Positions 1 through 64,000 of a stretch of DNA of 64,000 nucleotides are shown here, piece by piece. Source of the DNA: a virus (taxonomy: Duplodnaviria; Heunggongvirae; Uroviricota; Caudoviricetes); the IMG/VR virus record IMGVR_UViG_3300024268_000010; one strand, 5' to 3'. The notes beneath the pieces were generated by a model, which searched no databases, was not told the DNA's origin, and saw nothing but the letters and a program-made list of their open reading frames with translations. The translations under genes were made by a program, and so were the position numbers. How positions within the stretch are numbered: position 1 is the first letter of the stretch; the number at the start of each line of letters is the position of its first letter.

Positions 1-1000
1 TGAAGGTGCCGGTGGCGCCCTTGATAGGATGAATTCTTGGACAGAAGAAAATGGACCATTTGATATTTTTGCAAACAATGCAACCGAAGATCTGAAAAGT
101 CCATTTGTAAATGGCACAGATGCAGTATATTCATTTGGTCAAAGTGTAAGTGATGCGATGGACACGATGTACACTAATATTCATTCTAATGTCGCAAAAT
201 CACTAGCTGAAATACAAAAGCTTACAACAGAAAGTGAAAAAGTCTATGACACTAATATTCAACCAAATGTTGTTACAAATAACAAAGGTAATCAAACTCA
301 TAATGTAAACAATGTAAGCAAAAAGTACGGTAATATGACAAGTGATGATGTTATGGATTTACAAGATGTATTACGTACTGTATTTGGTGCAAAGATAGAC
401 AATGATGGCAAATATGGCCCAGCAACAAAATCGGCAGTAACTGCGGTGCAACAAAAACTTGGTGTTGAAGATGATGGTTTGTATGGCAAAAATACCAGAG
501 ACGCTATGGAAAAATATATTAAAAACACATGGTTAAAAGAATATGGTGGTTCGAGTATGTACGGAGAAGCAATTCGAGAGATGTTAAGAATACTTCCGTC
601 CTCTTACTATGCAAAGGGCACGATGGGTACAGATAAGAACGAATGGGCAATTACGGACGAACCTTGGCTTGGTGATGAACTTGTTCTTGTTCCAACGGCA
701 CAGGGCAATCTTTCGTATATGAGAAAGGGTACATCAGTAGTACCAGCCGCAATCACTAAAAATTTAGTTGAATGGGGTAAAATGAACCCACACACGATGA
801 ATGCTGGTATTTCTGGCGCAAATGTGAATATGATTAGCAATGCTGTTGTACAACCTAATTATGAATTTACTTTTGATAGTTTGGTACATGTTGATAACTG
901 CGCACAAGATACATTAAAAGATTTAGAAAAACTTGTTGACAACAAGATTAATCAGTTCAGTAGACAACTGAATTATAGTCTAAAGAAGTTTGCAAGATGA
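1..1000 (+). CDS. tail tape-measure protein, C-terminal part, truncated at the window start; contains a PG_binding_1-like peptidoglycan-binding repeat
   Basis: ORF runs to position 1000. A PG-binding-like motif (DVLRTVFGAKIDNDGKYGPATKSAVTAVQQKLGVEDDGLYG) lies just upstream of Dit/Tal-like genes. Confidence 0.5.
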   Translation, partial: EGAGGALDRMNSWTEENGPFDIFANNATEDLKSPFVNGTDAVYSFGQSVSDAMDTMYTNIHSNVAKSLAEIQKLTTESEKVYDTNIQPNVVTNNKGNQTHNVNNVSKKYGNMTSDDVMDLQDVLRTVFGAKIDNDGKYGPATKSAVTAVQQKLGVEDDGLYGKNTRDAMEKYIKNTWLKEYGGSSMYGEAIREMLRILPSSYYAKGTMGTDKNEWAITDEPWLGDELVLVPTAQGNLSYMRKGTSVVPAAITKNLVEWGKMNPHTMNAGISGANVNMISNAVVQPNYEFTFDSLVHVDNCAQDTLKDLEKLVDNKINQFSRQLNYSLKKFAR

Positions 1001-1005
1001 TTAAA

Positions 1006-1035
1006 CAAAGGGGAGTTAATCTCCCCTTTTTGTTA
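1006..1035 (+). terminator. rho-independent terminator
   Basis: aaggggag-ttaa-tctcccctt stem followed by ttttg. Confidence 0.5.
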
Positions 1036-1063
1036 TGTAAAATATTGAAGTAGTTAAGGAGGT

Positions 1064-2020
1064 GTGTGTATGATAAGCGTAAAAGCAATTAAATACAACA
1101 CTTTTAAAAATACAGACTTTGACCTTATTGTAGATGTGGCATTTGATAGCGACAATGGTGAGTCTGATAGTTTTTTAGATAGAGAATCAGTATTATCAGG
1201 AACTTATAATGGAAAATTAAGACATGTTCATAATTATAAATTTACAAATGTGTTTTCTCCAACATTTACATTTATCAAAAAAGATTTTAGCGATGTGACA
1301 GTTAAAGAACAAAAACGAATATTTGCATGGTTAACAAGCAAATCAACACCAAGTTTTTTAACAGCATATGAAGACGACAGTAAAACAATTGCGTTTGAAT
1401 GTCTAGGTGCATTTACCGATGTTAAGCCATATAAGCTTGCAAACAATAGAATAGTTGGATTTACTGCCGTTTTTGAATCCACAATGCCATGGGCACTGTC
1501 TCCTATACGAGAATATAACTATCCAGAAGATATAGAAATTACTATTGGTTCAGATGATTCAGATTCTCCGATTTATCCAAAACTAACAATTGCACAAAGT
1601 AACGTAACATCTGTTGTTGAACTAGATCATGCTTTAACAAACACTGATAAATGGCTTCCAAATACTGTTTATCATTATGGCACAAAGTATTATTGGTTAG
1701 ATTCAAACGGAGAAAAACACGAATCGGAAAAAAATGAATCTGGCATTGATACGACAAGTGTAGTTATTACAAATACAATATATGAAAACGGAATGTTAAA
1801 AACATATGAAACACAAGTTATCAACAATATCGTTGGAGAAACAGTTGTACTTGATGGGCAAAATAAAATTGTTTCAAGTTCCAGAGCAAGTGGTAGAATT
1901 TTTGGAGACGATTTTGATTGGAGTTGGCTGCCATTATTTAATGGATTAAATACTATTTCTGTAATTGGCAACTGTACAATTAAAATTGAGTTTAGAGAGC
2001 CTATAAAAATAGTATCTTAA
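1064..2020 (+). CDS. distal tail protein (Dit-like)
   Basis: 318 aa ORF directly between the tape-measure gene and the large Tal-like gene; RBS aggagg. The call rests on siphophage synteny. Confidence 0.5.
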   Translation: MCMISVKAIKYNTFKNTDFDLIVDVAFDSDNGESDSFLDRESVLSGTYNGKLRHVHNYKFTNVFSPTFTFIKKDFSDVTVKEQKRIFAWLTSKSTPSFLTAYEDDSKTIAFECLGAFTDVKPYKLANNRIVGFTAVFESTMPWALSPIREYNYPEDIEITIGSDDSDSPIYPKLTIAQSNVTSVVELDHALTNTDKWLPNTVYHYGTKYYWLDSNGEKHESEKNESGIDTTSVVITNTIYENGMLKTYETQVINNIVGETVVLDGQNKIVSSSRASGRIFGDDFDWSWLPLFNGLNTISVIGNCTIKIEFREPIKIVS

Positions 2021-2080
2021 TAAAAGGTGCAATATGTTAAAAGAAACAATTAATAATGTAGTAGTTATAAAGGAGGTAGC

Positions 2081-5000
2081 GTGATGTTACTTTCAATTCC
2101 AAAGGATTATTTTGATAATCCAACACCACCTCGCTTATTTTTGTGTACGACAAACGGTAAGCGAATACAAGAATTAAATTATTATGATGGTTCCATAAAT
2201 GCAAAATGGAATACATACAGTGAATTGCAATTTTCTATTGATAGAACGTATATTGATGTGCTTAATGGTATTATTAAAACTCACCCATCATTTGGTAAAG
2301 CAGAATCATTACGACTTATAGAGGTTGAAGGTTTAGGGTTCTTTATACTACAAGACAGTGATGATTCTTATTCAGATAAAGATTCTAAATCGTTGTCTGC
2401 TTTTAGTCTTGATTACTCTTTAAGTTCTAAATACATAGAGCATTTTTTAATTAACAAAGGTAGTGAAGATTCAAAAGAGGTTATTTATCTTTCTACGATT
2501 TATGGGGATGGATATACTATTGATACAAATAATCTTTATAAACTTGCAACTGGAGATTATAATGCATATCAAGATTATTATATGTGTACTATTGAGAATA
2601 TTAAAAAATATGAACAAGTACAAGTTCAAGAATCAGATTATAATGCCTATATTGAAAAGAACATCGATCCAACATCTCAACCGTATGAAAGACTTTATGT
2701 CAAATCTTATCCAAATGTTAGCTTTTATAATCCTGCAATTCCAGAACTCAGCCTTTTGCATTTAATTATGAATTATGCACCAGACTGGTCTATTGGAAAT
2801 GTTGATACGATTTTGTGGAGAAAAGAACGTTCGTTTGAAATAGATAGAATTGATGTATACTCAATACTAACAAACGATATCGTAGATACATTTAAGTGTG
2901 TTGTTGAATTCGATATCCGTAATAAAAAAGTCAATTTTTACGAAGAAGCAGATGATGGGCTTACAGATGACGGCAAAGTTTTAACACGATGGGATACTGA
3001 TATTTATATTTCTCGTGATAACCTTGCTAACGAAGTAAATATTAAAGTATCTGGCGATAACATTAAAACCAAACTTAAAATTAGTGGCGGTGATAATATT
3101 GATATTTCCGAAGTTAACCTAGGGAAAAGCTATATTATGAATCTTGATTATTATCATAACGCAGATTGGATGGAACAAGATTTAATTGAGGCTTATAATG
3201 ATTATCTTGAGGCACAAGAAAAATACTCACAACCTTATGAAGATGCAGTACAACATGTTCTGTCTGCGCAAGAAAAATATAATGATTTATTATATGGTGT
3301 CGCAGCAGAAACAAATGTATTATTGATAGATGATATATTTAAGAAACTATTTTGTCTATATGAACCAATCAACAATGCCTATTGCAACATTACAATTACA
3401 AATGACGTGAGCGTAGTTAATGATTTGTATTCTACAGAAAAATTTGAAACCAATGCTTATATTATAAATAAAAACAGTTTAAATGATAAACAAATTTTTT
3501 GTGTACAAGGATATTGTTTTGTATATGATAGCAAAAGTAAGCAATTTGTAAATCAAGGTTCAATGTTAACTTATAATGAAAAAGCATTGTTTAAAAAATT
3601 GGCACTATATCATGTAAATGAGGATACAGACGCAAATGCTGGTGATAATATTTTGCTTACCTTAAAACATCCAGAAGGACATGAGGTAACAATTCGTATT
3701 TATAATACATACGAGATATACGAAGAGGATGTATATAACGACAAATACAACTATTATATAAAAAATGACAATGATACATATACAGAGGTAACAATAACAG
3801 ATGACAATTTTGCCAGTTATGCTGAGTTGCATATTCCACATTACAAGATTAAATGTATAAAAATTGACGCTAGTTACGGCTCGCAAGCACCAGTTGATTA
3901 TGAAATGTCACAATGGATTAGTGGACAACTTACAGATGAAGTGATGGGCGTAAAAGATTATTCAGTTGCTTCCATTGGTACTATGGGAGCATATTTAGTG
4001 CTTGCAAAAGATGAGAAAAAAGAAGAAAATATTGAAGATTATGGAATCCAACAATTACAAGGAAAATATGATGTATATTTAGAATTATTTTTAACACAAA
4101 CTCAAAATATGTTGTCTGCTGATGGTAAATCTTGTATCGCCACAGATGAAGAGCCTACTGGTAATTATATTGACGGCACACGTTGGTTAGATACAAATAG
4201 TAAGCCAGTTGTTTTAAGAGAATATTCAAATGGCTCATGGCAAAATATCACTAGTGCTGATTATTCACAAAAAAAGAGCGACGCGGAGAATTATGCTCGC
4301 TATACCGATAATTACGACAAAATGATTGTAGCACAAGAAATGCTTGTAAAAAAAAAGAAAGAAGCAGAATACTTAAAGAGTGGATATTCGGTTTCTGGAT
4401 TTAATAATATATTAGATACAACAAACGGATCGTCATTAGAGGGCAATATGCACCGAGTTGCATATAAACATTTTAATACACCTGCAGCAACTTATTATAC
4501 ATTTGAGGAGTTAAAAGTCTCTTATCCAAACGGTGCAACAGATGGTGTATATAAAGTTGGTGATGATTTATATGTGTGGAATAAAACAAGCAATGCTTGG
4601 GTTAAGGGTGAATATACAATAGTTAGAACATCTCTTGATAGCGTGTTGCCATTATATACATTCACAACATCTTATGATCCAATTGCCTATACACCAAACC
4701 TTGATCCGTATAATTCAAAAACACAATATTATGTACAGGGAGATATTCCAACTGTATATACGCTTAAAGAAATAGCAGACATTAATGAGTTTAATGAATA
4801 TGACGCAAGTGATAGTTCTAAAGTTTTATATGTTCAGACCGGACATGAATATGCAGTATATTTGCGTGGCAATACACCGTATGTTGCATATAAAGATTCA
4901 GAGGGAGTATGGCAAACAAAAAGAGAATATATTAGCCAGCAAACAGACATCGAAGCATTTTTAAGCAAAGACCAAATGATTCGTCTTTCTCCGTTAATTA

Positions 5001-6208
5001 GAGAAGATGTATATGAAGACTCAAATTTCTTTTTTACAACTTATGAATCAAAAGAAGAGGAAATAAAAATTCTTAAAGAATTAATGGAAAATGCGACAAA
5101 AGAATTAAAAACACTTTCACAGCCTAGTTTTGAATTCTCAATGACAATGGCAAATATTTTGGCTTTACCAGAGTTTACGCCAATTGTTTCACAGTTTACT
5201 CTTGGCAATTTTATTCGTATTGAATTATTACCAGGTGTTGTTAAACGTTCTAGACTTCTTGAATGTAATATTGGATTGAATGATTTTTCTGATTTTTCAT
5301 GTACATTCGGTAATCTTGTAACTACAAAATCTGAAATTGATTTACATGCCGAATTATTAAAACAAGCAGTTACTGCCGGCAAACAAGTTGCTGCTGCAAA
5401 GGGTACATATCAAGCAACAGTAGATACCGTTAATAAACTTGAAAATAGCATTGCTAATGGGCTACAAGATATTACCTTGAGAGTTGGTGCTGGTACAGGA
5501 CAGGCTATATCGATGGATAGTTCTGGTATGCACTTTAGAAAATACAAGCCTGGTTCCACGACAGAGTATGAACCAGAAGAAATGGCGATTATTAACAATG
5601 CTCTTGTTGCTACTAATGACTCATGGAAAACATCAAAAGCAGCGTTTGGTAAATATACTGTTGATGGTGTTGAAAGATGGGGGCCAATTGCAGAATATGT
5701 CACAGCAAACATTCTTGAAGGTAAAATGATAAAAGGTGGCGCAATTCAAATTGGTGACGAAAATCTTGCCGGTGGAAATCTGTTTAAGGTTAAAGAGGAT
5801 GGTAGTGTTGAAATTATATCTAATGGTGTGGAAAAGTATGCATACAAATCAGGATTAGATGAAATTCAAGCCGCATATCAGTATTCAATTGAATTAGTAT
5901 ACAATGGCTCTACGGTATTCAGTTCTACTAATGCAAATACTATTGTTACAGCAGTAGTAAAAGATTATGGTGTTGATATTACGCATAAATTACCGGTTGG
6001 AACAACTTTTAAGTGGTTACGAGGTGGGGATGTATACAAAACAACGACAATAACAGATGGCAATAAACCATTAGAAGATACTGTTAATACAAATATAAAT
6101 GCTCTTACAGCAAATCAAATTAATATAACGCATACAGATATCGAAGGAAACTCATTTTTCTCATGTCAAGTTGACTTTGATGAAACACAAATTCAGAAAG
6201 GAGAGTGA
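2081..6208 (+). CDS. tail-associated large structural protein (Tal / minor structural protein)
   Basis: 1375 aa, follows Dit, RBS aggagg; typical size and position for a siphophage Tal. Confidence 0.55.
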   Translation: MMLLSIPKDYFDNPTPPRLFLCTTNGKRIQELNYYDGSINAKWNTYSELQFSIDRTYIDVLNGIIKTHPSFGKAESLRLIEVEGLGFFILQDSDDSYSDKDSKSLSAFSLDYSLSSKYIEHFLINKGSEDSKEVIYLSTIYGDGYTIDTNNLYKLATGDYNAYQDYYMCTIENIKKYEQVQVQESDYNAYIEKNIDPTSQPYERLYVKSYPNVSFYNPAIPELSLLHLIMNYAPDWSIGNVDTILWRKERSFEIDRIDVYSILTNDIVDTFKCVVEFDIRNKKVNFYEEADDGLTDDGKVLTRWDTDIYISRDNLANEVNIKVSGDNIKTKLKISGGDNIDISEVNLGKSYIMNLDYYHNADWMEQDLIEAYNDYLEAQEKYSQPYEDAVQHVLSAQEKYNDLLYGVAAETNVLLIDDIFKKLFCLYEPINNAYCNITITNDVSVVNDLYSTEKFETNAYIINKNSLNDKQIFCVQGYCFVYDSKSKQFVNQGSMLTYNEKALFKKLALYHVNEDTDANAGDNILLTLKHPEGHEVTIRIYNTYEIYEEDVYNDKYNYYIKNDNDTYTEVTITDDNFASYAELHIPHYKIKCIKIDASYGSQAPVDYEMSQWISGQLTDEVMGVKDYSVASIGTMGAYLVLAKDEKKEENIEDYGIQQLQGKYDVYLELFLTQTQNMLSADGKSCIATDEEPTGNYIDGTRWLDTNSKPVVLREYSNGSWQNITSADYSQKKSDAENYARYTDNYDKMIVAQEMLVKKKKEAEYLKSGYSVSGFNNILDTTNGSSLEGNMHRVAYKHFNTPAATYYTFEELKVSYPNGATDGVYKVGDDLYVWNKTSNAWVKGEYTIVRTSLDSVLPLYTFTTSYDPIAYTPNLDPYNSKTQYYVQGDIPTVYTLKEIADINEFNEYDASDSSKVLYVQTGHEYAVYLRGNTPYVAYKDSEGVWQTKREYISQQTDIEAFLSKDQMIRLSPLIREDVYEDSNFFFTTYESKEEEIKILKELMENATKELKTLSQPSFEFSMTMANILALPEFTPIVSQFTLGNFIRIELLPGVVKRSRLLECNIGLNDFSDFSCTFGNLVTTKSEIDLHAELLKQAVTAGKQVAAAKGTYQATVDTVNKLENSIANGLQDITLRVGAGTGQAISMDSSGMHFRKYKPGSTTEYEPEEMAIINNALVATNDSWKTSKAAFGKYTVDGVERWGPIAEYVTANILEGKMIKGGAIQIGDENLAGGNLFKVKEDGSVEIISNGVEKYAYKSGLDEIQAAYQYSIELVYNGSTVFSSTNANTIVTAVVKDYGVDITHKLPVGTTFKWLRGGDVYKTTTITDGNKPLEDTVNTNINALTANQINITHTDIEGNSFFSCQVDFDETQIQKGE

Positions 6209-9200
6209 TTATTGTGGCAAAAACAATACATTCTGGCCCATTAACATTTATAGATTTAACGGATACAAAAAAAGTAGACGTGCACATTTTAAGCAATTTA
6301 CCTACGATACAAATATATAATGCAAATACAAACCCAATAACATACTCTCCAGACTGGACGAAGACTCCATTAAAATTAACATTGACTGCATATGCAGATA
6401 GTACTAATATTACAAATATCTTAAGTTCTGACGATATTACATGGTATAAGCAAATTGGTAGTGACGAGCCTGCAAAGATGCAAAGCGGTGGAACAGAATT
6501 AACAATTTCATCAAATGCTCTGCAATTTAATGGTGTTATTTCATATATATGTCAGATTAAATATAATAATAAGACATTTGAAAATAAAATAACATTTGCT
6601 CGTACAGACACTGGATTAAATGGCACAGACGGTACATCAATTACAATTAAGGGCGTTGCTTATTTTTACAGTACATTAACTGATAATTATATTGGCTCAT
6701 TGATTAGTTTAAGATATGAAAACGGTAATATTCTTGATACGACAGGGTTGTCGGAAGGTGATTCATATGTGGTTCAAGGATATCTGTGTACATATAGTAA
6801 TAAAGACGGCAAATTTATTTGCGTTGGTAGACTTCAAGGTCAAAAAGGCGAAGACGCAAAAGGTATTATTTTAACTGGAACTTCTCAGGTTTTCAAGGTT
6901 ACAAATAATGCAATTTCTCCATCAGAAATCGTTATAGCTGCTTCAAAAATTAATTTTACTGAAGCAATAGAATGGTCATACAGATTTAGCGACGACAAAG
7001 AATTTACTATTCTTGATCAAAACAAAGATTATATTACAGCAGACACTGATACGAAAATTAGAATTATTGGCGAAAAATTACCATCGGATGTAATTACAAT
7101 TAAAGCAAAAGAAAAAAACGGTTCAATAGAAGATGTGTTTACGGTTTATAAAGCTATAGACGGAAATAATGGCGATAAAGGCGATTCTGCTTCTATAGCT
7201 TTTTTAACTAATGAAAATATCACTTTTGCAGCAAATTCAAACGGTGAAGTAACCGCAACCAAAGTTGACACGCATATTGTGGCTTATAATGGTACTAAAA
7301 AAGTCATGCCAGTTGTTGGGGCAATAGATAATAGTTTATTACCAAACGGAATGACAGTATCGGTTGATTCTACAACATATGCAGAATTAACACAAGAAGT
7401 TGTATTGACGGTAAATGTTGCAGCAAATAAAAATCTCGGATCTACGTCGAGCAACCATGGAACTATATCTATTCCCATCACTTATCCAGTAGAAACCTCA
7501 TTATTGTTAAGTTGGAGTAAAATCAATTCTGGTTCAGACGGGAAAGAGGGTGTTGGCATTGATTATGTTGAGATTAAATATGGCACCTCTCAAACAATTG
7601 ATTCACCTCCAATATCATGGGAAAATAATGTGTCTGATGTAGTAGTTCCAGATGGACATTATTTGTGGACTCGTACAAAAATTGATTACACTGATTCATC
7701 AAAAGAAGATACCATTACTTACACATATACAAAACAAGGAGAAAAAGGTAGCTCAGGCGATTCTATTAATGTTCAAAAAGTAGAATATTGTGCATATGAT
7801 AAGGCAACAGTGCCTCCTACTAACTGGTCTGATACAATAGTTGGAACCAGTGCTTCAAACCCATATTTATGGACAAAAACTACATTTTCAGATGGCGAAT
7901 ATGCATATAGTGTTGCTAGATATGGTTTAGACGGAGCCAAAGGTGATAAAGGAGACCAAGGCGATGACGGTGTTGGAATTGCTTCAACCACGGTTACCTA
8001 TGGTGTATCTGATTCTTCATCTACTCAACCAGCATCATGGCAGAACACAATACCTACAGTTGCCGACGGCAAATATCTATGGACTCGTACGGTTATAGAC
8101 TATACCGATACGACAAGAGCAGATACGGTTTCATACACATATGCGAAACAAGGAACCAAAGGCTCCACTGGTTCTGCTGGTAGCTCTGTAACCGTTTCTT
8201 CTATTCAATATCAAGCTGGCACTTCTGCTACAACTGCACCAACTGGCACATGGTCAAATAGTGTGGTTTCTGTGGCAGAAGGTAATTATCTTTGGACAAA
8301 AACTACATTTTCGGATGGCAAAACCGCTTATGGTGTTGCCAAGCAAGGAAAAAGTGGTTCTAGTGCATCACTTGTAGATATTACGCCATCGGCGCATTAT
8401 TTTAAGTCTACAACTGGTAAAGATGGTACATTTACACCAGATTATATTTATCTGTATCCAAGATTTCAAACTGTTACATTCAGTAAGTGGCAATATTCTG
8501 TAAATGGTGGTACAACATGGGTTGACGCTTCTGGGGCAAACGGTCTGAATGTAGGTGAGTATAGTTCTGTTAAAAACACATTACGCATATCAAAAACATC
8601 AACTTTGTATACCGACACAGTTACTTCTATTTCATTTAGATGTGTAAGTTCAAATACAGCGGTATATGACACTGTTACTATTGCAAAAATTTACGATGTT
8701 GTGGATTTGGAACTTGGTGTAACATTTCAATTGTATGCTCCAAAAGGATGTTTAATCACAAATGAAATTCCAGAAGTTACATTGCAGACATTTGCACATG
8801 AGGGCAGTAAAGAAATTGCCAATGCTACATTTAAGTGGTATAGTTGGTCTGGTGAAAATTGGACAGAAGTTAATAATTCCACAACCACTTCGTTAGTTGT
8901 TAACAAAAATCATGTTTTGAAATCTAATGTATACAAATGTGAAATGACTTATAACGGGAAGATTTATGAAGCAACTGCAACAGTAGAAGACAAAACAGAT
9001 GTGTATGAATCGTTAATAAGAGTAACAGCAAAGCACACATCAAATAATGGGATTTATTGGATACTTTATGCAACCGTATATTCTGAGGAAGGAGAAAGGG
9101 ATGCATTGCTTGGCCCAGTTAGTGAAACTGCCCCGGCAAGTCCTGTAACTGGTGCATATTGGTATCAAATTGACAAAAACAATTATTCGATTATTTTAAA

Positions 9201-10071
9201 AAAATATTCTGGTACAGCATGGGTTACATCCACAGACAAACAAGAATTATTGTATGATTGGTTGTTATTTAAGGACATAACAAATATGGTGTCACTTGGA
9301 GATAAAAGTAAAGTAAAAATTGTTAAGAGTGGTGACTTTGTAAACACATGCAATGTTCAATGCAACATATTTGATACAGAAAATAATGTATTATCACGCA
9401 ACAACCAGGTGCTAAATGATCCAACAGACCCTATTGTTTCAGAAACTGCACCTGAAAATCCTATTGATGGTCAAATATGGATTCAGATTAGTGAAAATAG
9501 TAGTTATATCCTTTCTGTTTGGAACGCTGGGCTTAATAAATGGATTTTGTCAAGTGCTGATACTCAGAACAAAGTGTATGTAACTAAACCGTCGCAATAC
9601 AATGTTGGTGACTTGTGGATTGTTGATAGCAATTATTCGCCAACTGCATATGAAAATGGTGTAATGAAAGACTACAAACATCCAGAAAAGACAATGCTTA
9701 AAGCAATCGCAACATCACAAATATATAGTGACGCACATTGGGTAGAGGCATTAAAATATCAAAAAGAATTAGACGGAGTTGTCGAAGATGTAGAGAAGTT
9801 TAAGCAATTCATTTCTATCGATGATACTGGTCTAATTCTGCAAGCAAAAGGTGCAAATAACACAATTAGTGACTTTAAGACTATATTAACCAATACAGAG
9901 CTTGGATTTTATCAAGGTTCTACCAGGGTGGCGTATATTAACAATAATCAGCTTAATATTTCCAAGGCAGAAATCACCAATGGTCTTACTGTCAGTGGTA
10001 CTACACCCACATTTAAAATTGGTAATTTTACATTTATACAAGAAAGTAATGGAAGCTTAAGTATCGGATAA
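6205..10071 (+). CDS. tail fibre / structural protein with collagen-like Gly-X-Y stretches
   Basis: 1288 aa; GDKGDQGDDG and GEKGSSG triplet repeats plus repeated 'YLWT(R/K)T...DYTD' modules; ATGA overlap with the upstream gene. Confidence 0.5.
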   Translation: MIIVAKTIHSGPLTFIDLTDTKKVDVHILSNLPTIQIYNANTNPITYSPDWTKTPLKLTLTAYADSTNITNILSSDDITWYKQIGSDEPAKMQSGGTELTISSNALQFNGVISYICQIKYNNKTFENKITFARTDTGLNGTDGTSITIKGVAYFYSTLTDNYIGSLISLRYENGNILDTTGLSEGDSYVVQGYLCTYSNKDGKFICVGRLQGQKGEDAKGIILTGTSQVFKVTNNAISPSEIVIAASKINFTEAIEWSYRFSDDKEFTILDQNKDYITADTDTKIRIIGEKLPSDVITIKAKEKNGSIEDVFTVYKAIDGNNGDKGDSASIAFLTNENITFAANSNGEVTATKVDTHIVAYNGTKKVMPVVGAIDNSLLPNGMTVSVDSTTYAELTQEVVLTVNVAANKNLGSTSSNHGTISIPITYPVETSLLLSWSKINSGSDGKEGVGIDYVEIKYGTSQTIDSPPISWENNVSDVVVPDGHYLWTRTKIDYTDSSKEDTITYTYTKQGEKGSSGDSINVQKVEYCAYDKATVPPTNWSDTIVGTSASNPYLWTKTTFSDGEYAYSVARYGLDGAKGDKGDQGDDGVGIASTTVTYGVSDSSSTQPASWQNTIPTVADGKYLWTRTVIDYTDTTRADTVSYTYAKQGTKGSTGSAGSSVTVSSIQYQAGTSATTAPTGTWSNSVVSVAEGNYLWTKTTFSDGKTAYGVAKQGKSGSSASLVDITPSAHYFKSTTGKDGTFTPDYIYLYPRFQTVTFSKWQYSVNGGTTWVDASGANGLNVGEYSSVKNTLRISKTSTLYTDTVTSISFRCVSSNTAVYDTVTIAKIYDVVDLELGVTFQLYAPKGCLITNEIPEVTLQTFAHEGSKEIANATFKWYSWSGENWTEVNNSTTTSLVVNKNHVLKSNVYKCEMTYNGKIYEATATVEDKTDVYESLIRVTAKHTSNNGIYWILYATVYSEEGERDALLGPVSETAPASPVTGAYWYQIDKNNYSIILKKYSGTAWVTSTDKQELLYDWLLFKDITNMVSLGDKSKVKIVKSGDFVNTCNVQCNIFDTENNVLSRNNQVLNDPTDPIVSETAPENPIDGQIWIQISENSSYILSVWNAGLNKWILSSADTQNKVYVTKPSQYNVGDLWIVDSNYSPTAYENGVMKDYKHPEKTMLKAIATSQIYSDAHWVEALKYQKELDGVVEDVEKFKQFISIDDTGLILQAKGANNTISDFKTILTNTELGFYQGSTRVAYINNNQLNISKAEITNGLTVSGTTPTFKIGNFTFIQESNGSLSIG

Positions 10072-10084
10072 GGAGGGATGACAC

Positions 10085-12307
10085 ATGGCTTCAGGAAGTT
10101 TTACAGGAACAACAGATAATCAATATATAACGCCTCGTATTTTGTGGTCATCTACCGCAAACCAAGAGGCAAATACATCAAATTTAACTGTAACACTACA
10201 GTTAAAGAAATCAAGTGCGTCATCTTCCGCCACTTCTGGTACAGGTGCGTGGACTGTTTTAATCAACGGAACTACATATGACTTTAGTGTGTATGTTACT
10301 ATTCCAGCAAACGGAACATATGTTACTGTATATACAAAAACTGTTAACAACATACCACATAATTCCGACGGTACAAAATCAGTTGTGTTGGGGTGGACTG
10401 GTGGAATTCCTGTAACATCTTATAAAACTACAAACATACCTAATACAACTGTAGAACTTGATACAATTGCTCGTGCTTCTACTGTGTCGAGTTTTAGTTT
10501 TACAAATGGATATATTGACCAAGGCATTGATATAACCATTGCCTCAAAAGTGTCTACATATTACCATGATATTCATTTATATTTGCCAGATACATCTGGA
10601 ACTGGCATTAATTTAGTTAGTGCAAATGATGGTAGAAAATCAGGCGGAACACATCATATTAATTTTCATGCAGATCAATTGGCGCTTATATATTCTGCAA
10701 TGCCTACAACGACAAGTAGTCAATTCACCGTCTATGTGAGGACATACACAGACTCTTCTGGTAACACTTCAATAGGAGATTGGCAGACTGCAATAGCATA
10801 TGGCAATATTAACGCAAATGTGAAACCATCTATTACAAATATTGGTGCAGCTATCAATAGCGGTTTAGGTGGACATTGTGTTCAGGGTAAGAGTTCCGCT
10901 ACGATTACATGTGAAGCAAAGGCTGGTGACGGAGCAACAATCTCTTCTTACAAGTTTAGTGGACATAACTTAAACAAAACTGTCACTAACAATAGTGCAA
11001 CAACTACAACACTTACAAATGCAGGCACACAAACATATACTGTTGTAGTTACTGATAGCCGTGGAAGACAAGCAACATCACAAGTCGATGTATATGTATA
11101 TCCATATTCTAAGCCTAGTTTTAAGTCTGCCACTGTGACGAGATCTGACTCTGCCGGAAATCCAAGTAATGATGGAACATATGCAAAATATGCTGTTGAG
11201 GGAACATACTCTGATATTGGTGGAAAAAATACATATTCAATCACTGCCGCACATAGTTCGAATAACGGAAGCACATATTCGGATGCAATAACCATTCGAG
11301 CAGCAACTAATATCAATTCTGTTGCTACTGGCACATATGGTGCTGGTGCTTTAAGTACAACAAATTCGTATTTGATTAGATTTACAATCAAGGATTCTTA
11401 TGGTGCAACAGATACAATTATTGTTACACTGTCCACTATATCTCGTACTTTTAATATAAAGGCGAATAAAAATGGTGTTGCGTTTGGTAAAATAGCCGAA
11501 GGTGACGGAATAGAAACCGCATGGGACATGACCTTTAAGGGTAGTGGTGAAAAATCTTTAATTTTTGAGAGTGGTTCTACAGATGCATGGAAAACAAAAA
11601 TTTACAAAGGTAGTTCTGCAAGCCCAACAGTATTAGGTGTATGGGATGATACAAACAATCGATCTGTATTTAGGTATGAAAACGATGGAGTGTTTCGTGT
11701 AGATAGACCTATTATATTTAACAATGGTGTTGAATATGTGTTGATAACTGAGAATACTGACTTAAATGCTATGCAAACACCTGGTTTTTATAACTGCCCA
11801 TATAGTGCCACAGCAGCAACATTAAAGCATTGCCCTACCATATATGCATTTAGTTTAGTCATTGAACGCCATGCAGGAGTCAAACAAACACTAACAATAT
11901 ATTCTGCTGACCCAAATCCTATAATGTATATTCGTAATTATTATAATGGAACTTGGGGCGCATGGAGTAGACTATGTTATGCCGGAGAGAACACGATTCT
12001 ATGGAGTGGCATTGCTAGTATAGGTTCAACTCTTACACTCAAAGAGGATTATAAAGGTTTTAAGTTTCTCACTTGCATCATTGGAACTACATCAGAACCA
12101 TACGGAATTGTTTTAGGTTCGTTTCTAGATTCTACGGTTGCAGAATTGCACTTTGGTGCATTGTTTACAACATCAGGCGGAACTGCTGGCAGCAATATAT
12201 ATGGTGCAAAATTTGCAACATCAAGTGGCACATCAATTACACTGGCAGGATGTGGCACAACGGGTTCTTCGAATTTGTCAGTGCGAAAGATTGTGGGGTG
12301 GAGATAA
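10085..12307 (+). CDS. tail fibre / receptor-binding protein
   Basis: 740 aa, Ser/Thr/Gly-rich; last large gene of the tail module. Confidence 0.45.
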   Translation: MASGSFTGTTDNQYITPRILWSSTANQEANTSNLTVTLQLKKSSASSSATSGTGAWTVLINGTTYDFSVYVTIPANGTYVTVYTKTVNNIPHNSDGTKSVVLGWTGGIPVTSYKTTNIPNTTVELDTIARASTVSSFSFTNGYIDQGIDITIASKVSTYYHDIHLYLPDTSGTGINLVSANDGRKSGGTHHINFHADQLALIYSAMPTTTSSQFTVYVRTYTDSSGNTSIGDWQTAIAYGNINANVKPSITNIGAAINSGLGGHCVQGKSSATITCEAKAGDGATISSYKFSGHNLNKTVTNNSATTTTLTNAGTQTYTVVVTDSRGRQATSQVDVYVYPYSKPSFKSATVTRSDSAGNPSNDGTYAKYAVEGTYSDIGGKNTYSITAAHSSNNGSTYSDAITIRAATNINSVATGTYGAGALSTTNSYLIRFTIKDSYGATDTIIVTLSTISRTFNIKANKNGVAFGKIAEGDGIETAWDMTFKGSGEKSLIFESGSTDAWKTKIYKGSSASPTVLGVWDDTNNRSVFRYENDGVFRVDRPIIFNNGVEYVLITENTDLNAMQTPGFYNCPYSATAATLKHCPTIYAFSLVIERHAGVKQTLTIYSADPNPIMYIRNYYNGTWGAWSRLCYAGENTILWSGIASIGSTLTLKEDYKGFKFLTCIIGTTSEPYGIVLGSFLDSTVAELHFGALFTTSGGTAGSNIYGAKFATSSGTSITLAGCGTTGSSNLSVRKIVGWR

Positions 12308-12588
12308 TGTTCTTAAAATTAGACGAAAATAATTACATTAAAGGATATGCTGTTATAGGCAGTATTGAAGGTGCAATTGAAGTTGATTTAAATGAAATTG
12401 ATATTCCATATCCGCATTACGAAGCATATCGATATCTTGATGGGCAAGTTGTGTTAGACGAGAATAAATTAAATGAATTAATTGAGGCTGAGAACCATCA
12501 GCAATTATCTGAAACAGACGAATTAAAACAGCGTATTGCCAAATTAGAAGCCATGGTGGAATCGCTCTTAAAAGAAAAACAAAGTTAA
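12307..12588 (+). CDS. small tail-fibre-associated protein (XkdW-like position), coiled-coil C-terminus
   Basis: ATG at 12307 overlaps the upstream stop; 93 aa beginning MFLKLDENNYIKGY. The ORF-track start at 12073 is an in-frame upstream extension. Confidence 0.4.
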   Translation: MFLKLDENNYIKGYAVIGSIEGAIEVDLNEIDIPYPHYEAYRYLDGQVVLDENKLNELIEAENHQQLSETDELKQRIAKLEAMVESLLKEKQS

Positions 12589-12610
12589 TCAGTTAGGAGG
12601 TGAGTTCGCA

Positions 12611-13252
12611 ATGGTGGATTTAATAGAATACATTGGAATTCCAGGAACCATAGCAGTTGGAATAATTGCCTTGTATGTAGCTATGCAACTTATTGGTGAA
12701 TTCGTAGAGCTTTGTGGCAAAGTCGTTCCAGAGTTCTTTAAGATTCGCAAATTCTTTGCACGTAAAAAGCAAGAAAAGGAAGACACAATAAAGACATTAA
12801 AAAAAGTTGAACAGTTATTGAATGAGGTCAACACACATTACAACGATGACAACATTGCACAACGTAACGAATGGATAAGAAACGTTGACAATAGAGCTGT
12901 TTCGTGCGGCAGTCAAATTACTGAAATTAAAAATACATTATCAGAAGTTACTAATGCATTAAACGTCAACACAAAAATGACAGAAGATATGTTTATTGAA
13001 AATAGTCGAGATAGAATAATTGATTTTGCTGAAAAAGCAGCCGACTATAACATCGTGTTATCAAAAGAACAATTTAGACGAATTAATAGAATACATGATG
13101 ATTACGAAAACTTTCTTAAAGAAAGAAACCGTCAGAATGGCGAAGTTGATACTGCATATGAGACAATACAAGATGGATATAAACATCGATTAAAAAATCA
13201 TTCATTTTTAGAAGACATAAAAGGAATAAGATTGGATAGCAATACAAAATGA
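12611..13252 (+). CDS. membrane-anchored hypothetical protein
   Basis: RBS aggaggtg; N-terminal hydrophobic helix (IGIPGTIAVGIIALYVAMQLIG). Confidence 0.45.
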   Translation: MVDLIEYIGIPGTIAVGIIALYVAMQLIGEFVELCGKVVPEFFKIRKFFARKKQEKEDTIKTLKKVEQLLNEVNTHYNDDNIAQRNEWIRNVDNRAVSCGSQITEIKNTLSEVTNALNVNTKMTEDMFIENSRDRIIDFAEKAADYNIVLSKEQFRRINRIHDDYENFLKERNRQNGEVDTAYETIQDGYKHRLKNHSFLEDIKGIRLDSNTK

Positions 13253-13272
13253 TTTGCAAAGGAGTAATAATT

Positions 13273-13587
13273 ATGGAAATTTTACATATTATTTTATCAA
13301 TCGTTACTGGATTAATCACAGCTATTCCGCTTATAATTCAACTAGTTAAAACAATTAAAGAATCTGCTAAATCTAAAAATTGGACAAGTCTTATGCATCT
13401 TGTGTTTCAATTGATGGTTGACGCAGAAAAGAACTTTGATACTGGTGCAGAGCGTAAACAATATGTAATTGATACTGTAAAGGCAATGGAAAAAACATTA
13501 AATTATGATATTGACGAAGATGTTATTAACGAAATGATTGACGCAATTATTCAAGCTACAAAACGCATAAACACAACAAGTAAATAA
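13273..13587 (+). CDS. holin-like small membrane protein (BhlA/UviB- or LLH-type; start at MEIL)
   Basis: RBS aaaggag placed 9 nt before the ATG at 13273; one N-terminal TM helix (ILHIILSIVTGLITAIPLIIQLV) followed by a charged tail. Confidence 0.4.
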   Translation: MEILHIILSIVTGLITAIPLIIQLVKTIKESAKSKNWTSLMHLVFQLMVDAEKNFDTGAERKQYVIDTVKAMEKTLNYDIDEDVINEMIDAIIQATKRINTTSK

Positions 13588-13602
13588 ATAATAGTTTAGG
13601 GA

Positions 13603-13635
13603 GTACAGATTAATTTCTGTACTCCCTATTTTTTT
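13603..13635 (+). terminator. rho-independent terminator
   Basis: gggagtacag-attaatttc-tgtactccc perfect stem followed by tattttttt. Confidence 0.6.
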
Positions 13636-13778
13636 CAATCTCAAAATATTCTCGCATAACCTTATTTACCCATGAGTTGATTGTTCTCCCGTCTTTGTTC
13701 GCTGCCATTTCAATTTGTAATTTTAAGCTTTGTGGAACTCTTAATGTTAATGTTTCAGTTGGCTCTTTTTTCTTCAAC
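13626..13778 (-). CDS. ribbon-helix-helix (Arc/MetJ/CopG-like) DNA-binding protein, 50 aa
   Basis: ORF below the track size cut-off: MLKKKEPTETLTLRVPQSLKLQIEMAANKDGRTINSWVNKVMREYFEIEKN; RBS aaggggg; has its own TTGACT-17-TATAAT promoter. Confidence 0.5.
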
Positions 13779-13799
13779 ATGTTAACCCCCTTCTAGCTT

Positions 13800-13828
13800 A
13801 TTATATCAATTTTGACTTTTATAGTCAA
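13800..13828 (-). promoter_or_regulatory. sigma-A-type promoter of the RHH gene, overlapping the TTGAC-N7-GTCAA inverted repeat
   Basis: On the - strand: TTGACT, 17-nt spacer, TATAAT, then the RBS. The inverted repeat is at 13812-13828. Confidence 0.45.
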
Positions 13829-13834
13829 AATATA

Positions 13835-13863
13835 TTGACGCACTTGTTCTCTTTTGATAGAAT
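13835..13863 (+). promoter_or_regulatory. sigma-A-type promoter of the tubR-like/tubZ-like operon
   Basis: TTGACG, 17-nt spacer, TAGAAT; divergent from the RHH promoter. Confidence 0.45.
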
Positions 13864-13872
13864 TAATATTGA

Positions 13873-13922
13873 AAATGAACACAAATGAGTGCAAATGAAA
13901 GAAGGGGAATTGAAATAAATGA
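13873..13922 (+). repeat. AAATGA iterons at 10-bp phasing (candidate TubR-binding centromere or autoregulation sites)
   Basis: AAATGA at 13873, 13883 and 13893 with exactly 10-bp spacing; a fourth copy at 13917 overlaps the start codon. Confidence 0.4.
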
Positions 13923-14170
13923 AACTGAATAGAATTCAATTAATTATGCTTTCTATTTTATCAAAAGTAGAAGCAAAAAGTCCTGCGACCAGTGTAAGCA
14001 TTGATGATATTATGAAATCCGTACCACTTGGGAAATCTTATTCAACCATTTATAGGGAAATTAATTCATTACATTATCAAAATTATATTTCTAATGGAGT
14101 GAAAGATGGAAAATTTAACACTTACTATATCAATCAAAATGGAATAGAAAAATTAAAGGAGATGTTATAA
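13919..14170 (+). CDS. small winged-helix DNA-binding protein (TubR-like by position)
   Basis: 83 aa with a wHTH-like pattern (IQLIMLSILSK...SIDDIMKSV...YSTIYREINSL); immediately upstream of the tubulin-like GTPase and overlapping its start. Confidence 0.4.
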   Translation: MKLNRIQLIMLSILSKVEAKSPATSVSIDDIMKSVPLGKSYSTIYREINSLHYQNYISNGVKDGKFNTYYINQNGIEKLKEML

Positions 14171-15189
14171 TGAGAGAGCAATTTGGAGTATTGGCACTCG
14201 GACAAGCGGGAGGAAATATAGGTATGGAGTTTGAGAAGCTAGGTTATTCTGTGGCATTCTTAAATACAAGTACAGAGGATCTTAACAGCATAAAAGGAAC
14301 ACATAAAATTGCAATTCCTAATGCAGAAGGTGCAGCTAAAGATAGAAAAAGAGTACTACAATTAGCTTCTGAACATATAGGTGATATCGTTGATAAAATT
14401 ACTAATATACTTCCACAAAAGTACATTATTTGTGTATTCAGTGCGGGTGGTGGAACAGGATCTGGTTTGAGCACTCCATTGATGACATACCTATCACAAG
14501 TACAAAAGGTGTGTATACCAGTCGTTGTTTTACCGGACGAGAAAATAGAATCTGCAAAAAGTTGTGAAAACACATGGAACTGCTGTGCAGAGTTAATGTC
14601 TATTCGAGGACTTGGTGCAACATTTTTACTCGACAACTCCAAATGCGATAAATTTGTTATTAATGGCAGATTTGTAAGAGAACTAGATGCTTTTATTAAT
14701 CTCAAAAATTTAAGTATGTACGGCAATATAGATATAGCAGAGAGAAAACAAATACTGTCTTGTTCTGGAGTTGCTGTTATCGGTAAACTTAGTAAATCAA
14801 AAAGCGCCGCTTCAGAGATCATTCAAAGCATGCATAACGGTATATATGCTGAAATTACTTCAAAAACAGCAATGTACTTAGGCATTTCTACTTCAAATCG
14901 TTCTTTGGAGATCAATTCTATTACCAAAGAATTTAATGGTGTGTATGATGTATTTTATGGGGTTTCTGAGGCCACAACACTAATAGCAGTTTCTGGATTA
15001 CAATTCCCATTAAAAAGACTAGAAATGTTTCGGAATAAATTTGAGCAAACTGTGCAAAATATAAATAACACAATTATCCAGCAACCTCCAACTATTCAAC
15101 CGTTACAAAGTCTATCGTTTGCACGGGAGGAGTTGAAGCCTACCACCCCAATTAACCCAAGAGATATTCTTTTGGGACTACTGAAATAA
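14170..15189 (+). CDS. tubZ: tubulin/FtsZ-superfamily GTPase (TubZ/PhuZ-like)
   Basis: T1 loop GVLALGQAGGNIG and the tubulin signature SAGGGTGSG; 339 aa. Confidence 0.7.
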   Translation: MREQFGVLALGQAGGNIGMEFEKLGYSVAFLNTSTEDLNSIKGTHKIAIPNAEGAAKDRKRVLQLASEHIGDIVDKITNILPQKYIICVFSAGGGTGSGLSTPLMTYLSQVQKVCIPVVVLPDEKIESAKSCENTWNCCAELMSIRGLGATFLLDNSKCDKFVINGRFVRELDAFINLKNLSMYGNIDIAERKQILSCSGVAVIGKLSKSKSAASEIIQSMHNGIYAEITSKTAMYLGISTSNRSLEINSITKEFNGVYDVFYGVSEATTLIAVSGLQFPLKRLEMFRNKFEQTVQNINNTIIQQPPTIQPLQSLSFAREELKPTTPINPRDILLGLLK

Positions 15190-15209
15190 GAGTCGCTTAT
15201 GCGGCTCTA

Positions 15210-15248
15210 TTTTTTTTACGAAAAAAAATAAGACTGCTAAACACAGTC
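15210..15248 (-). terminator. terminator for the recombinase gene (convergent with a weaker + strand hairpin at 15193-15220)
   Basis: On the - strand: aagactgtgtttagcagtctt followed by attttttttcg. Confidence 0.5.
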
Positions 15249-15251
15249 TTA

Positions 15252-17192
15252 TTATCCAACATGATTTGCCCATTTACATATCTGTAGTAGTTCCAAAAAA
15301 GATACATCAGAGGCACATCTATATCTGTCGATGTATTCTTCTGTGTAAAAATTGAACAACATATAAGCGTGATTTTTAGTACCATTGACATAATTCTTGT
15401 CACTATCTCTTGGAGTTCGAATAATTACGCCTGCACCTATCAATTGTTTGATAATTGGCATAAACTTATTATAATATCCCTCCTTATATCCCATTTTGGC
15501 AACCTCTCTGTGTAAATCTTGAAAATAAAACTCTTTCATTTCAAATGCCTTATCTATTATTGCTTTCTTATAGATGTCTACGGCGGTGAGGCTTATATCA
15601 ACATGACTTCTCATAACCTCATTTAAGTTGCCATGCATATACACATCAATTCCGGCACCATTCTTTACTACAATTCGATCTACAAGAATTTTCAGTTGTT
15701 TAACGGTCAAAGTATCACTAGCAAGAATTTCGTCAAAAACCAATAATGCCTTACTTAGACCTTGTTTTGCCTCCTTTGATGATGTTGATACCGATTCTTG
15801 CTCATCTATTTGTGATTTTAGATTTTGCAAATATGCCGATTTTTCATTAATAGCCTTTTGATAGGTTTGTTCTATAATATCTTTCATAGAGGGATTACTA
15901 ATTATGTCTTTAACCTTTTGCTCCATAAGACCCATCAGTTCTTGTGATGCCTTGCCATATTCTTTTTTTAGGGTTTCAAATGATTTAATAGATTTTTCAT
16001 TATATAATTGCTTGAGTTCACTCTCTATAATACCATCTAGATTTGCTATTGCGTCCTCCAAACTGTTTCTACATTGTCTTAAATATATTTTAATAAATTC
16101 TATTAGTTCATATTCATATACCCTGTTTTGTGAGCAGTAGTCTGATCCAAATGCATTATAAGTTGAGCATAAATAATATCTTCTCTTATTTATTCCACTT
16201 CTAGCAGTCATCAATTTTCCACATTCATTACAATATATCATGCCTGCAAATATATTGTTATTTTTTCTTATTCCTTTGTGTTGATGTTTTTCTGCCCTTT
16301 CCGTTTTTAATTTATTTGCCAGTACAAATGTTTCCTTGTCGATAATAGCCTCATGATTGTTTTCAAATTTAATATACTCTTCTTTGTCTCTTAAAATAGT
16401 TTTGCCATTAATGCCAACTGTTTTACATTTTCTTTGTACAAGAGTGCCAATATAAAATTCATTTGATATCATTCTTTTGACCACAGTGCTTGACCACATT
16501 GTAACAACTTGTCTTTTTGATGGTGGTATACCTTGTTCTTCTCTAATTCGCGCAGCCGCTTGTGTTGGTGTTGGAACTCCGTTGTCATTAAATATTTTTG
16601 CAATTGCGTTTGTGCCGTAGCCGTTGATATACATTTCGAATGCTTGTTTTACATATCCACAAGTTAGTTCGTCCACTTCAAAAGCGTGTTTCTTGCTAAA
16701 TATCTTTTTATATCCAAATGGTACTTCGGTAATCCATCTGCCTTCTTTTTGTTTTGAATGTATTACCGTTTTAATCTTCTTACTAATATCTTTTACGTAT
16801 CTTTCGTTGAACCATGTTTTAATACCTAGAATTGAATCTTCATCTTCCAAGTTGCTATAGTTGTCATTAATACTGATAACCTCTTTGTCTTCCATTGCCA
16901 AGTCTTCTAAGAGTATTTGCACACGAGGAGAGTTTCTTCCGAATCTTGAAAGATCTTTTACAATGACACCATCTATCGTGCCATCTTTTAAATCTTGCAA
17001 CATTCTATTAAATGCAGGTCTTTCCATTTTGTACCCTTTAAATCCGTCATCGATATAAAATTCTACTATATCATATTCATGCTCTTCTGCATACTGTTGT
17101 ATTATGCGGCGCTGATTTGCAATAGATAAAGATTCGTTATTTCCGTCCTCTTCGCTTAATCTCAAATATCCCGCCATTTTTCTTTTTATCAT
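15252..17192 (-). CDS. large serine recombinase (integrase/resolvase)
   Basis: N-terminal resolvase domain (YLRLSEEDG...S...DGVIVKDLSRFGRN), a recombinase domain, a Cys-rich zinc ribbon and a coiled coil; 646 aa; RBS aggaggt. Confidence 0.85.
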   Translation of the reverse strand: MIKRKMAGYLRLSEEDGNNESLSIANQRRIIQQYAEEHEYDIVEFYIDDGFKGYKMERPAFNRMLQDLKDGTIDGVIVKDLSRFGRNSPRVQILLEDLAMEDKEVISINDNYSNLEDEDSILGIKTWFNERYVKDISKKIKTVIHSKQKEGRWITEVPFGYKKIFSKKHAFEVDELTCGYVKQAFEMYINGYGTNAIAKIFNDNGVPTPTQAAARIREEQGIPPSKRQVVTMWSSTVVKRMISNEFYIGTLVQRKCKTVGINGKTILRDKEEYIKFENNHEAIIDKETFVLANKLKTERAEKHQHKGIRKNNNIFAGMIYCNECGKLMTARSGINKRRYYLCSTYNAFGSDYCSQNRVYEYELIEFIKIYLRQCRNSLEDAIANLDGIIESELKQLYNEKSIKSFETLKKEYGKASQELMGLMEQKVKDIISNPSMKDIIEQTYQKAINEKSAYLQNLKSQIDEQESVSTSSKEAKQGLSKALLVFDEILASDTLTVKQLKILVDRIVVKNGAGIDVYMHGNLNEVMRSHVDISLTAVDIYKKAIIDKAFEMKEFYFQDLHREVAKMGYKEGYYNKFMPIIKQLIGAGVIIRTPRDSDKNYVNGTKNHAYMLFNFYTEEYIDRYRCASDVSFLELLQICKWANHVG

Positions 17193-17270
17193 ATGCTTGT
17201 ACCTCCTATGTATTTTTCTTATACCTTAAATGTATTGTAACACGAGGTTTTCATATTGTAAATAAAATTA

Positions 17271-17438
17271 AGATTTATATTTATTTTTAATTAATTCTTT
17301 TATAATTTGCATAATATCTTTGTCACCATTTATAAATGTAACAAGCCTATCCTCTTGGTGCGTGTTATTATTTACTTCGTTTTTTTCTCTATGTATAAAG
17401 ATTGTTTTCTTTTCCATATAAATAACTCCAATCATTTT
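17271..17438 (-). CDS. small hypothetical protein (about 49-56 aa)
   Basis: RBS ggag; begins within the conserved AATGATTGG leader. Confidence 0.3.
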
Positions 17439-17441
17439 GTT

Positions 17442-17472
17442 TTGTATATAAAAAAATAAGCGGTGATATTGC
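17442..17472 (-). terminator. terminator after dut
   Basis: On the - strand: gcggtggtagcaatatcaccgc followed by ttattttttt. Confidence 0.5.
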
Positions 17473-17490
17473 TACCACCGCTATATTGTT

Positions 17491-17928
17491 TTAGTTTGCT
17501 CCAGTTGAACCAAACCCTCCAGTGCCACGCTCTGTTTCATCAAGTTCTTCAACTTCTTTGAATTGTGCCGTTAAATAAGGTAGAATGATAAGCTGCGCAA
17601 TACGCTCACCGGGTTCAACTATCTGTGTAACGCTAGAATCGTTGTGGAGTGCTACGATATATTCGCCTCTGTAATCGGAGTCGGCAACCCCCACGCAGTT
17701 CGATGGTCTTAAACCCTTTTTTGTAGCAAGACCACTTCTGGCGAAGATTGCACCGAAATAGCCATCTGGAACAGCAATTGCAAGTCCTGTGCCGATTTTT
17801 ACGGTTTCACCTGCTGAAATCGCAATTGGTTTATCAGTACAAGCATATAAATCACAGCCTGCCGCACTTGCAGATCCTCTAGTGGGTATCACTGCATTTT
17901 GATTTAATTTTTTAATTTTAATCTCCAT
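17491..17928 (-). CDS. dut: dUTP diphosphatase
   Basis: dUTPase motifs (AAGCDLYA, RSGLATKKGL); start taken at MEIKIKK, which has the RBS gaaagga; upstream in-frame ATG lies in the AATGATTGA motif. Confidence 0.85.
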   Translation of the reverse strand: MEIKIKKLNQNAVIPTRGSASAAGCDLYACTDKPIAISAGETVKIGTGLAIAVPDGYFGAIFARSGLATKKGLRPSNCVGVADSDYRGEYIVALHNDSSVTQIVEPGERIAQLIILPYLTAQFKEVEELDETERGTGGFGSTGAN

Positions 17929-17941
17929 ATTTATTATCCTT

Positions 17942-18463
17942 TCAATCATTTAGGAGTGTGATAATTTTGCCTTGTTTTATAGTTTCTTTCACATCAATTA
18001 GTCTTTGGTTTTTCGATCCGCGGAACGAGAGATGAACATCTCGTTGTTCATCGATGTATGGACCATCTACAATAACATCACACATACGATAAAGTCGATT
18101 TGTAATCACCAAGTCTAATGATTGATCAAAATCTCGCATAGATAATTTGTTTCCAGTATACAGCCAAATAACTTTCGATGGAAATTTTTCCTTGATGTCT
18201 TCAATTAATTCATACACTGCATAGAAGTTTTGATTTGCTATTGGCTCTCCACCTAAAATACTAACTCTTGTTATATATGGTCTATCAACAAGGCTTAAAA
18301 ATTGTTGTTTAATTTCATAAGTCCATTCTTTTCCACCATCAAAATCCCAAGTATTAGGATTAAAACAGTTGTAACAATGAAATGGACACCCTTGAACGAA
18401 GAGGGAAACTCCAATTCCCTCTCCGTTAGTAAGATCTAAATCTCTGATGCTTGCATAACGCAT
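17942..18463 (-). CDS. nrdG: anaerobic ribonucleotide reductase activating protein (radical SAM)
   Basis: CPFHCYNCFNP CxxxCxxC radical-SAM cluster; adjacent to nrdD. Confidence 0.85.
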   Translation of the reverse strand: MRYASIRDLDLTNGEGIGVSLFVQGCPFHCYNCFNPNTWDFDGGKEWTYEIKQQFLSLVDRPYITRVSILGGEPIANQNFYAVYELIEDIKEKFPSKVIWLYTGNKLSMRDFDQSLDLVITNRLYRMCDVIVDGPYIDEQRDVHLSFRGSKNQRLIDVKETIKQGKIITLLND

Positions 18464-18468
18464 AATGA

Positions 18469-20652
18469 TTATTCTCTTTCTTTAATATCATGATCATCCA
18501 TGTGTACGTATCTGTGCGCAATTTCATCTGTACGACCTTGATTCCAGAAGTTTGTGCCAATATATCCACATGTACGTCTTGCGACATTCATTTTGTCTTT
18601 ATCTCTATTACCACAGTTAGGACATTCCCAAACAAGAGAATTATTGTCATCGATAATTTTGATTTCTCCGTCATATCCACACACCTGACAATAGTCAAAT
18701 TTTGTATTAAGTTCTGCATACATAATATTGTTATATATAAAATCAAGTACTTCTAATACTGCGTCAATATTACGGCTTAAATCACATGTCTCAATATAAC
18801 TTATTGCCCCTCCGGGACTTAATTGTTGAAATTTACTTTCGATAGCCAGTTTTGCAAACGGATTTACTTGTTCAAATACTGCAATGTGATAAGAGTTTGT
18901 AATGTAATCTCTGTCTTCTCCGTCAAGTTTAACAAAGATATCATTTCCGAATCTTTTCTTTAGTGCCTTAGCGAATTTATAGGTACCAGACTCCATAGGT
19001 GTGCCGTAAAGAGAATAGTCGATGTTTTCTGCCGCTTTCCATTGTTTGCACTTATCATTTAGTTTCTGCATTACACTTAAACCGAATCGTTCACCAATAT
19101 CACCATCTGTATGTGATTTGCCAGTCATATACTTTACGCACTCATAGAGTCCTGCATAACCAAGAGAAATTGTAGAATAACCATTATGAAGCAATGCGTC
19201 AATTGGTTCTCCTTTCTTCAATCTTCCTAACGCACCATGTTGCCATAGAATAGGGGCGGCATCGGAAAGTGTGCCTGTGAGACGTTCATGTCGGCATTGG
19301 AGCGCTCTGTGGCAAAGCTCAGTTCGTTCCTCAAATAATTCCCAGAACTTATCAAAATCTCTATTAGATGAAAATGCAATATCTGGTAAGTTAATAGTAA
19401 CGACACCCTGATTGAATCTGCCGTAATATTTGGGCTTGCCTTCTTCATCGACATAGGGAGTCAGGAAGCTTCTGCAGCCCATGCAAGGATAACAATGACC
19501 GTCTCCGTTTTTGTCAATCTTATTCTGAAGCATGATTTTTTCGGAAATATAGTCGGGAACCATGCGCTTCGCCGTGCATTTGGCGGCAAGCTTGGTCAGA
19601 TAATAATATTTGCTGTCTTTGTTTATATTGTCTTCTTCGAGAACATAAAGTAGTTTAGGAAACGCTTGTGTGACATAAACGCCAACTTCATTCTTCATAG
19701 ATTTAATTCTTTGATTTAAAAATTCCTCTATGAGCATTGCAAGTTCTTCTTTGTATTCGTTTGTTTCTCCAAGATACATAAACACAGACAAGAATGGAGC
19801 TTGACCATTTGTTGTAGACATACTATTAATTTGATAATTAAATGTTTGAACACCATCAGCAACTTCTTGTGTTAAATCTTCTTTAGCAAATTTAATTGCT
19901 GTTTCATCAGAAAGTCCTCGTTTTGTATGAATATTCAAATATCTATTATAACTATCTCTTATAAATGGAGCCAAATGAGTCAATGAAATTGATACTCCGC
20001 CGTACTGACTTGACGCAACAGCAGTAATGATCTGTGTAGCAATAGTACAAGCGGTAATAAATCTATGAGGTTTTTCAATCATAACACCATTGATTACTGT
20101 TCCATTTTGTAGCATATCGTCCAAGTTAACCAAATCACAGTTGTGGATATGTTGAGCAAAATAATCAGCGTCATGAAAATGAATAATGCCATCGTTATGG
20201 GCTTTTACAACATCTTCTGGTAATAGGAATCTTTTTGTTATATCTGTACTTGTAATGCCGGCAAGATAATCTCTTTGCACTGTTACGGTTTTTGCGTCTT
20301 TATTAGAATTTTCATTATTCCAATAATCATTTGTTCCATCAAGTAATTCTAAAATATTTTTATCTGTAGTATTACTTTCTCTAACAAGTTTTCGTTTAAA
20401 TCGATATTCGACATAATGAGTAGCTACATCTTTTCTTGAACTTGCCATTAACTTATTAACAACAATATCTTGAATATCTTCGACATCCATATCTTTGTTC
20501 AATGACTCAACATAATTAGCAATCTCTCTTGCTTTTTCTTTTGCATAAGAAGTTTCTTCTCCATCAACTTCAATAAATGCCTTTAGTACAGCAATTTTAA
20601 TTTTGCTTTTTTCAAATGGGACTTTTCTACCGTCCCTTTTAATTACATTCAT
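18469..20652 (-). CDS. nrdD: anaerobic ribonucleoside-triphosphate reductase
   Basis: 727 aa; C-terminal glycyl-radical motif RRTCGYIG; Cys-rich zinc site CPNCG. Confidence 0.9.
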   Translation of the reverse strand: MNVIKRDGRKVPFEKSKIKIAVLKAFIEVDGEETSYAKEKAREIANYVESLNKDMDVEDIQDIVVNKLMASSRKDVATHYVEYRFKRKLVRESNTTDKNILELLDGTNDYWNNENSNKDAKTVTVQRDYLAGITSTDITKRFLLPEDVVKAHNDGIIHFHDADYFAQHIHNCDLVNLDDMLQNGTVINGVMIEKPHRFITACTIATQIITAVASSQYGGVSISLTHLAPFIRDSYNRYLNIHTKRGLSDETAIKFAKEDLTQEVADGVQTFNYQINSMSTTNGQAPFLSVFMYLGETNEYKEELAMLIEEFLNQRIKSMKNEVGVYVTQAFPKLLYVLEEDNINKDSKYYYLTKLAAKCTAKRMVPDYISEKIMLQNKIDKNGDGHCYPCMGCRSFLTPYVDEEGKPKYYGRFNQGVVTINLPDIAFSSNRDFDKFWELFEERTELCHRALQCRHERLTGTLSDAAPILWQHGALGRLKKGEPIDALLHNGYSTISLGYAGLYECVKYMTGKSHTDGDIGERFGLSVMQKLNDKCKQWKAAENIDYSLYGTPMESGTYKFAKALKKRFGNDIFVKLDGEDRDYITNSYHIAVFEQVNPFAKLAIESKFQQLSPGGAISYIETCDLSRNIDAVLEVLDFIYNNIMYAELNTKFDYCQVCGYDGEIKIIDDNNSLVWECPNCGNRDKDKMNVARRTCGYIGTNFWNQGRTDEIAHRYVHMDDHDIKERE

Positions 20653-20666
20653 AACATTACGCTCCT

Positions 20667-20894
20667 TTACATTCCATAATAATTATTGTCGATTAACCAC
20701 CTTAGCACATCGTGATAATTGTCAATAATTGTATCACCAACTTCTAAAGCAGGGGCATTTTCTATGTTTTTCTCTTTCATGAGCTCCCTGTCATCCATAA
20801 TTTCTGTATACATGACATTATGAGTGTCCAACATCATTCTAATGATTGGACATCTTCCACATTCAGATAATGTGTATAGTGTAATTGGTTTTTT
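20667..20894 (-). CDS. glutaredoxin-like protein (NrdH-like redoxin)
   Basis: CGRCP redox motif; start taken at MKKPITLY with the RBS aaagga; about 75 aa. Confidence 0.55.
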   Translation of the reverse strand, partial: KKPITLYTLSECGRCPIIRMMLDTHNVMYTEIMDDRELMKEKNIENAPALEVGDTIIDNYHDVLRWLIDNNYYGM

Positions 20895-20920
20895 CATTTC
20901 TTTATTCCTTTCAATAATAA

Positions 20921-21502
20921 TCATTCTGTCTCGTCCTCCAAACGATTCTTCCACAAACCTTCAAGGTCACATATCCATTTAATAACAGAATAGCTTTTTG
21001 CAAAATTAAAATTTTGAACACTGTAATCCCATTTCTCATCAATAATAAACTTTCTAAACTGCGCAGATTCTGAATAACTTCTTGCTCTAAAAGTTTGCTT
21101 ATTGTCGCCACGTATATTTACTGCTCTCTCCATTCTTATATCATCAGGGCAGGAGATATAAATAATAACTAGGTTTAAATTAGGCAAATTCATAGATAAT
21201 AATGAATCTAAGCCTTTCGGATCAAGTGTATAAAAATCCGCTTTATAAACTTGGTCTCTTGTGGCATAATAATAATAGCCATTGATTTTTGTTTCTGCAA
21301 CTATGTCACCGTTTAGTTTTGCTGCATAGTAGTCTTCTTCTGTAATAAATATATGGTCATTGTCATTTTCGTTACGACGAGGACGAGTCGTGTATGAAAT
21401 TAACTGTGTATATCCTTCACGCTCACAAAGTCTGTTGATAAGACTTGATTTGCCACTGCCGCTTTTTCCAACAAAGATAACAAGGGTGTGTTCAATTTTA
21501 CT
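20921..21502 (-). CDS. guanylate-kinase-like (deoxy)nucleoside monophosphate kinase
   Basis: P-loop GKSGSGKSS followed by YTTRPRRNENDNDHIF, which matches the guanylate kinase signature; start ATGAGT overlaps the upstream stop. Confidence 0.6.
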   Translation of the reverse strand, partial: SKIEHTLVIFVGKSGSGKSSLINRLCEREGYTQLISYTTRPRRNENDNDHIFITEEDYYAAKLNGDIVAETKINGYYYYATRDQVYKADFYTLDPKGLDSLLSMNLPNLNLVIIYISCPDDIRMERAVNIRGDNKQTFRARSYSESAQFRKFIIDEKWDYSVQNFNFAKSYSVIKWICDLEGLWKNRLEDETE

Positions 21503-22214
21503 CATGAGATTCACCGTCCAAACAGATTTTATTAAAGTATGGCAATGTTGTAATCCAATAACATAGGATGTGCCATTCGTTAAGTTTATGGTTACGTCTC
21601 GCATAATACATATTCATCAGATTTTCGTAATTCATCGTAACGGTACGAAGTTGATTATAGCTTGATGGCAGAAGTTGAATCATGTCATGCCAATACGCTG
21701 TGTCTTTTGTTTCAATAAACTTCTGTCTGCGATCTTCAAGGTCTGAAACAGTTCTTTTAAGTGACTCAATTGCAAAAGCCCCCATACGATCATGAGAAAA
21801 ATCGTCAATTGTAAACTCTTTTGTATGAATTTTGTGCATGGTGCTCGTGGAATTGGCGACTGTGCCGACCTTGTAGGTGTCGAACTCCTTCCACCAATAC
21901 AGCGGAGCCAGAATGTCAACGCTGACAAAGATCTGTCTCAAAAATTTTCTATGGTCACCTCCGGCTTTAACAAGTTTACGAGCAAGTTTCTTATCGTTTT
22001 GTCCAAGTATAAATGTACATCCATGTTCCTTTACCCAATTATCATCATAGATACATTCTTTTCCAATAGAACCATCTTTTTTTGCTTGTTCAAAGTCTTC
22101 CTCAAACATAAACCCGTTATAACTATCGCTTTTATCCCAACTGTTCATAGGATTTCTCATTCCTCTGATGGCATTTTCAAAGTTCATTATACTAGTGTTT
22201 TTAAATTCAATCAT
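21498..22214 (-). CDS. ThyX-family (flavin-dependent thymidylate synthase-like) protein; the canonical RHR motif is not evident
   Basis: A hand alignment shows ThyX-like blocks: APLYWWKEF... and NLMNMYYARRNHKLNEWHI against the ThyX blocks APIFVARQWFRHR and [21 protein letters not shown]. Confidence 0.4.
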   Translation of the reverse strand: MIEFKNTSIMNFENAIRGMRNPMNSWDKSDSYNGFMFEEDFEQAKKDGSIGKECIYDDNWVKEHGCTFILGQNDKKLARKLVKAGGDHRKFLRQIFVSVDILAPLYWWKEFDTYKVGTVANSTSTMHKIHTKEFTIDDFSHDRMGAFAIESLKRTVSDLEDRRQKFIETKDTAYWHDMIQLLPSSYNQLRTVTMNYENLMNMYYARRNHKLNEWHILCYWITTLPYFNKICLDGESHE

Positions 22215-22216
22215 CC

Positions 22217-22375
22217 TTAAATCTCCAATCTATGTATTCCATGATATATCATAGCGCACTCGTCGGAACAAAAATAATTGCCATCCTCGTCACAATAATA
22301 ATCTTCTACATCATCCATAATATCATTTTGGCATTCTGCGCAAACTCCTAAAACTCTAACTTCTTTTTCATCCAT
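22217..22375 (-). CDS. small zinc-ribbon protein
   Basis: CAECQ...C..DEDGNYFCSDEC; start taken at MDEKEV with the RBS ggtgg, which avoids an 80-nt overlap. Confidence 0.35.
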   Translation of the reverse strand: MDEKEVRVLGVCAECQNDIMDDVEDYYCDEDGNYFCSDECAMIYHGIHRLEI

Positions 22376-22712
22376 TACTACCACCACCTTTTGGTTCAAA
22401 TTTTTCCGCTTCGTATAAAATTCCATTTTTCGGTTGTTTGGTAATAACATCCATAGGCATTAATCTTGCACCACGAGGCATATCCTTGTATGCCTCGTTC
22501 ATAACAGAATCAAACTGAGGTTTGGTAAGTTCACAAACCACTTTGTCGTTATATACTGGTGTTGCATAAGGTAAAAACTGGTGGTCTGCAAAATTAAAGT
22601 TATATCTGCGTTTTTTAATTCGTTCTACGAGAGCTTTCTTTCTATCTTCTGTGAAATTCACAGCCGGATATATTCCAGAAAAGCAATCTGTCCAACCTAC
22701 AACCGAGCTCAT
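22368..22712 (-). CDS. hypothetical protein
   Basis: 114 aa ORF in operon context. Confidence 0.4.
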   Translation of the reverse strand: MSSVVGWTDCFSGIYPAVNFTEDRKKALVERIKKRRYNFNFADHQFLPYATPVYNDKVVCELTKPQFDSVMNEAYKDMPRGARLMPMDVITKQPKNGILYEAEKFEPKGGGSNG

Positions 22713-23029
22713 ACTGCTTCCTCCTGTTCTTCTGAACTATCAGGTGTGTCGTTATTTTCTTCTTCCAAATCATTCTTTTGTGTGAGAGGAACAGTAATAA
22801 TCTTACGAATGTCTTTCATACAACGCTCGTAGCTTCTTAAGCTTGGATTGGGAGCGTCCAGGTGCTTTTGAATTGCACCAAAAACACCGGCGGCAATATA
22901 TTTTGCACCAAGTATCATCCCACTAGTGCGAGTTTTTTCAAACCATCCTTCAATCACATTGCGCAACTCATCTTCAGTTGCATTTTTAATTTCGTCCACT
23001 ACCGCAGACATATTTTCTTTTTCTGCCAT
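22709..23029 (-). CDS. hypothetical protein (acidic C-terminus)
   Basis: 106 aa; conserved leader motif upstream. Confidence 0.4.
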   Translation of the reverse strand: MAEKENMSAVVDEIKNATEDELRNVIEGWFEKTRTSGMILGAKYIAAGVFGAIQKHLDAPNPSLRSYERCMKDIRKIITVPLTQKNDLEEENNDTPDSSEEQEEAV

Positions 23030-23073
23030 ATTGTTTCCTTTCTGATTATAATATAATCATTGTGTATTGTAAA

Positions 23074-24846
23074 TTAATTATTAAAATCAATTTTATATTT
23101 GCTCCAGACATCTGCCTTATGTCCATCTTTTATAAACAAAGAACTGAATAGCGCAACCAAACAACAAGTGCAGATACTATTGCCTGCTTGTTTGTATCTT
23201 GCACTTGCAGATGTGAATTTCGCAGCCCTATCGTGGTCGTTATCCGCGAACCCCATCAATCTCCAACACTCCTTGGGAGTTAACTTACGAATTCTCCACT
23301 TAATTTTGTCTTGAATCTCACCATTGGCAACTTCTAGTCCACCACAATTCTGCCTCAATGTAGGAGAATAGTTCTCGTAAATTCTTGCGTCTCTGCTACC
23401 AGGGAATTGATCTTCGATAATAACAGTCTTTTCAAGAATCTTTACACCATTGCGTTCTGCTGACGCTCCACAATTACAAGTCAGTGTATTAATGGCGTCT
23501 TGGTCAGAACTAATACGACTATTATAGTCATCATAAACAATTGGTTCTTTAACAATAAAACTTGATTGAGTAGTTGTGCCATTAAGTGCAGGGGCATAAC
23601 CATCAAATACTCTGTTAGCTTTATTGTATCCGTTAGGGAAACTAATGTCCGCACAATCACCTACATTAAATTCGTCAACCACATCACTATTAATGTATCG
23701 TTTAACATTACCGTCCTCGGTAATCATCTTCTTTTGTGTTTCAGTCCAAAGAGATTGAGGTTCTGCAACATAATTGTCTTTGAGCAGTGTAGTAATTGTA
23801 TTTGCAACACCATCTGTACGAGGCTTCATTTCTCTCATATTACCAATCTTCTCATTAACTTCACCTGCTTCATACTGTTTACGAATTGCCTTACCATATT
23901 CAGTTCTTTCGGCACGAAGCACTTGAGGTTCACAGATGTAATTGTCTTTTTGTACAGATGTTAGAGTGTTTGTACATCCGGTAAAGTTAGGTTCCAGTCT
24001 CTGCTCGGTAGGTGCACCAGTGGTTCTATCAGAAGGATTGTCTGGATTTCTTCCACGAGAAGCAACTATGAAAGGCTCTGGTTCAATGACCATCTGTCCT
24101 CTGTCACTCATAGGATTTGCAGGAATTGTATGAGCATAATCTCTAATAGAGTATTGACTAGTTCCTCTATCACCAAACTTTTGAATAATCACCGGCTCTT
24201 GTTCCTCTACAATTGGTAAAATTGCAGTTTTAAAACCATCTGGACGAGTGGTGATTGTAGGACAGATGCCAGTGTGATTAACCTTTTTATTAAATGCATC
24301 AACCATATCTCCCGGCTCACATGCATTTTCCATAATTGTTTCCATCACTTGACGGAAAAATCTTTCTTTAATATCTGTGGTTACAACCTGTTTGTTTTCT
24401 TCAATGACCATTGGTTCACGATTACCACCATCCATTTTAGTTAAAGTAGGGGCAATGCCGTTCACATCATAAACTCTTCCCTGATTGGGATTATCTCTTG
24501 TTTTTGTAGGGCAAACATTGCCAATCTGTTTAACTTCTGGTTCTTCTTCCACAGGAATACATTTCGGATCTTTATAATCTCTTGCAAGTAATGTATCACA
24601 CACATCGGTTGTTTGAATGCGTTTCTTTTCTTGCACAAATGTTGAGTTAAGAATCTTCTCGATACGGTCATCCGGAAGGTAGTATTTCTCATCAACCGAT
24701 TTTTCAAGGATATCTTTTAAACGAGTTGTGAGTGGAATCTGTTCAGGGAAGATGAAACCATGAGTATCTACATCTTTGCGAATTGATATAGCAAATACAC
24801 GTTCACGATTCTGCGGAATGCCATAGTTCTTTGCGTTGCAATTTGT
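23074..24846 (-). CDS. C5 cytosine DNA methyltransferase, C-terminal exon/segment (motifs VIII-X); upstream boundary approximate
   Basis: The reading frame stays open upstream of the ORF-track Met and encodes NCNAKNYGIPQNRERVF (motif VIII); motif X is YKQAGNSI. Confidence 0.6.
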   Translation of the reverse strand, partial: TNCNAKNYGIPQNRERVFAISIRKDVDTHGFIFPEQIPLTTRLKDILEKSVDEKYYLPDDRIEKILNSTFVQEKKRIQTTDVCDTLLARDYKDPKCIPVEEEPEVKQIGNVCPTKTRDNPNQGRVYDVNGIAPTLTKMDGGNREPMVIEENKQVVTTDIKERFFRQVMETIMENACEPGDMVDAFNKKVNHTGICPTITTRPDGFKTAILPIVEEQEPVIIQKFGDRGTSQYSIRDYAHTIPANPMSDRGQMVIEPEPFIVASRGRNPDNPSDRTTGAPTEQRLEPNFTGCTNTLTSVQKDNYICEPQVLRAERTEYGKAIRKQYEAGEVNEKIGNMREMKPRTDGVANTITTLLKDNYVAEPQSLWTETQKKMITEDGNVKRYINSDVVDEFNVGDCADISFPNGYNKANRVFDGYAPALNGTTTQSSFIVKEPIVYDDYNSRISSDQDAINTLTCNCGASAERNGVKILEKTVIIEDQFPGSRDARIYENYSPTLRQNCGGLEVANGEIQDKIKWRIRKLTPKECWRLMGFADNDHDRAAKFTSASARYKQAGNSICTCCLVALFSSLFIKDGHKADVWSKYKIDFNN

Positions 24847-25760
24847 TATCCTATGGGCTTTTTATCCCATAGTTCTTATAGTTTCCTATAAGTTCAGCAT
24901 ACTTTTTCACCCTCGTTTAACGTTAGGTTTGATATTATCTCAGAATAGACTATATCTATCCGTGTTGGTGCCTCTTGGAGAGGTTATATTCTATATGCAA
25001 TAGTTTCACTCTCTATGCGTTGCCCCTGACTACACTTTTAAATGTAGCCTTCGGTTCGAGTTAACTTATTATAAATAATAATTTCCAGTATTTTTGTCAA
25101 ATTTAATTACGCCTTGTTTGCACAACTCATATGATAATTTTTGCAACTGATCATGAAGTTGTTGGTGTTCTGTGTTATCTCGACACAAATACAAATTTTC
25201 CAAGTCGTCATTACTCTTATCACCATCAATATGATGTACAATTTCTTCTGAAGTTAATTTTCGACCAATTTGTTGTTCTATTTTTTCACGATGGGTAAAT
25301 ACTTTTTTATCATAATCAAACCAATATTTATACCCCGCTATGTCTCGATGCAATTGTTTTGGTTTGTCAATAAGCCCCAACTGCAATCTTTTTCTCATAA
25401 CAACATAGTGTCCAAATCCAAGTCTTCCAATATTTAAATCTTCCCATATTTCTTTGTCCGTCCTGGTCATCCAATGTGTTTTTAAGTATTCAATATCATC
25501 GTCTGACCACGGATAAATCTGACCCATAATACTTTTTTCTGTTATACCAAGTCTTTGATATTTGTTATTAATCGATGCCAAAGAAACATTGAAGATTTTG
25601 CAAAATTCTTTCTTAGATTTAGTTTTGTAATTATCTAAAATATACTGATTTTCCTCTTGCGTCCAATCATGAGCCATAACAATCACCTCTCATTCATGGA
25701 ATATTATTATTCATAACTTAGTTTTCTCGCTTAATTCACCAATCATAATCTTATTTATTT
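24847..25760 (-). other. intervening sequence splitting the methyltransferase gene (candidate group I intron) with an embedded HNH ORF; boundaries approximate
   Basis: About 0.9 kb lies between motif VI/VII and motif VIII of a single MTase. The 24850-25068 segment has no ORF and is rich in hairpins (ccttcgg, cctcttggagagg, ctacac...gtgtag) plus a GATATAGTC S-element-like string. Confidence 0.45.
25069..25686 (-). CDS. HNH homing endonuclease
   Basis: HNH motif VHHIDGDKSNDDLENLYLC...H; 205 aa inside the intervening sequence. Confidence 0.7.
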   Translation of the reverse strand: MIVMAHDWTQEENQYILDNYKTKSKKEFCKIFNVSLASINNKYQRLGITEKSIMGQIYPWSDDDIEYLKTHWMTRTDKEIWEDLNIGRLGFGHYVVMRKRLQLGLIDKPKQLHRDIAGYKYWFDYDKKVFTHREKIEQQIGRKLTSEEIVHHIDGDKSNDDLENLYLCRDNTEHQQLHDQLQKLSYELCKQGVIKFDKNTGNYYL

Positions 25761-26489
25761 CTAAACAAGACGCCCACTGAGCACCTTCCAATATGTGTTA
25801 TATCCAACACTATCAAGCCAACGAACCCATGCTTCAAACTGTCCAATAAACTTCTTCTGCACCAAATTCTTGACATTTTCAAGCATTAAATATTCAGGCA
25901 ACTCATTTTCCTCATATGCTACAGAAAGCAATCTCTGCACTTCTTGGAGCAAACCAGAAGTCGTGCTTTCAAGAGAAGCATTACCACATACTGGACACTT
26001 GTAATTGTAGTCGGGATTGCTAAAGTCGATATCCCATTTGTGACCACACTTAGTACAAGTCTTTGCCGCTCCAGCCAACTTTCCAGCAACAGAAAATGAC
26101 TGACATGGACTACTATATGTAACAAAATTTGCACGAGGCAAGCGTTCAACTTTTGATATGTCACCCAAATTCTTCAGGAGTTTGTCACTAATGTAATATT
26201 GTTTCAGTTTAGGGATGGGTGTTCTGTTTGTAATAGTATGTTTTGATTTCTCAAAATCATATCCTATATTCTTTTCTTGAAGTTCTTTTATCATAATTTC
26301 TGCACTAGGAAAATTATAACTTTCAATTTCCCTTTCAAGGTCAAATCTCATCGCAGCAGATGACACAAGAACATCTTTATCACAATCACATACGCCAACA
26401 CTTTCGTATGGAATATTTAATTGCCGAATTGCTCGTTCTTGGCTTTGAATTCCACTGAATAGTTCTAACAGTTTAATTGATTCTGTCAT
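25761..26489 (-). CDS. C5 cytosine DNA methyltransferase, N-terminal exon/segment (motifs I, IV, VI)
   Basis: LFSGIQ (motif I), SPCQSFSVAG (motif IV), ENVKNLV (motif VI); start taken at MTESIK with the RBS aaaggtga. Confidence 0.65.
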   Translation of the reverse strand: MTESIKLLELFSGIQSQERAIRQLNIPYESVGVCDCDKDVLVSSAAMRFDLEREIESYNFPSAEIMIKELQEKNIGYDFEKSKHTITNRTPIPKLKQYYISDKLLKNLGDISKVERLPRANFVTYSSPCQSFSVAGKLAGAAKTCTKCGHKWDIDFSNPDYNYKCPVCGNASLESTTSGLLQEVQRLLSVAYEENELPEYLMLENVKNLVQKKFIGQFEAWVRWLDSVGYNTYWKVLSGRLV

Positions 26490-26599
26490 TAAATAAATCA
26501 CCTTTCTGTAATCATTCTGTATTGTACAATGTTTAAATATATAGACAAAACTAGCATTTTTGTCTATAATTACAAACATAATCATTTTGTACTGTATAT

Positions 26600-26627
26600 A
26601 TTATAGCATATTATTACCAATTGTCAA
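26600..26627 (-). promoter_or_regulatory. canonical TTGACA-16-TATAAT promoter followed by the ACAGTACAAAATGATT leader
   Basis: On the - strand: TTGACAattggtaataatatgcTATAATatatACAGTACAAAATGATTATG. Confidence 0.55.
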
Positions 26628-26635
26628 TAAATAAA

Positions 26636-26673
26636 AATGGTAGTTTACAATTTGTTTACAATTGCAACTACCA
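26636..26673 (-). terminator. terminator hairpin whose loop carries two tandem GTTTACAATT boxes
   Basis: ATGGTAGTT ... AACTACCAT 9-bp inverted repeat followed by ttttatttat on the - strand; the loop holds two GTTTACAATT copies 11 bp apart. Confidence 0.45.
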
Positions 26674-26678
26674 TTTTA

Positions 26679-26848
26679 ATGTTTTATTCTTTTGTCATGC
26701 TATCAATACGTTGAATTTCTTTTCTGATTTCATCCAAGATGTTTTCATAGTGTCCTCTGGATACAATCCATTGACCATTTATATAAAGGTCATATACACC
26801 ATCTGCTCTTTGTTTTACTTTTGCTTCAAATACAGTTGCATTGCTCAT
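26679..26848 (-). CDS. small hypothetical protein (56 aa)
   Basis: MSNATVFEAKVKQRADGVYDLYINGQWIVSRGHYENILDEIRKEIQRIDSMTKE; the ligase stop provides the ggag RBS. Confidence 0.35.
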
Positions 26849-26852
26849 CGTA

Positions 26853-28781
26853 TTAATCTCCAATCATCATTAAAAATTCATTTTCTGTAATAATAGGTAT
26901 ATTTAACTCAATCGCTTTTTTATATTTACTGCTACCACTTTGTTCGTTTGTGATTAAATAATTTGTATTTTTACTGACTGATCCGGTTGTTTTTGCGCCG
27001 AGTTCAACAATTTTTGTGTTAATACTATCTCTTGTAAAATGGGTAAGTTTTCCTGTCACGCATAGTATTTTTCCACTGAATGGATTCTGTTTCGTCACAG
27101 TCTTCGTCGGCACAACAAACTTCATCTCCGACGCTAAATCAACGATTTCTGCCTCATTGTCAATGAAATACTTAGTAATATTTGCACACGTCTTATCACC
27201 AATATCCTGTAAGTCTGACCAATTGTATCCGTTCTTAAAAGCACTAAGTAATTGCTCAAAATCACCGTTAAATGCTTCCGCAATAGTTTTGGAAGCAGAT
27301 TTACCTACTCCGTCAATAGACAAAGCACATATAAAGTTTTCAAGTTTTACATCCCTGCTCTTTTCAATTGATTCAAGCAATTTATTTACTGACTTGTCTC
27401 CAAATCCATCAAGCTTAATCATATCTGCTTTGTTGACATCCAAATAGTAAATGTCAACAAACTTAGTCAGCCAACCAAGTTCGATAAACTTTTCAAGAGT
27501 CGCCTCGCTTAACCCTTCGATATCCATTGCGGGCTTGGATACAAAGAACTTCAATCTACCCAATAATTTGCCTAAGCAGTTGATGTTTTTGCACATAAGT
27601 ACTTCGGACTCATTCTCTTTCACGACTTCAGTTTTACCACCACAAACTGGGCATTGCTTAGGATAAGTTATAGGAGAATCGCCATCCTGGAGGCAAGAAT
27701 CAATCTGAGGAATGATTTGGTTGGCTTTATACACTTTCACGGTACAATTATTCGTGAGTCCTAACTTCTTAATAATAGAAATGTTATGGAGGGAAGCTTT
27801 ACTAACATCAGTACCGTCAATATTAACTGTTTCAAAAATTGCCGTAGGAGTAAGAGTGTTTGTTTTGCCCATTGTCCATTCAATATCAAGCAGTTTCGTT
27901 TCGTAAAGTTCGTCGTAGAATTTATAAGCTAATCCTCCGCAGAAGTGGTGATCCGTTCTACCCATTAATTCATATTCAACAGGGTTATCTAACTTAAACA
28001 CCAGTCCGTCAATTGGATAACTATAATCTTCTGCAACCTGTTTTAGGCACATTGTATCCTCAACAACATGATATAAACCTCTTAAAAGCGGAACGACAGT
28101 AAAGGAAAGATTTCTGAGCCAAGCCAATACTGCACGCAGACTATTTGACTTAGGGTTTCCAATCACATCCCACGCCACAAATGTCAATTTTCTCTTGGCG
28201 CATTCGTTGCTATCAAGAAGTCTAATGCTTCCAGAAGCGAAGTTTCTAGCATTCTTATATTCGCTTTCAAATTCCTTAAAGTCGTCAAGTTTACAAATGA
28301 TTTCGCCGTCAACTACAAGCCTATCAGTATACGGAATTTTCTTTGGAATCGAAGGAATAACCATTGCATTGTGAGTAATATCCTCACCAATCTCACCATC
28401 CCCTCGTGTTTCTGCTCTTACCAGCCTACCATTTTCATACAAAAGCGAACATGTTAAACCGTCCATCTTTAACATAGCAATCCAATCTTTGTCTCCAACA
28501 AAAGATTTGATCTCTTCAATATCCTTTGTCTTGTCCAGAGATAGCATAGAATGGTTGTGCTTAACCTTCGGCAGTTCATTAACGACAGTATAGTTTACTT
28601 TTTGAGTTGGTGAGTCAGGCATAGTATATCCCCATGTGTGTTCCAATTCGACAAGTTCAAAATACTTATCGTCCCATTCTTTATCAGAGATTTCTGGAAT
28701 ACCTTTGTCATACAATTCTGTATGTCTATTGAGTTCTTTAGTAAGAAATTTAATGCGTGCATATGCGTCAAGTTTTTCCAT
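26853..28781 (-). CDS. ligA: NAD+-dependent DNA ligase
   Basis: KxDG adenylation motif (LKMDGLTCSL), zinc finger CPVCG, C-terminal BRCT-like region; start taken at MEKLD with the RBS aaggag. Confidence 0.9.
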   Translation of the reverse strand: MEKLDAYARIKFLTKELNRHTELYDKGIPEISDKEWDDKYFELVELEHTWGYTMPDSPTQKVNYTVVNELPKVKHNHSMLSLDKTKDIEEIKSFVGDKDWIAMLKMDGLTCSLLYENGRLVRAETRGDGEIGEDITHNAMVIPSIPKKIPYTDRLVVDGEIICKLDDFKEFESEYKNARNFASGSIRLLDSNECAKRKLTFVAWDVIGNPKSNSLRAVLAWLRNLSFTVVPLLRGLYHVVEDTMCLKQVAEDYSYPIDGLVFKLDNPVEYELMGRTDHHFCGGLAYKFYDELYETKLLDIEWTMGKTNTLTPTAIFETVNIDGTDVSKASLHNISIIKKLGLTNNCTVKVYKANQIIPQIDSCLQDGDSPITYPKQCPVCGGKTEVVKENESEVLMCKNINCLGKLLGRLKFFVSKPAMDIEGLSEATLEKFIELGWLTKFVDIYYLDVNKADMIKLDGFGDKSVNKLLESIEKSRDVKLENFICALSIDGVGKSASKTIAEAFNGDFEQLLSAFKNGYNWSDLQDIGDKTCANITKYFIDNEAEIVDLASEMKFVVPTKTVTKQNPFSGKILCVTGKLTHFTRDSINTKIVELGAKTTGSVSKNTNYLITNEQSGSSKYKKAIELNIPIITENEFLMMIGD

Positions 28782-28924
28782 TTTCAAGCTCCTTAATAAA
28801 ATCTGCAATTAAAACAACAACTTCTGTAAAATCTGCAGCCAAATTATCAAAACCAAGTCGTTTAAAATAATCTGCTTTTTCTTGATATTTTTCTTTTTGT
28901 TCTTTCAAATACTCTGGCGTCATA

Positions 28925-29443
28925 TTATTCTCCAATCACATTAATCTGACACATTTTCATGACTTCGAGTGCGTGTCTATGACTCTCTGGAGTTACACAA
29001 GCACAGCAACTTGCGTCTACAGTGATGTTTGCGTCTGGGAACTGTGCTTTAAGCATAATCGCGTTTGATACTACGCAGATGCTTGTACAAGTACCCACGA
29101 GCTCAATGTTTTCAAAATCGCCCTCATACTCCCAATAACGATAACCGAAGGTGGTTTTGTTAATATGGCGACATTCTGGGTGCGACAATTCATCCACAAC
29201 AAGCCAGCCATATGTTCCGTGTACACAATGTTCAATCGGAAGGTGTTTGCCCTCGTTAGTTTCTAAATAATTAAATTTATGCGTGTCTCTTGTAAAAATT
29301 ACTTCATCACCACGAGCTAAATATTCATCAATCTTCTTTTTGACATTTGGAATGATTGCTTGTGCGTATGGATTTGCAAGTGTACCTGTCAAGAAATCAT
29401 TCTGCATATCTATTACAATTAAAGTTTTCATATTATTCTCCAA
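28925..29443 (-). CDS. isochorismatase-family hydrolase, PncA-like nicotinamidase
   Basis: IVIDMQNDF (Asp), a conserved Lys, and catalytic Cys in GTCTSICV; 172 aa. Confidence 0.6.
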   Translation of the reverse strand: MENNMKTLIVIDMQNDFLTGTLANPYAQAIIPNVKKKIDEYLARGDEVIFTRDTHKFNYLETNEGKHLPIEHCVHGTYGWLVVDELSHPECRHINKTTFGYRYWEYEGDFENIELVGTCTSICVVSNAIMLKAQFPDANITVDASCCACVTPESHRHALEVMKMCQINVIGE

Positions 29444-29675
29444 TCTTGATATTTTTTATCTGCACCTCAGTAAGTTCAGTAACCTTAAACGGGTCTCTCT
29501 GGTCTTCTCGTTCAACTTCTTTTATAACAAAAGTTATGTCTTGATGACTAACGTTCTTTATATTATTTGCGCTTAAATAATTGCAAATGATTTCCATAAC
29601 TTGCACTGGCGTTAGACTTATAGTTGCATTTAATTTCATATCAAATACCTTCCTTGATTCTATAATCAACTGCAT
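29433..29675 (-). CDS. hypothetical protein
   Basis: 80 aa ORF between the PncA-like and pncB genes. Confidence 0.4.
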   Translation of the reverse strand: MQLIIESRKVFDMKLNATISLTPVQVMEIICNYLSANNIKNVSHQDITFVIKEVEREDQRDPFKVTELTEVQIKNIKIGE

Positions 29676-30834
29676 TTTTCAAATATGTGATGTAGTCATT
29701 GTTTTGGCACATGGTTTTGCCGGGCACATCACTCAATTTTGCAACTGGATGTCCATTAACATATTGCAATTTAATAACAATATTGATAGGGTTGACATTA
29801 GTATCGTTACTTAAATAAGTACCAATCCCAAAACTTACATTGATTCTGTCTTTAAGTACATCATAAATACTCTGTGCCTTGTCAAAATCCAGACCGTCGC
29901 TAAACAGTAATGTTTTCGTTTTAGGATCGATTCCAAGTTTTTCGTAATGAGCAATCAATTTTTCTCCCCACTCAATCGGATCACCACTATCATGTCTTAC
30001 ACCAGTATAACAAGTTGCTTGAAGTCTATTAAAGTCCATAAGAAACAAGTCTGTGCCAAGTGTGTCAGTAAGTGCAGTGCCGAGATCTCCTTGATATTCA
30101 TCGAACCATTCATCCATTGCCATCTTATTTGTATATGCAAGAGTTACACCAGGAATACCTTGAAACATTTGTACATATTCGTGAGCATATGTACCAATAG
30201 GCTTGCACCCATACTTCATTGCAAGATATACATTAGAAGTACCAACACACTTGCCCGTTAAAAGAAGACGTTCGACCGCAAAATCTTGGAACTCTCTACT
30301 TAATCTTCTACGGCAACCAAATTCCGCAAAATTAAATGTATATTTTCCTGTGTTAATATTATGCATTTTATGAAAGAGTTTTATAACCGCAGAATCCAGA
30401 AGTTCATCATAATCATATTTCATTCTAAAATATACTTCATTCACAATTTCAAGAAGATAGATTTCAAACTGCATTACGGAAAACAGTGGTCCATCAACTT
30501 GAAGATTGAGCGTGCCGTCTGGGTTGCCGTGACAAGTGACATATCTACGAAGAGGGCGCCAGAGACGAAGGAATTCCACATAGTCAGATTTAATAAACCG
30601 AAGTGAATTTAGATAATCAAGTTCTTCGTCGGTAAATGTAAGTGTACAAAAGTGGTCAATCTGTGCATTGATTTCATCAACCATTTCAGGAGTAAATTCA
30701 ACATCTTTATTACGACATTTGAAAAGATAAACACCATTTAAATTAGTATGTTTATGAAACATTACCTGTCCCATTGTAAACTTATATAAATCTGTATCCG
30801 TCAAATGCGTAATAATAGGGCTAAGTTTCATCAT
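29641..30834 (-). CDS. pncB: nicotinate phosphoribosyltransferase
   Basis: Strong similarity to E. coli PncB along its length: DTDLYKFTM, GVRHDSGDPIEWGEKLIAHYEKLGIDPKTKTLLFSD, NIVIKLQYVNGHPVAKLSDVPGKTMC. Confidence 0.85.
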   Translation of the reverse strand: MMKLSPIITHLTDTDLYKFTMGQVMFHKHTNLNGVYLFKCRNKDVEFTPEMVDEINAQIDHFCTLTFTDEELDYLNSLRFIKSDYVEFLRLWRPLRRYVTCHGNPDGTLNLQVDGPLFSVMQFEIYLLEIVNEVYFRMKYDYDELLDSAVIKLFHKMHNINTGKYTFNFAEFGCRRRLSREFQDFAVERLLLTGKCVGTSNVYLAMKYGCKPIGTYAHEYVQMFQGIPGVTLAYTNKMAMDEWFDEYQGDLGTALTDTLGTDLFLMDFNRLQATCYTGVRHDSGDPIEWGEKLIAHYEKLGIDPKTKTLLFSDGLDFDKAQSIYDVLKDRINVSFGIGTYLSNDTNVNPINIVIKLQYVNGHPVAKLSDVPGKTMCQNNDYITYLKNAVDYRIKEGI

Positions 30835-30849
30835 TTTTTCTTTTTCCTT

Positions 30850-31398
30850 TCATTTCTTTTGATGTTGGCAAATATTCTTAAACATTGTCTTAAAACCGCA
30901 TTCTTCGTCAACTTTTAAGCAATAAAGAATAATTTCAATATAGTCTTTATCGTTTTCGTGCATTGCACGAGGAAGTTTTATTTTATTAGTCCACCACTTA
31001 TATTCTGCATCATATGAAAAATTCTTTCCCATATAGGCTCTTGCTGCACCAAGATAATCACAAAGCATTTCTACTTTATATTTCCAAGGCATTTCAACTG
31101 GATGCCCACCTTTGTCAAAGTTATCTTGCCAATATTCATAGTGATGCGGATTACGACCCTTATGGTGCATCCAAGCCATAGACACTCCATTTTCTTCCTT
31201 ACATGCGTCAATGGGTGATCGAGTTCCACTATAATATTTTACACCTTCCCAGAATTCAACTGGAGAAAATTTAGACATATCATGCCACAAACCTTGCCAA
31301 CCACGACCACATTTGCACATATAATACCAAACCCAAAATTTGTGTTTGATGATTGTTTTAAGATGTCCAAAGAATCTCTTAAAAAAATTCATAACCAA
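30850..31398 (-). CDS. hypothetical His/Trp-rich protein
   Basis: 182 aa, MHHKGRNPHHYEYW; no family recognised. Confidence 0.45.
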   Translation of the reverse strand: MVMNFFKRFFGHLKTIIKHKFWVWYYMCKCGRGWQGLWHDMSKFSPVEFWEGVKYYSGTRSPIDACKEENGVSMAWMHHKGRNPHHYEYWQDNFDKGGHPVEMPWKYKVEMLCDYLGAARAYMGKNFSYDAEYKWWTNKIKLPRAMHENDKDYIEIILYCLKVDEECGFKTMFKNICQHQKK

Positions 31399-31469
31399 AC
31401 TCCTCTTTCTTTTACCTTACTACATTATCATTATGCCCTCACGAAAATCGCAAGGGCATAAATTTCATT

Positions 31470-32396
31470 TTAACCGATTCCTTTAAGAATGGTTGTGTCA
31501 CTACCAACAACCTCCGGCAATTTGCCATCCCAGTTATCGGCATATGTTTTTTCAATAAGTTTGTCTGTAATCGACTCAGAAATCTTCTTGTTAGCTTCTG
31601 CCTCTGCTTCAGCAGCAATTCTCTTTGCCTCTGCTTCAGCTTCTGCTTTGATAATCGCCTGTTCTGCATTAATGCGAGCGACTTCTTTTTCAGCCTCTGC
31701 TTGTTTCAAAGCAACTTCTTTGTCTTTCTGAGCCTGAATCAAAGCAGTTTTCGCCTCAATCTCTGCAAGTTCAAGTTCCTGTTGTGCCGTAACTTTTTTC
31801 TGAATCGCCTGTGCGGTTTCCTCGTCCACAGAAATGTTAGTAAAGTTAACAGTATCAATAATAATTCCATAAGCAGCAAACTTTTCTCGGAGATATACAT
31901 CAAGTTCTGCATTAATTTGTGTTCGTTTATCGCCAAAAATATCTGTTACGGGATAATTCGCAGATACTTCCTGTGTCCATGCAACCACCTTGGGTTTGAT
32001 AAAAGTATTTTTAATTTCCTCTCCTGAACGACCCTTAAATAACGTAAATGTTTCTGTTAGTCTTTCAGCATCAAATTTATACGAAAACTCAAGATCCACT
32101 TTCACTGTTTTGCCATCAGATGTAGGAATGCTAAAACTTTCATCTGTCTTTGAGTCGCCTTTGTTATCTGCTGTTAAATAAGATTGTTCAAGCCCAATGG
32201 AATATGTAGTTACTTTTTTTGTAGGGGAAACCACATGCCAACCCTGTGACAATGTTTTTTCTTCAATGCCACCTCGCATATTGTAGACAACACCTGCATA
32301 ACCAGCGTCTATTTTTGCAGTGCACATAAACACCATTACAATTGCCAAAACAAGAATTACCGCCAAGACAATACCACCAACCAAACCTTTTTTCAT
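31470..32396 (-). CDS. SPFH/band-7 (prohibitin/flotillin-like) membrane protein
   Basis: N-terminal TM helix followed by an SPFH core and an Ala/Glu-rich coiled coil; start taken at MKKGLVGG with the RBS ggag. Confidence 0.75.
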   Translation of the reverse strand: MKKGLVGGIVLAVILVLAIVMVFMCTAKIDAGYAGVVYNMRGGIEEKTLSQGWHVVSPTKKVTTYSIGLEQSYLTADNKGDSKTDESFSIPTSDGKTVKVDLEFSYKFDAERLTETFTLFKGRSGEEIKNTFIKPKVVAWTQEVSANYPVTDIFGDKRTQINAELDVYLREKFAAYGIIIDTVNFTNISVDEETAQAIQKKVTAQQELELAEIEAKTALIQAQKDKEVALKQAEAEKEVARINAEQAIIKAEAEAEAKRIAAEAEAEANKKISESITDKLIEKTYADNWDGKLPEVVGSDTTILKGIG

Positions 32397-32397
32397 A

Positions 32398-32553
32398 TTA
32401 TTGCTCCTTTTCTTTATTCTCTTCAAACATTGCTTCTTTTGCATCAATAAATAATCTGCTGAAAAATTTACCAATTGGTCTGTACAAAAATGCACACAAA
32501 AACCACAGCAGACATACACCAAGAAAAACTAATAATAAAAATACGGGATTCAT
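32398..32553 (-). CDS. small membrane protein (51 aa)
   Basis: MNPVFLLLVFLGVCLLWFLCAFLYRP...; RBS aggaga. Confidence 0.3.
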   Translation of the reverse strand: MNPVFLLLVFLGVCLLWFLCAFLYRPIGKFFSRLFIDAKEAMFEENKEKEQ

Positions 32554-32658
32554 TTACATCTCTCCTATCTTATCGTTTGCGTCTTCTTGACGCCACAACC
32601 ACACCAAGAACAAAAACAATCACAAGAGTAATAGCAAACGATGTTAAACTCAAATATA

Positions 32659-33411
32659 TCATTTGTTACCTCTTTGTCTCTTTAGTTCGTCAACAACACG
32701 TTGTGCTTCTCTGTTTTGCTCCGACTGTCTCATTCTGTTCTCTGCGGCCTGAGCACTCGTATCATATGCGATCTTACTACCCTTTGCTCTTTCTCTTGTT
32801 TTCTTTGCACCTTCACGAACACGTTCCAGCATTCGATCGCTTTCACTGTTAAGTGCAAGATTGTCAAGAGATTGGTGAAGTTCAATCATTTGGTGATCTG
32901 CCTCAAGCTGAAATACAACTTGTTCTTTTTCTTCTCGAAGTTTTCTCAACTCCACTGCCGCCTGATCTCTCACTTCTTTTTGATGCTTCTGCGCTTCTTT
33001 CATTTCGGCAATTGTGTCCTGAAGAACTTCAATTTTGCTTTCCAGTGTCACCAATCTATTTGCATAATACAGTGCGTCTTCATCATTACTACCATCAACA
33101 CACAAGTTTAATTGCTGTTTGGTCTTCATAACATCTTTTTTTACTTGATACAAATCTTTTTCAGTGGTATCCACTTTACCAGAAATATCAGCATAAGTAG
33201 CAGACGCTCTGTTGTAAAATTCTTCTTTCTCACGAATGGCCGCATTATAATAATCTTTCGCACCCTCTGGCGTTGAGGCATCTTGCCTCATAATTTCATC
33301 TGTTCTTCCTCTAAATTTAACAAGCAACTGTTGCAAAAACGGCTTATTAAAAATCAAAAGAAAAACAAGTACAATGAGTAAAACTCCAATTAAAATTCCA
33401 ACAACAGTCAT
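32659..33411 (-). CDS. membrane-anchored coiled-coil protein (PspA/LemA/TelA-like stress protein)
   Basis: N-terminal TM helix (VVGILIGVLLIVLVFLLIF) followed by a long charged coiled coil; sits next to the TerD genes. Confidence 0.45.
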   Translation of the reverse strand: MTVVGILIGVLLIVLVFLLIFNKPFLQQLLVKFRGRTDEIMRQDASTPEGAKDYYNAAIREKEEFYNRASATYADISGKVDTTEKDLYQVKKDVMKTKQQLNLCVDGSNDEDALYYANRLVTLESKIEVLQDTIAEMKEAQKHQKEVRDQAAVELRKLREEKEQVVFQLEADHQMIELHQSLDNLALNSESDRMLERVREGAKKTRERAKGSKIAYDTSAQAAENRMRQSEQNREAQRVVDELKRQRGNK

Positions 33412-33422
33412 ACATTTACTCC

Positions 33423-34004
33423 TTATTCTGCGTCAATTCCATATGTGGCACACAGTTTTGCTAAGCCACCATTATATCCACTGCCAATTGCTTTGAATTG
33501 CCACTGACTATTGTGCTTATAAATTTCTCCAACGACCAATGCTGTTTGTGTGGAGAAATCCTCACTCAAATCATAGCGCAAAATTTCTTCGTTGTTATTC
33601 TCGTCAACAAGTCGAATATAGGCATTAGAAATCATTCCGAAGTTTTGAAGTCTATGCTCTGCGTCATAAATTGTAATAACTGCAACCAATCGTTCATAAC
33701 CATCAGGAATTTTTGACAATTCGATTTTGATCACCTCGTCGTCTCCGTCACCTTCGCCAGTACGATTATCTCCGGTGTGAATCACACTTTTGCTCGGATG
33801 TGTTAAATTACCATAAAAGACAAAATCATTATCATTGCCTACCTTGCCATTGTGCTTAAGCATGAAAATTGACGCGTCCAAATCAAAATTTGCTTCGCCG
33901 TCATAGTGATTAATATCCCAACCCAAACCAATAAGAACCTTATCAAGAGAGGGGTTGCCTTTTGTAAGGCTCACCCTCTGACCTTTGTTTAAACTTACAG
34001 ACAT
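33423..34004 (-). CDS. TerD-domain protein (paralogue 1)
   Basis: TerD hallmarks: GLGWD, the acidic Ca-binding GDNRTGEGDGDDE loop, FGMI. Confidence 0.85.
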   Translation of the reverse strand: MSVSLNKGQRVSLTKGNPSLDKVLIGLGWDINHYDGEANFDLDASIFMLKHNGKVGNDNDFVFYGNLTHPSKSVIHTGDNRTGEGDGDDEVIKIELSKIPDGYERLVAVITIYDAEHRLQNFGMISNAYIRLVDENNNEEILRYDLSEDFSTQTALVVGEIYKHNSQWQFKAIGSGYNGGLAKLCATYGIDAE

Positions 34005-34014
34005 TTTATTCTCC

Positions 34015-34587
34015 TTATCTATATTTTCTTGTCATCGAGGAAATACTAGTATCAGTCGTACCTTGACCGACAGCGTTGAATTTCCATTCATTATTATGAT
34101 TGTATACTTCTGCAAAAATCATTGCTGTTTTACCATCATAATTATCTGATAGATTGTACTTACAAATTTCTTTGTGTGTAGAAGCATCAACCAAACGAAT
34201 GAATGCATTCTTAATCATGCCAAAATCCTGTTTTCTTGATTCACAAGCATAAATATTAACGACAAACACAATCTTTTTTACTTTGGACGGCATATCGGAA
34301 AGGCTGACAATAATCTGTTCGTCATCCCCATCTCCATCTCCCGTGAGATTGTCTCCAGTATGACGAACCTTACCATCCAGAGAATAAGTGTGTCCGTAAT
34401 ACACACAATCTATCAACTTTTCATTTTCATCAAGAATAATTGCCGAAGCGTCACAGTCAATGTTAGGCTGATAACCGAAGATTCCTCTTTTTACAGCATC
34501 CCAACCAAGACCAACGACGACTTTGCTCAGCCCATTCACTTCTTTAGACAAACTGATTTTCTGACCCTTTGATAAACTAATAGACAT
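34015..34587 (-). CDS. TerD-domain protein (paralogue 2)
   Basis: GLGWDAV, GDNLTGDGDGDDE, FGMIKNAFIRL. Confidence 0.85.
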   Translation of the reverse strand: MSISLSKGQKISLSKEVNGLSKVVVGLGWDAVKRGIFGYQPNIDCDASAIILDENEKLIDCVYYGHTYSLDGKVRHTGDNLTGDGDGDDEQIIVSLSDMPSKVKKIVFVVNIYACESRKQDFGMIKNAFIRLVDASTHKEICKYNLSDNYDGKTAMIFAEVYNHNNEWKFNAVGQGTTDTSISSMTRKYR

Positions 34588-34603
34588 ATTTACTTCCTCC
34601 CTA

Positions 34604-35182
34604 TTAAATATTCAAACCAAAATTACGACCAATGGTGCTCAAGCCACCTGCATAACCAGAACCAACAGCAGCAAACTTCCATTCACCATTATGTCTGTAC
34701 AGTTCGCCAGCAACAATGCCAGTTTCCAGCGAAAAATCTTCATTCAACTCATACTTAAACAGTTCTTCGTTTGTGGTAATGTTATATGCTCGAATATAAG
34801 AATTGTCCACCATGCCAAAATTCTGAAGTCTTGTTTCTGCGTCATAAATCGTTGCTGCAAAACTAATCTTTGAGATATTGGTTGGCACTTTAGACAAATC
34901 AACCTTAATGGTTTCATCATCACCGTCACCAACACCACTTCTGTTGTCACCAGAATAATCGACTGCACCACTAGGATGTGTGGGCTGATTATAGAAAATG
35001 AAATCGTGTTCGCCGGTCACTTTGCCTGACGCATCGGTAAGAAATACCGATACATCCAAATCAAATTCATTGTTGCCATCATACTTATTGGTGTCCCAAC
35101 CAAGCCCAAATGCAACATTAACCAAGCCGCTGTTTCCTTTCGTCAGATCAATCTTCTGACCTTTTACCAAGCTAATAGACAT
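34604..35182 (-). CDS. TerD-domain protein (paralogue 3)
   Basis: GLGWD, GDNRSGVGDGDDE, FGMVDNSYIR. Confidence 0.85.
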   Translation of the reverse strand: MSISLVKGQKIDLTKGNSGLVNVAFGLGWDTNKYDGNNEFDLDVSVFLTDASGKVTGEHDFIFYNQPTHPSGAVDYSGDNRSGVGDGDDETIKVDLSKVPTNISKISFAATIYDAETRLQNFGMVDNSYIRAYNITTNEELFKYELNEDFSLETGIVAGELYRHNGEWKFAAVGSGYAGGLSTIGRNFGLNI

Positions 35183-35188
35183 ATTCTT

Positions 35189-37819
35189 TTATCTCCTTTT
35201 ATTAATTAAAATTTTTCTCATAATATCAATCGGGATTACGATGAACGACAATCCGATAACTACTGCCCACTGCATGGGGGTAAGGGCACAAACTTTCATA
35301 AAATCACCAGCAAGAGTACATACAAAGACTACGCCAAGCATGATACCAATTGCGATCTTGCTAAACAGTTTGTTTTTGCTAAGACCTGTAAACAGGTTAA
35401 TATGTTCGGTTCTAATATTAAAACCATTAAGCACTGCCATGAAACAGAGCAAAGCAAAGCGAGCGGTAAGTTTACTTGTTTCATCAGTAAACAATGTATT
35501 AGGAATTGCGAAAATTAAGATGGAGTATGCGATAAGAAAAGCAATGGCACTGCATGCAATTTTACATTTCGCACCACGGATGAAGAGTCCAGAACCTTTT
35601 TTGATAGGTTGTTCGTGCATATATTCTTCTTTGGGAGGCTCGCCACCAAATGACAGTGAGTTAAGAGAGTCCATAATAATGTTGACAAGAAGGATTTGTA
35701 CCGAAGCCAACACTGCCAAACCACCTGTCAGCATTGGGAAAATCATACTGAGTACAAGAAGAGAAATATTGATAGGCAACTGAAATTCAAGGAACATCAT
35801 GATATTGTGCATAAATGTTCTACCAAGCTCCACAGCTTTTACAACGGATGCGAAGTTATCATCGGTAAGAATGATATCGGATGCTTCTTTCGCAACATCA
35901 CTACCACTCTGCATACCAAATCCAACATCTGCTCTCTTCAAGGCGGGGGAGTCATTTACACCGTCACCAGTCATTGCGACCGACATACCAAGTTCTTGAG
36001 CCAAAGTAACCAATCTTAACTTTGTATTAGGGGAACATCTGGAAATTACTCTGAGACGAGGAATGATTTCTTTGACTTCGTCGTCTGACATTTTTTCAAA
36101 CTCATCGTTTGTCAATGCAACATCTCCATCTTTGTAAATTCCACATTCTTTTGCAACCGCAATTGCTGTTTCAATGCAGTCACCGGTGATTTCAATTACC
36201 TGAATACCCGCTTCGTGTGCAACACGAACTGCCTCAGGAACTTCTTTTCTTACAGGGTCAACCACACCAATGATACCCAAGAAAGTCATATCATTAGGAA
36301 GTTCATTTTCAACGAGCTTTCCGTTTGCAATACCAAGTGCAATGCATCTGATTGAGTTTGTCGTAAACTCTTTGATTTTTGCATTAAGTTCGTCTTTGTT
36401 TGCAAAACTTACAATGGAACCGTCACTTGTCATTGCAGAACTGCAAGCAGTGATAATCTTTTCTGGAGCACCTTTGTAATATGTAACTTCTTCCTCGTTG
36501 GTGCAAGCAGAATATTTGTTGACACTATTGAATACCTGTTTATCAAGTATGCCATATTCTGCAACAATATCATGTGCCTCTTTGGATGTTACCAATGATA
36601 GCACTGCTCTATCGATTGAGTTGCCACCAGTGATACAGTCATTTGAATCAAAGACGGCGCTATTGTTAAGAATAATATTGATTTTTAGAAAATCAAGCAA
36701 CATGGTGTTTTGTTCAATTTCGTTTCCGTTATAATCAACGATTGTTTTCGGAGACATAATACCAGTTGTCAGTGTGCCAGTTTTATCAGTGCAAATCAAA
36801 TTAACATATGCAAGTTCGGGAATTTTGCCGGGGTTTTTAGCAAGAATATTAAACTTTTCCATTGTTTTAACGTTCTGCTTTGTAACAAGCTTAACAATCA
36901 ACGGCAGTCCTTCTGGTACTGCGGCAACGACAATCGTAAGCGCGACAGAGAAATTTGAAGCGAACTTCTGAATAAGTTCCAGAACATTTCCTGTAAAATA
37001 CTGAGAAAATCCAACTTCCAAAATGCCCGTGATTGTCAATACAAAAAATGTAATGACTGCTGCAATTGTTCCCCATTTCGAAATGAATTCACTCAGCTTA
37101 TCGAGCGCAATGGTGAGTGCAGTCTTTGGAGCTTCCAATGTCTGCATTTTAACAAGTGTGTCACCGTTTACAGTATTAACGCCAACATCCGTGACTATCA
37201 TTTTACCTTCACCGGACATTACACTTGTTCCTGCAAACAAACAGTTCTGATTCGTGTATGCGTCAGTTGAAGTTGTTTTTGTGTGTATATAGTCTTTGAC
37301 AGGAGTTTTACGGCATTCTTTCGTTTCACCGTTAATGGCTGCGTTGTTTACACTAACCTTTCCTTCGACGATGTAACCATCTGCAAAAATTTCCTGACCC
37401 ATACCGATACAAACAACATCTCCAACTACAAGGTCGTCTTTGTTGATCGTTTGTACTTTTCCATCTCGAATAACATCACAATATCTTACCGATGTCTTGA
37501 GTCGCAATTCTGTGGCTGATTTTTGTACACCAAGACCTGTTCTGATTGCAATACCTGTGACAATTGCCAGAACCAGCATAATCATCAGAGGTTCAGAACA
37601 TTCCATTACACCGAGCGCCGCTAGTGCTAACTGCAGTACCGTGATTGCGATTAGAATTAGTGTAATCTTTTCGCTCAGTGCTTCTTTGGCAAAATCGTAC
37701 CACTTCTTTTGTTTTGGTTCAGGCAATTTGTTGCTACCATGCTTCCATCTGCTTTCAACTACCTGTTTTTGTGTCAATCCGTTCATCTTTTTTGTTTCTC
37801 CTTTTTTTGTTTCATTCAA
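35189..37819 (-). CDS. P-type cation-transporting ATPase (type II, Ca2+-ATPase-like)
   Basis: DKTGTLT phosphorylation site, TGDGVNDSPALKRADVGFGM hinge, about 10 TM segments, 876 aa. Confidence 0.85.
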   Translation of the reverse strand: MNETKKGETKKMNGLTQKQVVESRWKHGSNKLPEPKQKKWYDFAKEALSEKITLILIAITVLQLALAALGVMECSEPLMIMLVLAIVTGIAIRTGLGVQKSATELRLKTSVRYCDVIRDGKVQTINKDDLVVGDVVCIGMGQEIFADGYIVEGKVSVNNAAINGETKECRKTPVKDYIHTKTTSTDAYTNQNCLFAGTSVMSGEGKMIVTDVGVNTVNGDTLVKMQTLEAPKTALTIALDKLSEFISKWGTIAAVITFFVLTITGILEVGFSQYFTGNVLELIQKFASNFSVALTIVVAAVPEGLPLIVKLVTKQNVKTMEKFNILAKNPGKIPELAYVNLICTDKTGTLTTGIMSPKTIVDYNGNEIEQNTMLLDFLKINIILNNSAVFDSNDCITGGNSIDRAVLSLVTSKEAHDIVAEYGILDKQVFNSVNKYSACTNEEEVTYYKGAPEKIITACSSAMTSDGSIVSFANKDELNAKIKEFTTNSIRCIALGIANGKLVENELPNDMTFLGIIGVVDPVRKEVPEAVRVAHEAGIQVIEITGDCIETAIAVAKECGIYKDGDVALTNDEFEKMSDDEVKEIIPRLRVISRCSPNTKLRLVTLAQELGMSVAMTGDGVNDSPALKRADVGFGMQSGSDVAKEASDIILTDDNFASVVKAVELGRTFMHNIMMFLEFQLPINISLLVLSMIFPMLTGGLAVLASVQILLVNIIMDSLNSLSFGGEPPKEEYMHEQPIKKGSGLFIRGAKCKIACSAIAFLIAYSILIFAIPNTLFTDETSKLTARFALLCFMAVLNGFNIRTEHINLFTGLSKNKLFSKIAIGIMLGVVFVCTLAGDFMKVCALTPMQWAVVIGLSFIVIPIDIMRKILINKRR

Positions 37820-37839
37820 TCATTTTGGATTGTAATTCT

Positions 37840-37867
37840 ATTATACTGATATTTTCAAATTTGTCAA
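37840..37867 (-). promoter_or_regulatory. canonical TTGACA-16-TATAAT promoter followed by the TACAATCCAAAATGATTGA leader
   Basis: On the - strand: TTGACAaatttgaaaatatcagTATAATagaatTACAATCCAAAATGATTGAATG; an AATTGTAAAT box lies about 20 nt upstream of the -35. Confidence 0.55.
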
Positions 37868-37901
37868 TATATTACTGAAGTTATTTACAATTTGTTAATA
37901 A

Positions 37902-38930
37902 TTATATCTCACCTTTAACAATTCTCTCATTAACAGACGCCACGAACTCGTTAATTTTGTTGTAATCCGGGTTATCTGGTAACTCTGTTGTCTGCTTTGC
38001 CTTGTCGAGTCTTGCTTCTAGCTCATCTACAATCTCAAAAAATTCTGGGATTGGTTGTCTATTTTCGTCAAGATATTTACCATTACGAATATCCATAAGG
38101 AAATCATGATCTTTTTCTCTGTATGTAATAATTTCTCCATTGTTAAGAATATCAAGGCACATCAGATAAAGACGAACCAAATGCATCATGTGCTTCGACA
38201 GCTTGCCGTGTTCGATGGCATTCTGATTGCGTTTACCAATCTTGCCGTATTCTTTGACAATATTGTTCATTACAGACCACATACACTTATAATCTCTAAG
38301 AGGATAATGCTTGAGATTGACATCCATAAAGATTTCACTCTCGTACTCTTCCGACTCAGACTTGTCGATATAGAGTTTAATTGCGTCGTCATCGTATGTG
38401 AAGTATCTGGTCTTGAAATCATAGGATGCGTTTTCAATGCTATTCAGAATATGACGTTCCTGCTCCGTTTGAGATACCAATCTTGCAGCCTTATTGTCGA
38501 GACGACGTAATTGAGCATTAGCATAACCTCCAAATGAATGAACACAACGCTTTGAAAGGAATAAATGACGATGATCAAGTAATTCCTTACCTATCGGAGA
38601 GAGGTAGATATAATGTTCTGGCTTGCAACCTAATAGTTCAATTGTATTTGGATTCACATTTGTCAGAAGGGAAATCAATTTATTAAAACTATAAATTGTA
38701 GTATCAGTATCCTCGTTGACGAACTGCTCAAAATTCTTATTTGTTAAGATTTCATCTTTTGCATTTAATGCACAGCCACGGATATCAACATCAGACCCTT
38801 CCACATTAGTTCCATATGCATGACTTCCACCAAGAGTAAGAAGAATGATATTGGGACCGAGATGCTCGTTGGTTCTAAGGAAATTATATTCCGGCGTTTG
38901 TATTAGAGTTTTAATTTCATTAATTGTCAT
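37902..38930 (-). CDS. Pol-beta-superfamily nucleotidyltransferase (paralogue A)
   Basis: GGSHAYGTNVEGSDVDIRG, a GS...DxD nucleotidyltransferase motif. Confidence 0.5.
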   Translation of the reverse strand: MTINEIKTLIQTPEYNFLRTNEHLGPNIILLTLGGSHAYGTNVEGSDVDIRGCALNAKDEILTNKNFEQFVNEDTDTTIYSFNKLISLLTNVNPNTIELLGCKPEHYIYLSPIGKELLDHRHLFLSKRCVHSFGGYANAQLRRLDNKAARLVSQTEQERHILNSIENASYDFKTRYFTYDDDAIKLYIDKSESEEYESEIFMDVNLKHYPLRDYKCMWSVMNNIVKEYGKIGKRNQNAIEHGKLSKHMMHLVRLYLMCLDILNNGEIITYREKDHDFLMDIRNGKYLDENRQPIPEFFEIVDELEARLDKAKQTTELPDNPDYNKINEFVASVNERIVKGEI

Positions 38931-38957
38931 TTTATCACCTCAATCATTTTGTATGGT

Positions 38958-39836
38958 TTAATGAGCGTTTAAATCTGCTTCGTGAAGCAAATCTATCTGT
39001 TTCTTCAAGCACGGAGGTAGATTGTTGTAATACTTGGTGTTCATAAAAGGATCCATATGTGTGCTAATAAGCCAAGCAATATACGGAGTAACATATTGCA
39101 TACCATACGACACCCATGCTCCTACACATTGATGCTGATAATAATGTGCAGTTTCACAAGGATTGCCTTTATTATCTACGAATGCCTTGACATATGGTTT
39201 ACCAACATCATGATAGAATGCCGCAAACCCAATATCACTAGAATACACACCAATCTTATTAACAATATATTTGTTTGCCTCCAAACAATGGTCAAATACA
39301 TTTAATGTATGGTGAGGATTATCATGGGAAATCTGCATACTCGAACAAGTGGAATTTGCATAGTCATATGCATTAAAATCTTTTGGTTTAACAATCTGAA
39401 TTTCGTCAATACCTTCATCATAATAAGGGGCATGGAATCGTTTAAGCATTCGGTCAATAACTTCCTTGCCAACAGTACGTTCTCTCTCAGAGTCCCTTTC
39501 AATACAAACCTCAATAGGTGCCCAAGCAATATGACACTCAATCTTAGCAAACTTTGGACACGCTCCAATAATACCCATTCTATCCTTTCGGGTGACATTG
39601 GTTGCGTCATACAACACATCATGACCGTCATTAAGCGCCACGATAGCTCTATTTTGCATCAAAGAGAACACATCAACTGGATTTCCCTGTACGCTTTCAT
39701 CACCGTAAAGTTCTTTACGAATTTCGTCCGAACTTAAATGGACAGCATTTGAATTGTGTTGAATGTAATTTTTTGCATATGTGGTCTTTCCAGAACCCGG
39801 AATTCCACACAAAATTATCAGTTTTGGTCTATTCAT
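38958..39836 (-). CDS. P-loop polynucleotide-kinase-like domain fused to an HD phosphohydrolase domain
   Basis: Walker A (ILCGIPGSGKTTYAKNY) at the N-terminus; HD motifs at the C-terminus (HDNPHHTLNVFDH, FYHDVGKPY). Confidence 0.55.
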   Translation of the reverse strand: MNRPKLIILCGIPGSGKTTYAKNYIQHNSNAVHLSSDEIRKELYGDESVQGNPVDVFSLMQNRAIVALNDGHDVLYDATNVTRKDRMGIIGACPKFAKIECHIAWAPIEVCIERDSERERTVGKEVIDRMLKRFHAPYYDEGIDEIQIVKPKDFNAYDYANSTCSSMQISHDNPHHTLNVFDHCLEANKYIVNKIGVYSSDIGFAAFYHDVGKPYVKAFVDNKGNPCETAHYYQHQCVGAWVSYGMQYVTPYIAWLISTHMDPFMNTKYYNNLPPCLKKQIDLLHEADLNAH

Positions 39837-40672
39837 TTGTTAATCTCCAATTCTTTTGTAATTCCTATTTTGATAATGTTATATGCCACTTCTTCAAAAA
39901 GTGCATATACGGTTTCGTCAACAGTGTTGTTGCAGGTTTTAAGATAGTCATTGTACATTTTTTGAATATTGTCCATAGTTTCCTTACCCAGGCATCTTGC
40001 GTCATCAAGATTATATTTGCCCTTCTTAACATCGATAAGCCAGTCTGGTTCAGCAGAAATTAGGCAATCGCCAAAAGAACAACCATTTACCCATCTATGC
40101 ATAAATTCTTTAATTCTAAACAGATGGTGCAATTGTTTTACGTCATAGCCCCATTTGTCAATTACATGCATTCTCGAAGGGTACTTATGCTCCATCGCGT
40201 GATACTTTTCACCCGCAATACCCTTCATTGATTTAATCAAAGACGGCAAATTCATCGAAACAATGGAATCCCTTGCCTCAACAAGTTTATTCCATTCCTC
40301 TTCATAGATGGGATTGATAATATAATATTTTGTATATAGGATTTCAAGAAAATTAAGATTTGACTTCTTGAATGTTTCAAGTAAAATTCTAATATCCTTA
40401 AAGTCGATATGTTCATCATTCTCTCTGACGTATGTGGTACTAGTCATCTTGCTTTCTGCAAGTTCTTTAAGAGATGGTGCTAATACGCACTTTGTATCGA
40501 CGTCTGACTCATTATAATCGAGGCCATAGTTGCCTGCCCCTTGGCAGTACACGCCGACAATTCTCTCTTTGGGATATTGTGTGATAGCGTCATTGTAATG
40601 ATCCCACATTCGCTTCATTATCCAGTCATAACTATGAAAATTCATGTTAATCTCCTTAATTTCCAATTTCAA
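39833..40672 (-). CDS. Pol-beta-superfamily nucleotidyltransferase (paralogue B)
   Basis: GAGNYGLDYNESDVDTK motif, paralogous to 37902-38930. Confidence 0.5.
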   Translation of the reverse strand: MKLEIKEINMNFHSYDWIMKRMWDHYNDAITQYPKERIVGVYCQGAGNYGLDYNESDVDTKCVLAPSLKELAESKMTSTTYVRENDEHIDFKDIRILLETFKKSNLNFLEILYTKYYIINPIYEEEWNKLVEARDSIVSMNLPSLIKSMKGIAGEKYHAMEHKYPSRMHVIDKWGYDVKQLHHLFRIKEFMHRWVNGCSFGDCLISAEPDWLIDVKKGKYNLDDARCLGKETMDNIQKMYNDYLKTCNNTVDETVYALFEEVAYNIIKIGITKELEINK

Positions 40673-41873
40673 TCAGATACTTAATAGTCATTTGGTCATT
40701 TCTATAAAATACAATCTCGTCATTTCTCAACATACCCTTGTCTGCTTTTGCATGCAAACAATTACATTTGGGTGTTTTCTTCTGAAGCACATCATAATTC
40801 AAGTGATAACAACTACTGTCGTGCTGATAAATAACATAAGGTGTTCCATATGCAACTTCAAACAACGCCATGTAGGCCGTGTTATTACCACCATGTGTCC
40901 AATACGCTCCTGACAAAGATGTATATCCAATGGATTTTTGACACTTAGGGGCGAAATAGATGCCATCGCTAAACATCGATCCTGTGTATACGGCATTACT
41001 AGGACGAATCATAAGCCCGGTTTTGATAATTGAAAACCAGTTCTCGCTACGGCTACCGTGGAATAACAGTCTAGTGTCCTTGATATCGTTTTCATTAACA
41101 AACTTATCAAAGCGCTCTTGGGTCTTGAGGTTAGTAACTCTCCAAGCCTTTCTAAACTTATCAACAGACTCGTTCATTAGTGTCTTAATCAGAGCTACAT
41201 CATCTTTCGTCGCCTCTTCCATCACAAGGCTAAGTTCCTCCAAGATAGTCTGTTGTTTCTTTTCATTCGTTTCAACAGGTTCAATATCCGGCTTGACATA
41301 AATCTGTCCACGCATTACATCGAGCAGATCCTGCTCCTTAGTAATAATCTTCGAAAAGTCATCCGTATTACTAGCCAAATAACACCGTACATCACCCATT
41401 CTACGAGGAATAACTGTAAACAACTTAAGTAGATTGGCATTAAACTCTTCCACAGTCGCACTATTATTAGCAAGTTCGTCGATAATTTTCTGTGCGGCGT
41501 CAACCATATCCTTGGTTACAGCAGACGCCTTAACAGTATAGTTCTTGCGAACCGTCTCACGAGCAAGACTTTGCAACTTTTCAACGATTAGTCTTACGGC
41601 TTCGTTTTCAATTTCTCTATAAGGACTTTCGGGATTGGTAGAAGAAATTTCCTCTACCAAGTCTTTCCGAAGATCTGTTACATCCACGTATCCTTTTTTT
41701 AACTTTGCTTTGATTTGTGATTCGAATTTAGAGATTGGATAGTATACCGTTGTTTTAGTTGCGTCAATGCGTCCATACTCCACTCTACATCTATCGCCTT
41801 CCGGAAAAATGTTGTAATATTTATTGTTATTTTGTGCCGTTGTCATAACGAGATAAGTGGGCCGTACTTCCAT
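40656..41873 (-). CDS. WGR-domain poly/mono-ADP-ribose polymerase (PARP catalytic domain)
   Basis: N-terminal WGR (RVEYGRIDA); C-terminal PARP core LLFHGSRSENWFSIIKTGLMIRP...YTGSMFSDGIYFAP, matching the human PARP1 block LWHGSRTTNFAGILSQGL...GYMFGKGIYFA. Confidence 0.75.
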   Translation of the reverse strand: MEVRPTYLVMTTAQNNNKYYNIFPEGDRCRVEYGRIDATKTTVYYPISKFESQIKAKLKKGYVDVTDLRKDLVEEISSTNPESPYREIENEAVRLIVEKLQSLARETVRKNYTVKASAVTKDMVDAAQKIIDELANNSATVEEFNANLLKLFTVIPRRMGDVRCYLASNTDDFSKIITKEQDLLDVMRGQIYVKPDIEPVETNEKKQQTILEELSLVMEEATKDDVALIKTLMNESVDKFRKAWRVTNLKTQERFDKFVNENDIKDTRLLFHGSRSENWFSIIKTGLMIRPSNAVYTGSMFSDGIYFAPKCQKSIGYTSLSGAYWTHGGNNTAYMALFEVAYGTPYVIYQHDSSCYHLNYDVLQKKTPKCNCLHAKADKGMLRNDEIVFYRNDQMTIKYLIEIGN

Positions 41874-41885
41874 GATGTCCTCCTA

Positions 41886-42311
41886 TTAAAGTTCACAAAT
41901 CAAAATCTCAACGTCTGTATCTTCGAACACTTCACAAATAATATCGTAAACATCGTCCCACTGAAGGCGATCAAGACCACAACCGATTTTCGGCATTGCC
42001 AACTTAGTTGCGTCAAGGTTTACCATAATTTCTTTCATCACTTCAAGTGCTTCTCTTACGGCTTCATATCTAGGTTTATGATAACACTTCGGCTTCGTGA
42101 CAAGATTGAACACATTATCAATCGGAAGTGCGTCTCCACCCTCGTATGCATAATTATCATAGTTCTTAAAGAGCTTAAATCTCATGTTGTAAACTTCATC
42201 AAACTTCTTCGCAATACCGGCACCGAGAGCAAAGTCGGCACTAATGCAGTGTGCCAGATAATAGCCCTGAGGCACCGTAAACAAGTCTCTTTTTTCAATT
42301 GTAATATTCAT
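41886..42311 (-). CDS. macro-domain protein (ADP-ribose binding/hydrolase)
   Basis: 141 aa; ALGAGIAKKF glycine-rich macro motif, IGCGLDRL. Confidence 0.7.
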   Translation of the reverse strand: MNITIEKRDLFTVPQGYYLAHCISADFALGAGIAKKFDEVYNMRFKLFKNYDNYAYEGGDALPIDNVFNLVTKPKCYHKPRYEAVREALEVMKEIMVNLDATKLAMPKIGCGLDRLQWDDVYDIICEVFEDTDVEILICEL

Positions 42312-42326
42312 AATTCTGTTCTCCTA

Positions 42327-43499
42327 TTATTTAAAAATTGTTACTGACTCTCTGTCTCGTCTATCAGACAAATAAATATTGTTTATAAAACCTCTTTGCA
42401 ATACCGAATAATCAAACTGCTTTTCGTTTGTGTGAGTAATTGCAATAGATGTAATGGCATTAAATTTTTTCAAATCACTCTTATTGATATCATTGTGTAC
42501 ACGATTCAGCAATTGTTCTGGAATGAGCTCACCATAACGCAAGTTGCCTTGAAACTCATTAGTAGGGTTGCTTTCATCAATCATCATTGAATTAATGCAG
42601 TCCTTGCCACATTCTGTTTCAAATCTGCCGGCACCATGCCTTGTCATATAAGTTCGACTTACATAACACACCTCAAGATTCGCCTTATCAAATACACCAT
42701 TAATCACCTTAAGAGGATTTGTAATGCCCGTGTTGCTTGGAGTGGTATTATCTCCATAGAACGTCATATTTTGGTCGAGAAGAAGTCCTTGACCATTTTC
42801 GAACACAACATTGTTAAATTTCTTTAAGAACGCATATGGAGCAGTCGCCGTATGCAAACACATATATTTAACATCTGCAATAAAATTATCGATCAGAACT
42901 TTAGAGTATACAATTTCCTTCCATTCACACGGAATGCTTGTAATCCCGTGTTCTTTAAGTCTGTCCATCATATAAGAATCCCTAAGGCTTTTCAAATACG
43001 ATACTTGTGTATCGTAAGATAGGTTTGCAAACTCATTCAATGTGAATACGCACGGTTTTTGCGCATATCTATATACAGTCTCCCATATACCCATTCCACA
43101 ACTGCCATGCTTTTTATTGTCTCGAACTTCTTCTCCAATCTGATTAATAAACATGTCATAAGGAGTAGTCCATCTGCAATTTGGATGAATATACATAAAT
43201 GGCTTGTAACCAATGCTCCACAATTCGTTGTACTCTTTGACAAAACTCATAGGGTTAAGTATATAATCTTCCATGCAGTATGTGCTTGCTCCGGCTAATG
43301 TTCCAGAACTAAAATGCTTAAATATAAATTTTTCACCGTTTGGTGTTGTAACAGTATGGCCTCTTTGTGCTCCACCATTACTCATAACAACTATACAATT
43401 TTTCCCTTGTGAAGTTGATTGATGACAGAAATAATCCGTCATCAATCCCTTACCTTCATCGCCAAAATTAGCACCGATTACAACCTTTATGTTTGTCAT
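42327..43499 (-). CDS. adenylosuccinate-synthetase (PurA) family enzyme, divergent (PurZ-like candidate)
   Basis: P-loop GDEGKG, GHTV, VFENGQGLLLD, TRHGAG and TTPSNTG blocks match the PurA family, but overall identity is low. Confidence 0.7.
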   Translation of the reverse strand: MTNIKVVIGANFGDEGKGLMTDYFCHQSTSQGKNCIVVMSNGGAQRGHTVTTPNGEKFIFKHFSSGTLAGASTYCMEDYILNPMSFVKEYNELWSIGYKPFMYIHPNCRWTTPYDMFINQIGEEVRDNKKHGSCGMGIWETVYRYAQKPCVFTLNEFANLSYDTQVSYLKSLRDSYMMDRLKEHGITSIPCEWKEIVYSKVLIDNFIADVKYMCLHTATAPYAFLKKFNNVVFENGQGLLLDQNMTFYGDNTTPSNTGITNPLKVINGVFDKANLEVCYVSRTYMTRHGAGRFETECGKDCINSMMIDESNPTNEFQGNLRYGELIPEQLLNRVHNDINKSDLKKFNAITSIAITHTNEKQFDYSVLQRGFINNIYLSDRRDRESVTIFK

Positions 43500-43500
43500 A

Positions 43501-44373
43501 TTACCAGCAAATTTCTCCGTTATTATTTATTGACACAACGACATCACTCATAGATTCAGACGCCTTTACAATGATATCTACAATCGTGTCTGCAATAGTT
43601 TCAAGCGTTACCTTTTTGTAATGTTCCGTATCCAAAATAGACTGCCAAGAAGCGTCAATTCCAGAATCCCATCTATAACCATGGTCAACATCCAAGTGAT
43701 AAATATCGTACTTCTCACTTACTTCATCAAACAGAGATTTCGAATCGATATCTGCTTGTATTCTATCTCCAGTTACAGAATTGAGCCGTTCGTGGGGCAG
43801 ATAGGGGTTAATGCGTTCGTCACCCATTGTGATGATAATGCCCTTCTTGCCTCTATTCCAACAATCCAATTTAGTATGTCTTGCCCCCATATACCATGCC
43901 GCTGTATATGATTCATATGCGTTGCCGCCGCCACCGTATTCAAAATATACTTTGTCCATCTGCTCAGCAATGCGAATATCAGATTCAAACTGTGAAATTT
44001 GAACCGGACATCTATCACAAGCTAAATCACCAATGCCCATAATCAAAAACTCAACATCAGTAACCTTGTCATACAAGTTCGTCATCACCACATTGAGCTT
44101 TTTAGCCACTTCAACCGCTGCTTTGCCCATACTACCAGTAACATCAAGCGCAAGAATTACAGGAATTGTATTAGGGTGCTCTTCCGTATCAATACATTCT
44201 CTCATGATATTATACGGGTTCAGAGCGTTATCAATGGTTTTTGCTTTGAACATTTCCTGCGAAGACATTGTTGCCGTAATGCTTCCATCAAGGGAAATGG
44301 CACTTTTATCAATACCTCTTGTTGTTGTGCAATAACTTGTAAAACTTGACGTTGTCCAACTTCCGCCACCCAT
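43501..44373 (-). CDS. von Willebrand factor A (vWA) domain protein
   Basis: MIDAS DVTGSMG with downstream T and D residues; 290 aa. Confidence 0.55.
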   Translation of the reverse strand: MGGGSWTTSSFTSYCTTTRGIDKSAISLDGSITATMSSQEMFKAKTIDNALNPYNIMRECIDTEEHPNTIPVILALDVTGSMGKAAVEVAKKLNVVMTNLYDKVTDVEFLIMGIGDLACDRCPVQISQFESDIRIAEQMDKVYFEYGGGGNAYESYTAAWYMGARHTKLDCWNRGKKGIIITMGDERINPYLPHERLNSVTGDRIQADIDSKSLFDEVSEKYDIYHLDVDHGYRWDSGIDASWQSILDTEHYKKVTLETIADTIVDIIVKASESMSDVVVSINNNGEICW

Positions 44374-44981
44374 TACTCATCATCCTCCGTTTCATCAATG
44401 TCTTCAACAACTACTTCAGCAGAATCTTCATCGTCATCAAAGTTGAAAAGACCACCGAACATATCACTTGTTCCACCATTCATCATCATAAGAGGAAGCA
44501 TAGCTCCGAATCCACCACTGTGAGCACCATTACTACCTTTCATCATTTCATACATCATCATATACTTCATAATTTTGTTCATGCCTTTTTTGCCATTAAA
44601 GATATCCTGACCAAACATAGATACGATTTTGCCATAGAAATAGGTATTGCCCATAAAGACGTGTCTTTCAGGGAGAATAGTGTCTACCGTAGAGTCTTCA
44701 TAGTTAATTACGGTAATCTTGTTCTTGCCAGTCTCAATGACGCACTTAGGTTTTCCACCTACGAGAATAATGTCACCAATTTCGACCTTGTTAGTGGGAA
44801 TGACAAAGAAGAAATCCTCGCCAATGTCGAATACGAAATTTGAGCAGTTAGTAAGTCTGCCCGTTTTTACATTGTAAGACTTGTAGCCTCCAGAGGTCTT
44901 TACTGCGATACCCCCGTTCATTGAGAGTCTGCACATGCCGGGTGCGACTTTACCAAACATTCCATTCAAGTTGTTAATCAT
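44373..44981 (-). CDS. hypothetical Gly/Met-rich protein with an acidic tail
   Basis: 202 aa; ATGA overlap with the vWA gene. Confidence 0.45.
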   Translation of the reverse strand: MINNLNGMFGKVAPGMCRLSMNGGIAVKTSGGYKSYNVKTGRLTNCSNFVFDIGEDFFFVIPTNKVEIGDIILVGGKPKCVIETGKNKITVINYEDSTVDTILPERHVFMGNTYFYGKIVSMFGQDIFNGKKGMNKIMKYMMMYEMMKGSNGAHSGGFGAMLPLMMMNGGTSDMFGGLFNFDDDEDSAEVVVEDIDETEDDE

Positions 44982-45014
44982 TTGTTTTTTCTCCTTTTAT
45001 ATATATAAATTTTA

Positions 45015-45923
45015 TTAATAATCATTCTGTATCGTTTCCAATATTCTTTCTAATATTTGATCAACATTATCAAGTTCCCAATATGGAATTTCATATAGAG
45101 GGATATTTAACCTCTTACAACCCTCTCTGCGTTCTTCATCGCGTCTTACGGTTTGTTTGAAATTTTCTTCATTGTCCCATCCATATCCACTATAACTATA
45201 GTGTTGTGGTCCTTGATATTCTATAAGGCACAATAGATTATCACAGTTATCAAAAATTGCAAAATCAAAAAATGGTCTTCTTCCGCTAGATAAAAATATA
45301 TCGTTATGAGAATACTGTGGTATAAAATTAATTTTATGGCTTGTTAACCATTGATTAATTTTCATTTCGCCTTTTGATTTAATGCAACCACAAGAAGTTG
45401 TATTTCCGTTTTTTAAATTGGTTGAATCAACTATTGTTCCTCCGCCACAATCACACTTGCACCGATAACATACGTGGTCAAATCTATTATTTGCAACTCG
45501 TTCTACTACTACCAATTTGCCAAACCGTTGTCCTACTAGCGACTTAAAAGTTGCTTCACTAACTCTTTGTTTTTGATAACATCCACAAGACTGAGTGTTA
45601 TTGTTTGTTAAATTCGATGTTTTAACAACAACTTCGTTACCACAATCACATATACATTTTTGATAAATTGGTGGAATCGATTCAATTACAGTTAATTTGC
45701 CAAACTTTTGACCAGTCAAATCAAGTTTATAAAAATGTTGATCTTTAATGTGTCCACAGCTAGTTGTGTGCCCACTAGTTAGGTAATCGGTTCTGACTTC
45801 TGTCATTCTTCCACAAGAACATTGGCAAACCCATCTAGTATATTTGTCATTTCTTTTTTCTGCTGGTATCAATGCGATAAGTTCGCCAAATTGTATCCCT
45901 GTCAAATTTAATTTTTTAGCCAT
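45015..45923 (-). CDS. Cys-rich triple-repeat zinc-ribbon protein with a C-terminal endonuclease-like (PD-(D/E)xK / Vsr-DUF559-like) domain
   Basis: Three repeats of GxxFGxLxV...CxCxCG...TxSCGC; C-terminal FDFAIF...LCLIEYQGPQHY. Confidence 0.4.
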   Translation of the reverse strand: MAKKLNLTGIQFGELIALIPAEKRNDKYTRWVCQCSCGRMTEVRTDYLTSGHTTSCGHIKDQHFYKLDLTGQKFGKLTVIESIPPIYQKCICDCGNEVVVKTSNLTNNNTQSCGCYQKQRVSEATFKSLVGQRFGKLVVVERVANNRFDHVCYRCKCDCGGGTIVDSTNLKNGNTTSCGCIKSKGEMKINQWLTSHKINFIPQYSHNDIFLSSGRRPFFDFAIFDNCDNLLCLIEYQGPQHYSYSGYGWDNEENFKQTVRRDEERREGCKRLNIPLYEIPYWELDNVDQILERILETIQNDY

Positions 45924-45932
45924 AATATTTTA

Positions 45933-47438
45933 TTACATTTCAGAAAGAATGTCATCGCTTACATTATCGACTCCGCCTTCTTCAACTTGTGCCACTGCAA
46001 TTCCGGACAACGCCTTAAAGAACCAGTTCTTGTGCTTATATGCACAGAACTTAGGACGGTTGATAATACGCACTACAACTCCCTCACGAATGTGCGTCTT
46101 ACCGACAGGATCGGGACCATCGTAGAACTGTTCAGCAATATCTTTTACTGCTTCGCCAATATGAGCTTCCTCATATTTAGCAACAAAGCGCTCTTCTCCT
46201 TCTGGAGTGGTATAGTACAATATAGAGCCATTGTTGTTCAAAATTGCTTTTGCAAAAACAGGGACAGTCTTTACACCAATCTGCTCACAACGGTAACGCA
46301 TAAAGTCGGGGCTATACTCAACAGTGAAGCCGTCTTCGTTGGTCATGGTCATACGATATACATAGATGTCTGACTGAGGCGTTTTTTCATTATAAACATT
46401 AACACCTTCAATCATATCCTCTGTCTCAACCAACCGAAGACCATCAGGTTCGCATCCATAAGAGAACACTGTGGTCTGTCCATACTGTTTAACAAAATCT
46501 TTATCGTTGAGTTTCTTATTGTCTCCACTTGCCATAATAGGGGCACCAGTATGAGTGTATCCCACTACTTCGTAGAAAATTTCCTCACCCTTATTCAACT
46601 TGCCCTCAAAGAACTTTGAATGTGCTTCACGGAATTCATTACTTCCATAATATCCACCCTCAAAATTCTCAAGTACGGTACGACGAGTACCAGATACGTA
46701 GCCCCAATCATAAATTGGCTCGCCGTGCTTAAGGCTATGATATAGCGCATTACGTCCATCCGAACCCCAATTCTTTTTTGCCTTGACTGCCATTATAAGC
46801 TTGTTGATGAATCTACGATAAGAAGAATCTTTATAACCAACAAGAACAGGAAGATAGCCAGTTCTCTGTGAAGTGCCATGCATCTTGAGTGTAATCTCAA
46901 TCTCATCACCGGGCTTAAATGCGCCAAGATTGTACGCAAGCTGTTCAGTATCTGCGTGTTCTGAAAACAAAGGTGCTACGGGCACTTTCTTCTTTCGAGT
47001 CTTGTTACCAGAAGAATAATGTCCTCTTCTATTCTGAGCGCGAGGTACATATTTGCAACAAATCTCGTGTCCGTTAAAACTATTAATTGCTCCCTCACGA
47101 AGAGTGGTAATATCACCAAAAGATTCAAGTGCCTTCAGAGGAAGGAAGAGGCCATCCGATTTCTCACCCCGAAGCTTAATAGCAGTTACATTTCTCTTGT
47201 CGGGATCCATATAACCACCGATATTATTACCGTTCTCATCCTTCTTGCGAAGCAGGTTGTTTGCCTCTGCGAATTCTACGGAAAGCTGACCGTCCGAAGG
47301 GAAATAAATTCCTAACTGATTATCCTGATACTCCATCGATACGATTACGGCATTGCCAAAGCATTCACCAATCTGTAGTCGATCTGCATTTGGATGTTTG
47401 TGTAGGTTTTTGATTCTTGTAATGTAAGCGTTGTACAT
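45933..47438 (-). CDS. RNA ligase (Rnl2-like nucleotidyltransferase motif I KMHGT) with an N-terminal tRNA-binding (Myf/CsaA-like) domain
   Basis: N-terminal NLHKHPNADRLQIGE, a tRNA-binding-domain signature; TLKMHGTSQRTGY resembles the KxHGT(N) motif I of the T4 Rnl2 family. Confidence 0.5.
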   Translation of the reverse strand: MYNAYITRIKNLHKHPNADRLQIGECFGNAVIVSMEYQDNQLGIYFPSDGQLSVEFAEANNLLRKKDENGNNIGGYMDPDKRNVTAIKLRGEKSDGLFLPLKALESFGDITTLREGAINSFNGHEICCKYVPRAQNRRGHYSSGNKTRKKKVPVAPLFSEHADTEQLAYNLGAFKPGDEIEITLKMHGTSQRTGYLPVLVGYKDSSYRRFINKLIMAVKAKKNWGSDGRNALYHSLKHGEPIYDWGYVSGTRRTVLENFEGGYYGSNEFREAHSKFFEGKLNKGEEIFYEVVGYTHTGAPIMASGDNKKLNDKDFVKQYGQTTVFSYGCEPDGLRLVETEDMIEGVNVYNEKTPQSDIYVYRMTMTNEDGFTVEYSPDFMRYRCEQIGVKTVPVFAKAILNNNGSILYYTTPEGEERFVAKYEEAHIGEAVKDIAEQFYDGPDPVGKTHIREGVVVRIINRPKFCAYKHKNWFFKALSGIAVAQVEEGGVDNVSDDILSEM

Positions 47439-47462
47439 TTGTTGTTTCTCCTTTATATATTA

Positions 47463-48074
47463 TTAATTAATAAGACTTTTATAAGTGTCAAGCATTTCTT
47501 TTAACTCAGGACTCTTTGTTGCCATCATTTCAAACAAAGTGAGTTCTTGTATTTCCTTAACTTTTTTGTCCATCTCTGCTTTCAATTTTGCAGCCTGTTC
47601 TCTTTTTGCTACACGCTTATTATAGGTTGTCATATCAATATTACAAACGATTTCACGACCTTCGTGGCAAGAATCAAGCATATATTGTTCAGCTTCATTT
47701 CTTGCAATAATATCGTCAAGAATTGCAAGTGCCATATCATGATGTGCCGGTTTAACCACAACCATGTCTCCAATAGCACACATTGTATCATCATACAAAG
47801 CGTAATAGTATGTTTTGTTTGTATTACTGCCGTTCAGAAAGCGAATTTTTGCTACATCATATTTGCCAATCATCATTTGTTTCTCCTCTTTTTGTTCTGT
47901 ATTATTCTTAACATGTTTTAAATTCATATTATTATAAGTCAACACATGATCATATTCTTTAAATTTCACCCGTGTTGAACGACATGTTGAGTCTGTTACA
48001 TAGCCCATTTTTTGATAAGTTTTAAGCATAGAATTGGCCACTGTGACCCAATCGCCTTTATTAAATTGTCTCAT
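47463..48074 (-). CDS. hypothetical protein
   Basis: 203 aa ORF. Confidence 0.45.
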   Translation of the reverse strand: MRQFNKGDWVTVANSMLKTYQKMGYVTDSTCRSTRVKFKEYDHVLTYNNMNLKHVKNNTEQKEEKQMMIGKYDVAKIRFLNGSNTNKTYYYALYDDTMCAIGDMVVVKPAHHDMALAILDDIIARNEAEQYMLDSCHEGREIVCNIDMTTYNKRVAKREQAAKLKAEMDKKVKEIQELTLFEMMATKSPELKEMLDTYKSLIN

Positions 48075-48238
48075 TGTGACCTCCTTCTTTTATCCACCGA
48101 TTATAAGCTTCAACAAAAATCTCTTTTGAAATAAGCAGTTTATACAATGGGGCTTCACTTTCATATTGATATCGATAAACTGGAACATAAATCCCATCAT
48201 CTGCAACATAAGGCTGATGTTGAATTAACTGTTTTTCC
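48065..48238 (-). CDS. small hypothetical protein (57 aa)
   Basis: RBS gaggagaa; stop overlaps the downstream start (ATGA). Confidence 0.3.
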
Positions 48239-48243
48239 ATCTG

Positions 48244-48489
48244 CTACTTCTCCTCTTCGAGTGTTACATGATAACAACAATTTTGGCAAAACCGTTGTCC
48301 ACCATCTGTTGTAAAATAATCGTCTACGATCCATTTACCACAGTCATCACATCTGTGTGTTGCAACAAAAGAACCACCACACTCTGGACATCCATCAAAT
48401 TCTTCATATGGTGGTGTATCAAGACCATGTGTTTCTACATAATGTGCTGGATGTTCAAATAAATGCTGACATTCAAGACATACAAACAT
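48244..48489 (-). CDS. zinc-ribbon protein
   Basis: CLEC...CPECGG...CDDCG...CQNCC; start taken at MFVC with the RBS ggagga. Confidence 0.4.
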   Translation of the reverse strand: MFVCLECQHLFEHPAHYVETHGLDTPPYEEFDGCPECGGSFVATHRCDDCGKWIVDDYFTTDGGQRFCQNCCYHVTLEEEK

Positions 48490-48524
48490 ATAAGTTTTTC
48501 CTCCAATCATTCTGCTGTGTTTAT

Positions 48525-48552
48525 ATTATAGCATATATTTTTAAAATGTCAA
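48525..48552 (-). promoter_or_regulatory. canonical TTGACA-16-TATAAT promoter followed by the ACACAGCAGAATGATTGGAGG leader
   Basis: On the - strand: TTGACAttttaaaaatatatgcTATAATataaACACAGCAGAATGATTGGAGG; an AAATGTAAAT box lies upstream. Confidence 0.55.
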
Positions 48553-48582
48553 TAATTACATTGATTTATTTACATTTTGTTA

Positions 48583-48608
48583 ATAAAAAAGGAGAGATTA
48601 CTCTCTCC
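48583..48608 (-). terminator. terminator after the endolysin gene
   Basis: On the - strand: ggagagagtaatctctcc followed by ttttttatta. Confidence 0.5.
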
Positions 48609-48615
48609 ATTACAA

Positions 48616-49359
48616 TTATTTAATACCTAATAGTGTTTTCCATGTATTAAGTCCACAGCATCCATCGACCACAAGCCCATTTCTCTGTTGAAAATTTTTT
48701 ATTGCGGTTTCTGTTTCCTTGCCGGCAAGACCGTCTGGCTTTATTCCAAGCAATCTTTGTACAAGCATTGTTGAGTTTTTATATTTGTAAAATAATCTTC
48801 TTTTAACAATACACTTCGTCGCAACGCTTTCGGTTTCATTTCCCCATTTGCCATCTAAGCCATATGAGTTAAATTTAAAACCATCTGCTGATGCTGCTCT
48901 TTGAAAAGATAATACAAGATTTTCATCTTCGTTGGTTGTAAACTTTTCTAGTGGAAATAGACTCCCTGGGCAATTAGTTGTCATTAAATCTTTATGACCT
49001 TTGACATTCTTTATATTGTATTTCTTTTTCAAGTGCTCCACAAGCTCTAATCCAGATTCGACTTGTACTTGTGTTGGCATTTCTTTTTCGAAATCTCCTT
49101 CAAAACATATTCCAATGCTTGTTGAATTATACCCTTTTGCATGAGATCCAATAACATCATCTTGTCTACCTCTAAATATTCTGCCCTCTTTGTTTATGAA
49201 GTAATGGTATCCACAACCACTCCATTGATTAGACAAATGCCAATTATGAATATTGTATATACTACAATGACTTGATGCTGCATGGTGTAATACTATCATA
49301 TCAATCTTGCTTCTTTTAGCTAATGCACCTGCCCAATTTAGGTTTGTTTCAATAATGTT
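48616..49359 (-). CDS. N-acetylmuramoyl-L-alanine amidase (Amidase_2/PGRP) with a C-terminal PG_binding_1 domain (endolysin)
   Basis: Amidase_2 Zn ligands (LHHAAS...H...C) and a C-terminal LVQRLLGIKPDGLAGKETETAIKNFQQRNGLVVDG; start taken at ATGAAC. Confidence 0.8.
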   Translation of the reverse strand, partial: NIIETNLNWAGALAKRSKIDMIVLHHAASSHCSIYNIHNWHLSNQWSGCGYHYFINKEGRIFRGRQDDVIGSHAKGYNSTSIGICFEGDFEKEMPTQVQVESGLELVEHLKKKYNIKNVKGHKDLMTTNCPGSLFPLEKFTTNEDENLVLSFQRAASADGFKFNSYGLDGKWGNETESVATKCIVKRRLFYKYKNSTMLVQRLLGIKPDGLAGKETETAIKNFQQRNGLVVDGCCGLNTWKTLLGIK

Positions 49360-49460
49360 CATAAGATAAACCACATCCTTGCTATAATCATTTTGTTGTG
49401 TTAAATCGTCGGCTATTTAACGCAACTTAATTATATCATAAGATGTGGTTTAGTTCAATC

Positions 49461-49577
49461 ATTTTGCATTGTGAAGTGCTCTGAGTTTGCGCTCCAATTT
49501 CGCAATAATACGGTCGTTATTGCTCGGTCTGGTTTTTAAAAGTGCAATACGTGCTTTAATTGCTGTTTCGTTCATTG
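49461..49577 (-). CDS. tiny ORF (38 aa), speculative
   Basis: MNETAIKARIALLKTRPSNNDRIIAKLERKLRALHNAK; ends inside the conserved AAATGATTG motif. Confidence 0.2.
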
Positions 49578-49605
49578 GTTGTGTTCTCCTTATTTGTTTT
49601 TAGTA

Positions 49606-49680
49606 TGGCTGGGATGGAAGGGATCGAACCTTCGAATACAGGAGTCAAAGTCCTGTGCCTTACCACTTGGCGACATCCCA
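49606..49680 (-). tRNA. tRNA-Gln (anticodon TTG)
   Basis: Hand-folded cloverleaf: acceptor TGGGATG/CATCCCA, anticodon loop CUUUGAC, T-loop TTCGATC, CCA encoded. Confidence 0.7.
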
Positions 49681-49769
49681 ATATATTGCGCTTTTAACTT
49701 CGATAGGAGCGCTAACCTATCAAGCAATCACCTTCATCCACTTTGGAGTCATACCAAGGTTGCTCGTAT

Positions 49770-50845
49770 GATATGATTTTTGTTGACAAAAGCACACGAG
49801 TGTGTACGATTATCTGTGTAGCATGGCGCCACATTGAGGTGTCGATCCCCATACCTTTCACAGTACCTTTCGTTTTCAAGACGAAGTGCGAAGCCGTCCG
49901 CATTAATGTGGCATTTGGCGGAAAGCGTAGTATTCGAAACTAATACACTAAACATGTACGCATCCCTTAGCAGGGGAGCCGCAATCCTCTTGCGTTCACT
50001 TTCCATATTAAGAGCCGAGTATTCTATTATCCATGGAAGCCCCTCGGCTGGGCTACTCTGTTATCCTGAGTAAGGTGTGTCCTTATCGGACTAAATGCAT
50101 CAACCGCCGAAACGATTGAAGGAACCTTTTCTACTGCTAGTAGATAGGCACAATTTGGTTAACCAAAAGACAGTAACGATATGGACAAAGCCGGCTTCGA
50201 ACCAACCTCACCAACAGCATCGTCCCTCACAATGCTTAGTGCCCAGTATCTACATCTTTTGGTATACGATTTCTATCTAAGCATCGCAACGACACGTTCT
50301 CGTCTTCCGCCGCTGGCAGTTCATTAGCTTCCCACTTATCCCTCAATTCAATCCGTCCCCAGCACGCATGCTGTCGAGGGGGCCAACTACTTTTCGATAG
50401 TATTGTTGTTTATAGGCTGTTCATCTCACATCCATTTACCACAGCTGCTAGACCTCACCTTTATAATAGTATCGACCTATTTCCTGGATGTTTACTCGGG
50501 TTAACAGCCCGTCCCAGGCTTCGTGGCACCTATAATTAACTTTCTTGTTCTGGCGCCCTCAAGAGAAAGGGTTCGTTAATGTGCCATAACGATAGGCTCC
50601 CTCACAAAAACTATCTGGAGAATAACACCAAACAATCGCGGCTTGTAGCTGCCCGTTATGCCCAGCTTCTATATTCCCACTATGCCCTTCGCTACAAATT
50701 AAAGCGAGTTTTTTATAAACAAGTACTCACCCTCCCGATTCTCCAAGTGAGACATCTGCACGATTGACCCATAATATTCAACCCTTTTCGGTGTAACAAA
50801 CAGATGTGACTATTTTATTGATCGTTCTTTTATCACAATACTTGT
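49770..50845. other. about 1.1 kb of GC-rich, ORF-poor sequence between tRNA-Gln and tRNA-Trp; probably a structured ncRNA of unknown identity
   Basis: Markedly higher GC than its surroundings, many local hairpins, and no plausible ORF with an RBS. Confidence 0.3.
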
Positions 50846-50849
50846 TCTT

Positions 50850-50924
50850 TGGCAGGAGTGGATTGAAATCGAACAATCGTCAACAGTTTTGGAGACTGTT
50901 GTGCTACCATTGCACCACACTCCT
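50850..50924 (-). tRNA. tRNA-Trp (anticodon CCA)
   Basis: Acceptor AGGAGTG/CACTCCT, anticodon loop CUCCAAA, CCA encoded. Confidence 0.6.
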
Positions 50925-50935
50925 ATATAACTAGC

Positions 50936-51018
50936 CACCTTTATAAGACGGGATTCGAACCCGCGTCTTCAGCTTTTCACGGCTGACGCTCTAACCTCTA
51001 AGCTACACTGGCAATGAT
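50936..51018 (-). pseudogene. tRNA-like element (D-, anticodon- and T-arms; GUGAAAA Phe-like loop) with no pairable acceptor stem
   Basis: GCGGGTTCGAATCCCGT T-arm and CAGCC-GTGAAAA-GCTG arm; the 3' flank TTATAAAGG has no 5' partner. Confidence 0.25.
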
Positions 51019-51053
51019 GAAGCCAATAGAATTAAAGTTGCTGTAGGTGACTA

Positions 51054-51129
51054 TGGAGCGAGATACCAGATTCGAACTGGCGCTTACTGCTTGGAAGGCA
51101 GTCGTGCTAGCCGCTAACACTAATCCCGC
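51054..51129 (-). tRNA. tRNA-Gly (anticodon TCC)
   Basis: Acceptor GCGGGAT/ATCTCGC, anticodon loop CUUCCAA, CCA encoded. Confidence 0.7.
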
Positions 51130-51187
51130 ATATGTTGCCTTTTTACAGAAGGCTAACTGTTTCTGGAGGTATAGAATGAAAAGTGGT

Positions 51188-51259
51188 TGGCCCTTAGGGA
51201 CTTGAACCCTAGACCGCCTCGTTATGAGCGAGATGCTCTAACCAACTGAGCTAAAGGCC
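51188..51259 (-). tRNA. tRNA-Met/fMet/Ile2 (anticodon CAT)
   Basis: Acceptor GGCCTTT/AAGGGCC, D-arm GCTCAGTTGGTTAGAGC, anticodon loop CUCAUAA. Confidence 0.65.
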
Positions 51260-51296
51260 AATATAGCATGGCTTTCGCCATACTTAGTTGTGGCAT

Positions 51297-51386
51297 TGGT
51301 GCCGGAGAACGGGCTCGAACCGTCACGGAGTGTTTAGTTCCACGGGATTTTAAGTCCCGGGTGTCTGCCAATTCCACCACTCCGGC
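51297..51386 (-). tRNA. tRNA-Leu (anticodon TAA), class II
   Basis: Acceptor GCCGGAG/CTCCGGC, anticodon loop CUUAAAA, long variable arm, CCA encoded. Confidence 0.7.
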
Positions 51387-51390
51387 ATGT

Positions 51391-51465
51391 TGGTCGGGAT
51401 GACAGGGATCGAACCTGCGTAAACCAGTCCCCAAAGCTGGTGGGCAACCACTGCCCCACATCCCG
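51391..51465 (-). tRNA. tRNA-Pro (anticodon TGG)
   Basis: Acceptor CGGGATG/CATCCCG, D-stem GGGC/GCCC, anticodon loop UUUGGGG, CCA encoded. Confidence 0.65.
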
Positions 51466-51469
51466 ATAT

Positions 51470-51551
51470 TGGTGCTCGTAACAGGACTTGAACCTGCACG
51501 AATTAACATATGATCCTAAGTCATACGCGTCTTCCATTCCGCCATACGAGC
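51470..51551 (-). tRNA. tRNA-Leu (anticodon TAG), class II
   Basis: Acceptor GCTCGTA/TACGAGC, anticodon stem TATGA/TCATA, loop CUUAGGA, long variable arm, CCA encoded. Confidence 0.65.
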
Positions 51552-51626
51552 ATATTACAGTCCTCAATTAGCTACTTCAAGAACTGCAACACTTTGTACA
51601 AAACTCGTGAGTGTATACCTCACTTG

Positions 51627-51715
51627 TTGCCAGCGACAGGATTTGAACCTGCTCTAAGCCATAACTGGCATATTCGTTGATTGAGCCATAGGATTTTCAC
51701 CTATGGGAGCAAGCG
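51627..51715 (-). pseudogene. tRNA-like element (T-arm GCAGGTTCAAATCCTGT plus a 7-bp hairpin with a UGAAAAU loop); 5' acceptor unresolved
   Basis: Canonical T-arm and CGCTGGC-A 3' end, but no matching 5' acceptor strand could be found by hand. Confidence 0.2.
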
Positions 51716-51818
51716 TTATTAGGCGGCTAGCATACCTAATAACAGGCTTTACTAATTCTATCCCCACTTACCATTTTCTTGCTTTTTCACATCTTGTATT
51801 TTTAAGAGATTTTCTTTT

Positions 51819-51895
51819 TGGTCGCCCTCAGGAGATTCGAACTCCATCGCTGCACACCTGTGCCGCCGCTCTTACCCTTAAGCTATCGTTAGACT
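51819..51895 (-). pseudogene. tRNA-like element (GGAGTTCGAATCTCC T-arm, CCA end) with degenerate anticodon and acceptor pairing
   Basis: Its D-arm GCTT-AAGGGTAA-GAGC is paralogous to the element at 50936-51018. Confidence 0.25.
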
Positions 51896-52000
51896 AATCT
51901 CTGCAACCCTATCCTAGAGTTGTACGGACTCCTATGGATAGGTCGTACTTGTTGCATACTTAATGTGGCTTTATACTCACTACTCAATCATTTTGTTTTG

Positions 52001-53560
52001 TTAAACAATGTCCTTAACTGCGTCCTCGATAGCTTGATATCTTTCGACATTAAGCACATCGAGCAAACATTCGTAAGGATCAAGTTTGTTAGACATCACC
52101 ATTTTGACAATGTTAACACTAAATCCACTAACAAGGGCAACGCCGAGGCCATTTTCTTTGACAGGAATGGTACCGGTGCGAGAATTTACATTCCAGAACA
52201 CAAGTCTAGGGAGCTTGTATCCATGTGCTTCGTACTTCTTAGCAATCGTCTCAAAGAGTGTTGCCGTAGGAGCTTCACGATATGAATACCAGCCACTAGA
52301 GCGAGTGGAATTTGTGGTGGCACAAGAGTCAAATTCCATATCAGACACGATAAGAATATTAGTAGGAATATCCTCCTGGGCCATATGGTTATTCACTGCC
52401 GTCTGAAGAATCAAATCAAATACTGCCTCAATATTAGTGTTTGCACACTCATTGTGTCTCAGAGCAATACCCAACTTATCATGAAGAGTCTTGGCGTTGC
52501 TAAAGTCAACAAACTGTGGTCTTTCACTAAAGGTGATATACTTATCCTTAAACTCACCAGAAGCTCTTTCAGCAAAATAAATAGCAAGAGCATTGGCAAC
52601 ATCAAGAGCAGTAACACTAGTCTGACCACCAACATTGACAGTCATGCTGCCGGAACCGTCTGCGACAACAAGTGTATTGCCATTGCCATTCACTGTGTCG
52701 GGCAGAGCTTTCCACATACCCTCAAGTGCGGCGTCATGTAATCTAACGGACTGACTCCACATACCACCAGACATGTACTTATGCACAATATCATGAGGAA
52801 ACAAAACAGAAGCATTAATCTTAGCCTCGCCTTTTTCAAGCGCACCAAGATATGCTCTACGACGCTCCTCATCGTTGCAAAGGAATGCATTGTTGTAAAT
52901 AAGATTTGCACGAGAAGGAACGGCCTCATAATTGATTCTACCCCATTCTCTTGCAGACATCTTACATTCAACCACGTCAATATACTTACGGAGTTTAGAG
53001 AGCATCTTACGATAGTTCTTTGATGTCATGCCAAGCCCATTGCGAATGATAGTTGCATATCTCTTTGTTTCCTTGGAAGACGCATTCTCTGAAGGAAGCC
53101 ACTTTCCAATAAGAGAGATAGATTTATTGTTCTCCATGTTAATTCTGTCTTCACCAAGCTGTTCTGCGACACCAGCAATGATGTTCTGCTTCAAATCTGT
53201 ATCAAGAAGACACCACATATCGTCGTATCTACCATATTCAGATGTAAACTTCAGCACTGCCTTGATTACCTCAGGCTTATTCTGAGCAAGGTGCTTAAGC
53301 ACGATTCTAAACAGTCTTCTTTCGCCAAGACCCTCACGGCAGTCTCTAGTGTAAAAGAGCCACTTGATTGCCACAATAGGATCTTCCCAATAAGCGTCCA
53401 TAAACTTATCGATAATCGTCTGTTCCAAAGCGCCTCTGAGAGAAGCAACGGAGAAGTTAAGATCAAGCAGTTTCTTGCCTGTGCTTTTAAATCCAACAGC
53501 ACCATTTTCGGTCAACTGCTTTTCGTTGTTAAGTTCATTTTTCATTGCATTCATAAACAT
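52001..53560 (-). CDS. vWA-domain protein (about 519 aa; DUF2828/TROVE-like architecture)
   Basis: MIDAS LVVADGSGSMT; start taken at MFMNAMK with the RBS ggagga. Confidence 0.5.
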   Translation of the reverse strand: MFMNAMKNELNNEKQLTENGAVGFKSTGKKLLDLNFSVASLRGALEQTIIDKFMDAYWEDPIVAIKWLFYTRDCREGLGERRLFRIVLKHLAQNKPEVIKAVLKFTSEYGRYDDMWCLLDTDLKQNIIAGVAEQLGEDRINMENNKSISLIGKWLPSENASSKETKRYATIIRNGLGMTSKNYRKMLSKLRKYIDVVECKMSAREWGRINYEAVPSRANLIYNNAFLCNDEERRRAYLGALEKGEAKINASVLFPHDIVHKYMSGGMWSQSVRLHDAALEGMWKALPDTVNGNGNTLVVADGSGSMTVNVGGQTSVTALDVANALAIYFAERASGEFKDKYITFSERPQFVDFSNAKTLHDKLGIALRHNECANTNIEAVFDLILQTAVNNHMAQEDIPTNILIVSDMEFDSCATTNSTRSSGWYSYREAPTATLFETIAKKYEAHGYKLPRLVFWNVNSRTGTIPVKENGLGVALVSGFSVNIVKMVMSNKLDPYECLLDVLNVERYQAIEDAVKDIV

Positions 53561-53899
53561 TTGATTGTCCTCCAAAATTGAATTTTTATAAAACAATCCA
53601 AGACACATTTGGTTATATAGATTAAAAGTCTATTCCAGTTAAGATTGCTGTCTGTGTCTTAAGATATCGTTTACATACGAGATACCATAATTGTAATTAA
53701 TTTAAACTAGGTTTAAATTGGCTATTGTCAGTCAATGCCTAAAACACAAGTATATTCCGCTTGGCATAACCGCGAATTAATTTCATCACTTACTATAATG
53801 TTATTAAAATTGCTGTAGGTATCTCTTTGTTAAGCAAGACGCATTTAACTTCAATCCCACTTTGAATTATATAAAATTGCTGTGTGCGTCTTTAAATTA

Positions 53900-54028
53900 T
53901 GGTTGAGAGGGTTGGATTCGAACCAACGAGGCACAATGCCGATGGATTTACAGTCCAGAACATTGCTGCGTAGTCTCTATCAAGACTAACATAAGGCTCC
54001 ATTGCGTTTACCACTTCGCCACCTCTCA
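53900..54028 (-). tRNA. tRNA-Tyr (GTA)-like gene carrying an insertion of about 43 nt between the D-arm and the anticodon loop
   Basis: Perfect acceptor TGAGAGG/CCTCTCA, D-arm GCGAAGTGGTAAACGC, anticodon CUGUAAA with TCCAT, Tyr-type variable arm, T-arm and CCA. The inserted block is flanked by a TGGA direct repeat and holds its own hairpin TAGTCT/AGACTA. Confidence 0.45.
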
Positions 54029-54036
54029 TTATTTGT

Positions 54037-54154
54037 TGCACGGAGTAGGATTCGAACCTACGGCACCAGGCACCCGAACGCATTGTAAATTTGCAGTTTA
54101 GGTTTATGTCTAAACCCAATTATTACTGTGCTCTACCAGCTGAGCTATCCGTGC
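54037..54154 (-). tRNA. tRNA-like gene with an expanded central region of about 45 nt; anticodon unresolved
   Basis: Perfect acceptor GCACGGA/TCCGTGC, D-arm GCTCAGCTGGTAGAGC, T-arm GTAGG-TTCGAAT-CCTAC; the insert contains the hairpin GGTTTA/TAAACC and a TTTACAAT box. Confidence 0.4.
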
Positions 54155-54162
54155 ATATTAGG

Positions 54163-54290
54163 CGGGAAGGGCAAGATTCGAACTTGCGACCAACGGCTTA
54201 GCAGGCATTATCGTTAACATTGCTGTGTACGGCTTTACCAAGTCGCATTGGTTGATGTTTACGTTGCTCTACCAACTGAGCTACCTTCCC
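54163..54290 (-). tRNA. tRNA-like gene with an expanded central region of about 55 nt; anticodon unresolved
   Basis: Perfect acceptor GGGAAGG/CCTTCCC, D-arm GCTCAGTTGGTAGAGC, T-arm GCAAG-TTCGAAT-CTTGC; the insert has an AAGCCGT direct repeat. Confidence 0.4.
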
Positions 54291-54338
54291 AGGTCTCGAT
54301 GAATCAATCATTTTGTTGTGTATCATCATCGTGAATTT

Positions 54339-54367
54339 ATTGTACCATACTTTATTTGATTTGTCAA
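54339..54367 (-). promoter_or_regulatory. promoter P2 (TTGACA-17-TACAAT) immediately upstream of the 54.3-53.9 kb tRNA cluster
   Basis: On the - strand: TTGACAaatcaaataaagtatggTACAAT, then the ACACAACAAAATGATTGATTC leader, which runs straight into the tRNA. Confidence 0.5.
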
Positions 54368-54382
54368 TAGTTCTTTCAATCT

Positions 54383-54410
54383 GTTTACAAATCGTTTACA
54401 TTTGTTTATA
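54383..54410 (+). repeat. three direct GTTTACA/GTTTATA repeats at 10-11 bp phasing (iteron-like)
   Basis: GTTTACAAatcGTTTACAtttGTTTATA lies between tandem promoters P1 and P2. Confidence 0.45.
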
Positions 54411-54438
54411 TTTTGGATTGATTTCCTATTGTGTTATC

Positions 54439-54467
54439 ATTATAGCACAATCATTTTGTTTTGTCAA
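54439..54467 (-). promoter_or_regulatory. promoter P1 (TTGACA-17-TATAAT) with the AACAAAATGATTG box inside its spacer
   Basis: On the - strand: TTGACAaaacaaaatgattgtgcTATAAT; an AATTGTAAAC box lies about 20 nt upstream. Confidence 0.5.
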
Positions 54468-54503
54468 GTACTATTTGTAAGCGTTAACATTTTGTTTACA
54501 ATT

Positions 54504-54746
54504 TTACTCTTCGTCATTAGGACTCTGATCTACAATGAAGTCTTTAATGCACATATAAATGTCTTTTGAACAACTTACATACAAATCTGCCCAACACATT
54601 CTTGCCGTAGCAGTAAACATCAAAGACTTCGCCGTAACTCTGCTTCCAAGTCCGTCCTCGATAAATACATCTTCCGGCACGGTCGATACATTTTTAACAA
54701 ACTGAGCAATGTCATTCATTGTTTCTAAGTAAATTTTCTGTCTCAT
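54504..54746 (-). CDS. small hypothetical protein (possibly HPr-like fold; weak)
   Basis: Start taken at MRQKIY with the RBS aaaggag; a ...AKSLMFTATA... block is reminiscent of HPr, but no phospho-His is evident. Confidence 0.35.
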   Translation of the reverse strand: MRQKIYLETMNDIAQFVKNVSTVPEDVFIEDGLGSRVTAKSLMFTATARMCWADLYVSCSKDIYMCIKDFIVDQSPNDEE

Positions 54747-54786
54747 GCTGTTCACTCCTTTCTCAATCATTTTTGATTGTATGTTC

Positions 54787-54814
54787 ATTATATCATATAT
54801 TTTCCAATTGTCAA
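54787..54814 (-). promoter_or_regulatory. canonical TTGACA-16-TATAAT promoter followed by the ACAATCAAAAATGATTGAGAAAGGAG leader
   Basis: On the - strand: two AATTGTAAAC boxes, then TTGACAattggaaaatatatgaTATAAT, then the leader. Confidence 0.55.
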
Positions 54815-54829
54815 TATGTTTTTGTTATC

Positions 54830-54850
54830 GTTTACAATTCGTTTACAATT
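54830..54850 (+). repeat. tandem GTTTACAATT boxes (11-bp period) upstream of the promoter
   Basis: gtttacaattcgtttacaatt. Confidence 0.5.
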
Positions 54851-54910
54851 ATACCCCAAAGGGTGTGTTCCAATGGGGTATAATAGGTAATTATCACCGA
54901 TAGGGTGTAA

Positions 54911-57900
54911 TTATAGAGTGGTTTTTCGAAGAGATTTCGTATCGTGCAGCCACTGTTGATAAGTCTTTAACTTTTCTACAAACAAATGGTTATCTTCTTT
55001 TCTTCCAAGAATACATAAACAACTGCCTTTAACAACAAAATCAGAATACTCTTTCAGCTGTCTACTCCAAATTGTACCCTCAACAATTTGATTGTTGATA
55101 CACAAGTCGATATATGCAAATGGATTGTTATTTTTATCTTTTTTTCGCTTAATGTCAACAATAACACATGGCACTATCGCTTTATCTCCATCGGGAATGT
55201 CATCCCATTCAATACCAATACGCGCATATGCTTCTTGTAAAGGGTTATCAGTAATAAACATAGACAAACTTTGAAATTCCCACAAAAACTCATCCTGTGC
55301 ATATTGCTCCTTAAAGTCTTGCATGTGCTTAGTGTACTTTTCTTTTTGTTGTTTTTCAAATAAGTCTTTCTTCTTCTGATTATAGATTGCCAAAACTGCG
55401 GTCTTATCTGTCTTTTTGCCAACTCGATAATCGTTAACATCAATTTCCCACTCGGTAAGTAACTTCAGCTTTGTCGGCAAAGAAGACACAGGAGTATATT
55501 CCTTAAATGTAAAGAGTGACTTAGCATATCTCTGCATCAATTTCATTTTATCACTAACTGGGAATGCCCCCGCTTTAATCAAAGCAATTGTGGCGGTTTT
55601 ATCTTGAACCTTTGCTAAAAAATCATTAAAACTAGAATACGGCTGATTCTCAATAATTTTAGCAATTACAGACGATCCAATACCTTTAACTGCACCAAAC
55701 CCAAACAGGATTTCTTTTTTGTCTGGATGTGCAGTAAAGCTATCACTAGATTCATTAATCTTTGGAGGAAGTACATTAACTTCTAGTCTGTGACAATCAT
55801 TAATAATTGAACTCAACTTTTCAGTTCTATCTGATTTTGCCGTCAATAGTGCAGTCATAAATTCAACAGGATAATAAACCTTCAGCCACGCCGTCAAATA
55901 AGACAACAAACTGTACGCGACAGCGTGCCCACGATTAAAACTGTACTCTGCTTGCTTCGATATTAAAGCCCACACATCTTCAATCTGTTGTTCTGTCCAC
56001 TGTTTACTGTCTAAACCATCCTTAAATTCTGTATATAAGGACGCCATCACATCTTTCTTCTTTTTTCCAATTGCACGTCTTGCGGTATCTTGCTTTTCTT
56101 CTGGAAACCCTGCATAGGCAAACAGATGGAGTGCGTCTTCCTGGTATAAGAGAATTGAGTGTGTTTTCTTGAACAACTCATCTAAGTCTGGATGAATACT
56201 CTTTATCTCCTCTGGATGTAATTTGTTCTTGCAATAATCGGGAAAACTATCTTTTGTGCCTGGTCTATTACTTGCATTAACAGCGATAACATCTTCTATG
56301 TTATCAACATGTGCATTAATACTCATTGTCCTTGCTTCTTGTGATTCAAACTGGAAAATACCAATTGTGTTACCAGAACTATAAACCTCATCGAATACTT
56401 TTTTATCATCAAGATTTAAGTGGTTAATATCAACATCTTTCCAAGTCAAACCAGTCAACCTCAAAGTGTCATCAACAATGTCCAAATTCTCCAATCCCAG
56501 ATAGTCCATCTTACAATACCCAAGAGAATCCATCGCTGCATGCATTTCCAATTGTGCCATTACATTTTTGTCGTTGTCAAGACACAGAGGCATATGTTCT
56601 ATGACCGGGTGTGGTGTAATTAAAGTAGCACTTGCGTGTCTACCTCTCGACTTAGGAAGCCCCTCAAGTTCCATAACATACTTAAACCACAAAGGAAACT
56701 GCTTATATATCTTGTCGAGCTTTTCATTTTTACCAACCAACTCTTTAAGCAACACTTCTTTTTCTTCTTCTTCACCAAGGTCACTTAAAGTTTTAACGGT
56801 AGGTATCATCTTGGCAACTTCATCCCTCATAGAATAAGAAATCTGCCCAAAATAAGGACTACTCTCTTTCTCGTTAAGAACCTTGCCAATATCTTTAATG
56901 GCCACTTTGGTACTCAAAGTATTAAATGTAGCAATTGGTGCGACATTCTCCTTACCAAACAATTCCTCAGTTAGCTCAATTATTTCTTTTCTTCTTCGTT
57001 TACTAATATCCCAGTCGAAGTCTGCAAGGCTACCAATACGACCCATGTTTGCAAAACGAGAAAAGTCCAAATCCCAACGCACACTATCAATCTGAGTAAC
57101 GCCAAGCAAAAATAAACATAAGCAATTTGCTCCTGATCCTCTAGAGTAACCCCTTGGCAACTCTCTTTTATCTGCTTCTTGAGCAATCATATACAACATG
57201 ATAAAATAGTCCGTATAATCTAAAGCATTAATGACCGGTAACTCCCGCTCAAGTCTATCTCGTCTAATTTTCTGATCCTTTGTAGACATCCAACCAAACT
57301 TTTCATCAAAAGATTTAAAAACCAAGTAATGAAGATATTCTTCGTGAGATGAGTATTCTGCTGGTACATCTACAACTGGTGTAATACTACCATGCCCAAC
57401 ACCATAATCAATGTTATCATCAACCATGTTGGCAATTTTTACAGTTTCGTCAATGCCTTTCTGAATAACCTCTTGAGAATTCCATCCACTCAAATATTGA
57501 TATACATCTTTTTCGGTTTGCAAATGACATCCTGCATAAATTTCTCCTGCTTCACGACCCTCTCCAATTTCAACAAAAATAGAATGAGTATCAAGTTGGT
57601 CTGCATTTAACATATGTGCGTCAGTAGTAATAACATATGGAAGTCCATTATCTTTTGCAAAATTATAAATTGCAGTATTGCATGACAACTGTTCCTCGGT
57701 AGGATGTGATTGAATCTCAAGTGATACATAATCAAATGTATCTTTAAGTAAATCAACATACTCTTTCGTTTCTTGAACTTTTCCATTCTCAAGATATCTA
57801 CTCACACGCCCTGCTTGACAAGCAGTAAGACAAATAATACCCTCTCCAAGATTATTGTTATTAATCCAAGAGATAGATACCCTTGGCTTTCCATAGAATC

Positions 57901-58240
57901 CAGTTGTTGCAGCCTCACTTACAATCTTGAATAAATTTTTAAGACCTTGTTGTGTTTTAACAATTAACAATAGGTGATATCTTGGCTGTTTATACTCTTT
58001 AGTGTCTTGCTTTTCTAGGTAGTTGTCTACCTCATAAATCTCACAAGCCACAATGGGTTTAACTCCATGTTTGTTACACAACTCTACTTGATTGACAAAC
58101 CCATGCATAGTCCCATGGTCTGAAACTGCAATAGCCGGCTGATTGTTGTCAGCAGCATATTTAACAATTTGCTCTACTGTTAAAATAGAGTCTAACAATG
58201 ACCCAAGTGCTGAGTGCACATGCAAATTAACAAAACTCAC
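54911..58240 (-). CDS. dnaE: DNA polymerase III alpha subunit (DnaE-type, N-terminal PHP domain)
   Basis: 1109 aa from a GTG start (SFVNLHVHSALGSLLDS PHP motif); polymerase core and OB region; RBS aggagg. Confidence 0.85.
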   Translation of the reverse strand: MSFVNLHVHSALGSLLDSILTVEQIVKYAADNNQPAIAVSDHGTMHGFVNQVELCNKHGVKPIVACEIYEVDNYLEKQDTKEYKQPRYHLLLIVKTQQGLKNLFKIVSEAATTGFYGKPRVSISWINNNNLGEGIICLTACQAGRVSRYLENGKVQETKEYVDLLKDTFDYVSLEIQSHPTEEQLSCNTAIYNFAKDNGLPYVITTDAHMLNADQLDTHSIFVEIGEGREAGEIYAGCHLQTEKDVYQYLSGWNSQEVIQKGIDETVKIANMVDDNIDYGVGHGSITPVVDVPAEYSSHEEYLHYLVFKSFDEKFGWMSTKDQKIRRDRLERELPVINALDYTDYFIMLYMIAQEADKRELPRGYSRGSGANCLCLFLLGVTQIDSVRWDLDFSRFANMGRIGSLADFDWDISKRRRKEIIELTEELFGKENVAPIATFNTLSTKVAIKDIGKVLNEKESSPYFGQISYSMRDEVAKMIPTVKTLSDLGEEEEKEVLLKELVGKNEKLDKIYKQFPLWFKYVMELEGLPKSRGRHASATLITPHPVIEHMPLCLDNDKNVMAQLEMHAAMDSLGYCKMDYLGLENLDIVDDTLRLTGLTWKDVDINHLNLDDKKVFDEVYSSGNTIGIFQFESQEARTMSINAHVDNIEDVIAVNASNRPGTKDSFPDYCKNKLHPEEIKSIHPDLDELFKKTHSILLYQEDALHLFAYAGFPEEKQDTARRAIGKKKKDVMASLYTEFKDGLDSKQWTEQQIEDVWALISKQAEYSFNRGHAVAYSLLSYLTAWLKVYYPVEFMTALLTAKSDRTEKLSSIINDCHRLEVNVLPPKINESSDSFTAHPDKKEILFGFGAVKGIGSSVIAKIIENQPYSSFNDFLAKVQDKTATIALIKAGAFPVSDKMKLMQRYAKSLFTFKEYTPVSSLPTKLKLLTEWEIDVNDYRVGKKTDKTAVLAIYNQKKKDLFEKQQKEKYTKHMQDFKEQYAQDEFLWEFQSLSMFITDNPLQEAYARIGIEWDDIPDGDKAIVPCVIVDIKRKKDKNNNPFAYIDLCINNQIVEGTIWSRQLKEYSDFVVKGSCLCILGRKEDNHLFVEKLKTYQQWLHDTKSLRKTTL

Positions 58241-58275
58241 TACTTTTATCCTCCTAATCATTGTGTTGCGTAATT

Positions 58276-58305
58276 ATGATAATACCAAAGTACCTAATTT
58301 GTCAA
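58276..58305 (-). promoter_or_regulatory. promoter (TTGACA-18-TATCAT) followed by the ACACAATGATTAGGAGG leader, for dnaE
   Basis: An AATTGTAAAT box lies upstream of the -35. Confidence 0.4.
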
Positions 58306-58339
58306 GATACTTTGGTATTAATTCACATTTTATTTACAA

Positions 58340-59467
58340 TTACATTGCTATAACCAATTTTTCACTGGCACGTGTCATACCTGTGTATAGCCAACGCAAA
58401 TATTGCTCTCGATCATTGCCTAAATATTCATTGAAAAGAACAACTTTTTCATACTGGCTGCCTTGGCTTTTGTGAACAGTGGTACAATACGCATAATCAA
58501 ATTCCATCGGTCTGATTTCCTTTGGATACATCTTCCAATTATCCTGATTTACCGTTGGTTTACCATCTACAAACAACTTGTAGTCCATACTCAAGTCCAC
58601 AAACCAATCATTATAATCTGTATCAAAATTGGCAACCATTTTTGGCTTTAAATAAAAAGTATCTTCCTTTCTAATATTGCTAATCGTTCCAATTGATCCA
58701 TTAACCAAATCACCAACAGCCCACTGGTTTTTAAGACAAATGCATTTATCTCCATTAATCGGTTCGTCAACATATCGATTTCCCCAATGAGCACGTCTAA
58801 TACGATTATTTAATGAAAATCTTGTTACATTCTTCCCACACAAAACCATATCTGCCGTCACAAGCAACTTATCAGCAATATTATCCTTGGGTACAATGCG
58901 TACATCCTTACCCTTGAAGTAATTTAAGTACTTACCTTCTCGTACATCCATAGATAACCGAATAATTTCACTATCTTGAGCTTGTCGCATAATTTCATCG
59001 AGAAAGATGTGAGGATGTTGCAAAACTCCATTGTCCTCTGCGATAGGAGGTAATTGAAATGGATCTCCTAGGCATATGATATGAATACCCCACTTCATCA
59101 AGATGTCCCATTGAGATTTTTCTAACATCGAAACTTCATCTATTACGATTAGTTTAAGTGCTTTTTCTGGCTTCTCTCTTGGAGTATGTACGAAGGTACC
59201 ATCTGGTAATTCGGTTGTGTGATACAAAAGTTTGTGTGCTGTTGTTGCATCTGGACAACCTTTGTTTTTTAAAACTAACGCTGCCCTACCAGTATATGCT
59301 ACATACGCTATTTTGTTTTTTGGAATATTAAGTTCTTGGATAATAAATTGCACAAGAGTAGACTTTCCAGTGCCTGCAAACCCGGCTATTACTGTAAATG
59401 GTTCCTTATTCTTATATCTAGAAATTGCCAATCTAAGACCTTTTTCTTGCTTGTCAGTTAATATCAC
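58340..59467 (-). CDS. SF1 DNA helicase (Dda/RecD-like)
   Basis: Walker A AGFAGTGKST; DEVSM Walker B; a C-terminal RecD-like SH3/2B region; 375 aa. Confidence 0.75.
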   Translation of the reverse strand: MILTDKQEKGLRLAISRYKNKEPFTVIAGFAGTGKSTLVQFIIQELNIPKNKIAYVAYTGRAALVLKNKGCPDATTAHKLLYHTTELPDGTFVHTPREKPEKALKLIVIDEVSMLEKSQWDILMKWGIHIICLGDPFQLPPIAEDNGVLQHPHIFLDEIMRQAQDSEIIRLSMDVREGKYLNYFKGKDVRIVPKDNIADKLLVTADMVLCGKNVTRFSLNNRIRRAHWGNRYVDEPINGDKCICLKNQWAVGDLVNGSIGTISNIRKEDTFYLKPKMVANFDTDYNDWFVDLSMDYKLFVDGKPTVNQDNWKMYPKEIRPMEFDYAYCTTVHKSQGSQYEKVVLFNEYLGNDREQYLRWLYTGMTRASEKLVIAM

Positions 59468-59470
59468 AGT

Positions 59471-60325
59471 TTACTTTCTCTCTTTCTGTTGTATATCAAC
59501 ATTACTCTTATCATTTGTTATTACTTCATAATCTTCTTTATATACCCAACGAAAGCCTCCGGCTGTTTTGCGCTCACCACGGCAACAAGCCGTTATTGAA
59601 GTTCCAAAAGTATTTAATGTCTGTGCCGCACAAGTCGCACTACAAAAACTATCAACAAACTCGCCATCCTTTGTGAGTTGTACAACTTGTTTTGCCACTG
59701 GACTTTTTTCACCCCTTTTGGAATCACCAATTCTCTTACAAGTTTCTTTAGAAAAATGTTTTCCGTAATTATGTGACTTCTCTCCCTTTTGTGCCTCACT
59801 CATTTTCTTACGAGTTTCTTCGGATAACCGTTTCCCTTTATGCGATTCACTCATTCTCTTGCGAGTTTCTTCGGAGATATTTTTGTTAGCTTCACTAATT
59901 TTCTGACGGGTTTCTTGGGTGTGACATTTCCCATACATTGGATTGTTCTCACCAGCAAGTTTGTGGTTGCCATAATTAGGATTATTTTTTCCAGTGCGCA
60001 ATTGTGCTACTTTACTCAAATGCACTTTTATTTCCTCGTACTCTTCAGGACTTAGTTCATATCTTTGATGTGTATTAGATCTAAGAAGTGCCATGCAAGT
60101 ATATGCGTACACTAAACTATTATTGTTTGGATTTTCTTGTGCTAATAATTTGTGTGCAATAAAATGTTCTCTTGCAAATAAATCAATTAAATTATCTGTG
60201 GCATTATCACCACCCATACATCTTGGAGTAATATGATGTTGTTCATGATATTCATCCCCACATCCAAACCTACCCCTAGTGTCTATAATATTTTGTATAT
60301 ATTCTTTATATGTCATATCGTTCAA
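59471..60325 (-). CDS. HNH homing endonuclease with repeated NUMOD3-like DNA-binding modules
   Basis: HHITPRCMGGDNATDNLIDL...H, followed by several ...TRKKMSEAQKG... NUMOD3-like repeats. Confidence 0.65.
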   Translation of the reverse strand: MNDMTYKEYIQNIIDTRGRFGCGDEYHEQHHITPRCMGGDNATDNLIDLFAREHFIAHKLLAQENPNNNSLVYAYTCMALLRSNTHQRYELSPEEYEEIKVHLSKVAQLRTGKNNPNYGNHKLAGENNPMYGKCHTQETRQKISEANKNISEETRKRMSESHKGKRLSEETRKKMSEAQKGEKSHNYGKHFSKETCKRIGDSKRGEKSPVAKQVVQLTKDGEFVDSFCSATCAAQTLNTFGTSITACCRGERKTAGGFRWVYKEDYEVITNDKSNVDIQQKERK

Positions 60326-60347
60326 AACTTAATCCTTTTATTTTCTT

Positions 60348-62093
60348 TTATCTCACAATCTCTAAATCTTTAATATTAACCTGCCCAGTAGTTATGTTAT
60401 TAAAATTACTCACTTCCAAGGTTCCAACAACATTAATCTCTACAGTAGCATTTTCATCCCAATTATTCATAAGCCAATCATATAATTCATTGCTGTTATC
60501 AACCTTAAATTGTACATATTTTACAGGGTGGTCTTCCCATGTGATTTGAATCGTATCACTGTTTTTCCCACATATTCTTGCGCTTTTATTGTCAACAACC
60601 AAGCCTTTAATAGCAAACAATGGTTCTTCAACTTCTTTGGCCCATAATGTTTTGTATTCATCTACGGCTTTACACAAGAAAAAGTCCACATTATTCGCGT
60701 CAATCTCAAAATCCACCGCATAAACTTTTCTGAAATCCATATCTGCAAGTTGCCGATTAAACCATTCTTGTGCCTTAGATATATTCTCTTCGGCAATCTC
60801 AATTCCGAAAGCACTATTATGACCCTGTGCCAAAGCCACATACGGACAACTCTCAGTGAATCCTCTAAAGTCTTCAATCGGACAATAATCAAATGCTCTG
60901 CCTGATCCACCAAACACACTTGGATTGTCTGCTCGTCTTCTGAGCAATAATATAGGCTTGTTAAACACCTCTGCCGTCTTGATTGCAACCAGACCAGTTA
61001 ATGCTTGTTCCAACTCTTCGGTACAATCACACACAATCACTTTGTCGTGTAATGACTGTGCTTCAATTTTATCTTTCAGTGCCTTAAATCCTTTCTCTTT
61101 TTGTCTATCCTGTTTGCCTTTGTAAGACTTCATTATTCTCACACAATGCTGATAAATATTCTCTTGGATGGGAGTTGATTCACCTCGTTTGGTATACTCA
61201 AACATTTCTGACTCATCCTCACAAAACGCCCTCAGTAACAATTTCTTATCTTCTGCTGTACCCATGCGAATATATGAGTTAATTAACGGTGCTACATAAA
61301 AAGCCACAGTAAAGGGAGAAATAATACCTTTTGTGCTAAAACTTTGGGCGTCAAAAATTTCTAACATCATTTTATTACGAATATTTGAAAGTCCAAATGC
61401 AACTTCTCTACGAGTTGCAATATCTTTTAATGACATAACATCTGCAATATTTGCAATTGCAACAAGATCATCATAATTGCTGGCATAATCAGTCCAATAA
61501 AAGTCATCAAGTGCTCTACATAGTTCTCTTGTAATAGCACACCCACAATATGATTTGTTTGGATAATTTTCAGAAGTTTGATTGTTAATAACAACTGCAC
61601 CACTTTCGATGTTTTTATAGCCATCTTCGGAGCATTCATGGTGGTCAGTAATAATCACATCAATGCCTCGTGTCTTTAATTCCAAGCATTGCTTAAAATC
61701 ATTTGAGGCAGCATCTGGAATCCACAACAATCTTGTGTCATTGGGCAACTCAAAATCTCCAGACAATCCGTGGCTTTTTGGATTGTCATGCACTACAATT
61801 TCGACTGGATAATTTTTATCCAAATCCTTAATATACTGACGCGCCACTGTAGCAGAGCATAATCCGTCTGTATCATTGTCAGCAAGAATTGCAATCTTGT
61901 TTCTACTTGAAAAATGTTTGTCAAATAAATCTACTGCTTTATCAATGTGATCTAGCAATCTCCAGTCTTCCGACCCTTGTGTTTTTGTGCAATTCAAATA
62001 TTCTTTCGGATTTTCAATCCCTCTATTTCTTAGCACAGTGCCAACTATATCTGTAGTGTCATTTGCGCTGTTGTTAATAAGTTTATATCGCAA
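60348..62093 (-). CDS. DHH-family phosphoesterase (RecJ-like ssDNA exonuclease)
   Basis: DNDTDG and VIITDHHE DHH motifs; DHHA1-like GHNSAFG; 581 aa. Confidence 0.65.
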   Translation of the reverse strand: MRYKLINNSANDTTDIVGTVLRNRGIENPKEYLNCTKTQGSEDWRLLDHIDKAVDLFDKHFSSRNKIAILADNDTDGLCSATVARQYIKDLDKNYPVEIVVHDNPKSHGLSGDFELPNDTRLLWIPDAASNDFKQCLELKTRGIDVIITDHHECSEDGYKNIESGAVVINNQTSENYPNKSYCGCAITRELCRALDDFYWTDYASNYDDLVAIANIADVMSLKDIATRREVAFGLSNIRNKMMLEIFDAQSFSTKGIISPFTVAFYVAPLINSYIRMGTAEDKKLLLRAFCEDESEMFEYTKRGESTPIQENIYQHCVRIMKSYKGKQDRQKEKGFKALKDKIEAQSLHDKVIVCDCTEELEQALTGLVAIKTAEVFNKPILLLRRRADNPSVFGGSGRAFDYCPIEDFRGFTESCPYVALAQGHNSAFGIEIAEENISKAQEWFNRQLADMDFRKVYAVDFEIDANNVDFFLCKAVDEYKTLWAKEVEEPLFAIKGLVVDNKSARICGKNSDTIQITWEDHPVKYVQFKVDNSNELYDWLMNNWDENATVEINVVGTLEVSNFNNITTGQVNIKDLEIVR

Positions 62094-62096
62094 CTT

Positions 62097-62534
62097 TTAT
62101 CCCTCCAGTTCATTTAACCTTTTTTCAATCTCATTAAGTTGCTCTTCTGTGTCTCTGTCCTTGCAACTAATCGACCAATAAGTTGTACTTTGCCAGGTGG
62201 TATATTTGTAATACCATTTATTATCCTTTAACTTGTAAATGCAATCACTTCCTTGTATTTCTGTTACACCAAGCTGATTTGCCTTGTCTCGCAGTTCATT
62301 ATATTTTTGCAATTTCTGATTAAATTTAAGAATTCTCTTGGCTGCCGGAACACCACCCTTCTTGCTTTCTTGCTCAAACTCTGCACACACGGTTTCGCGT
62401 GTAATATAACAACAGTGCTTATAGCACCATCTTTCAGTCTTAGCGACATCATAATGAGCCGCATGTTGTTCTGGTCTTTTAGGCTTATTTGAGTGCACAC
62501 AATTACCACAACAATTTGCAAATGTTAAATTCAT
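62097..62534 (-). CDS. Cys-rich hypothetical protein
   Basis: 145 aa; CCGNC...C..HCC cluster at the N-terminus. Confidence 0.4.
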   Translation of the reverse strand: MNLTFANCCGNCVHSNKPKRPEQHAAHYDVAKTERWCYKHCCYITRETVCAEFEQESKKGGVPAAKRILKFNQKLQKYNELRDKANQLGVTEIQGSDCIYKLKDNKWYYKYTTWQSTTYWSISCKDRDTEEQLNEIEKRLNELEG

Positions 62535-62737
62535 TCTTGTACCTCAACTTCCTCATAAACAAGTCTTGGATAAACATCATGTAAATCAACCATTTTCTTA
62601 CACTTGTTGCATGTATGATAATACATAGTAGGATATATAGCAACGCTAAAACCGCTACCGTTATACTTAAACTCGCCACCACATTCACAATACATATGTT
62701 CGGTATATACTTTTGTTTCTACTCGTTTCGTTTTCAT
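62531..62737 (-). CDS. small zinc-ribbon protein
   Basis: CEC...C..C pairs; 68 aa. Confidence 0.4.
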   Translation of the reverse strand: MKTKRVETKVYTEHMYCECGGEFKYNGSGFSVAIYPTMYYHTCNKCKKMVDLHDVYPRLVYEEVEVQE

Positions 62738-62784
62738 TTCGTTTCCTCCTAAAAATTTCGTATAAATTTCGTATTTATTGCGTT

Positions 62785-63810
62785 TTACTTTATTCTATAT
62801 ATATGATTCCGAACAAGACGCACCCATTTGTTTACATCATCACTCGGACTCTCTTTTTCGTTCAAAATATTGTCTTTGTCGAGAATTGCATACACTGGCA
62901 CACCGTCCACAAATCTTGCAGCAATCTCTTTTAATTGATCTTCTTGAATATCTTTATCATACGCAAAAACTATTTGCACCCCCATACGAGTTAGCATATT
63001 GATTTGATATTTTGATATTTTGGAACCACCAGTAGCCACTCCATAATACCCCATATCATATAACTGCATAACACCTTTTTCGCTCTCAGTAACATACACC
63101 TTGCCATGCTCCAAAATCATATTCAAGTTTTTATCAAGACCGTACAAAATTTTTCCCTTGTTGCAATTAAAAAGATATAAATATTTGTTCTGCCACTCTT
63201 CAATTTCTTCTTGAAACAGACGTCCTTTTACGCCTACTAAATCTGCGATTTCAGAGTATATTGGTATGGTCAGTCTATTCGTCTGTGGATCATATCCAAC
63301 CTCAAAAAATCGCTGAGTACTTAGTGAAATTCCATCCCTTTCGAAGAGAATATTGCCAACTGGAAGATAATAATTAAGCACTTGTGGGTTCAGTGGTTTT
63401 AATGGTGAACTGTCTTGCTCTTCTGCAACACACTCTTTGTTCATATCATTTATGCATTGCAAAATCTGCAAACTTTCCGGCACTTCTTCATCTGTGTGAT
63501 AATAATCCAAGCCACACAAGTCACAAAGCCATTTAATCGCTTCAAAAAAAGAACATTCAATAATATAACTTACCAAATCATATAAATCCGTACTTCTTGT
63601 TTGCCCTTTTGGGAGTATTTGCCTTGTGTAATTTATGGTAGTTAAATTATCATTAAGATAAACACAAATTGCTGTTGCATTATCACCATCTGGGTTGGCT
63701 GCTTGCACCATATCACTACGAATTTTAATATGATGACAACCAAGTTCTTCCAAAACATTAGGGACTAAATTGTTGTCCAAAATGTGCCCTTTTAACTTTT
63801 GTGCGTCCAA
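62785..63810 (-). CDS. DnaG-like DNA primase (zinc-binding domain + TOPRIM)
   Basis: N-terminal CHH...C zinc motif; TOPRIM VYVTESEKGVMQLYDMGYYGVATGG...DKD; RBS aaggaggga. Confidence 0.65.
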   Translation of the reverse strand: MDAQKLKGHILDNNLVPNVLEELGCHHIKIRSDMVQAANPDGDNATAICVYLNDNLTTINYTRQILPKGQTRSTDLYDLVSYIIECSFFEAIKWLCDLCGLDYYHTDEEVPESLQILQCINDMNKECVAEEQDSSPLKPLNPQVLNYYLPVGNILFERDGISLSTQRFFEVGYDPQTNRLTIPIYSEIADLVGVKGRLFQEEIEEWQNKYLYLFNCNKGKILYGLDKNLNMILEHGKVYVTESEKGVMQLYDMGYYGVATGGSKISKYQINMLTRMGVQIVFAYDKDIQEDQLKEIAARFVDGVPVYAILDKDNILNEKESPSDDVNKWVRLVRNHIYRIK

Positions 63811-63834
63811 TTTAATCCCTCCTTTTTATATTAT

Positions 63835-64000
63835 GCTTTTTTAAATTTGTTAACATTTCTACTGCTTTTTACAATCAGTTCTCCGTTGATTTGATTCCAT
63901 ACATTGGTATCAAGATTGGTTTCCATTACAAAAATAGAACCCTTGTTACCTCGTCTGTTCTTTAAAATTTTTAAGCCAGTGTATTGCTTTTTAGGATCAA
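63835..64000 (-). CDS. C-terminal fragment of a gene that continues beyond the window
   Basis: Open frame ...NLDTNVWNQINGELIVKSSRNVNKFKKA, with a stop at about 63835. Confidence 0.3.

What the first reader, a model, noticed from the sequence alone, without database searches (positions are those of the whole stretch)
13600..15250. Type III (tubulin-based) partition cassette: RHH gene, inverted-repeat operator, 10-bp-phased AAATGA iterons, TubR-like wHTH gene and TubZ/PhuZ-like GTPase
The 339-aa protein carries the tubulin/FtsZ signatures (GQAGGNIG and GGGTGSG) and is preceded by an 83-aa winged-helix gene, which is the TubR-TubZ arrangement. The upstream 140 bp is a dense divergent control region. 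It has a TTGACT-17-TATAAT promoter for a 50-aa ribbon-helix-helix gene on the - strand, a TTGACG-17-TAGAAT promoter for tubR/tubZ, a TTGAC-N7-GTCAA inverted repeat overlapping the RHH -35, and three AAATGA boxes exactly 10 bp apart (a fourth on the start codon). These boxes are a candidate tubC-like centromere or autoregulatory site. With the adjacent large serine recombinase, this argues for a plasmid-prophage or segregating-replicon lifestyle, as in Clostridium botulinum phage c-st, or for a PhuZ-like intracellular positioning function.
Basis: partly seen in the sequence, partly recalled or inferred. Interest (0 to 1): 0.7.

Follow-up and report, generated by a model that had tools for sequence, protein, structure and literature searches.

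The report
Phage TubR–TubZ DNA partition cassette
A large, uncultured phage seen mostly in gut and fecal metagenomes carries a real tubulin-based (TubR–TubZ) DNA-segregation cassette like that of Clostridium botulinum phage c-st, but a small ribbon-helix-helix gene always sits where the usual third protein, TubY, would be; this is a conserved variant of a known system, not a new kind.

Summary
The 339-aa protein passes Pfam Tubulin and TubZ_C_3, and its best solved relative is c-st TubZ (2.4e-23). The 83-aa protein matches c-st TubR by sequence. Its confident model (pLDDT 92.9) has the two solved TubR structures as top hits. tubR and tubZ overlap (TAATG) and lie between terminators. The three AAATGA boxes at 10-bp spacing are unique in the 64 kb and sit between the predicted −10 and the tubR ribosome site.

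The cassette belongs to a clade with contigs commonly 155–175 kb. All 56 sequences with enough flank have a divergent RHH gene upstream of tubR. A site-specific recombinase, of varying type, follows tubZ in every locus inspected that reaches far enough. No TubY homolog was found. Repeat sequences differ between subclades and track TubR's recognition helix. A natural swap (TubR 89%, RHH 28% identical) points to TubR binding the 5′UTR sites and RHH binding the TTTTGACT repeats.

DNA binding, centromere function and lifestyle are all untested. The integrase argues for integration rather than a plasmid state, and no host junction was seen. Verdict: a new variant of type III partition, of moderate interest.

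The parts
13597..13628 (.). Bidirectional intrinsic terminator (13-bp stem). It ends the upstream holin-like gene on the + strand and the RHH gene on the - strand, and forms the left boundary of the cassette.
   Evidence: terminator scan, both strands; I3, 13/13 complementary.
13610..13780 (-). Monocistronic ribbon-helix-helix (Arc/CopG/HicB-type) gene, 56 aa, divergent from tubR. It is a conserved companion of tubRZ in this clade.
   Evidence: Pfam HicB 1.4e-5 (25.3 bits, cut-off 21). phrog_582 Arc-like repressor 2.1e-8. A divergent RHH gene is present in 56 of 56 sequences with at least 330 nt upstream of tubR.
13800..13828 (-). Predicted promoter of the RHH gene, TTGACT-17-TATAAT with an extended TG. 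The leader is only about 13 nt and starts at the ribosome-binding site.
   Evidence: 11/12 matches. Position conserved in relatives. Function is inferred.
13809..13831 (.). Inverted repeat ATTTTGACT-N5-AGTCAAAAT over the RHH -35 box and spacer, ending 4 bp before the tubRZ -35 box. Candidate RHH operator.
   Evidence: I13, 9/9. Unique in the window. Left arm degenerate in close relatives. TTTTGACT recurs as two direct repeats in L040, whose RHH is related to the window's. Binding is inferred.
13835..13863 (+). Predicted tubR-tubZ promoter, TTGACG-17-TAGAAT with an extended TG.
   Evidence: 10/12. A TTGAC -35 box and a TAT..T-type -10 box sit at the same relative positions in most relatives. 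Function is inferred.
13873..13898 (+). Three AAATGA boxes at exact 10-bp spacing in the predicted 5'UTR, about +4 to +29 from the predicted start. As 10-mers they read GAAAATGA / ACACAAATGA / GTGCAAATGA. Candidate TubR operator and compact tubC-like nucleation site.
   Evidence: unique; 0.08 expected by chance. The same position holds 10-11-bp-phased repeats with an (A/T/G)TGCA core in other subclades. No RNA structure. Binding is inferred.
13900..13908 (+). Ribosome-binding site AGAAGGGGA, 10 nt before the tubR ATG.
   Evidence: Sequence. GAAGGGGAG-type sites are conserved in relatives.
13919..14170 (+). tubR: 83-aa winged-helix DNA-binding adaptor (centromere-binding protein). Its stop overlaps the tubZ start, which suggests translational coupling.
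   Evidence: PDB 6tey TubR 2.5e-5. AF2 model pLDDT 92.9. Foldseek top hits are TubR of pBM400 (4asn, TM 0.84) and c-st TubR (6tey, TM 0.74). c-st TubR hits the tubR gene of nearly all relatives.
14170..15189 (+). tubZ: 339-aa tubulin/FtsZ-superfamily GTPase of the c-st TubZ type. It has the T1 loop GQAGGNIG, the G-box GGGTGSG, a T7-like GNIDxAERKQ motif, a Pro/Gln-rich linker and an invariant C-terminal peptide NPRDILL(G/S)LL.
   Evidence: Pfam Tubulin 5.5e-12 and TubZ_C_3 4.3e-7, both above cut-off. PDB c-st TubZ 4xcq/3v3t 2.4e-23 over residues 8-292. Invariant columns. C-terminal tails.
15189..15208 (+). Intrinsic terminator of the tubRZ operon, the right boundary of the cassette.
   Evidence: Nucleotide similarity with L002 ends at 15218.
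15252..17192 (-). Neighbouring large serine recombinase (integrase type), 646 aa. It is not part of the operon, but a site-specific recombinase fills this slot in every relative inspected that reaches far enough. The cassette 15219-17413 is a swap hotspot.
   Evidence: Pfam Resolvase + Recombinase + Zn_ribbon_recom. phrog_95 integrase 4.9e-95. Identity 22-74% does not track TubZ identity. Replaced by an unrelated LSR in L002 and by tyrosine integrases in L032 and L042.

Best explanation
This is a type III (TubZ/TubR) DNA-segregation cassette of the Clostridium botulinum phage c-st lineage. It is carried by an uncultured, low-GC phage of roughly 165 kb that probably infects a Firmicutes host.

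**Proposed mechanism**
1. tubR and tubZ are transcribed as one translationally coupled operon from a sigma-A-type promoter at 13835-13863.
2. TubR, a winged-helix dimer, binds the 10-bp-phased boxes at 13873-13898 just downstream of the transcription start. This represses its own operon. It also nucleates a TubR-DNA complex, with spreading as reported for c-st TubR.
3. TubZ polymerises with GTP into dynamic filaments.
4. TubZ's flexible tail, ending in the invariant NPRDILLGLL peptide, engages the TubR-DNA complex, so that filament dynamics move copies of the phage genome apart.
5. The divergent 56-aa RHH protein binds the TTTTGACT repeats that overlap its own promoter and abut the tubRZ -35 box. 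It serves as the auxiliary regulator in place of the MerR-like TubY.
6. The cargo is the non-integrated phage genome, as a plasmid-like prophage or carrier state. This last step is the weakest.

**Shown here:** family membership of TubZ, TubR and RHH; operon anatomy; uniqueness and phasing of the boxes; conservation of the RHH-tubR-tubZ triad; absence of TubY.

**Inferred:** every binding event, promoter activity, polymerisation, and the life-cycle stage. I put about 0.8 on the molecular mechanism and about 0.45 on the plasmid-prophage stage.
For: **TubZ**
- Pfam Tubulin (46.8 bits, cut-off 33) and TubZ_C_3 (30.3 bits, cut-off 27).
- Best PDB hits are c-st TubZ 4xcq/3v3t at 2.4e-23 over residues 8-292. 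PhuZ, phiKZ TubZ and FtsZ score 4e-3 or worse.
- D188 and E191 of GNIDxAERKQ are invariant across the clade. They align with D and E in c-st GVVDEDE.

**TubR**
- 6tey TubR at 2.5e-5.
- AF2 model pLDDT 92.9 with winged-helix topology.
- Foldseek ranks 1 and 2 are the two solved TubRs.

**Anatomy**
- TAATG overlap of tubR and tubZ, ribosome sites, flanking terminators and promoters.

**Boxes**
- Unique phased triple, with no RNA structure.
- Other subclades carry GTGCTTGCA or GTGAT repeats at 11/13/11/22-bp spacing over the -35 and -10 boxes, plus an (A/T/G)TGCA core at -40 and/or -30.
- TubR's recognition helix tracks the repeat type. L031 has only 58% TubR identity but keeps KSYSTLYR and the boxes.

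**Natural swap**
- L030 and L040 share 89% of TubR but 28% of RHH. Their intergenic DNA differs except for GTATTGCA in the 5'UTR.
- L040 and the window share a related RHH and TTTTGACT repeats.

**Triad and precedents**
- A divergent RHH gene accompanies tubR in 56 of 56 sequences.
- The published c-st system has tubC upstream of tubR with (A/T)GAA and TTGAC iterons. TubR covers the promoter and spreads along the DNA (PMC6009700).
- The nearest cultured TubZ relative (32% identity) lies on pCP_P201. This is a circular 93-kb C. perfringens phage-plasmid that also encodes an integrase.
Against: - No binding, polymerisation or stability data exist for this cassette.
- Only three boxes (about 26 bp) are present, against about 130-350 bp in the tubC sites described in PMC6009700. 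The third box varies in close relatives: AAGCGA, AAGTGA, AAATAA.
- TubY, reported as necessary for stable plasmid maintenance in known type III systems (PMC7762940), is absent from the window and all loci.
- An integrase-type recombinase is always adjacent, which suggests chromosomal integration. An integrated prophage needs no partition system.
- No isolate genome carries the element. The one genome-collection hit is a 165.6-kb contig in a fecal MAG, so the extrachromosomal state is unverified.
- The TubZ C-terminal domain model was of low confidence.
- The assignment of sites to TubR or RHH rests on a few natural variants.
Confidence: 0.65

Rival explanations
1. The machinery is the same, but it works at a different life-cycle stage. 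The phage integrates through its adjacent integrase. TubR-TubZ then acts after infection or induction, positioning or separating replicating phage genomes. This would resemble the actin-like AlpC of the integrated Corynebacterium prophage CGP3, or more loosely PhuZ. It would not partition a plasmid prophage.
For: - An integrase-type large serine recombinase sits next to tubZ in every locus inspected that reaches far enough, and is exchanged for other serine or tyrosine integrases. That pattern is typical of integration modules.
- CGP3 is an integrated prophage with an actin-like protein needed for efficient viral DNA replication (PMC4446434, abstract).
- PMC8026635 notes that partition-type proteins alone do not prove a plasmid lifestyle.
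- The phage encodes a large replication and nucleotide-metabolism set.
Against: - None of more than 30 loci that extend past the recombinase shows host DNA. Truncated contigs are collinear with full-length siblings up to their ends.
- The closest characterised homologs (c-st) and the closest cultured relative (pCP_P201) are extrachromosomal prophages, and pCP_P201 also has an integrase.
- PhuZ similarity is weak and limited to the N-terminal domain.
Confidence: 0.3
2. The three AAATGA boxes are only a transcriptional operator, for TubR or even for the RHH protein. The true centromere, if there is one, lies elsewhere in the roughly 165-kb genome or is formed by non-specific spreading.
For: - The site is small and lies just downstream of the predicted transcription start, a classic roadblock position.
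- The third box is not conserved among close relatives.
- RHH proteins commonly bind short tandem repeats (established knowledge of Arc/MetJ/omega/ParG).
- Both TubR and RHH change between subclades, so covariation cannot fully separate them.
Against: - In all described type III systems the autoregulatory TubR sites upstream of tubR are themselves the centromere (PMC6009700, PMC7762940).
- No second cluster of the motif exists in the 64-kb window.
- The L030/L040 swap keeps the 5'UTR element with TubR, not with RHH.
Confidence: 0.25
3. The RHH gene is an unrelated neighbour, for example a phage transcription factor or an orphan antitoxin-like repressor, that merely shares an intergenic region with tubRZ.
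For: - Its best Pfam hit is HicB.
- It is monocistronic with its own promoter and terminator.
- It has no counterpart at the c-st, C. botulinum or C. perfringens tubRZ loci.
Against: - It is present, divergent and within roughly 130-160 bp of tubR in 56 of 56 sequences, even where RHH identity falls to about 28-33% and the flanking genes differ.
- The promoters are back to back, with candidate sites 4 bp from the tubRZ -35 box.
- No toxin partner is adjacent.
Confidence: 0.15

Closest known systems
tubC-TubR-TubZ(-TubY) type III partition system of Clostridium botulinum prophage c-st (CST190/CST189/CST188; PDB 3v3t, 4xcq, 6tey)
   Same: - Closest sequence relatives of both proteins: TubZ 2.4e-23 and TubR 2.5e-5 against the PDB.
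- Same order: a small winged-helix gene directly upstream of tubZ.
- Carried by a large phage of a low-GC Firmicute.
- Short repeats in the tubR control region. c-st uses (A/T)GAA and TTGAC (PMC6009700), and TGAA-type and TTGAC motifs also occur here.
   Different: - Only about 28% (TubZ) and 30-43% (TubR) identity.
- No TubY; a divergent 56-aa RHH gene instead.
- The intergenic region is 138 bp with about 26 bp of phased boxes downstream of the promoter, against a split 352-bp tubC upstream of the promoter.
- The TubZ tail ends in hydrophobic NPRDILLGLL rather than the acidic c-st tail.
- An integrase is adjacent.
Bacillus plasmid type III systems (pBtoxis, pXO1-like pBc10987, pBM400, pBsph): tubC-tubR-tubZ with a divergent upstream tubY
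   Same: - The TubR fold: 4asn (pBM400) is the top structural match, TM 0.84.
- A divergently transcribed small regulator upstream of tubRZ whose target lies at the tubRZ promoter. TubY binds the -35/-10 region (PMC7762940).
- TubR sites double as operator and centromere.
   Different: - The upstream regulator here is an RHH protein with no MerR HTH, coiled coil or amphipathic membrane tail.
- Bacillus TubZ structures did not appear among the PDB sequence hits at E <= 1.
- The replicon is a phage, not a virulence plasmid.
pCP_P201, a 93-kb circular phage-plasmid of Clostridium perfringens (NZ_CP143272.1)
   Same: - Nearest cultured TubZ relative (31.8% identity over 80% of the query).
- A TubR-family gene sits directly upstream (7.8e-10).
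- It has a full set of virion genes plus a site-specific integrase on an extrachromosomal circular replicon.
   Different: - A 143-aa HTH gene lies upstream on the same strand, not a divergent RHH.
- Smaller genome; its integrase is about 29 kb from tubRZ on the circular record.
PhuZ / phiKZ TubZ spindle of nucleus-forming jumbo phages
   Same: A phage-encoded tubulin-superfamily GTPase. phrog_4733 'tubulin PhuZ' matches the N-terminal GTPase domain at 2.6e-15.
   Different: - Only weak whole-protein similarity (PDB E about 4e-3).
- By my own knowledge, not checked here, PhuZ systems have no TubR adaptor or DNA site and work in lytic infection.
- The C-terminal domain here is the TubZ_C_3 type.
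AlpA-AlpC of the integrated Corynebacterium glutamicum prophage CGP3
   Same: A partition-like cytoskeletal system in an integrating prophage, used for viral DNA replication or positioning (PMC4446434). It is a functional precedent for the rival reading.
   Different: It is actin-based, not tubulin-based, and has no sequence relationship.

Membership tests
Type III (TubZRC) partition system | Motor: a tubulin/FtsZ-superfamily GTPase with the G-box (S/A/G)GGTG(S/A/T)G, a T1 loop and acidic T7 residues | tested here: met
   Pfam PF00091 at 46.8 bits (cut-off 33). GQAGGNIG, GGGTGSG and GNIDxAERKQ are present. D188 and E191 are invariant in 26 homologs and align with D and E of c-st TubZ.
Type III (TubZRC) partition system | TubZ-type C-terminal domain followed by a flexible C-terminal tail | tested here: met
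   Pfam TubZ_C_3 PF22340 at 30.3 bits (cut-off 27), residues 193-277. Full-length alignment to c-st TubZ. Pro/Gln-rich linker plus invariant NPRDILL(G/S)LL. The AF2 model of this part was of low confidence.
Type III (TubZRC) partition system | Adaptor: a small winged-helix TubR encoded immediately upstream of tubZ in the same operon | tested here: met
   6tey at 2.5e-5. Model pLDDT 92.9. Foldseek ranks 1-2 are TubR 4asn and 6tey. TAATG overlap with tubZ.
Type III (TubZRC) partition system | tubC: several direct or inverted repeats upstream of tubR that TubR binds, overlapping the operon's promoter | tested here: inconclusive
   Three 10-bp-phased boxes, unique in the window, lie between the -10 box and the ribosome site. 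Positionally equivalent 10-11-bp repeats occur in other subclades and track the TubR helix. The site is small and binding was not measured.
Type III (TubZRC) partition system | TubY: a MerR-like HTH, coiled-coil and amphipathic-tail protein encoded nearby (PMC7762940) | tested here: not met
   c-st TubY gives no tblastn hit at E <= 0.01 in the window or in loci L001-L055. phmmer against all window ORFs gives a best E of 0.38. Only 64 kb of a roughly 165-kb genome was searched, and only with the c-st sequence.
Type III (TubZRC) partition system | GTP-dependent polymerisation or treadmilling, and stabilisation of a low-copy extrachromosomal replicon | not testable with these tools
   This needs biochemistry and a plasmid-stability assay. 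The replicon state is unknown, and no host junctions were seen.
PhuZ (jumbo-phage spindle tubulin) | Whole-protein similarity to PhuZ | tested here: not met
   PhuZ PDB hits score only E 4e-3 to 5e-3 over about 100 residues. The PHROG PhuZ match covers only residues 3-142.
PhuZ (jumbo-phage spindle tubulin) | An acidic C-terminal tail and no DNA adaptor gene. These are PhuZ features by my own knowledge, not checked against a source here. | tested here: not met
   The tail here is hydrophobic. A TubR gene is translationally coupled upstream.
FtsZ | FtsZ C-terminal domain (PF12327) and close similarity to cellular FtsZ | tested here: not met
   No FtsZ_C hit appears in Pfam. FtsZ chains score E 0.025-0.046.
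Ribbon-helix-helix (Arc/CopG/HicB-type) DNA-binding proteins | An N-terminal beta-strand followed by two helices in about 45-55 residues, matching RHH profiles | tested here: met
   PF05534 HicB at 25.3 bits (cut-off 21). phrog_582 Arc-like repressor at 2.1e-8. A conserved (T/S)x(T/S/Y)xR strand appears in the clade alignment. No structure was predicted.
Large serine recombinase (phage integrase type), neighbouring gene | Resolvase catalytic domain, Recombinase domain and zinc-ribbon domain in a protein of more than 450 aa | tested here: met
   PF00239, PF07508 and PF13408 are all above cut-off. phrog_95 integrase at 4.9e-95.

The most novel reading that the evidence does not exclude
The invariant RHH-tubR-tubZ triad, without TubY and always beside an exchangeable integrase, could be a distinct form of type III system. 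The RHH protein would be a second DNA-binding component, acting as co-adaptor or as a switch. The system would let a roughly 165-kb gut phage alternate between an integrated state and an actively partitioned episomal state, or would use tubulin-driven segregation during replication of an integrating phage. No role of that kind is reported for TubZ/TubR in the papers I found.
Probability: 0.2. Interest if true: 0.65.

Novelty: new variant of a known kind. Interest (0 to 1): 0.42.

Why it matters
Tubulin-based (type III) DNA segregation has been studied in a few Bacillus virulence plasmids and in one phage, c-st. This finding suggests that a diverged version is common in a clade of large, uncultured phages from gut and fecal metagenomes. 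There are 478 TubZ homologs, and many lie on contigs of 155-175 kb.

This version replaces TubY, reported as necessary in the model systems, with a 56-aa RHH protein. It also compresses the control and centromere region to 138 bp.

If the cassette works as proposed, it gives a minimal and easily synthesised type III system of about 1.6 kb. That system could be used to ask what TubY actually contributes and how few TubR sites suffice. It would also mark these phages as candidates for a plasmid-like or dual lifestyle, which matters for how gut phages persist.

It is not a new principle. The core is a recognisable member of a known family.

Tried and rejected
1. **Near-identity DNA search against phages:** no match for 13000-16000. 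TubZ tblastn in the phage collection found only Bacillus phage G at 29%. No cultured phage relative therefore carries this cassette.
2. **IMG/VR scan with the single protein:** found nothing. It worked only with the alignment.
3. **Inversion of the recombinase gene in L002:** rejected. There is no nucleotide similarity in either orientation, so it is a cassette replacement.
4. **Integration junctions:** loci extending past the recombinase all continue into phage genes. Contigs that end at or in the recombinase cassette are collinear with their full-length siblings. No attL/attR was found, which does not prove there is none.
5. **RNA element in the 5'UTR:** rejected for the window's group (-1.5 kcal/mol, z = 0.17). 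The hairpins in other groups are simply their palindromic operators.
6. **The 'fourth AAATGA box':** rejected as out of phase and explained by start-codon context.
7. **TubZ structure prediction:** the N-terminal domain is confident but the C-terminal half has pLDDT below 50. I did not use it for fold search and relied on sequence profiles instead.
8. **Assigning an RHH operator by covariation across all groups:** inconclusive. The recurring GTCAA/TTGAC inverted repeats are largely the two back-to-back -35 boxes. Only the window/L040 comparison was informative.
9. **Host identification:** the only genome-collection hit is a 165.6-kb contig in a 'Paludibacteraceae' fecal MAG. I regard it as a mis-binned phage. 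Strong Shine-Dalgarno sites and TTGACA/TATAAT promoters, together with a DNA polymerase closest to a [Clostridium] innocuum phage (46.9%), point to Firmicutes.


Full report
**Observation**

The region reads as the first-stage reader described.
- A 56-aa gene lies on the - strand at 13610-13780.
- An 83-aa gene lies on the + strand at 13919-14170.
- A 339-aa gene lies at 14170-15189, and its ATG overlaps the preceding TAA as TAATG.

The 339-aa protein carries GQAGGNIG and GGGTGSG.

The consensus scan found TTGACT-17-TATAAT on the - strand (13828..13800) and TTGACG-17-TAGAAT on the + strand (13835..13863). Both have an extended TG. Promoter-like sites as a class are no more frequent here than in shuffles (10 against 10.6). 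Their weight therefore comes from score, placement and conservation, not from number.

Terminators at 13597-13628 (bidirectional) and 15189-15208 bracket the unit (4 found, 1.0 expected).

The inverted repeat is ATTTTGACT-N5-AGTCAAAAT and is unique in the window.

AAATGA occurs at 13873, 13883 and 13893. The hexamer is not enriched in the window overall (101 found, 114 expected). The phased triple occurs once, against 0.08 expected even with two mismatches allowed.

There are three corrections.
- The RHH protein is 56 aa, not 50.
- The 'fourth box' at 13917 is 24 bp away, out of phase, and is just AA-ATG-A.
- The left arm of the inverted repeat is degenerate in close relatives, and its right arm is the RHH -35 box.

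**What the proteins are**

*TubZ*
- The 339-aa protein passes Pfam's curated cut-offs for Tubulin (46.8 bits against 33) and for TubZ_C_3 (30.3 bits against 27).
- Against all PDB sequences, the best matches are the two entries for c-st TubZ: 4xcq at 2.4e-23 and 3v3t at 9.9e-23, aligned over residues 8-292.
- PhuZ, phiKZ TubZ and FtsZ score 4e-3 or worse.
- The PHROG 'tubulin PhuZ' model matches only the N-terminal GTPase domain.
- GNIDxAERKQ is invariant across 26 homologs. Its D188 and E191 align with D and E of c-st TubZ. This is the position expected for the T7 catalytic loop (inference from the superfamily).

*TubR*
- The 83-aa protein matches c-st TubR (6tey, 2.5e-5).
- With a 32-sequence alignment it gives a confident model: pLDDT 92.9, three helices, a beta-wing and a C-terminal helix.
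- The first and second Foldseek hits in the PDB are TubR of pBM400 (4asn, TM 0.84, rmsd 1.7) and c-st TubR (6tey, TM 0.74).

*RHH*
- The - strand protein is an RHH protein: HicB PF05534 at 25.3 bits against 21, and phrog_582 Arc-like repressor at 2.1e-8.

**Context**

The window is part of a large, low-GC phage of about 35% GC.
- Tail and lysis genes lie on the + strand up to 13587.
- A long - strand block follows. It encodes dUTPase, NrdG/NrdD, NAD-dependent ligase, a PolIII-alpha-type polymerase, helicase and RecJ.
- There are seven tRNAs.
- It has no near-identical relative among deposited phages.
- Its polymerase is closest to that of a [Clostridium] innocuum phage (46.9%).
- TubZ has 478 homologs in metagenomes, 70-95% identical among the best 120, on contigs commonly 155-175 kb long.
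- IMG/VR contigs of 162-173 kb also carry it.
- TubZ sits at varying offsets in these contigs. That is what a circular or circularly permuted genome of about 165 kb would give (inference).

**The conserved module**

I collected 63 related loci.
- tubR directly precedes tubZ in every locus that includes the sequence just upstream of tubZ.
- A profile of the clade's RHH proteins finds a divergent RHH gene upstream of tubR in 56 of 56 sequences with at least 330 nt of upstream sequence. That count includes the window and some near-duplicates.
- RHH identity to the window falls to about 33%.
- The same profile finds nothing at the tubRZ loci of c-st, a C. botulinum plasmid or C. perfringens pCP_P201, whereas the TubR profile finds their small upstream genes.
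- c-st TubY (CST188, a MerR-type protein) has no homolog in the window or in loci L001-L055. phmmer against all window ORFs gives a best E of 0.38.
- In published systems TubY is encoded near tubRZ, upstream in Bacillus and downstream in C. botulinum. It binds the tubRZ -35/-10 region, activates transcription and is reported as necessary for stable maintenance (PMC7762940).
- The C. botulinum plasmid locus L058 indeed has a divergent MerR gene upstream.

In this clade, a 56-aa RHH protein occupies the place and orientation that TubY has in Bacillus systems.

**The DNA sites**

Across the clade the intergenic architecture is fixed, in this order:
1. RHH start
2. its ribosome site
3. its -10 box
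4. back-to-back -35 boxes
5. the tubRZ -10 box
6. a 5'UTR of about 35-50 nt with repeats
7. a GAAGGGGAG-type ribosome site
8. the tubR ATG

The repeat sequence changes with the subclade.
- The window's group has GAAAATGA / ACACAAATGA / GTGCAAATGA.
- Other groups have five or six GTGCTTGCA or GTGAT(G/A)TCA repeats at 11, 13, 11 and 22 bp spanning the -35 and -10 boxes.
- Still others have palindromes such as GTTTGCAGTGCAAAC.
- An (A/T/G)TGCA core recurs at -40 and/or -30 from the tubR ATG in most groups. Boxes 2 and 3 of the window sit at that conserved 10-bp-phased position.

TubR's predicted recognition helix (residues 41-53) co-varies with the repeat type.
- The window's group has KSYST(I/L)YR.
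- Other groups have SYTTLHR, SYTTLLR, S(D/N)TTLHR or QS(T/I)TTMHR.
- L031 has only 58% TubR identity but retains both KSYSTLYR and the boxes.

A natural swap is the most informative comparison.
- L030 and L040 share 89% of TubR but only 28% of RHH.
- Their intergenic regions differ almost everywhere except GTATTGCA in the 5'UTR.
- L040's RHH is closer to the window's, and L040 has two direct TTTTGACT repeats beside the RHH promoter. These match the arms of the window's inverted repeat.

This supports pairing TubR with the 5'UTR sites and RHH with the TTTTGACT repeats, but it rests on few cases.

The window's 5'UTR has no RNA structure (-1.5 kcal/mol, z = 0.17), so a DNA-level role is the better reading.

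For comparison, c-st tubC uses (A/T)GAA and TTGAC iterons over 352 bp. c-st TubR covers the predicted promoter and spreads beyond its iterons (PMC6009700). TGAA-type and TTGAC motifs also occur here, but motifs this short carry little weight in AT-rich DNA.

**Mechanism proposed**

- TubR dimers bind the phased boxes just downstream of the transcription start. This represses the operon and nucleates a TubR-DNA complex.
- TubZ polymerises with GTP.
- Its tail has a Pro/Gln-rich linker and an invariant NPRDILL(G/S)LL end. This differs from the acidic c-st tail. The tail couples filaments to the complex, and filament dynamics separate genome copies.
- RHH autoregulates and modulates the abutting tubRZ promoter.

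All binding and dynamics are inferred from homology with c-st and the Bacillus systems.

**Lifestyle**

This is the weak point.
- The neighbouring 646-aa recombinase has the complete integrase-type architecture.
- The slot after tubZ is filled in every locus inspected that reaches far enough, but by proteins only 22-74% identical. That identity does not track TubZ identity.
- The recombinase lies in the opposite orientation in L002 and L009.
- L002 carries an unrelated gene in that slot.
- L032 and L042 carry tyrosine integrases with a GIY-YIG endonuclease.

On the other side, three points hold.
- None of the loci that extend beyond the recombinase shows host DNA.
- Truncated contigs are collinear with full-length siblings up to their ends.
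- The nearest cultured TubZ relative sits on pCP_P201. This is a circular 93-kb C. perfringens replicon with terminase, portal, capsid and tail genes and its own integrase. TubRZ together with a recombinase on an extrachromosomal prophage therefore has a precedent.

An integrating phage that uses the system during replication is a serious rival. The actin-like AlpC of prophage CGP3 is a precedent for that (PMC4446434). PMC8026635 makes the general point that partition genes alone do not establish a plasmid lifestyle.

**Comparison and verdict**

- The core features of type III membership are met: TubZ with its specific C-terminal domain, and a coupled TubR.
- The tubC feature is inconclusive.
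- The TubY feature was tested and not met.
- PhuZ and FtsZ membership are not met.

I file the finding as a new variant of a known kind: a c-st-lineage TubRZ cassette with an RHH protein in place of TubY, a compact control region and an adjacent exchangeable integrase. It is widespread in a clade of roughly 165-kb phages seen mostly in gut and fecal metagenomes.

Interest is moderate at 0.42. A specialist would not be surprised by a phage TubZ. The TubY-less RHH triad and its abundance in uncultured phages are worth a bench test.

Noticed in passing
window 15219-17413; L002 6053-8275; L032 3588-5462; L042 3070-4895: The recombinase slot downstream of tubZ is a swap hotspot. The window's large serine recombinase is replaced by an unrelated LSR on the opposite strand in L002, although TubZ there is 95% identical. 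L032 and L042 carry a tyrosine integrase plus a GIY-YIG endonuclease instead. Recombinase identity (22-74%) does not track TubZ identity.
   Followed up: partly
loci L010, L012, L014, L019, L020, L026, L031, L037, L040, L043, L045, L050, L062 (contig ends): Many independent metagenomic contigs end within about 0.2-1.8 kb after tubZ, at or inside the recombinase cassette. Where a full-length sibling exists, they are collinear with it to the last base. The breaks may reflect strain heterogeneity of the cassette or alternative att junctions.
   Followed up: partly
window 42327-43499 (-): A 390-aa adenylosuccinate-synthetase-family protein: Pfam PF00709 at 4.7e-32, and phrog_1211 '2-aminooxy adenylosuccinate synthetase' at 2.4e-59. 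If it is PurZ-like, the phage might replace adenine with 2-aminoadenine. I did not test for DatZ or MazZ partners.
   Followed up: partly
window 40656-42311 (-) and 26853-30834 (-): A PARP catalytic-domain protein (PF00644, 1.9e-22) lies next to a Macro-domain protein (PF01661, just above the cut-off). Elsewhere there are a nicotinamide phosphoribosyltransferase and an NAD-dependent DNA ligase. Together these look like an NAD+/ADP-ribosylation gene set in a phage.
   Followed up: no
window 38958-39836, 45933-47438, 52001-53608 (-) and tRNAs 49606-51551 (-): An apparent RNA-repair set sits beside a cluster of seven tRNA genes. The set comprises a polynucleotide kinase, an RNA ligase and a 535-aa protein matching phrog_850 ('RNA-binding protein', possibly RtcB-like by my recollection).
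   Followed up: no
window 33423-35182 (-): Three tandem paralogous genes of about 190 aa, all matching phrog_5698 (unknown function) at E 1e-45 to 1e-51.
   Followed up: no
window 15040-15189 (TubZ residues about 290-339): The TubZ C-terminus has a Pro/Gln-rich linker and an invariant terminal peptide NPRDILL(G/S)LL across the clade. It is unlike the acidic c-st tail and loosely resembles the conserved C-terminal peptide of FtsZ (my recollection, not tested). The partner could be TubR or a host protein.
   Followed up: partly
L001 4957-5418; L059 19703-20530; window 25069-25686 and 45015-45923 (-): Homing-endonuclease genes (GIY-YIG, HNH) are scattered through these genomes. One is inserted between the lysis genes and the RHH gene in L001.
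   Followed up: no
L008 (JBGVEC010000203.1, 165,582 bp): The only hit in the species-representative genome collection is a whole-phage-sized contig binned into a 'Paludibacteraceae' fecal MAG. Strong Shine-Dalgarno sites, sigma-A-type promoters and the polymerase's nearest relative (a [Clostridium] innocuum phage) suggest a Firmicutes host and a binning error.
   Followed up: partly

Follow-up and report, generated by a model that had tools for sequence, protein, structure and literature searches.

A repeated asymmetric box in an SPbeta-like phage as a probable operator of a SroF/MrpR/YopR-family repressor

What purpose is served by a short sequence that recurs along 64,000 nucleotides of phage DNA (the whole stretch analysed here, hereafter the window)? 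The first-pass annotation described it as a 12-mer forming a conserved transcribed leader, and proposed that it might bind a phage regulator, mark a site of RNA processing or enhance translation. We consider that the box is probably the operator of an integrase-fold master repressor of the SroF/MrpR/YopR family, a reading drawn from homology and position. Among the roles first proposed, regulator binding is thus favoured, whereas RNA processing or translational enhancement is not favoured as the primary function. The box most likely represents a new sequence version of a known repressor-box system, rather than a new RNA signal.

The 12-mer is a real conserved element, being far more frequent than in the shuffled window. 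Allowing at most one mismatch, CAATCATTTTGT has 15 matches in the window against 1.97 expected, a count reached by none of 100 shuffles, while the degenerate form YAATCATTYTGT has 11 matches against 0.26 expected. The full element exceeds the 12-mer, extending over about 19 nt as wACAnwACAAAATGATT(G/A); the additional ACA lies 2 nt 5′ of the 12-mer and is kept in 53-55 of 63 sites. A weight matrix of 20 columns, built from 96 unique family sites and applied at a threshold of at least 14 bits, finds 20 sites in the window, compared with about 1.2 in shuffles. Every one of them reads in the same direction as the genes around it. They include all 16 coordinates reported earlier, each of which is a true site (17429, 17943, 23055, 26509, 26579, 37818, 38941, 45019, 48505, 49386, 49457, 51985, 54305, 54447, 54764 and 58255).

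Across this phage and its relatives, the box occupies three fixed registers on sigma-A promoters: it shares a TTG with the -35, lies in the spacer, or stands directly past the -10. The first arrangement accounts for 15 of the 96 unique copies, always at offset 9, and the second for three, always at offset -8. A further 22 copies start 6-16 nt past the -10, mostly at 7, 9 or 11 nt. Boxes are found on 12 of 13 perfect sigma-A promoters and on 14 of 24 that match at 11 of 12 positions, against a background of 2.8%. The motif search in related phages that had been suggested recovers the box there too, with 96 unique sites across the family. The earlier view of a strand-specific, conserved element tied to stereotyped promoters is correct.

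Within the window, the following promoter-associated boxes lie on the - strand. The perfect TTGACA-16-TATAAT promoters previously noted at 26.6, 37.85, 48.5 and 54.8 kb are present in the sequence, and each is followed by a box: 26578..26597 starts 9 nt after the -10 of promoter 26627..26600; 37816..37835, upstream of a P-type ATPase gene, 11 nt after that of 37867..37840; 48503..48522, adjoining an SD, 9 nt after that of 48552..48525; and 54763..54782, adjoining the SD of an 80-aa ORF, 11 nt after that of 54814..54787. The 12-mer had been placed 4-6 nt past these -10 hexamers, but it really starts 9-11 nt after them, and only the upstream ACA lies at 4-6 nt. Box 58254..58273, which adjoins the SD of a DnaE-type DNA polymerase gene, starts 9 nt after the -10 of TTGACA-18-TATCAT (58305..58276). 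The spacer position described at 54.45 kb is also correct: box 54447..54466, with an exact core, fills the spacer between the hexamers of the perfect promoter TTGACA-17-TATAAT (54467..54439) and shares its upstream ACA with the -35. A second such case occurs at 23.05 kb, where box 23053..23072 lies in the spacer of TTTACA-17-TATAAT (23073..23045), offset +8 from the -35. In box 49455..49474, the 3′ TTG is the TTG of the -35 (TTGAAC-17-TATAAT; offset 9), and box 49384..49403, upstream of an amidase/endolysin-like gene, lies 33 nt 3′ of promoter 49458..49430. Box 54304..54323 (exact core, 26.9 bits) stands 22 nt after the -10 of TTGACA-17-TACAAT (54367..54339) and 13 nt 5′ of a tRNA-like gene.

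Other copies are found without promoters. Across the family, 53 of the 96 have no nearby sigma-A promoter scoring at least 10/12. Of the 53, 33 adjoin an SD at operon junctions, between stop codon and SD, and weak promoters are not enriched there (p = 0.07); the SD starts -1 to +3 nt from the box end in 31 of 55 scorable cases. In the window, again on the - strand, box 17428..17447 (exact core, 25.9 bits) lies 8 nt past an intrinsic terminator and adjoins the SD of a small ORF that precedes the serine integrase, with no sigma-A promoter. Similarly promoter-less are box 17942..17961 at the nrdG/dut junction (17.0 bits), which overlaps the last codons of nrdG and adjoins the dut SD, and box 38940..38959 (exact core, 23.2 bits), which fills a 27-nt gap between kinase-like and nucleotidyltransferase genes with a stop codon at its 5′ edge and an SD at its 3′ edge. 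The junction-type box 45018..45037 (18.7 bits) overlaps the 3′ end of an HNH endonuclease ORF, and box 26508..26527 (18.7 bits), the second of a tandem pair, follows a hairpin and adjoins the SD of a DNA methyltransferase N-part gene. Box 51984..52003 (exact core, 27.1 bits) begins at the stop codon of a DUF2828/DUF7788 gene, without a promoter, and lies 5′ of a tRNA-like non-coding RNA and a tRNA cluster. Copies do stand ahead of tRNA-like sequences: 54304 precedes a tRNA-like gene and 51984 a non-coding tRNA-like stretch. The earlier claim that the element acts on nucleic acid is upheld.

The phage to which the window belongs is temperate, SPbeta-like and 175 kb long. Its gene order (YorF, Sak4, DnaB, primase, RecJ, DnaE, then NrdDG, thioredoxin, dUTPase and serine integrase) agrees with yorF..yorL..nrd..trx..dut..sprA of SPbeta. 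A candidate repressor gene encoding 313 aa lies about 6 kb past the right end of the window (L120, 1769-2710), preceded by a YopP-like integrase. The protein matches the Pfam families MrpR_N_CB and MrpR_C_cat, both with scores just below the gathering cut-offs, and resembles SPbeta YopR (BLASTP, E = 1e-13), with about 30% identity confined to some 138 N-terminal residues. A profile search of the PDB matched only YopR/MrpR and phi3T SroF, and the top folds for its AF2 model are 8A0A (MrpR), 8BJ6 (YopR) and 9RD5 (‘Phi3T SroF bound to DNA’). Directly upstream of the gene, an inverted box pair forms the promoter TTGaAA-17-TATAAT in each of five phages, with repressors sharing 54-100% identity, and it is only here, as the second arm of this promoter, that reverse-oriented boxes occur. 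Beside the gene, an 84-aa ORF is a candidate antirepressor, with the SOS-box-like CGAACATTAGTTCG in the spacer of the preceding promoter.

We propose that one monomeric repressor molecule, with a tyrosine-integrase fold, would clamp a single asymmetric, A-tract-rich box, as has been shown for phi3T SroF and SPbeta MrpR. The bound repressor would occlude sigma-A RNA polymerase at the -35, the spacer or the start site. Its targets would be the strong early promoters of replication, nucleotide-metabolism and RNA-repair genes, and their occlusion would keep the prophage silent. Because two inverted boxes make up the repressor's own promoter, the gene would be autoregulated. Induction could proceed via the small antirepressor adjoining the repressor gene, putatively under LexA control. 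Promoter-less boxes between stop codon and SD may most simply be additional binding sites at which the repressor, in the lysogen, stops transcription from reading through. Strict co-orientation with transcription and SD adjacency are outside the predictions of the operator model; the junction copies may act as roadblocks or may have an added RNA-level function.

Among the closest known systems is that of SPbeta. MrpR is a monomer whose binding to the SPBRE repeat was established by ChAP-seq, EMSA and ITC (PMC10516654). SPBRE, bound in SPbeta by MrpR/YopR/SroF, occurs in the same phage type, with the same gene order and a homologous repressor. It is non-palindromic, as expected for a monomeric repressor, A-rich, of ACA..ACAAA..ATG type and co-oriented with genes, and it lies in TAGACA/TTGACA-17-TATAAT spacers, just past the -10 or adjoining an SD. 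The consensus is different, however: (tagACAaat)ACAAAwAATATGTATA against wACAnwACAAAATGATTR, and SPbeta contains no match to the window motif. SPbeta has about 12 SPBRE copies in 134 kb, whose listed contexts mostly have -35/-10-like hexamers, whereas 18 copies occur in 49 kb of the window, and over half of all family copies are promoter-less.

Phi3T, which carries an arbitrium module, provides a second comparison. Its SroF encircles a 26-bp non-palindromic box present at many genome sites, and several specificity types are described (bioRxiv 10.1101/2025.11.27.690993). This box, Phi3TRE (crystal structure 9RD5), is likewise long, asymmetric and built of A-tracts. Its roughly 15 co-oriented copies in 50 kb of the early region parallel the many copies here; some lie directly 5′ of a -35, and promoter-less ones adjoin SDs at gene junctions, as here. 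For the repressor of the window phage, the predicted fold agrees with 9RD5_H. The Phi3TRE core AGAATAAAAATAAAAT nevertheless differs from the window box, whose consensus agrees with neither SPBRE nor Phi3TRE, and phi3T SroF reads 24 of 26 bp, whereas conservation here extends over about 19 nt only, less than the length of the phi3T box. Mammaliicoccus phage phi6255 has its own version of a repeated box. Lambda CI also acts from master repressor sites over early lytic promoters, with an autoregulated repressor promoter, but it binds palindromic 17-bp operators at two loci (OR and OL) as cooperative dimers, in contrast to a monomer-type asymmetric box in dozens of copies over tens of kilobases.

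It is unlikely that the box is instead an RNA-level element, which, lying in the transcript at the 5′ edge of the ribosome-binding site, would be cleaved by an endoribonuclease of host or phage or recognised by a translational repressor or enhancer (RegB- or RegA-like). Every cistron would then obtain a short 5′ end of its own near the SD, or be translationally controlled on its own. The co-orientation of every copy with transcription, the SD adjacency, the 33 junction copies exactly between stop codon and SD and the copies ahead of tRNA-like RNAs would all suit such an element. However, 18 of the 96 copies occupy exact registers within stretches of a promoter (the -35 TTG or the spacer) that this adjacent promoter does not transcribe, and the upstream ACA, present in 20 of the 22 copies at the start site, has a predicted position at the transcription start or ahead of it. 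Both results, together with the inverted pair that is the repressor promoter and holds the only reverse copies, speak against a transcribed leader of this kind as the primary function. T4 RegB sites (GGAG) and RegA operators are likewise short repeats, found where translation of many early genes is initiated, but their action is confined to RNA and they keep no fixed register relative to promoter hexamers, whereas one fifth of the copies here lie in promoter DNA untranscribed by that promoter. Further, the proteins of the window yielded no RegB/RegA-like candidate and no other RNA-binding protein specific to the motif, and Rfam gave no match. The uORFs opened by the embedded ATG show no frame preference or constraint (22/14/19) and vary in length, so they look like a by-product of that ATG. 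Copies adjoining ribosome-binding sites may have a further RNA-level role in addition to the operator function.

Recognition of the box as a phage-specific promoter, by a YonO-like phage RNA polymerase or by a sigma factor or appropriator, is quite improbable. Transcription would start inside or just past the box, so that the same genes would have an early sigma-A promoter and a middle box promoter in tandem. At about 19 nt, the compact, non-palindromic, co-oriented block does resemble the promoters of single-subunit polymerases; copies stand ahead of non-coding RNA genes; and others lie directly past intrinsic terminators with no space for a sigma-A promoter, namely 17428 and, in five phages, the copy that follows the repressor gene. 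Nesting in sigma-A spacers or fusion to the -35 at fixed registers, however, fits occlusion rather than an independent promoter. Neither the internal CAAAAT nor the upstream wACAnw hexamer has a -35-like partner, a start past the box would leave the SD at the extreme 5′ end of the mRNA, the box is rare in the late structural operon that YonO transcribes, and the homologous SPBRE is by experiment a repressor site. It is highly improbable that the boxes are recombination linkers, aiding modular cassette shuffling as in the PeSL cassettes of T4-type phages or serving as sites for the neighbouring YopP-like tyrosine recombinase: they border many small ORFs and homing-endonuclease-rich regions, and the junction upstream of a Sak4-like gene keeps its box while the flanks diverge, but efficient homologous recombination would need a longer sequence, core-site-like inverted architecture occurs at the repressor promoter only, and the tight tie to perfect promoters is not predicted.

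Four sites in the window were absent from the first-pass annotation. On the - strand, 20917..20936 (15.0 bits) is of the junction type, upstream of a thioredoxin-like gene, and 61033..61052 (22.4 bits) lies within the RecJ-like coding sequence. On the + strand, 4310..4329 (17.8 bits) is an exact core within, and co-oriented with, a 1375-aa ORF, and 13237..13256 (19.5 bits) lies upstream of the holin SD, in the same orientation as the late genes.

The window belongs to a metagenomic contig of 174,779 bp, identified by an exact look-up of its RecJ-like protein. Its − strand block encodes a DnaE-type polymerase, a Dda-like helicase, a RecJ-like nuclease, a primase, an NAD-dependent ligase, NrdD/NrdG, a thioredoxin-like protein, a dUTPase, RNA-repair-type enzymes and tRNAs, with a large serine integrase at the block's end. 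Genes for a YorF-domain protein, a Sak4-like ATPase, a tyrosine integrase and an MrpR-domain protein are found in the 8 kb past the window's right end. The gene order (YorF, Sak4, DnaB, primase, RecJ, DnaE ... NrdDG, thioredoxin, dUTPase, serine integrase) is that of the Bacillus phage SPbeta (yorF-yorG...yorK-yorL...nrd-yosR-yosS...sprA). By its gene order, the host element is an SPbeta-like temperate phage with a syntenic early region. A megablast search of 12 kb of the window against 50,697 phage records returned a tRNA-Gln match only, and no close DNA relative.

The recurrence of the − strand 12-mer described in the first-pass annotation is real. CAATCATTTTGT occurs 15 times in the window at one mismatch or fewer, against 1.97 expected, and none of 100 shuffled controls reached 15. 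A degenerate form, YAATCATTYTGT, occurs 11 times in the window against 0.26 expected. Scanning the window with a weight matrix built on 96 unique sites of the family, at a cut-off of ≥14 bits, yields 20 sites, compared with about 1.2 in shuffles, and all 16 copies originally reported are among them. Aligned in gene orientation, all copies define an asymmetric box of 19 nt, wACAnwACAAAATGATT(G/A), in which the additional ACA triplet, 2 nt 5′ of the core, is kept in 53-55 of 63 sites. From −70 to +70 around the box there is no further conserved column, except for a purine-rich bias directly 3′ that reflects the ribosome-binding site (SD). Of the window sites, eighteen are − strand copies (17.4-61.1 kb) and the remaining two (4310 and 13237) are + strand copies, in a part where the genes are also on the + strand; none of the window's copies is antisense to local genes. 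Two high-scoring, co-oriented boxes fall within coding sequences with no obvious promoter or SD, one in the RecJ-like gene (61033-61052, −) and one in a 1375-aa + strand ORF (4310-4329, +). No Rfam family covers the motif, and a full-text literature search for the 12-mer retrieved unrelated primers and sequences only. When the motif was sought in other phages, a pattern scan of IMG/VR recovered many contigs with three to five co-oriented copies in matching contexts.

Four more phages were found via repressor homologues (54-73% identical to the source repressor), and the placement of the box was analysed for 96 unique copies at one mismatch or fewer. Three placements on sigma-A promoters recur. 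In 15 copies the 3′ TTG of the box is common with the −35 hexamer, always at offset 9. Three copies fill the spacer, always at offset −8, so that the upstream ACA is the ACA of TTGACA, and 22 copies start 6-16 nt past the −10, mostly at 7, 9 or 11 nt (the '+1' class). Two copies lie further downstream of a promoter and one overlaps a promoter otherwise, with no register assigned, and 53 copies have no nearby promoter scoring at least 10/12. Across six loci, 12 of 13 perfect sigma-A promoters and 14 of 24 promoters matching 11 of 12 consensus positions carry a box at one of the fixed registers, against a background of 2.8% of the sequence lying that close to one. In the window, all five perfect − strand promoters (26.6, 37.85, 48.5, 54.45 and 54.8 kb) are boxed, as are three of the five listed 11-of-12 − strand promoters (23.05, 54.35 and 58.3 kb); two other 11-of-12 matches, situated among the window's late genes, are without a box. 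Boxes at these registers overlap sigma-A promoters of lytic genes. The upstream ACA is kept in 20 of the 22 '+1' copies. With transcription starting at the canonical 7 nt past the −10, this triplet would lie at or before the start, and part of it would hence be missing from the transcript.

Beside a YopP-like integrase, the phage has a gene for a SroF/MrpR-family repressor with an integrase fold. This 313-aa protein lies at 1769-2710 of L120, the source-phage locus beyond the window's right end, on contig ERZ27248370 k141_4000473. Its Pfam scores (MrpR_N_CB, 21.6 bits; MrpR_C_cat, 26.5 bits) fall just below the cut-off of 27 that applies to both domains, with the domain order correct, and a precomputed table lists both domains in its homologues. 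BLASTP against SPbeta YopR gives E = 1e-13, with the similarity confined to ~138 aligning N-terminal residues. A PDB profile search matches only YopR/MrpR and phi3T SroF. Likewise, Foldseek with the AF2 model (pLDDT 79) places 8A0A (MrpR), 8BJ6 (YopR) and 9RD5 ('Phi3T SroF bound to DNA') at the top, and Cre and the integron integrase rank behind them. There are 595 homologues in metagenomes, many on contigs of 140-175 kb; a protein alignment search found just two loci in IMG/VR and none in GTDB species genomes.

The promoter of the repressor gene has an autoregulatory architecture. In all five phages, two inverted boxes form the promoter itself: the left box gives the TTG of TTGaAA, the right box constitutes the 17-nt spacer, and TATAAT follows. 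Antisense box copies were found only in these repressor-gene promoters. Together, the fixed registers, the inverted repressor promoter and the kept upstream ACA point to an asymmetric protein that reads double-stranded DNA and occludes RNA polymerase. The inverted box pair in five phages is indirect support for a model in which the 313-aa protein would bind the box and repress the promoter. Three roles had initially been put forward for the element, and that of a regulator-binding site is supported by these data; RNA processing and translation find no support as its main function.

Next to the repressor gene is an 84-aa ORF, preceded by a TTGAAT-17-TATAAT promoter whose spacer is filled by a predicted SOS box, CGAACATTAGTTCG (L120 3031-3044, about 5 kb past the window's right end). 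In L120 and in two related phages (L127 11842 and L128 11056), an ORF of 84-85 aa located downstream of the repressor gene has SOS-box-like sequences in or beside its promoter. The arrangement fits the published LexA-Sar-SroF induction scheme, and the 84-aa ORF is a candidate LexA-controlled, Sar-like antirepressor.

Repeated boxes of this kind are known from Bacillus phages. SPBRE was predicted in silico in 1999 and characterised as the MrpR binding site by ChAP-seq, EMSA and ITC in 2023 (PMC10516654). MrpR (= YopR, SroF), the master repressor of SPbeta, is monomeric and has the fold of a tyrosine recombinase (PMC10516654). A 2025 preprint (10.1101/2025.11.27.690993) reports phi3T SroF crystallised as a monomer that encircles a 26-bp non-palindromic box, and describes multiple genomic binding sites and several repressor specificities. 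In the SPbeta sequence we located 12 copies of SPBRE, (tagACAaat)ACAAAwAATATGTATA, all co-oriented with the downstream gene and positioned in TAGACA-17-TATAAT spacers, just past the −10, or abutting the SD. The phi3T box, Phi3TRE, is present in about 15 co-oriented copies in 50 kb of that phage's early region, some directly 5′ of the −35. Mammaliicoccus phage phi6255 (repressor homologue 24% identical) carries a repeat of its own, aaaGATAAAATATAAT, located in promoter spacers. A de novo repeat search also covered Geobacillus virus E3, which has DNA of 29% GC.

Like SPBRE and Phi3TRE, the window box is long, non-palindromic and rich in A-tracts, with copies at many widely separated positions of the genome. 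However, the window motif is absent from SPbeta and its consensus is unlike both known boxes. Only the ACA..ACAAA..ATG skeleton is in common, so the box would represent a new specificity type. Such a difference is in keeping with the low identity of the repressor to YopR, about 30% and in its N-terminal part only. By function and descent, the box is most likely of the SPBRE/Phi3TRE kind, namely the operator of an SroF/MrpR-type repressor. The pairing of SroF/MrpR with repeated boxes, so far seen in the Bacillus phages SPbeta and phi3T, would then reach a large uncultured clade of ~140-175-kb SPbeta-like phages. A new box specificity, for which roughly a hundred natural sites can be aligned, would be useful for understanding how the monomeric integrase fold reads DNA; the DNA-reading residues would lie in helices equivalent to alpha2, alpha13 and alpha18 of phi3T SroF. 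Further, the operator and promoter map can be used for annotating uncultured SPbeta-like phages.

The promoter-less copies have a setting of their own. Thirty-three of the 53 lie between a stop codon and an SD within operons, with the typical layout [TAA]CAnnACAAAATGATTR[GGAGG], and the SD starts −1 to +3 nt from the box end in 31 of 55 scorable copies. Weak sigma-A promoters are not enriched at the '+1' register of junction copies (mean 6.94 vs 6.65 in controls, p = 0.07). Certain copies, such as that at 17428 and the one after the repressor gene in five phages, stand behind intrinsic terminators that leave no room for a promoter. At the junction before the Sak4-like gene, the box is retained in several phages although the flanks have diverged, and it persists in the source phage as a 3-mismatch variant. 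Promoter-less junction copies that abut the SD also occur in phi3T, and this class is therefore a property of the family, not peculiar to the source phage. On the simplest reading, we infer that junction copies would be extra repressor sites, forming roadblocks to read-through in the lysogen.

It is possible, though in our estimation improbable, that the box is bifunctional, serving as a repressor operator in its DNA form and having a second role at the promoter-less junction copies. This second role would concern at least a third of all copies. It could be that of a polar roadblock or insulator partitioning the long early operons in the lysogen or, alternatively, of an RNA signal for the processing or translation of single cistrons in lytic growth. 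Were the box bifunctional, its strict co-orientation, shared by SPBRE and Phi3TRE, would be a functional requirement undescribed for this repressor family. Why boxes are always co-oriented with genes, and why many promoter-less copies stand directly 5′ of SDs, is a question for the family as a whole.

Although junction copies may have an RNA-level role, an element acting solely as RNA, like the targets of T4 RegB or RegA, is at odds with the 18 of 96 copies that keep an invariant offset while lying 5′ of the adjacent promoter or within it, and with the antisense copy in the repressor promoter. In addition, no cognate sequence-specific endoribonuclease or RNA-binding repressor was recognised when 48 window ORFs of the 175-kb genome, several of them without annotation, were compared with PHROGs. 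The first-pass annotation had also read the embedded ATG as the start of short upstream ORFs. Relative to the gene start, frames 0, 1 and 2 are used 22, 14 and 19 times, the peptides vary in length and no SD precedes the ATG; lacking frame preference and a constant length, these ORFs look incidental rather than selected.

A promoter for an alternative sigma factor or a phage RNA polymerase, for which the AR9-type nvRNAP and T7-type promoters offer analogies, conflicts with the nesting of the box in sigma-A promoters, and both analogies were dropped after the register analysis. If the motif-internal CAAAAT or the upstream TACAAT is taken as a −10, neither has a −35 partner, the scores for a −35 not exceeding those of random positions. 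A lambdoid Q-type pause, with its −10-like TAnnnT, was also discarded: the upstream hexamer wACAnw has T first in 44% and last in 41% of cases, its C is near-invariant, and over half of the copies lack a promoter.

Several other features were observed around the boxed promoters. Between two boxes at 26.5 kb (26528-26577, −) is a 25-nt hairpin (TAGACAAAAATGCTAGTTTTGTCTA) with TATATTT behind it, a possible attenuator; read from the other strand, this stretch forms a TAGACA-17-TATAAT promoter. Direct repeats of AATTGTAAA(C/T) closely precede several promoters or boxes on the − strand (54820-54845, 54490-54505, 54385-54405 and 53670-53680) and are conserved at the equivalent place in four relatives (L125 ~1975, L126 ~7790, L127 ~7235 and L128 ~7185). 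A second regulator probably acts at these repeats.

The window also contains tRNA-like genes whose anticodon region is interrupted by long insertions (53900-54290, 50874-50982 and 51560-51984, all −). These were missed by ARAGORN, and Rfam calls only 54037-54154 as tRNA, with weak, sub-threshold matches to YrlA (Y RNA-like) at 54107-54211 and 50874-50982. Downstream of the box at 51984 there are two more T-arm/acceptor-like ends. A second repeat, ACAGCAAT(G/T)TT, is present in at least five copies at 53640-54290 (−), in the insertions of the tRNA-like genes and the non-coding stretch that follows. The tRNA-like genes flank a DUF2828/DUF7788 gene (52001-53608; PHROG 850, 'RNA-binding protein'), and the same region holds an RNA ligase, nucleotidyltransferases and a kinase-like gene whose best PHROG match is unnamed and whose second is polynucleotide kinase. 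This region may constitute a Ro/Y-RNA-like RNA-repair module.

Elsewhere on the − strand, a DNA methyltransferase appears to be split (23074-26489). Its parts at 25761-26489 and 23074-24636 correspond to positions 207-354 and 368-489 of PHROG 116, and an HNH endonuclease ORF (25069-25686) lies between them; an intron or some other mobile insertion may account for the split. A set of NAD-related genes (−) comprises a PARP catalytic-domain protein (40656-41873), a Macro-domain protein (41886-42311), the NAD-dependent ligase and a nicotinamide phosphoribosyltransferase-like protein (29641-30834). An adenylosuccinate-synthetase-like ORF (42327-43499, −) adjoins this set and carries a PurZ-type label in PHROGs. 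The label suggested a Z-genome, but this looks doubtful: Pfam recognises nothing beyond a generic adenylosuccinate synthetase, and the adjoining genes encode PARP and Macro domains instead of DatZ or MazZ. Finally, a full-length P-type cation ATPase of 865 aa (35189-37786, −) is driven by a perfect boxed promoter. Behind it come three tandem ORFs of 190-193 aa that are nearly identical at the N-terminus (33423-35182, −), of which the two scanned (33423-34004 and 34604-35182) both match PHROG 5698.

Follow-up and report, generated by a model that had tools for sequence, protein, structure and literature searches.

A Phage C5-Cytosine DNA Methyltransferase Gene Probably Interrupted by a Mobile Group I Intron with an HNH Endonuclease Gene

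The window, a stretch of 64,000 nucleotides from a virus of the Caudoviricetes (IMG/VR record IMGVR_UViG_3300024268_000010), carries on its minus strand, between 26489 and 23074, a C5-cytosine DNA methyltransferase gene in two pieces, separated by an insertion of 941 nt that contains a gene for an HNH endonuclease. The upstream piece (exon 1; 25780–26489, 710 nt) comprises codons 1–236 and two bases of the codon for Leu237, ends in GGUGCU and encodes motifs I (LFSGIQ), IV (PCQSFS), and VI (ENV) together with a CxxC...CxxC insert; the motifs are found where an earlier note on this DNA had placed them, in the ORF at 25761–26489. The downstream piece (exon 2; 23074–24838, 1765 nt) starts with C|AAC GCA AAG (..L-N-A-K-N-Y-G-I-P-Q-N-R-E-R). 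Motif VIII comes first in it, then a stretch of about 500 aa in which nine target-recognition-type motifs lie, and lastly motifs IX and X ahead of the stop codon. The same note had traced motifs VIII–X (QNRERVF ... GNSI) into the frame upstream of the ORF at 23074–24636, and this frame is open up to a stop at 24864. Its estimates of about 0.9 kb for the insertion and about 220 nt for the ORF-free part hold as well, the latter being 230 nt (25068–24839). Some 110 nt ahead of the start codon of the methyltransferase, a promoter scan found a promoter-like site (26600–26627, minus strand; TTGACA, a 16-nt spacer with TG, and TATAAT; 12 of 12 consensus matches), which, judged by its match to the consensus, may drive transcription of the gene.

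When 25779–24839 is taken out, the two pieces form a continuous ORF of 824 aa with motifs I, IV (PCQ), VI (ENV), VIII (QxRxR), IX, and X (GNS) in canonical order, at aa 10, 128, 203, 246, 754, and 788, and with the nine recognition-type core motifs between aa 310 and 745; whole recognition modules are present or absent among homologues of the enzyme. The halves adjoin on the Pfam profile DNA_methylase (PF00145): the match of exon 1 (63.5 bits) stops at profile position 143 of 324 and that of exon 2 (72.6 bits) begins at position 142. The joined protein matches the solved structures of M.MpeI (1e-26) and M.HhaI (9e-20), and aligns colinearly and without a gap over the junction to the M.MpeI structure 4dkj and to eight intact homologues, the comparison with intact orthologues that the earlier note had proposed. 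Given the adjoining profile matches and the gap-free junction, the arrangement, as read from these sequence comparisons, is that of a split gene far beyond chance. The earlier reconstruction of the motif VIII neighbourhood from the two exon ends was right as to the joined frame, but the "NC" with which it began the exon-2 peptide is encoded by the last bases of the insertion.

Gene callers annotate three separate genes at this locus, and two-subunit C5-methyltransferases are known, for example M.AquI. A naturally split enzyme, its halves translated apart and assembling into an active methyltransferase with an endonuclease gene inserted between them, could be read from such an annotation, and the proposal of two polypeptides had been made before. 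This proposal is not supported by the start codons: the exon-2 frame has no in-frame ATG, GTG, or TTG between the stop at 24864 and exon-2 codon 67, so none ahead of motif VIII, and the first candidate, GTG at 24636, is without a ribosome-binding site and lies downstream of that motif. The break also interrupts the catalytic domain itself, 9 residues ahead of QNRER, and the 332 nt of non-coding sequence covary at the RNA level, which is not expected of a spacer. We therefore consider a naturally split enzyme extremely improbable.

The exact insertion point is marked by an intron-less allele on the syntenic contig L008, the protein of which is 94% identical: 25780 and 24838 are exactly the positions at which the alignment breaks off. 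The boundary of exon 1 follows from this comparison together with the U.G rule for 5' splice sites, the terminal U25780 of the exon forming a U.G wobble with G25774 of the guide sequence. The insertion (24839–25779) thereby interrupts codon 237, of which exon 1 supplies the first two bases, and separates motif VI from motif VIII. It starts with CAGUGGGCGUC and ends with GAUAACAAAUUG, and its terminal base is a G (omega-G) at 24839, directly before exon 2, as in every relative for which a 3' boundary could be assigned.

Group I introns share the conserved elements P, Q, R, and S, of which P pairs with Q (P4) and R with S (P7) (PMC3984707), and all four are present in the insertion, distributed over two ribozyme parts on the minus strand. 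The 5' part (25692–25779) comprises the internal guide sequence (GGCGUC, 25774-25769), the partner of the exon end GGUGCU (25785-25780) in P1; P2 (25769-25762/25757-25750) with a GAAA loop; the 5' strand of P3 (UUGGUG, 25742-25737); the P element (AAUUAAGCGAGAAA, 25736-25723), which holds the 5' strand of P4 (CGAG, 25729-25726); and the 5' strand of P5. An 18-bp extension stem of P5 (5' strand 25698–25716, partner 25086-25069) encloses the HNH ORF; its pairs are all canonical, and it is conserved in four diverged lineages with energies from −19.6 to −25.1 kcal/mol. The 3' part (24839–25068) runs from P5' to the terminal G, with P4' (CUCG, 25060-25057), the Q element (CUCGAACCGAAGG, 25060-25048), P6 (25054-53/25026-25), P6a (25049-43/25034-28), the R element (GGGGCAACGCAUAG, 25026-25013), P7 (25018-14/24901-24897), and P7.1 (25013-09/24982-78), which encloses P7.1a (25003-00/24994-91). 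Between P7.1 and the P8 region (24959-24911) lie CAAGAGG and then P3' (CACCAA, 24970-65), and the S element (GUGAAAAAGUAUGCUGAA, 24910-24893), P9 (24892-86/24881-75, with a GAAA loop), and P9.1 (24872-66/24857-51) complete the structure. When the intron without its ORF was folded by minimum free energy, free of bias, the result contained P2, P3, P4, the complete ORF-enclosing stem, P6a, P9, and P9.1 (z = −7.4).

In subgroup IA2, domain 7 contains the two hairpins P7.1 and P7.2, and domain 9 is extended (P9.0, P9.1, and P9.2) (PMC4227781). Here, the two extra helices between P7 and P3' are nested, not side by side, and P9 is followed by one further hairpin, P9.1; these features fit subgroup IA, as either IA1 or IA2.

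The fold is maintained by covariation. With hand-anchored helices, the pairs of P3, P4, P6, P7, and P7.1 are canonical throughout nine related introns (198 of 198), as against 61–92 of 198 when the strands were slid and at most 157 of 198 in permutations, and compensatory changes occur at 16 of the 22 positions. Ten introns stripped of their ORFs and aligned with plain MAFFT were examined with an independent tool: over P1–P9.1, 93.1% of cells pair (69% shuffled, 32–44% slid), with double-sided changes in 38 of 48 pairs and a covariation score of 0.625 versus 0.21, reached by none of 500 shuffles. The percent-paired measures are inflated, since the helices were drawn by eye from the same sequences; the counts of compensatory changes are unaffected by this. 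P2, P3, and P4 covary in these 10 introns and also among the lineages that have the intron at the same methylase site. Covariation extends to the pairing of guide and exon, which is GGU/GCC in the relatives and GCU/GGC here, and to exon position −6, a G-C pair here and A-U in contig L033.

Likewise unaffected by the drawing of helices is the result of the covariance model R1, which was built solely from nine introns in other genes of other phages, with the window excluded: it matches the window once, at 24893–25063, over its full model length (109.9 bits, E 1.1e-22). The scan of the minus strand with the Rfam group I model RF00028, as the earlier note had suggested, gave only 17.4 bits (E = 0.15), below the gathering score of 50, in a sub-threshold match at 24875–25053 in which the S–P9 segment aligns to the Rfam consensus. 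It should be noted that this model scores none of the nine tested relatives of the intron, yet detects the introns of phage Twort, used as a control, at 64–101 bits. The Rfam model misses the whole intron family, so its low score is uninformative here, and a lack of covariance-model hits as an argument against the intron, taken literally, would wrongly reject it. Splice-site rules, covariation throughout P1–P9.1, the match to R1, and the intron-less allele on L008 strongly support the earlier suggestion of a group I intron that restores one methyltransferase, and we conclude that 23074–26489 is very probably a single gene for an 824-aa C5-cytosine DNA methyltransferase into which a mobile group I intron (subgroup IA) is inserted.

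The predicted HNH homing-endonuclease gene (25069–25677, minus strand; 609 nt, 202 aa and stop) occupies the terminal loop of P5. It may start at GTG 25686, giving the 205 aa noted earlier, or at ATG 25677 (202 aa), behind a GAGGTGA ribosome-binding site (Shine-Dalgarno sequence GAGAGGUGA, 25691-25683). Intron-encoded endonuclease ORFs lie in peripheral loops of the ribozyme, outside its core (PMC3984707); the ORF is peripheral here as well, and only its last codons enter the P5 extension stem, forming its 3' strand (25086-25069). The protein matches Pfam HNH_3 (29.3 bits, cut-off 24.8) and the PHROG families of HNH endonucleases (up to 9.3e-18), and has the HNH core ..VHHIDGDKSNDDLENL...EHQQLH in its translation, but no solved structure matches it in sequence. 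Its close relatives (46–85% identity) are always found between methylase fragments.

Endonuclease genes can also enter methylase genes by other routes. Actinophage DNA methylase genes carry an intein, a lone LAGLIDADG endonuclease, or the "ShiLan" hidden HNH (PMC9957025, PMC11855218), insertions described without a detectable intron (PMC11855218). In our own data, the homologue P0008 has an in-frame AP2+HNH insertion, and no ribozyme was detected for a second HNH gene on contig L029. The insertion might by analogy be a free-standing or hidden HNH cassette of the ShiLan type that lacks a ribozyme and is either tolerated or removed in another way, as an intein or by read-through. An intein reads in frame with its host protein and carries splicing blocks, but here the frame of exon 1 meets a stop after six codons of the insertion (..VLSGRLV*), which rules out an intein as well as read-through; furthermore, the ORF is bordered on both sides by the parts of a complete group I fold, which R1 recognises independently. 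The chance that the insertion is such a cassette is accordingly minute.

The intron is polymorphic: it is present in the window and in contigs L029–L034, and absent from the alleles on L008 and L004. The same intron with its HNH gene is found at this very site in three further, diverged methylase lineages (L029/30, L031/32, and L033/34), and this three-part arrangement recurs in contigs from independent samples, showing that it is not an assembly artefact. Across the same-site lineages the intron is better conserved than its exons, the ribozyme parts being 78–96% identical, whereas the flanking exons are 72–85% identical or barely alignable, and compensatory changes have accumulated in P1, P2, P3, P5, P7.1, P8, and P9.1.

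A genuine intron might nevertheless no longer splice, or splice too poorly, leaving the gene effectively a pseudogene whose only products are a truncated 242-aa exon-1 protein and the HNH protein. Splicing is predicted from sequence; P10, at about 2 bp, is weak; P8 is more elaborate than usual, its branched form being otherwise found only in the intron of Clostridium phage c-st; and the ribozyme scores poorly with Rfam. The exact 24-mer of the ligated exons was absent from public metagenome assemblies, which bears neither way on splicing. If the intron were dead and the gene dispensable, one would expect decay, but all core helices are intact and kept so by compensatory changes in four lineages, both exons are without frameshift or stop at about 87–91% DNA identity to an intact allele, and an identical exon-2 protein occurs on 15 contigs. 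Loss of splicing thus seems to us very unlikely, though less so than the split enzyme or the cassette.

For an active intron, we propose the following sequence of events. A single pre-mRNA would be transcribed, probably from the promoter-like site at 26627–26600, and no minus-strand terminator was found inside the intron. The 18-bp stem would loop the 609-nt HNH gene out of P5 and unite the ribozyme halves 25779–25692 and 25068–24839, while pairing of the guide GGCGUC with the exon end GGUGCU would place the U.G wobble at the 5' splice site (25780 | 25779). A free guanosine, bound in P7, would attack this site; the terminal G24839 would then enter the same P7 pocket, and the freed end of exon 1 would attack the 3' splice site. 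Ligation would join CU|C into the Leu237 codon, giving ...YWKVL-NAKNYGIPQNRER... and linking catalytic motifs VI and VIII, with ...GGAAGGTGCT|CAACGCAAAG... as the expected junction in the ligated RNA. The HNH protein would be made from its own ribosome-binding site and would be expected, in mixed infections, to nick or cut intron-less methylase copies at or near the highly conserved insertion site, repair of the cut copy then copying in the intron (homing). An elaboration that we regard as unlikely, at little better odds than loss of splicing, is that splicing, beyond neutrally repairing the gene, gates a nine-module, hyper-multispecific anti-restriction methyltransferase and that homing cleavage, at a site inside the methylase gene, is tuned by the cytosine methylation which that gene installs. 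Gating of this kind would let ribozyme folding, guanosine supply, or HNH translation through the P5 stem set the timing or level of the enzyme, and methylation tuning would make homing depend on how co-infecting genomes are modified.

Related introns, mostly unannotated, are found in gyrA of Yersinia phage phiR1-37 and Bacillus phage Goe21, the tape-measure gene of Sextaecvirus phages (Staphylococcus/Mammaliicoccus), the YomI-like gene of Clostridium phage c-st, the major tail gene of vB-SscS-F1, and in Enterocloster and Listeria phages, in the gyrA, tape-measure, major tail, and YomI-like cases always between the halves of a split gene. They are homologous ribozymes, with blastn blocks of 72–91% identity to the window, common P, Q, R, and S elements, covariation in all helices, a CA(A/C)GAG motif before P3', and a GAUAAAAAGC loop of P9.1. 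The Staphylococcus phage tape-measure intron likewise has an HNH ORF in the P5 loop. The related introns differ from the one in the window in host gene and guide sequence, and their ORFs are unrelated or absent and lie in other loops (P1 or P8).

The introns in orf142 of Staphylococcus phage Twort, of which intron 2 is the crystallised Twort ribozyme, offer a further comparison. They are IA2 introns (AF132670, annotated "contains group 1 introns") and, like the group IA intron of the window, interrupt a protein-coding phage gene. Shared with the window are the order of guide sequence, GNRA-capped P2, R element (..GCAACG..UA), and extra helices between P7 and P3', and towards the 3' end that of ..UGAAC, P9 with its GAAA cap, the hairpin P9.1, and the tail ..UAACAnAAUUG, the last base of which is G. 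However, the Twort introns have no significant nucleotide similarity to the window intron and are not matched by R1; P7 is GACUA/UAGUC in Twort and GCAUA/UAUGC in the window, and the extra domain-7 helices are in tandem in Twort and nested in the window, where P7.1 encloses P7.1a.

The DNA polymerase introns of Bacillus phages SPO1 and SP82 (I-HmuI/I-HmuII) and of cyanophage Pf-WMP3, which encodes the nicking HNH enzyme I-PfoP3I (PMC3428280), are also group IA introns in a conserved phage gene with an HNH gene in a peripheral loop. Mobility by homing into intron-less alleles is expected of these introns as of the one in the window, which differs in its host gene, a DNA methyltransferase. The actinophage methylases parallel the window in that a phage methylase is targeted by endonuclease-bearing, homing-type elements with presence/absence polymorphism among related phages; the window insertion differs in breaking the frame and being flanked by a complete group I ribozyme.

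The multispecific C5-methyltransferases of Bacillus phages (SPR, phi3T, rho11s, and H2; M.phiBssHII) are, like the enzyme of the window, phage-encoded and solitary, and have several target-recognition modules in tandem between motifs VIII and IX, as is predicted for the window's enzyme (PMC340776, PMC457134, PMC1171429, as cited in PMC8936443). Bacillus phages are among the best GenBank phage matches of the enzyme, at an identity of only about 30–36%, and no intron is reported in any of the classical genes. In multispecific enzymes each of the tandem target-recognition domains confers one specificity; nine recognition-type motifs over about 500 aa are, to our knowledge, more than in any classical enzyme. 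The window presents a familiar kind of mobile element in a host gene from which it had not previously been reported, that of a DNA methyltransferase.

The earlier note had described, on the minus strand at 23074–26489, a C5-cytosine methyltransferase gene broken by an intervening sequence that carries an HNH gene, and its observations proved correct in all details. Motifs I, IV, and VI lie in the open reading frame at 25761–26489 (minus strand), where the Pfam DNA_methylase match ends at position 143 of the 324 in the profile; the frame carrying motifs VIII, IX, and X extends upstream of the open reading frame at 23074–24636, remains open to a stop at 24864, and has a Pfam match beginning at profile position 142. 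Between these halves are an HNH_3 reading frame at 25677–25069 (from its ATG) and 230 nt without any reading frame. Excision of 25779–24839 (941 nt) gives a continuous reading frame of 824 aa, for a protein of about 94 kDa, in which the motif VIII neighborhood is rebuilt as the note had proposed: the alignment is gap-free across the junction against the solved M.MpeI structure and eight uninterrupted homologs (73–94% identity), with the junction peptide, GYNTYWKVL followed by NAKNYGIPQNRERVF, aligned against GYNTYWKVLNGKHYGIPQNRERVF. Gene callers split the locus into three genes of 272, 202, and 520 aa and take them as unrelated; the true product of the locus would be one 824-aa enzyme and not three annotated genes. 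The insertion site lies in the most conserved stretch of the methylase and adjoins QxRxR, in keeping with the rule that the targets of homing endonucleases are codons of critical residues.

That the methylase halves are translated separately, which the note had left as an alternative, is not credible: the exon-2 frame contains no ATG, GTG, or TTG from the stop at 24864 to codon 67 of exon 2, past motif VIII, and its first start candidate has no ribosome-binding site. The exon-1 frame meets a stop six codons into the insertion, which excludes an intein and a read-through insertion. A perfect match to a sigma-70-type promoter (12/12; TTGACA, a 16-nt spacer with TG, TATAAT) lies at 26600–26627 (minus strand), just upstream of exon 1, and no minus-strand terminator was found inside the intron. 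Both fit a single transcript, and the promoter match suggests that the host polymerase transcribes the methylase gene, possibly early.

The borders of the insertion were taken from an intron-less allele (L008), which has the same five downstream genes as the window and an uninterrupted methyltransferase that is 94% identical. The DNA alignment of the two runs up to 25783 and resumes at 24833, with extra DNA in the window between these positions. As the insertion and exon 2 both begin with CA, this comparison leaves the borders uncertain by up to two bases. The choice among the candidate positions comes from the group I requirements that a U paired with G precede the 5′ splice site and that the intron end in G; these place the borders at 25780/25779 and 24839/24838 and rebuild the Leu237 codon from CU and C. 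Exon ligation would join GGAAGGTGCT to CAACGCAAAG; the ligated-exon 24-mer had no match in metagenome contigs.

Three relatives, the introns of c-st, Aeromonas phage ACP1, and bajarodcaudo virus 2, have no reading frame and hold the ribozyme in one piece, and they served as the guide for placing every element in the window (all on the minus strand, within 24839–25779 but for the exon strand of P1). P1 pairs the exon GGUGCU with the guide GGCGUC, P2 is capped by GAAA, P3 (UUGGUG/CACCAA) spans the reading frame, and P4 (CGAG/CUCG) is formed within the P and Q elements; P5 continues into an 18-bp stem from which the HNH gene is looped out, and P6 and P6a could both be placed. The R element GGGGCAACGCAUAG and the S element GUGAAAAAGUAUGCUGAA together make P7 (GCAUA/UAUGC), and two extra helices, P7.1 enclosing P7.1a, stand between P7 and P3′. 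The P8 region is branched, P9 is again GAAA-capped, the P9.1 hairpin carries the family-wide loop GAUAAAAAGC, and the intron ends in the tail GAUAACAAAUUG. Three of our first hand assignments were overturned by the comparative data: CCUCU-cca-AGAGG as P7.2, GAUAUAGUCU/AGAUAAUAUC as P8, and GAUAUAGUC (24956) as the S element.

In nine introns with strands placed by anchored motifs, all 198 of 198 pairs in P3, P4, P6, P7, and P7.1 are canonical, with compensatory double changes at 16 of 22 positions; sliding the 3′ strands leaves 61–92 of 198, and permutations at most 157. An unedited MAFFT alignment of ten introns with their reading frames deleted gave 93.1% paired versus 69% when shuffled and 32–44% when slid, both-side changes in 38 of 48 pairs (23 shuffled, 12–15 slid), and a covariation score of 0.625 versus 0.21, reached by none of 500 shuffles; it should be noted that the helices were read from the same sequences used for these counts, which favors the percentage paired and leaves the compensatory changes and the covariance model unaffected. 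That model (R1), built from nine introns in other genes without the window and without its same-site relatives, matches once in the 64-kb window, at 24893–25063 over the full model length (109.9 bits, E 1.1e-22), and finds no second intron copy there. Weak self-matches at 30429/30149 and R- and S-like motifs at 33662/31550, considered as extra introns, lie inside intact reading frames. Unbiased minimum free energy folding of the ORF-deleted intron recovered P2, P3, P4, the stem enclosing the reading frame, P6a, P9, and P9.1 (z = −7.4); P7 is absent from this fold because it is pseudoknotted with P3.

The insertion at 25779–24839 is thus very probably a group I intron, and the reading preferred in the note, an intron that restores one methyltransferase, was correct. 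A dead, non-splicing intron is unlikely because several lineages have kept both exons, the reading frame, and all helices intact; the intron probably still splices efficiently, a claim we hold with somewhat less confidence than the group I assignment itself.

The intron's HNH protein has a Shine–Dalgarno sequence (GAGAGGUGA) at 25691–25683 and an HNH_3 domain above the Pfam cut-off, with phage HNH family matches up to 9e-18; its N-terminal two thirds comprise two similar W-x-helix modules that probably bind DNA. A PDB sequence search with the protein gave no match, and an IMG/VR search only distant HNH-domain relatives. Close relatives (46–85% identity) form about two dozen clusters, and in each of the six contigs that were examined they are flanked by methylase fragments, always at the identical site, the borders being UGCU followed by CA(A/G)UGGGCGU and AAAUUG followed by CAAYGC, encoding (L)NAK(N/H/D)YGIPQNRER. 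These same-site introns show compensatory substitutions in P1, P2, P3, P5, P7.1, P7.1a, P8, and P9.1. Between lineages, the ribozyme parts are 78–96% identical, and the flanking exons 72–85% or, for lineage L033, barely alignable. An intron more conserved than its exons, together with the existence of intron-less alleles, is the signature of an element that is mobile or was recently mobile; it does not prove present-day endonuclease activity.

The Rfam scan proposed in the note gave no match at the gathering score in the window, and in permissive mode only 17.4 bits (E 0.15) at 24875–25053, with an alignment that is partly wrong. This negative says little, because the relatives are also missed: in nine phage records no family member was recognized, the sole match being an unrelated canonical intron elsewhere in one of them (L002), and the three Twort introns run as a control, which are known from experiment, were recognized at 64–101 bits. 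A blastn search with the non-coding parts of the insertion matched at least 86 phage records; the matches form two blocks and nearly always fall in gaps in the annotation, and each one inspected has the halves of a split gene on its two sides. These include gyrA (Yersinia phage phiR1-37, Bacillus phage Goe21), the tape-measure gene (Staphylococcus and Mammaliicoccus phages), a YomI-like gene (Clostridium phage c-st), the major tail gene (vB-SscS-F1), and split genes of Enterocloster and Listeria phages; the gyrA, tape-measure, major tail, and YomI-like genes are deposited as separate fragments. The GenBank phage records used for the family (L001–L003 and L010–L015) are PQ006093, OP172753, MZ417338, OQ999172, AP008983, PP601403, AJ972879, OM728297, and MW589261. 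This is a widespread phage group I intron family that is invisible to the Rfam model RF00028 and almost entirely unannotated, so that the single Rfam group I model has a blind spot for a whole family; the alignment and covariance model obtained here can be used to re-annotate matching phage genomes. Related ribozymes are spread over phages of Clostridia, Bacilli, and Proteobacteria, a distribution that marks routes of genetic exchange between very different phages.

Reading frames of the family introns lie in the P1, P5, or P8 loops, or are lacking, and the HNH protein of the window is unrelated to that in the same P5 loop of the Staphylococcus phage tape-measure intron; both observations agree with the usual picture, in which endonuclease genes invade ribozymes independently (PMC3984707). 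In Enterocloster phage CB457P1 (L002), a second, different group I intron (3322–3653; Rfam 93.6 bits) lies ~750 nt downstream of the family member and adjoins a gene annotated "intron-associated endonuclease 1," so that two introns of unlike type lie close together in this phage.

A 174,765-bp JGI metagenome contig (3300031555, Ga0318466_10001326) contains the window at 100% identity, and the source looks like a large phage. Same-strand neighbors include an NAD-dependent ligase, NAPRTase, TerD proteins, ThyX, an anaerobic ribonucleotide reductase, and a tubulin homolog, and a tRNA cluster is present; metagenomes of the pig and human gut supplied the related contigs. Among GenBank phages no close methylase homolog was found (best ~36% identity), and the 29-mer of the intron's 3′ hairpin had no match in representative bacterial genomes. 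Two adjacent tRNA-like genes (53903–54154, minus strand; 54037–54154, 118 nt, Rfam tRNA 49.1 bits; 53903–54028, 126 nt, 43.8 bits) have clean acceptor, D, and T arms and extra sequence in the anticodon arm. ARAGORN calls neither in default mode; its intron-aware mode gives tRNA-Cys(GCA), with 25 nt inserted at 34/35, and tRNA-Tyr(GTA), with 44 nt inserted at 31/32. These insertions fall far short of the length of a group I intron and are not usual for a phage; small introns, decoys, and processing substrates are possible readings. Other genes also look split in the intron-less relatives: in L004, an S-adenosylmethionine synthetase at 800–1828 has its N/M domains (800–1339) separated by ~190 nt from its C domain (1532–1828), and in L008 the NAD-ligase region at 795–2917 consists of reading frames of 308 aa and 371 aa, where the window has one 651-aa gene. 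Neither R1 nor Rfam detected a ribozyme in either.

About 500 residues separate motifs VIII and IX of the methylase (exon 2, 23074–24838), and residues about 300–750 of the joined protein contain nine recognition-type core motifs of the form x-[PNDH]-[TA]-[LI]-x (e.g., GIAPTLT, GICPTIT, CTNTLT, VANTIT); homologs differ by the presence or absence of whole modules. The enzyme recalls the multispecific Bacillus phage methyltransferases, as far as these are covered by the references in PMC8936443, and may be a hyper-multispecific C5-methyltransferase that exceeds those classical enzymes in number of modules. With nine modules it may represent an unusually broad anti-restriction device whose expression would depend on a ribozyme. 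Exon 1 also has a zinc-ribbon-like CxxC…CxxC insert (CTKCGHKWDIDFSNPDYNYKCPVCG; about 25983–26057, residues 145–169) between motifs IV and VI, which is kept in all close homologs and gives a weak HypA-type Pfam match (E 0.0075).

Methylase genes of actinophages are known to harbor an intein, a LAGLIDADG gene standing alone, and "hidden" HNH insertions without a detectable ribozyme (PMC11855218). The last are resembled by two second insertions in the recognition-module region of related methylases: a 243-aa HNH gene with a methylase fragment on either side in L029 (3193–3924), one of the diverged lineages, and an in-frame AP2 + HNH_3 insertion in protein P0008; neither R1 nor Rfam found a ribozyme at these.

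The element order of the window intron is that of the Twort orf142 introns (IA2), with a GNRA-capped P2 and extra helices after P7; in both, ..UGAAC stands ahead of a P9 capped by GAAA, and P9.1 and the tail ..UAACAnAAUUG come next. Direct comparison gave no significant sequence similarity between them, R1 has no match in Twort, and the two are alike in architecture only. Subgroup IA2 is defined by a pair of domain 7 hairpins (PMC4227781); the two helices here are nested and agree only partly with that definition, and we therefore file the intron under subgroup IA without distinguishing IA1 from IA2. Among phage genes, those for DNA polymerase, ribonucleotide reductase, and thymidylate synthase are well-known hosts of group I introns that carry homing endonucleases, as are lysin, terminase, tape measure, and tail tube genes, and phage introns of classes IA1 and IA2 are known to share partial sequence blocks across hosts (PMC3984707, PMC2504315, PMC3428280). 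The reviews and surveys searched do not list a DNA methyltransferase as a bacterial or phage host of group I introns; the methyltransferase gene is a new host for an ordinary mechanism, served here by a family of ribozymes that escapes the annotation tools now in use.
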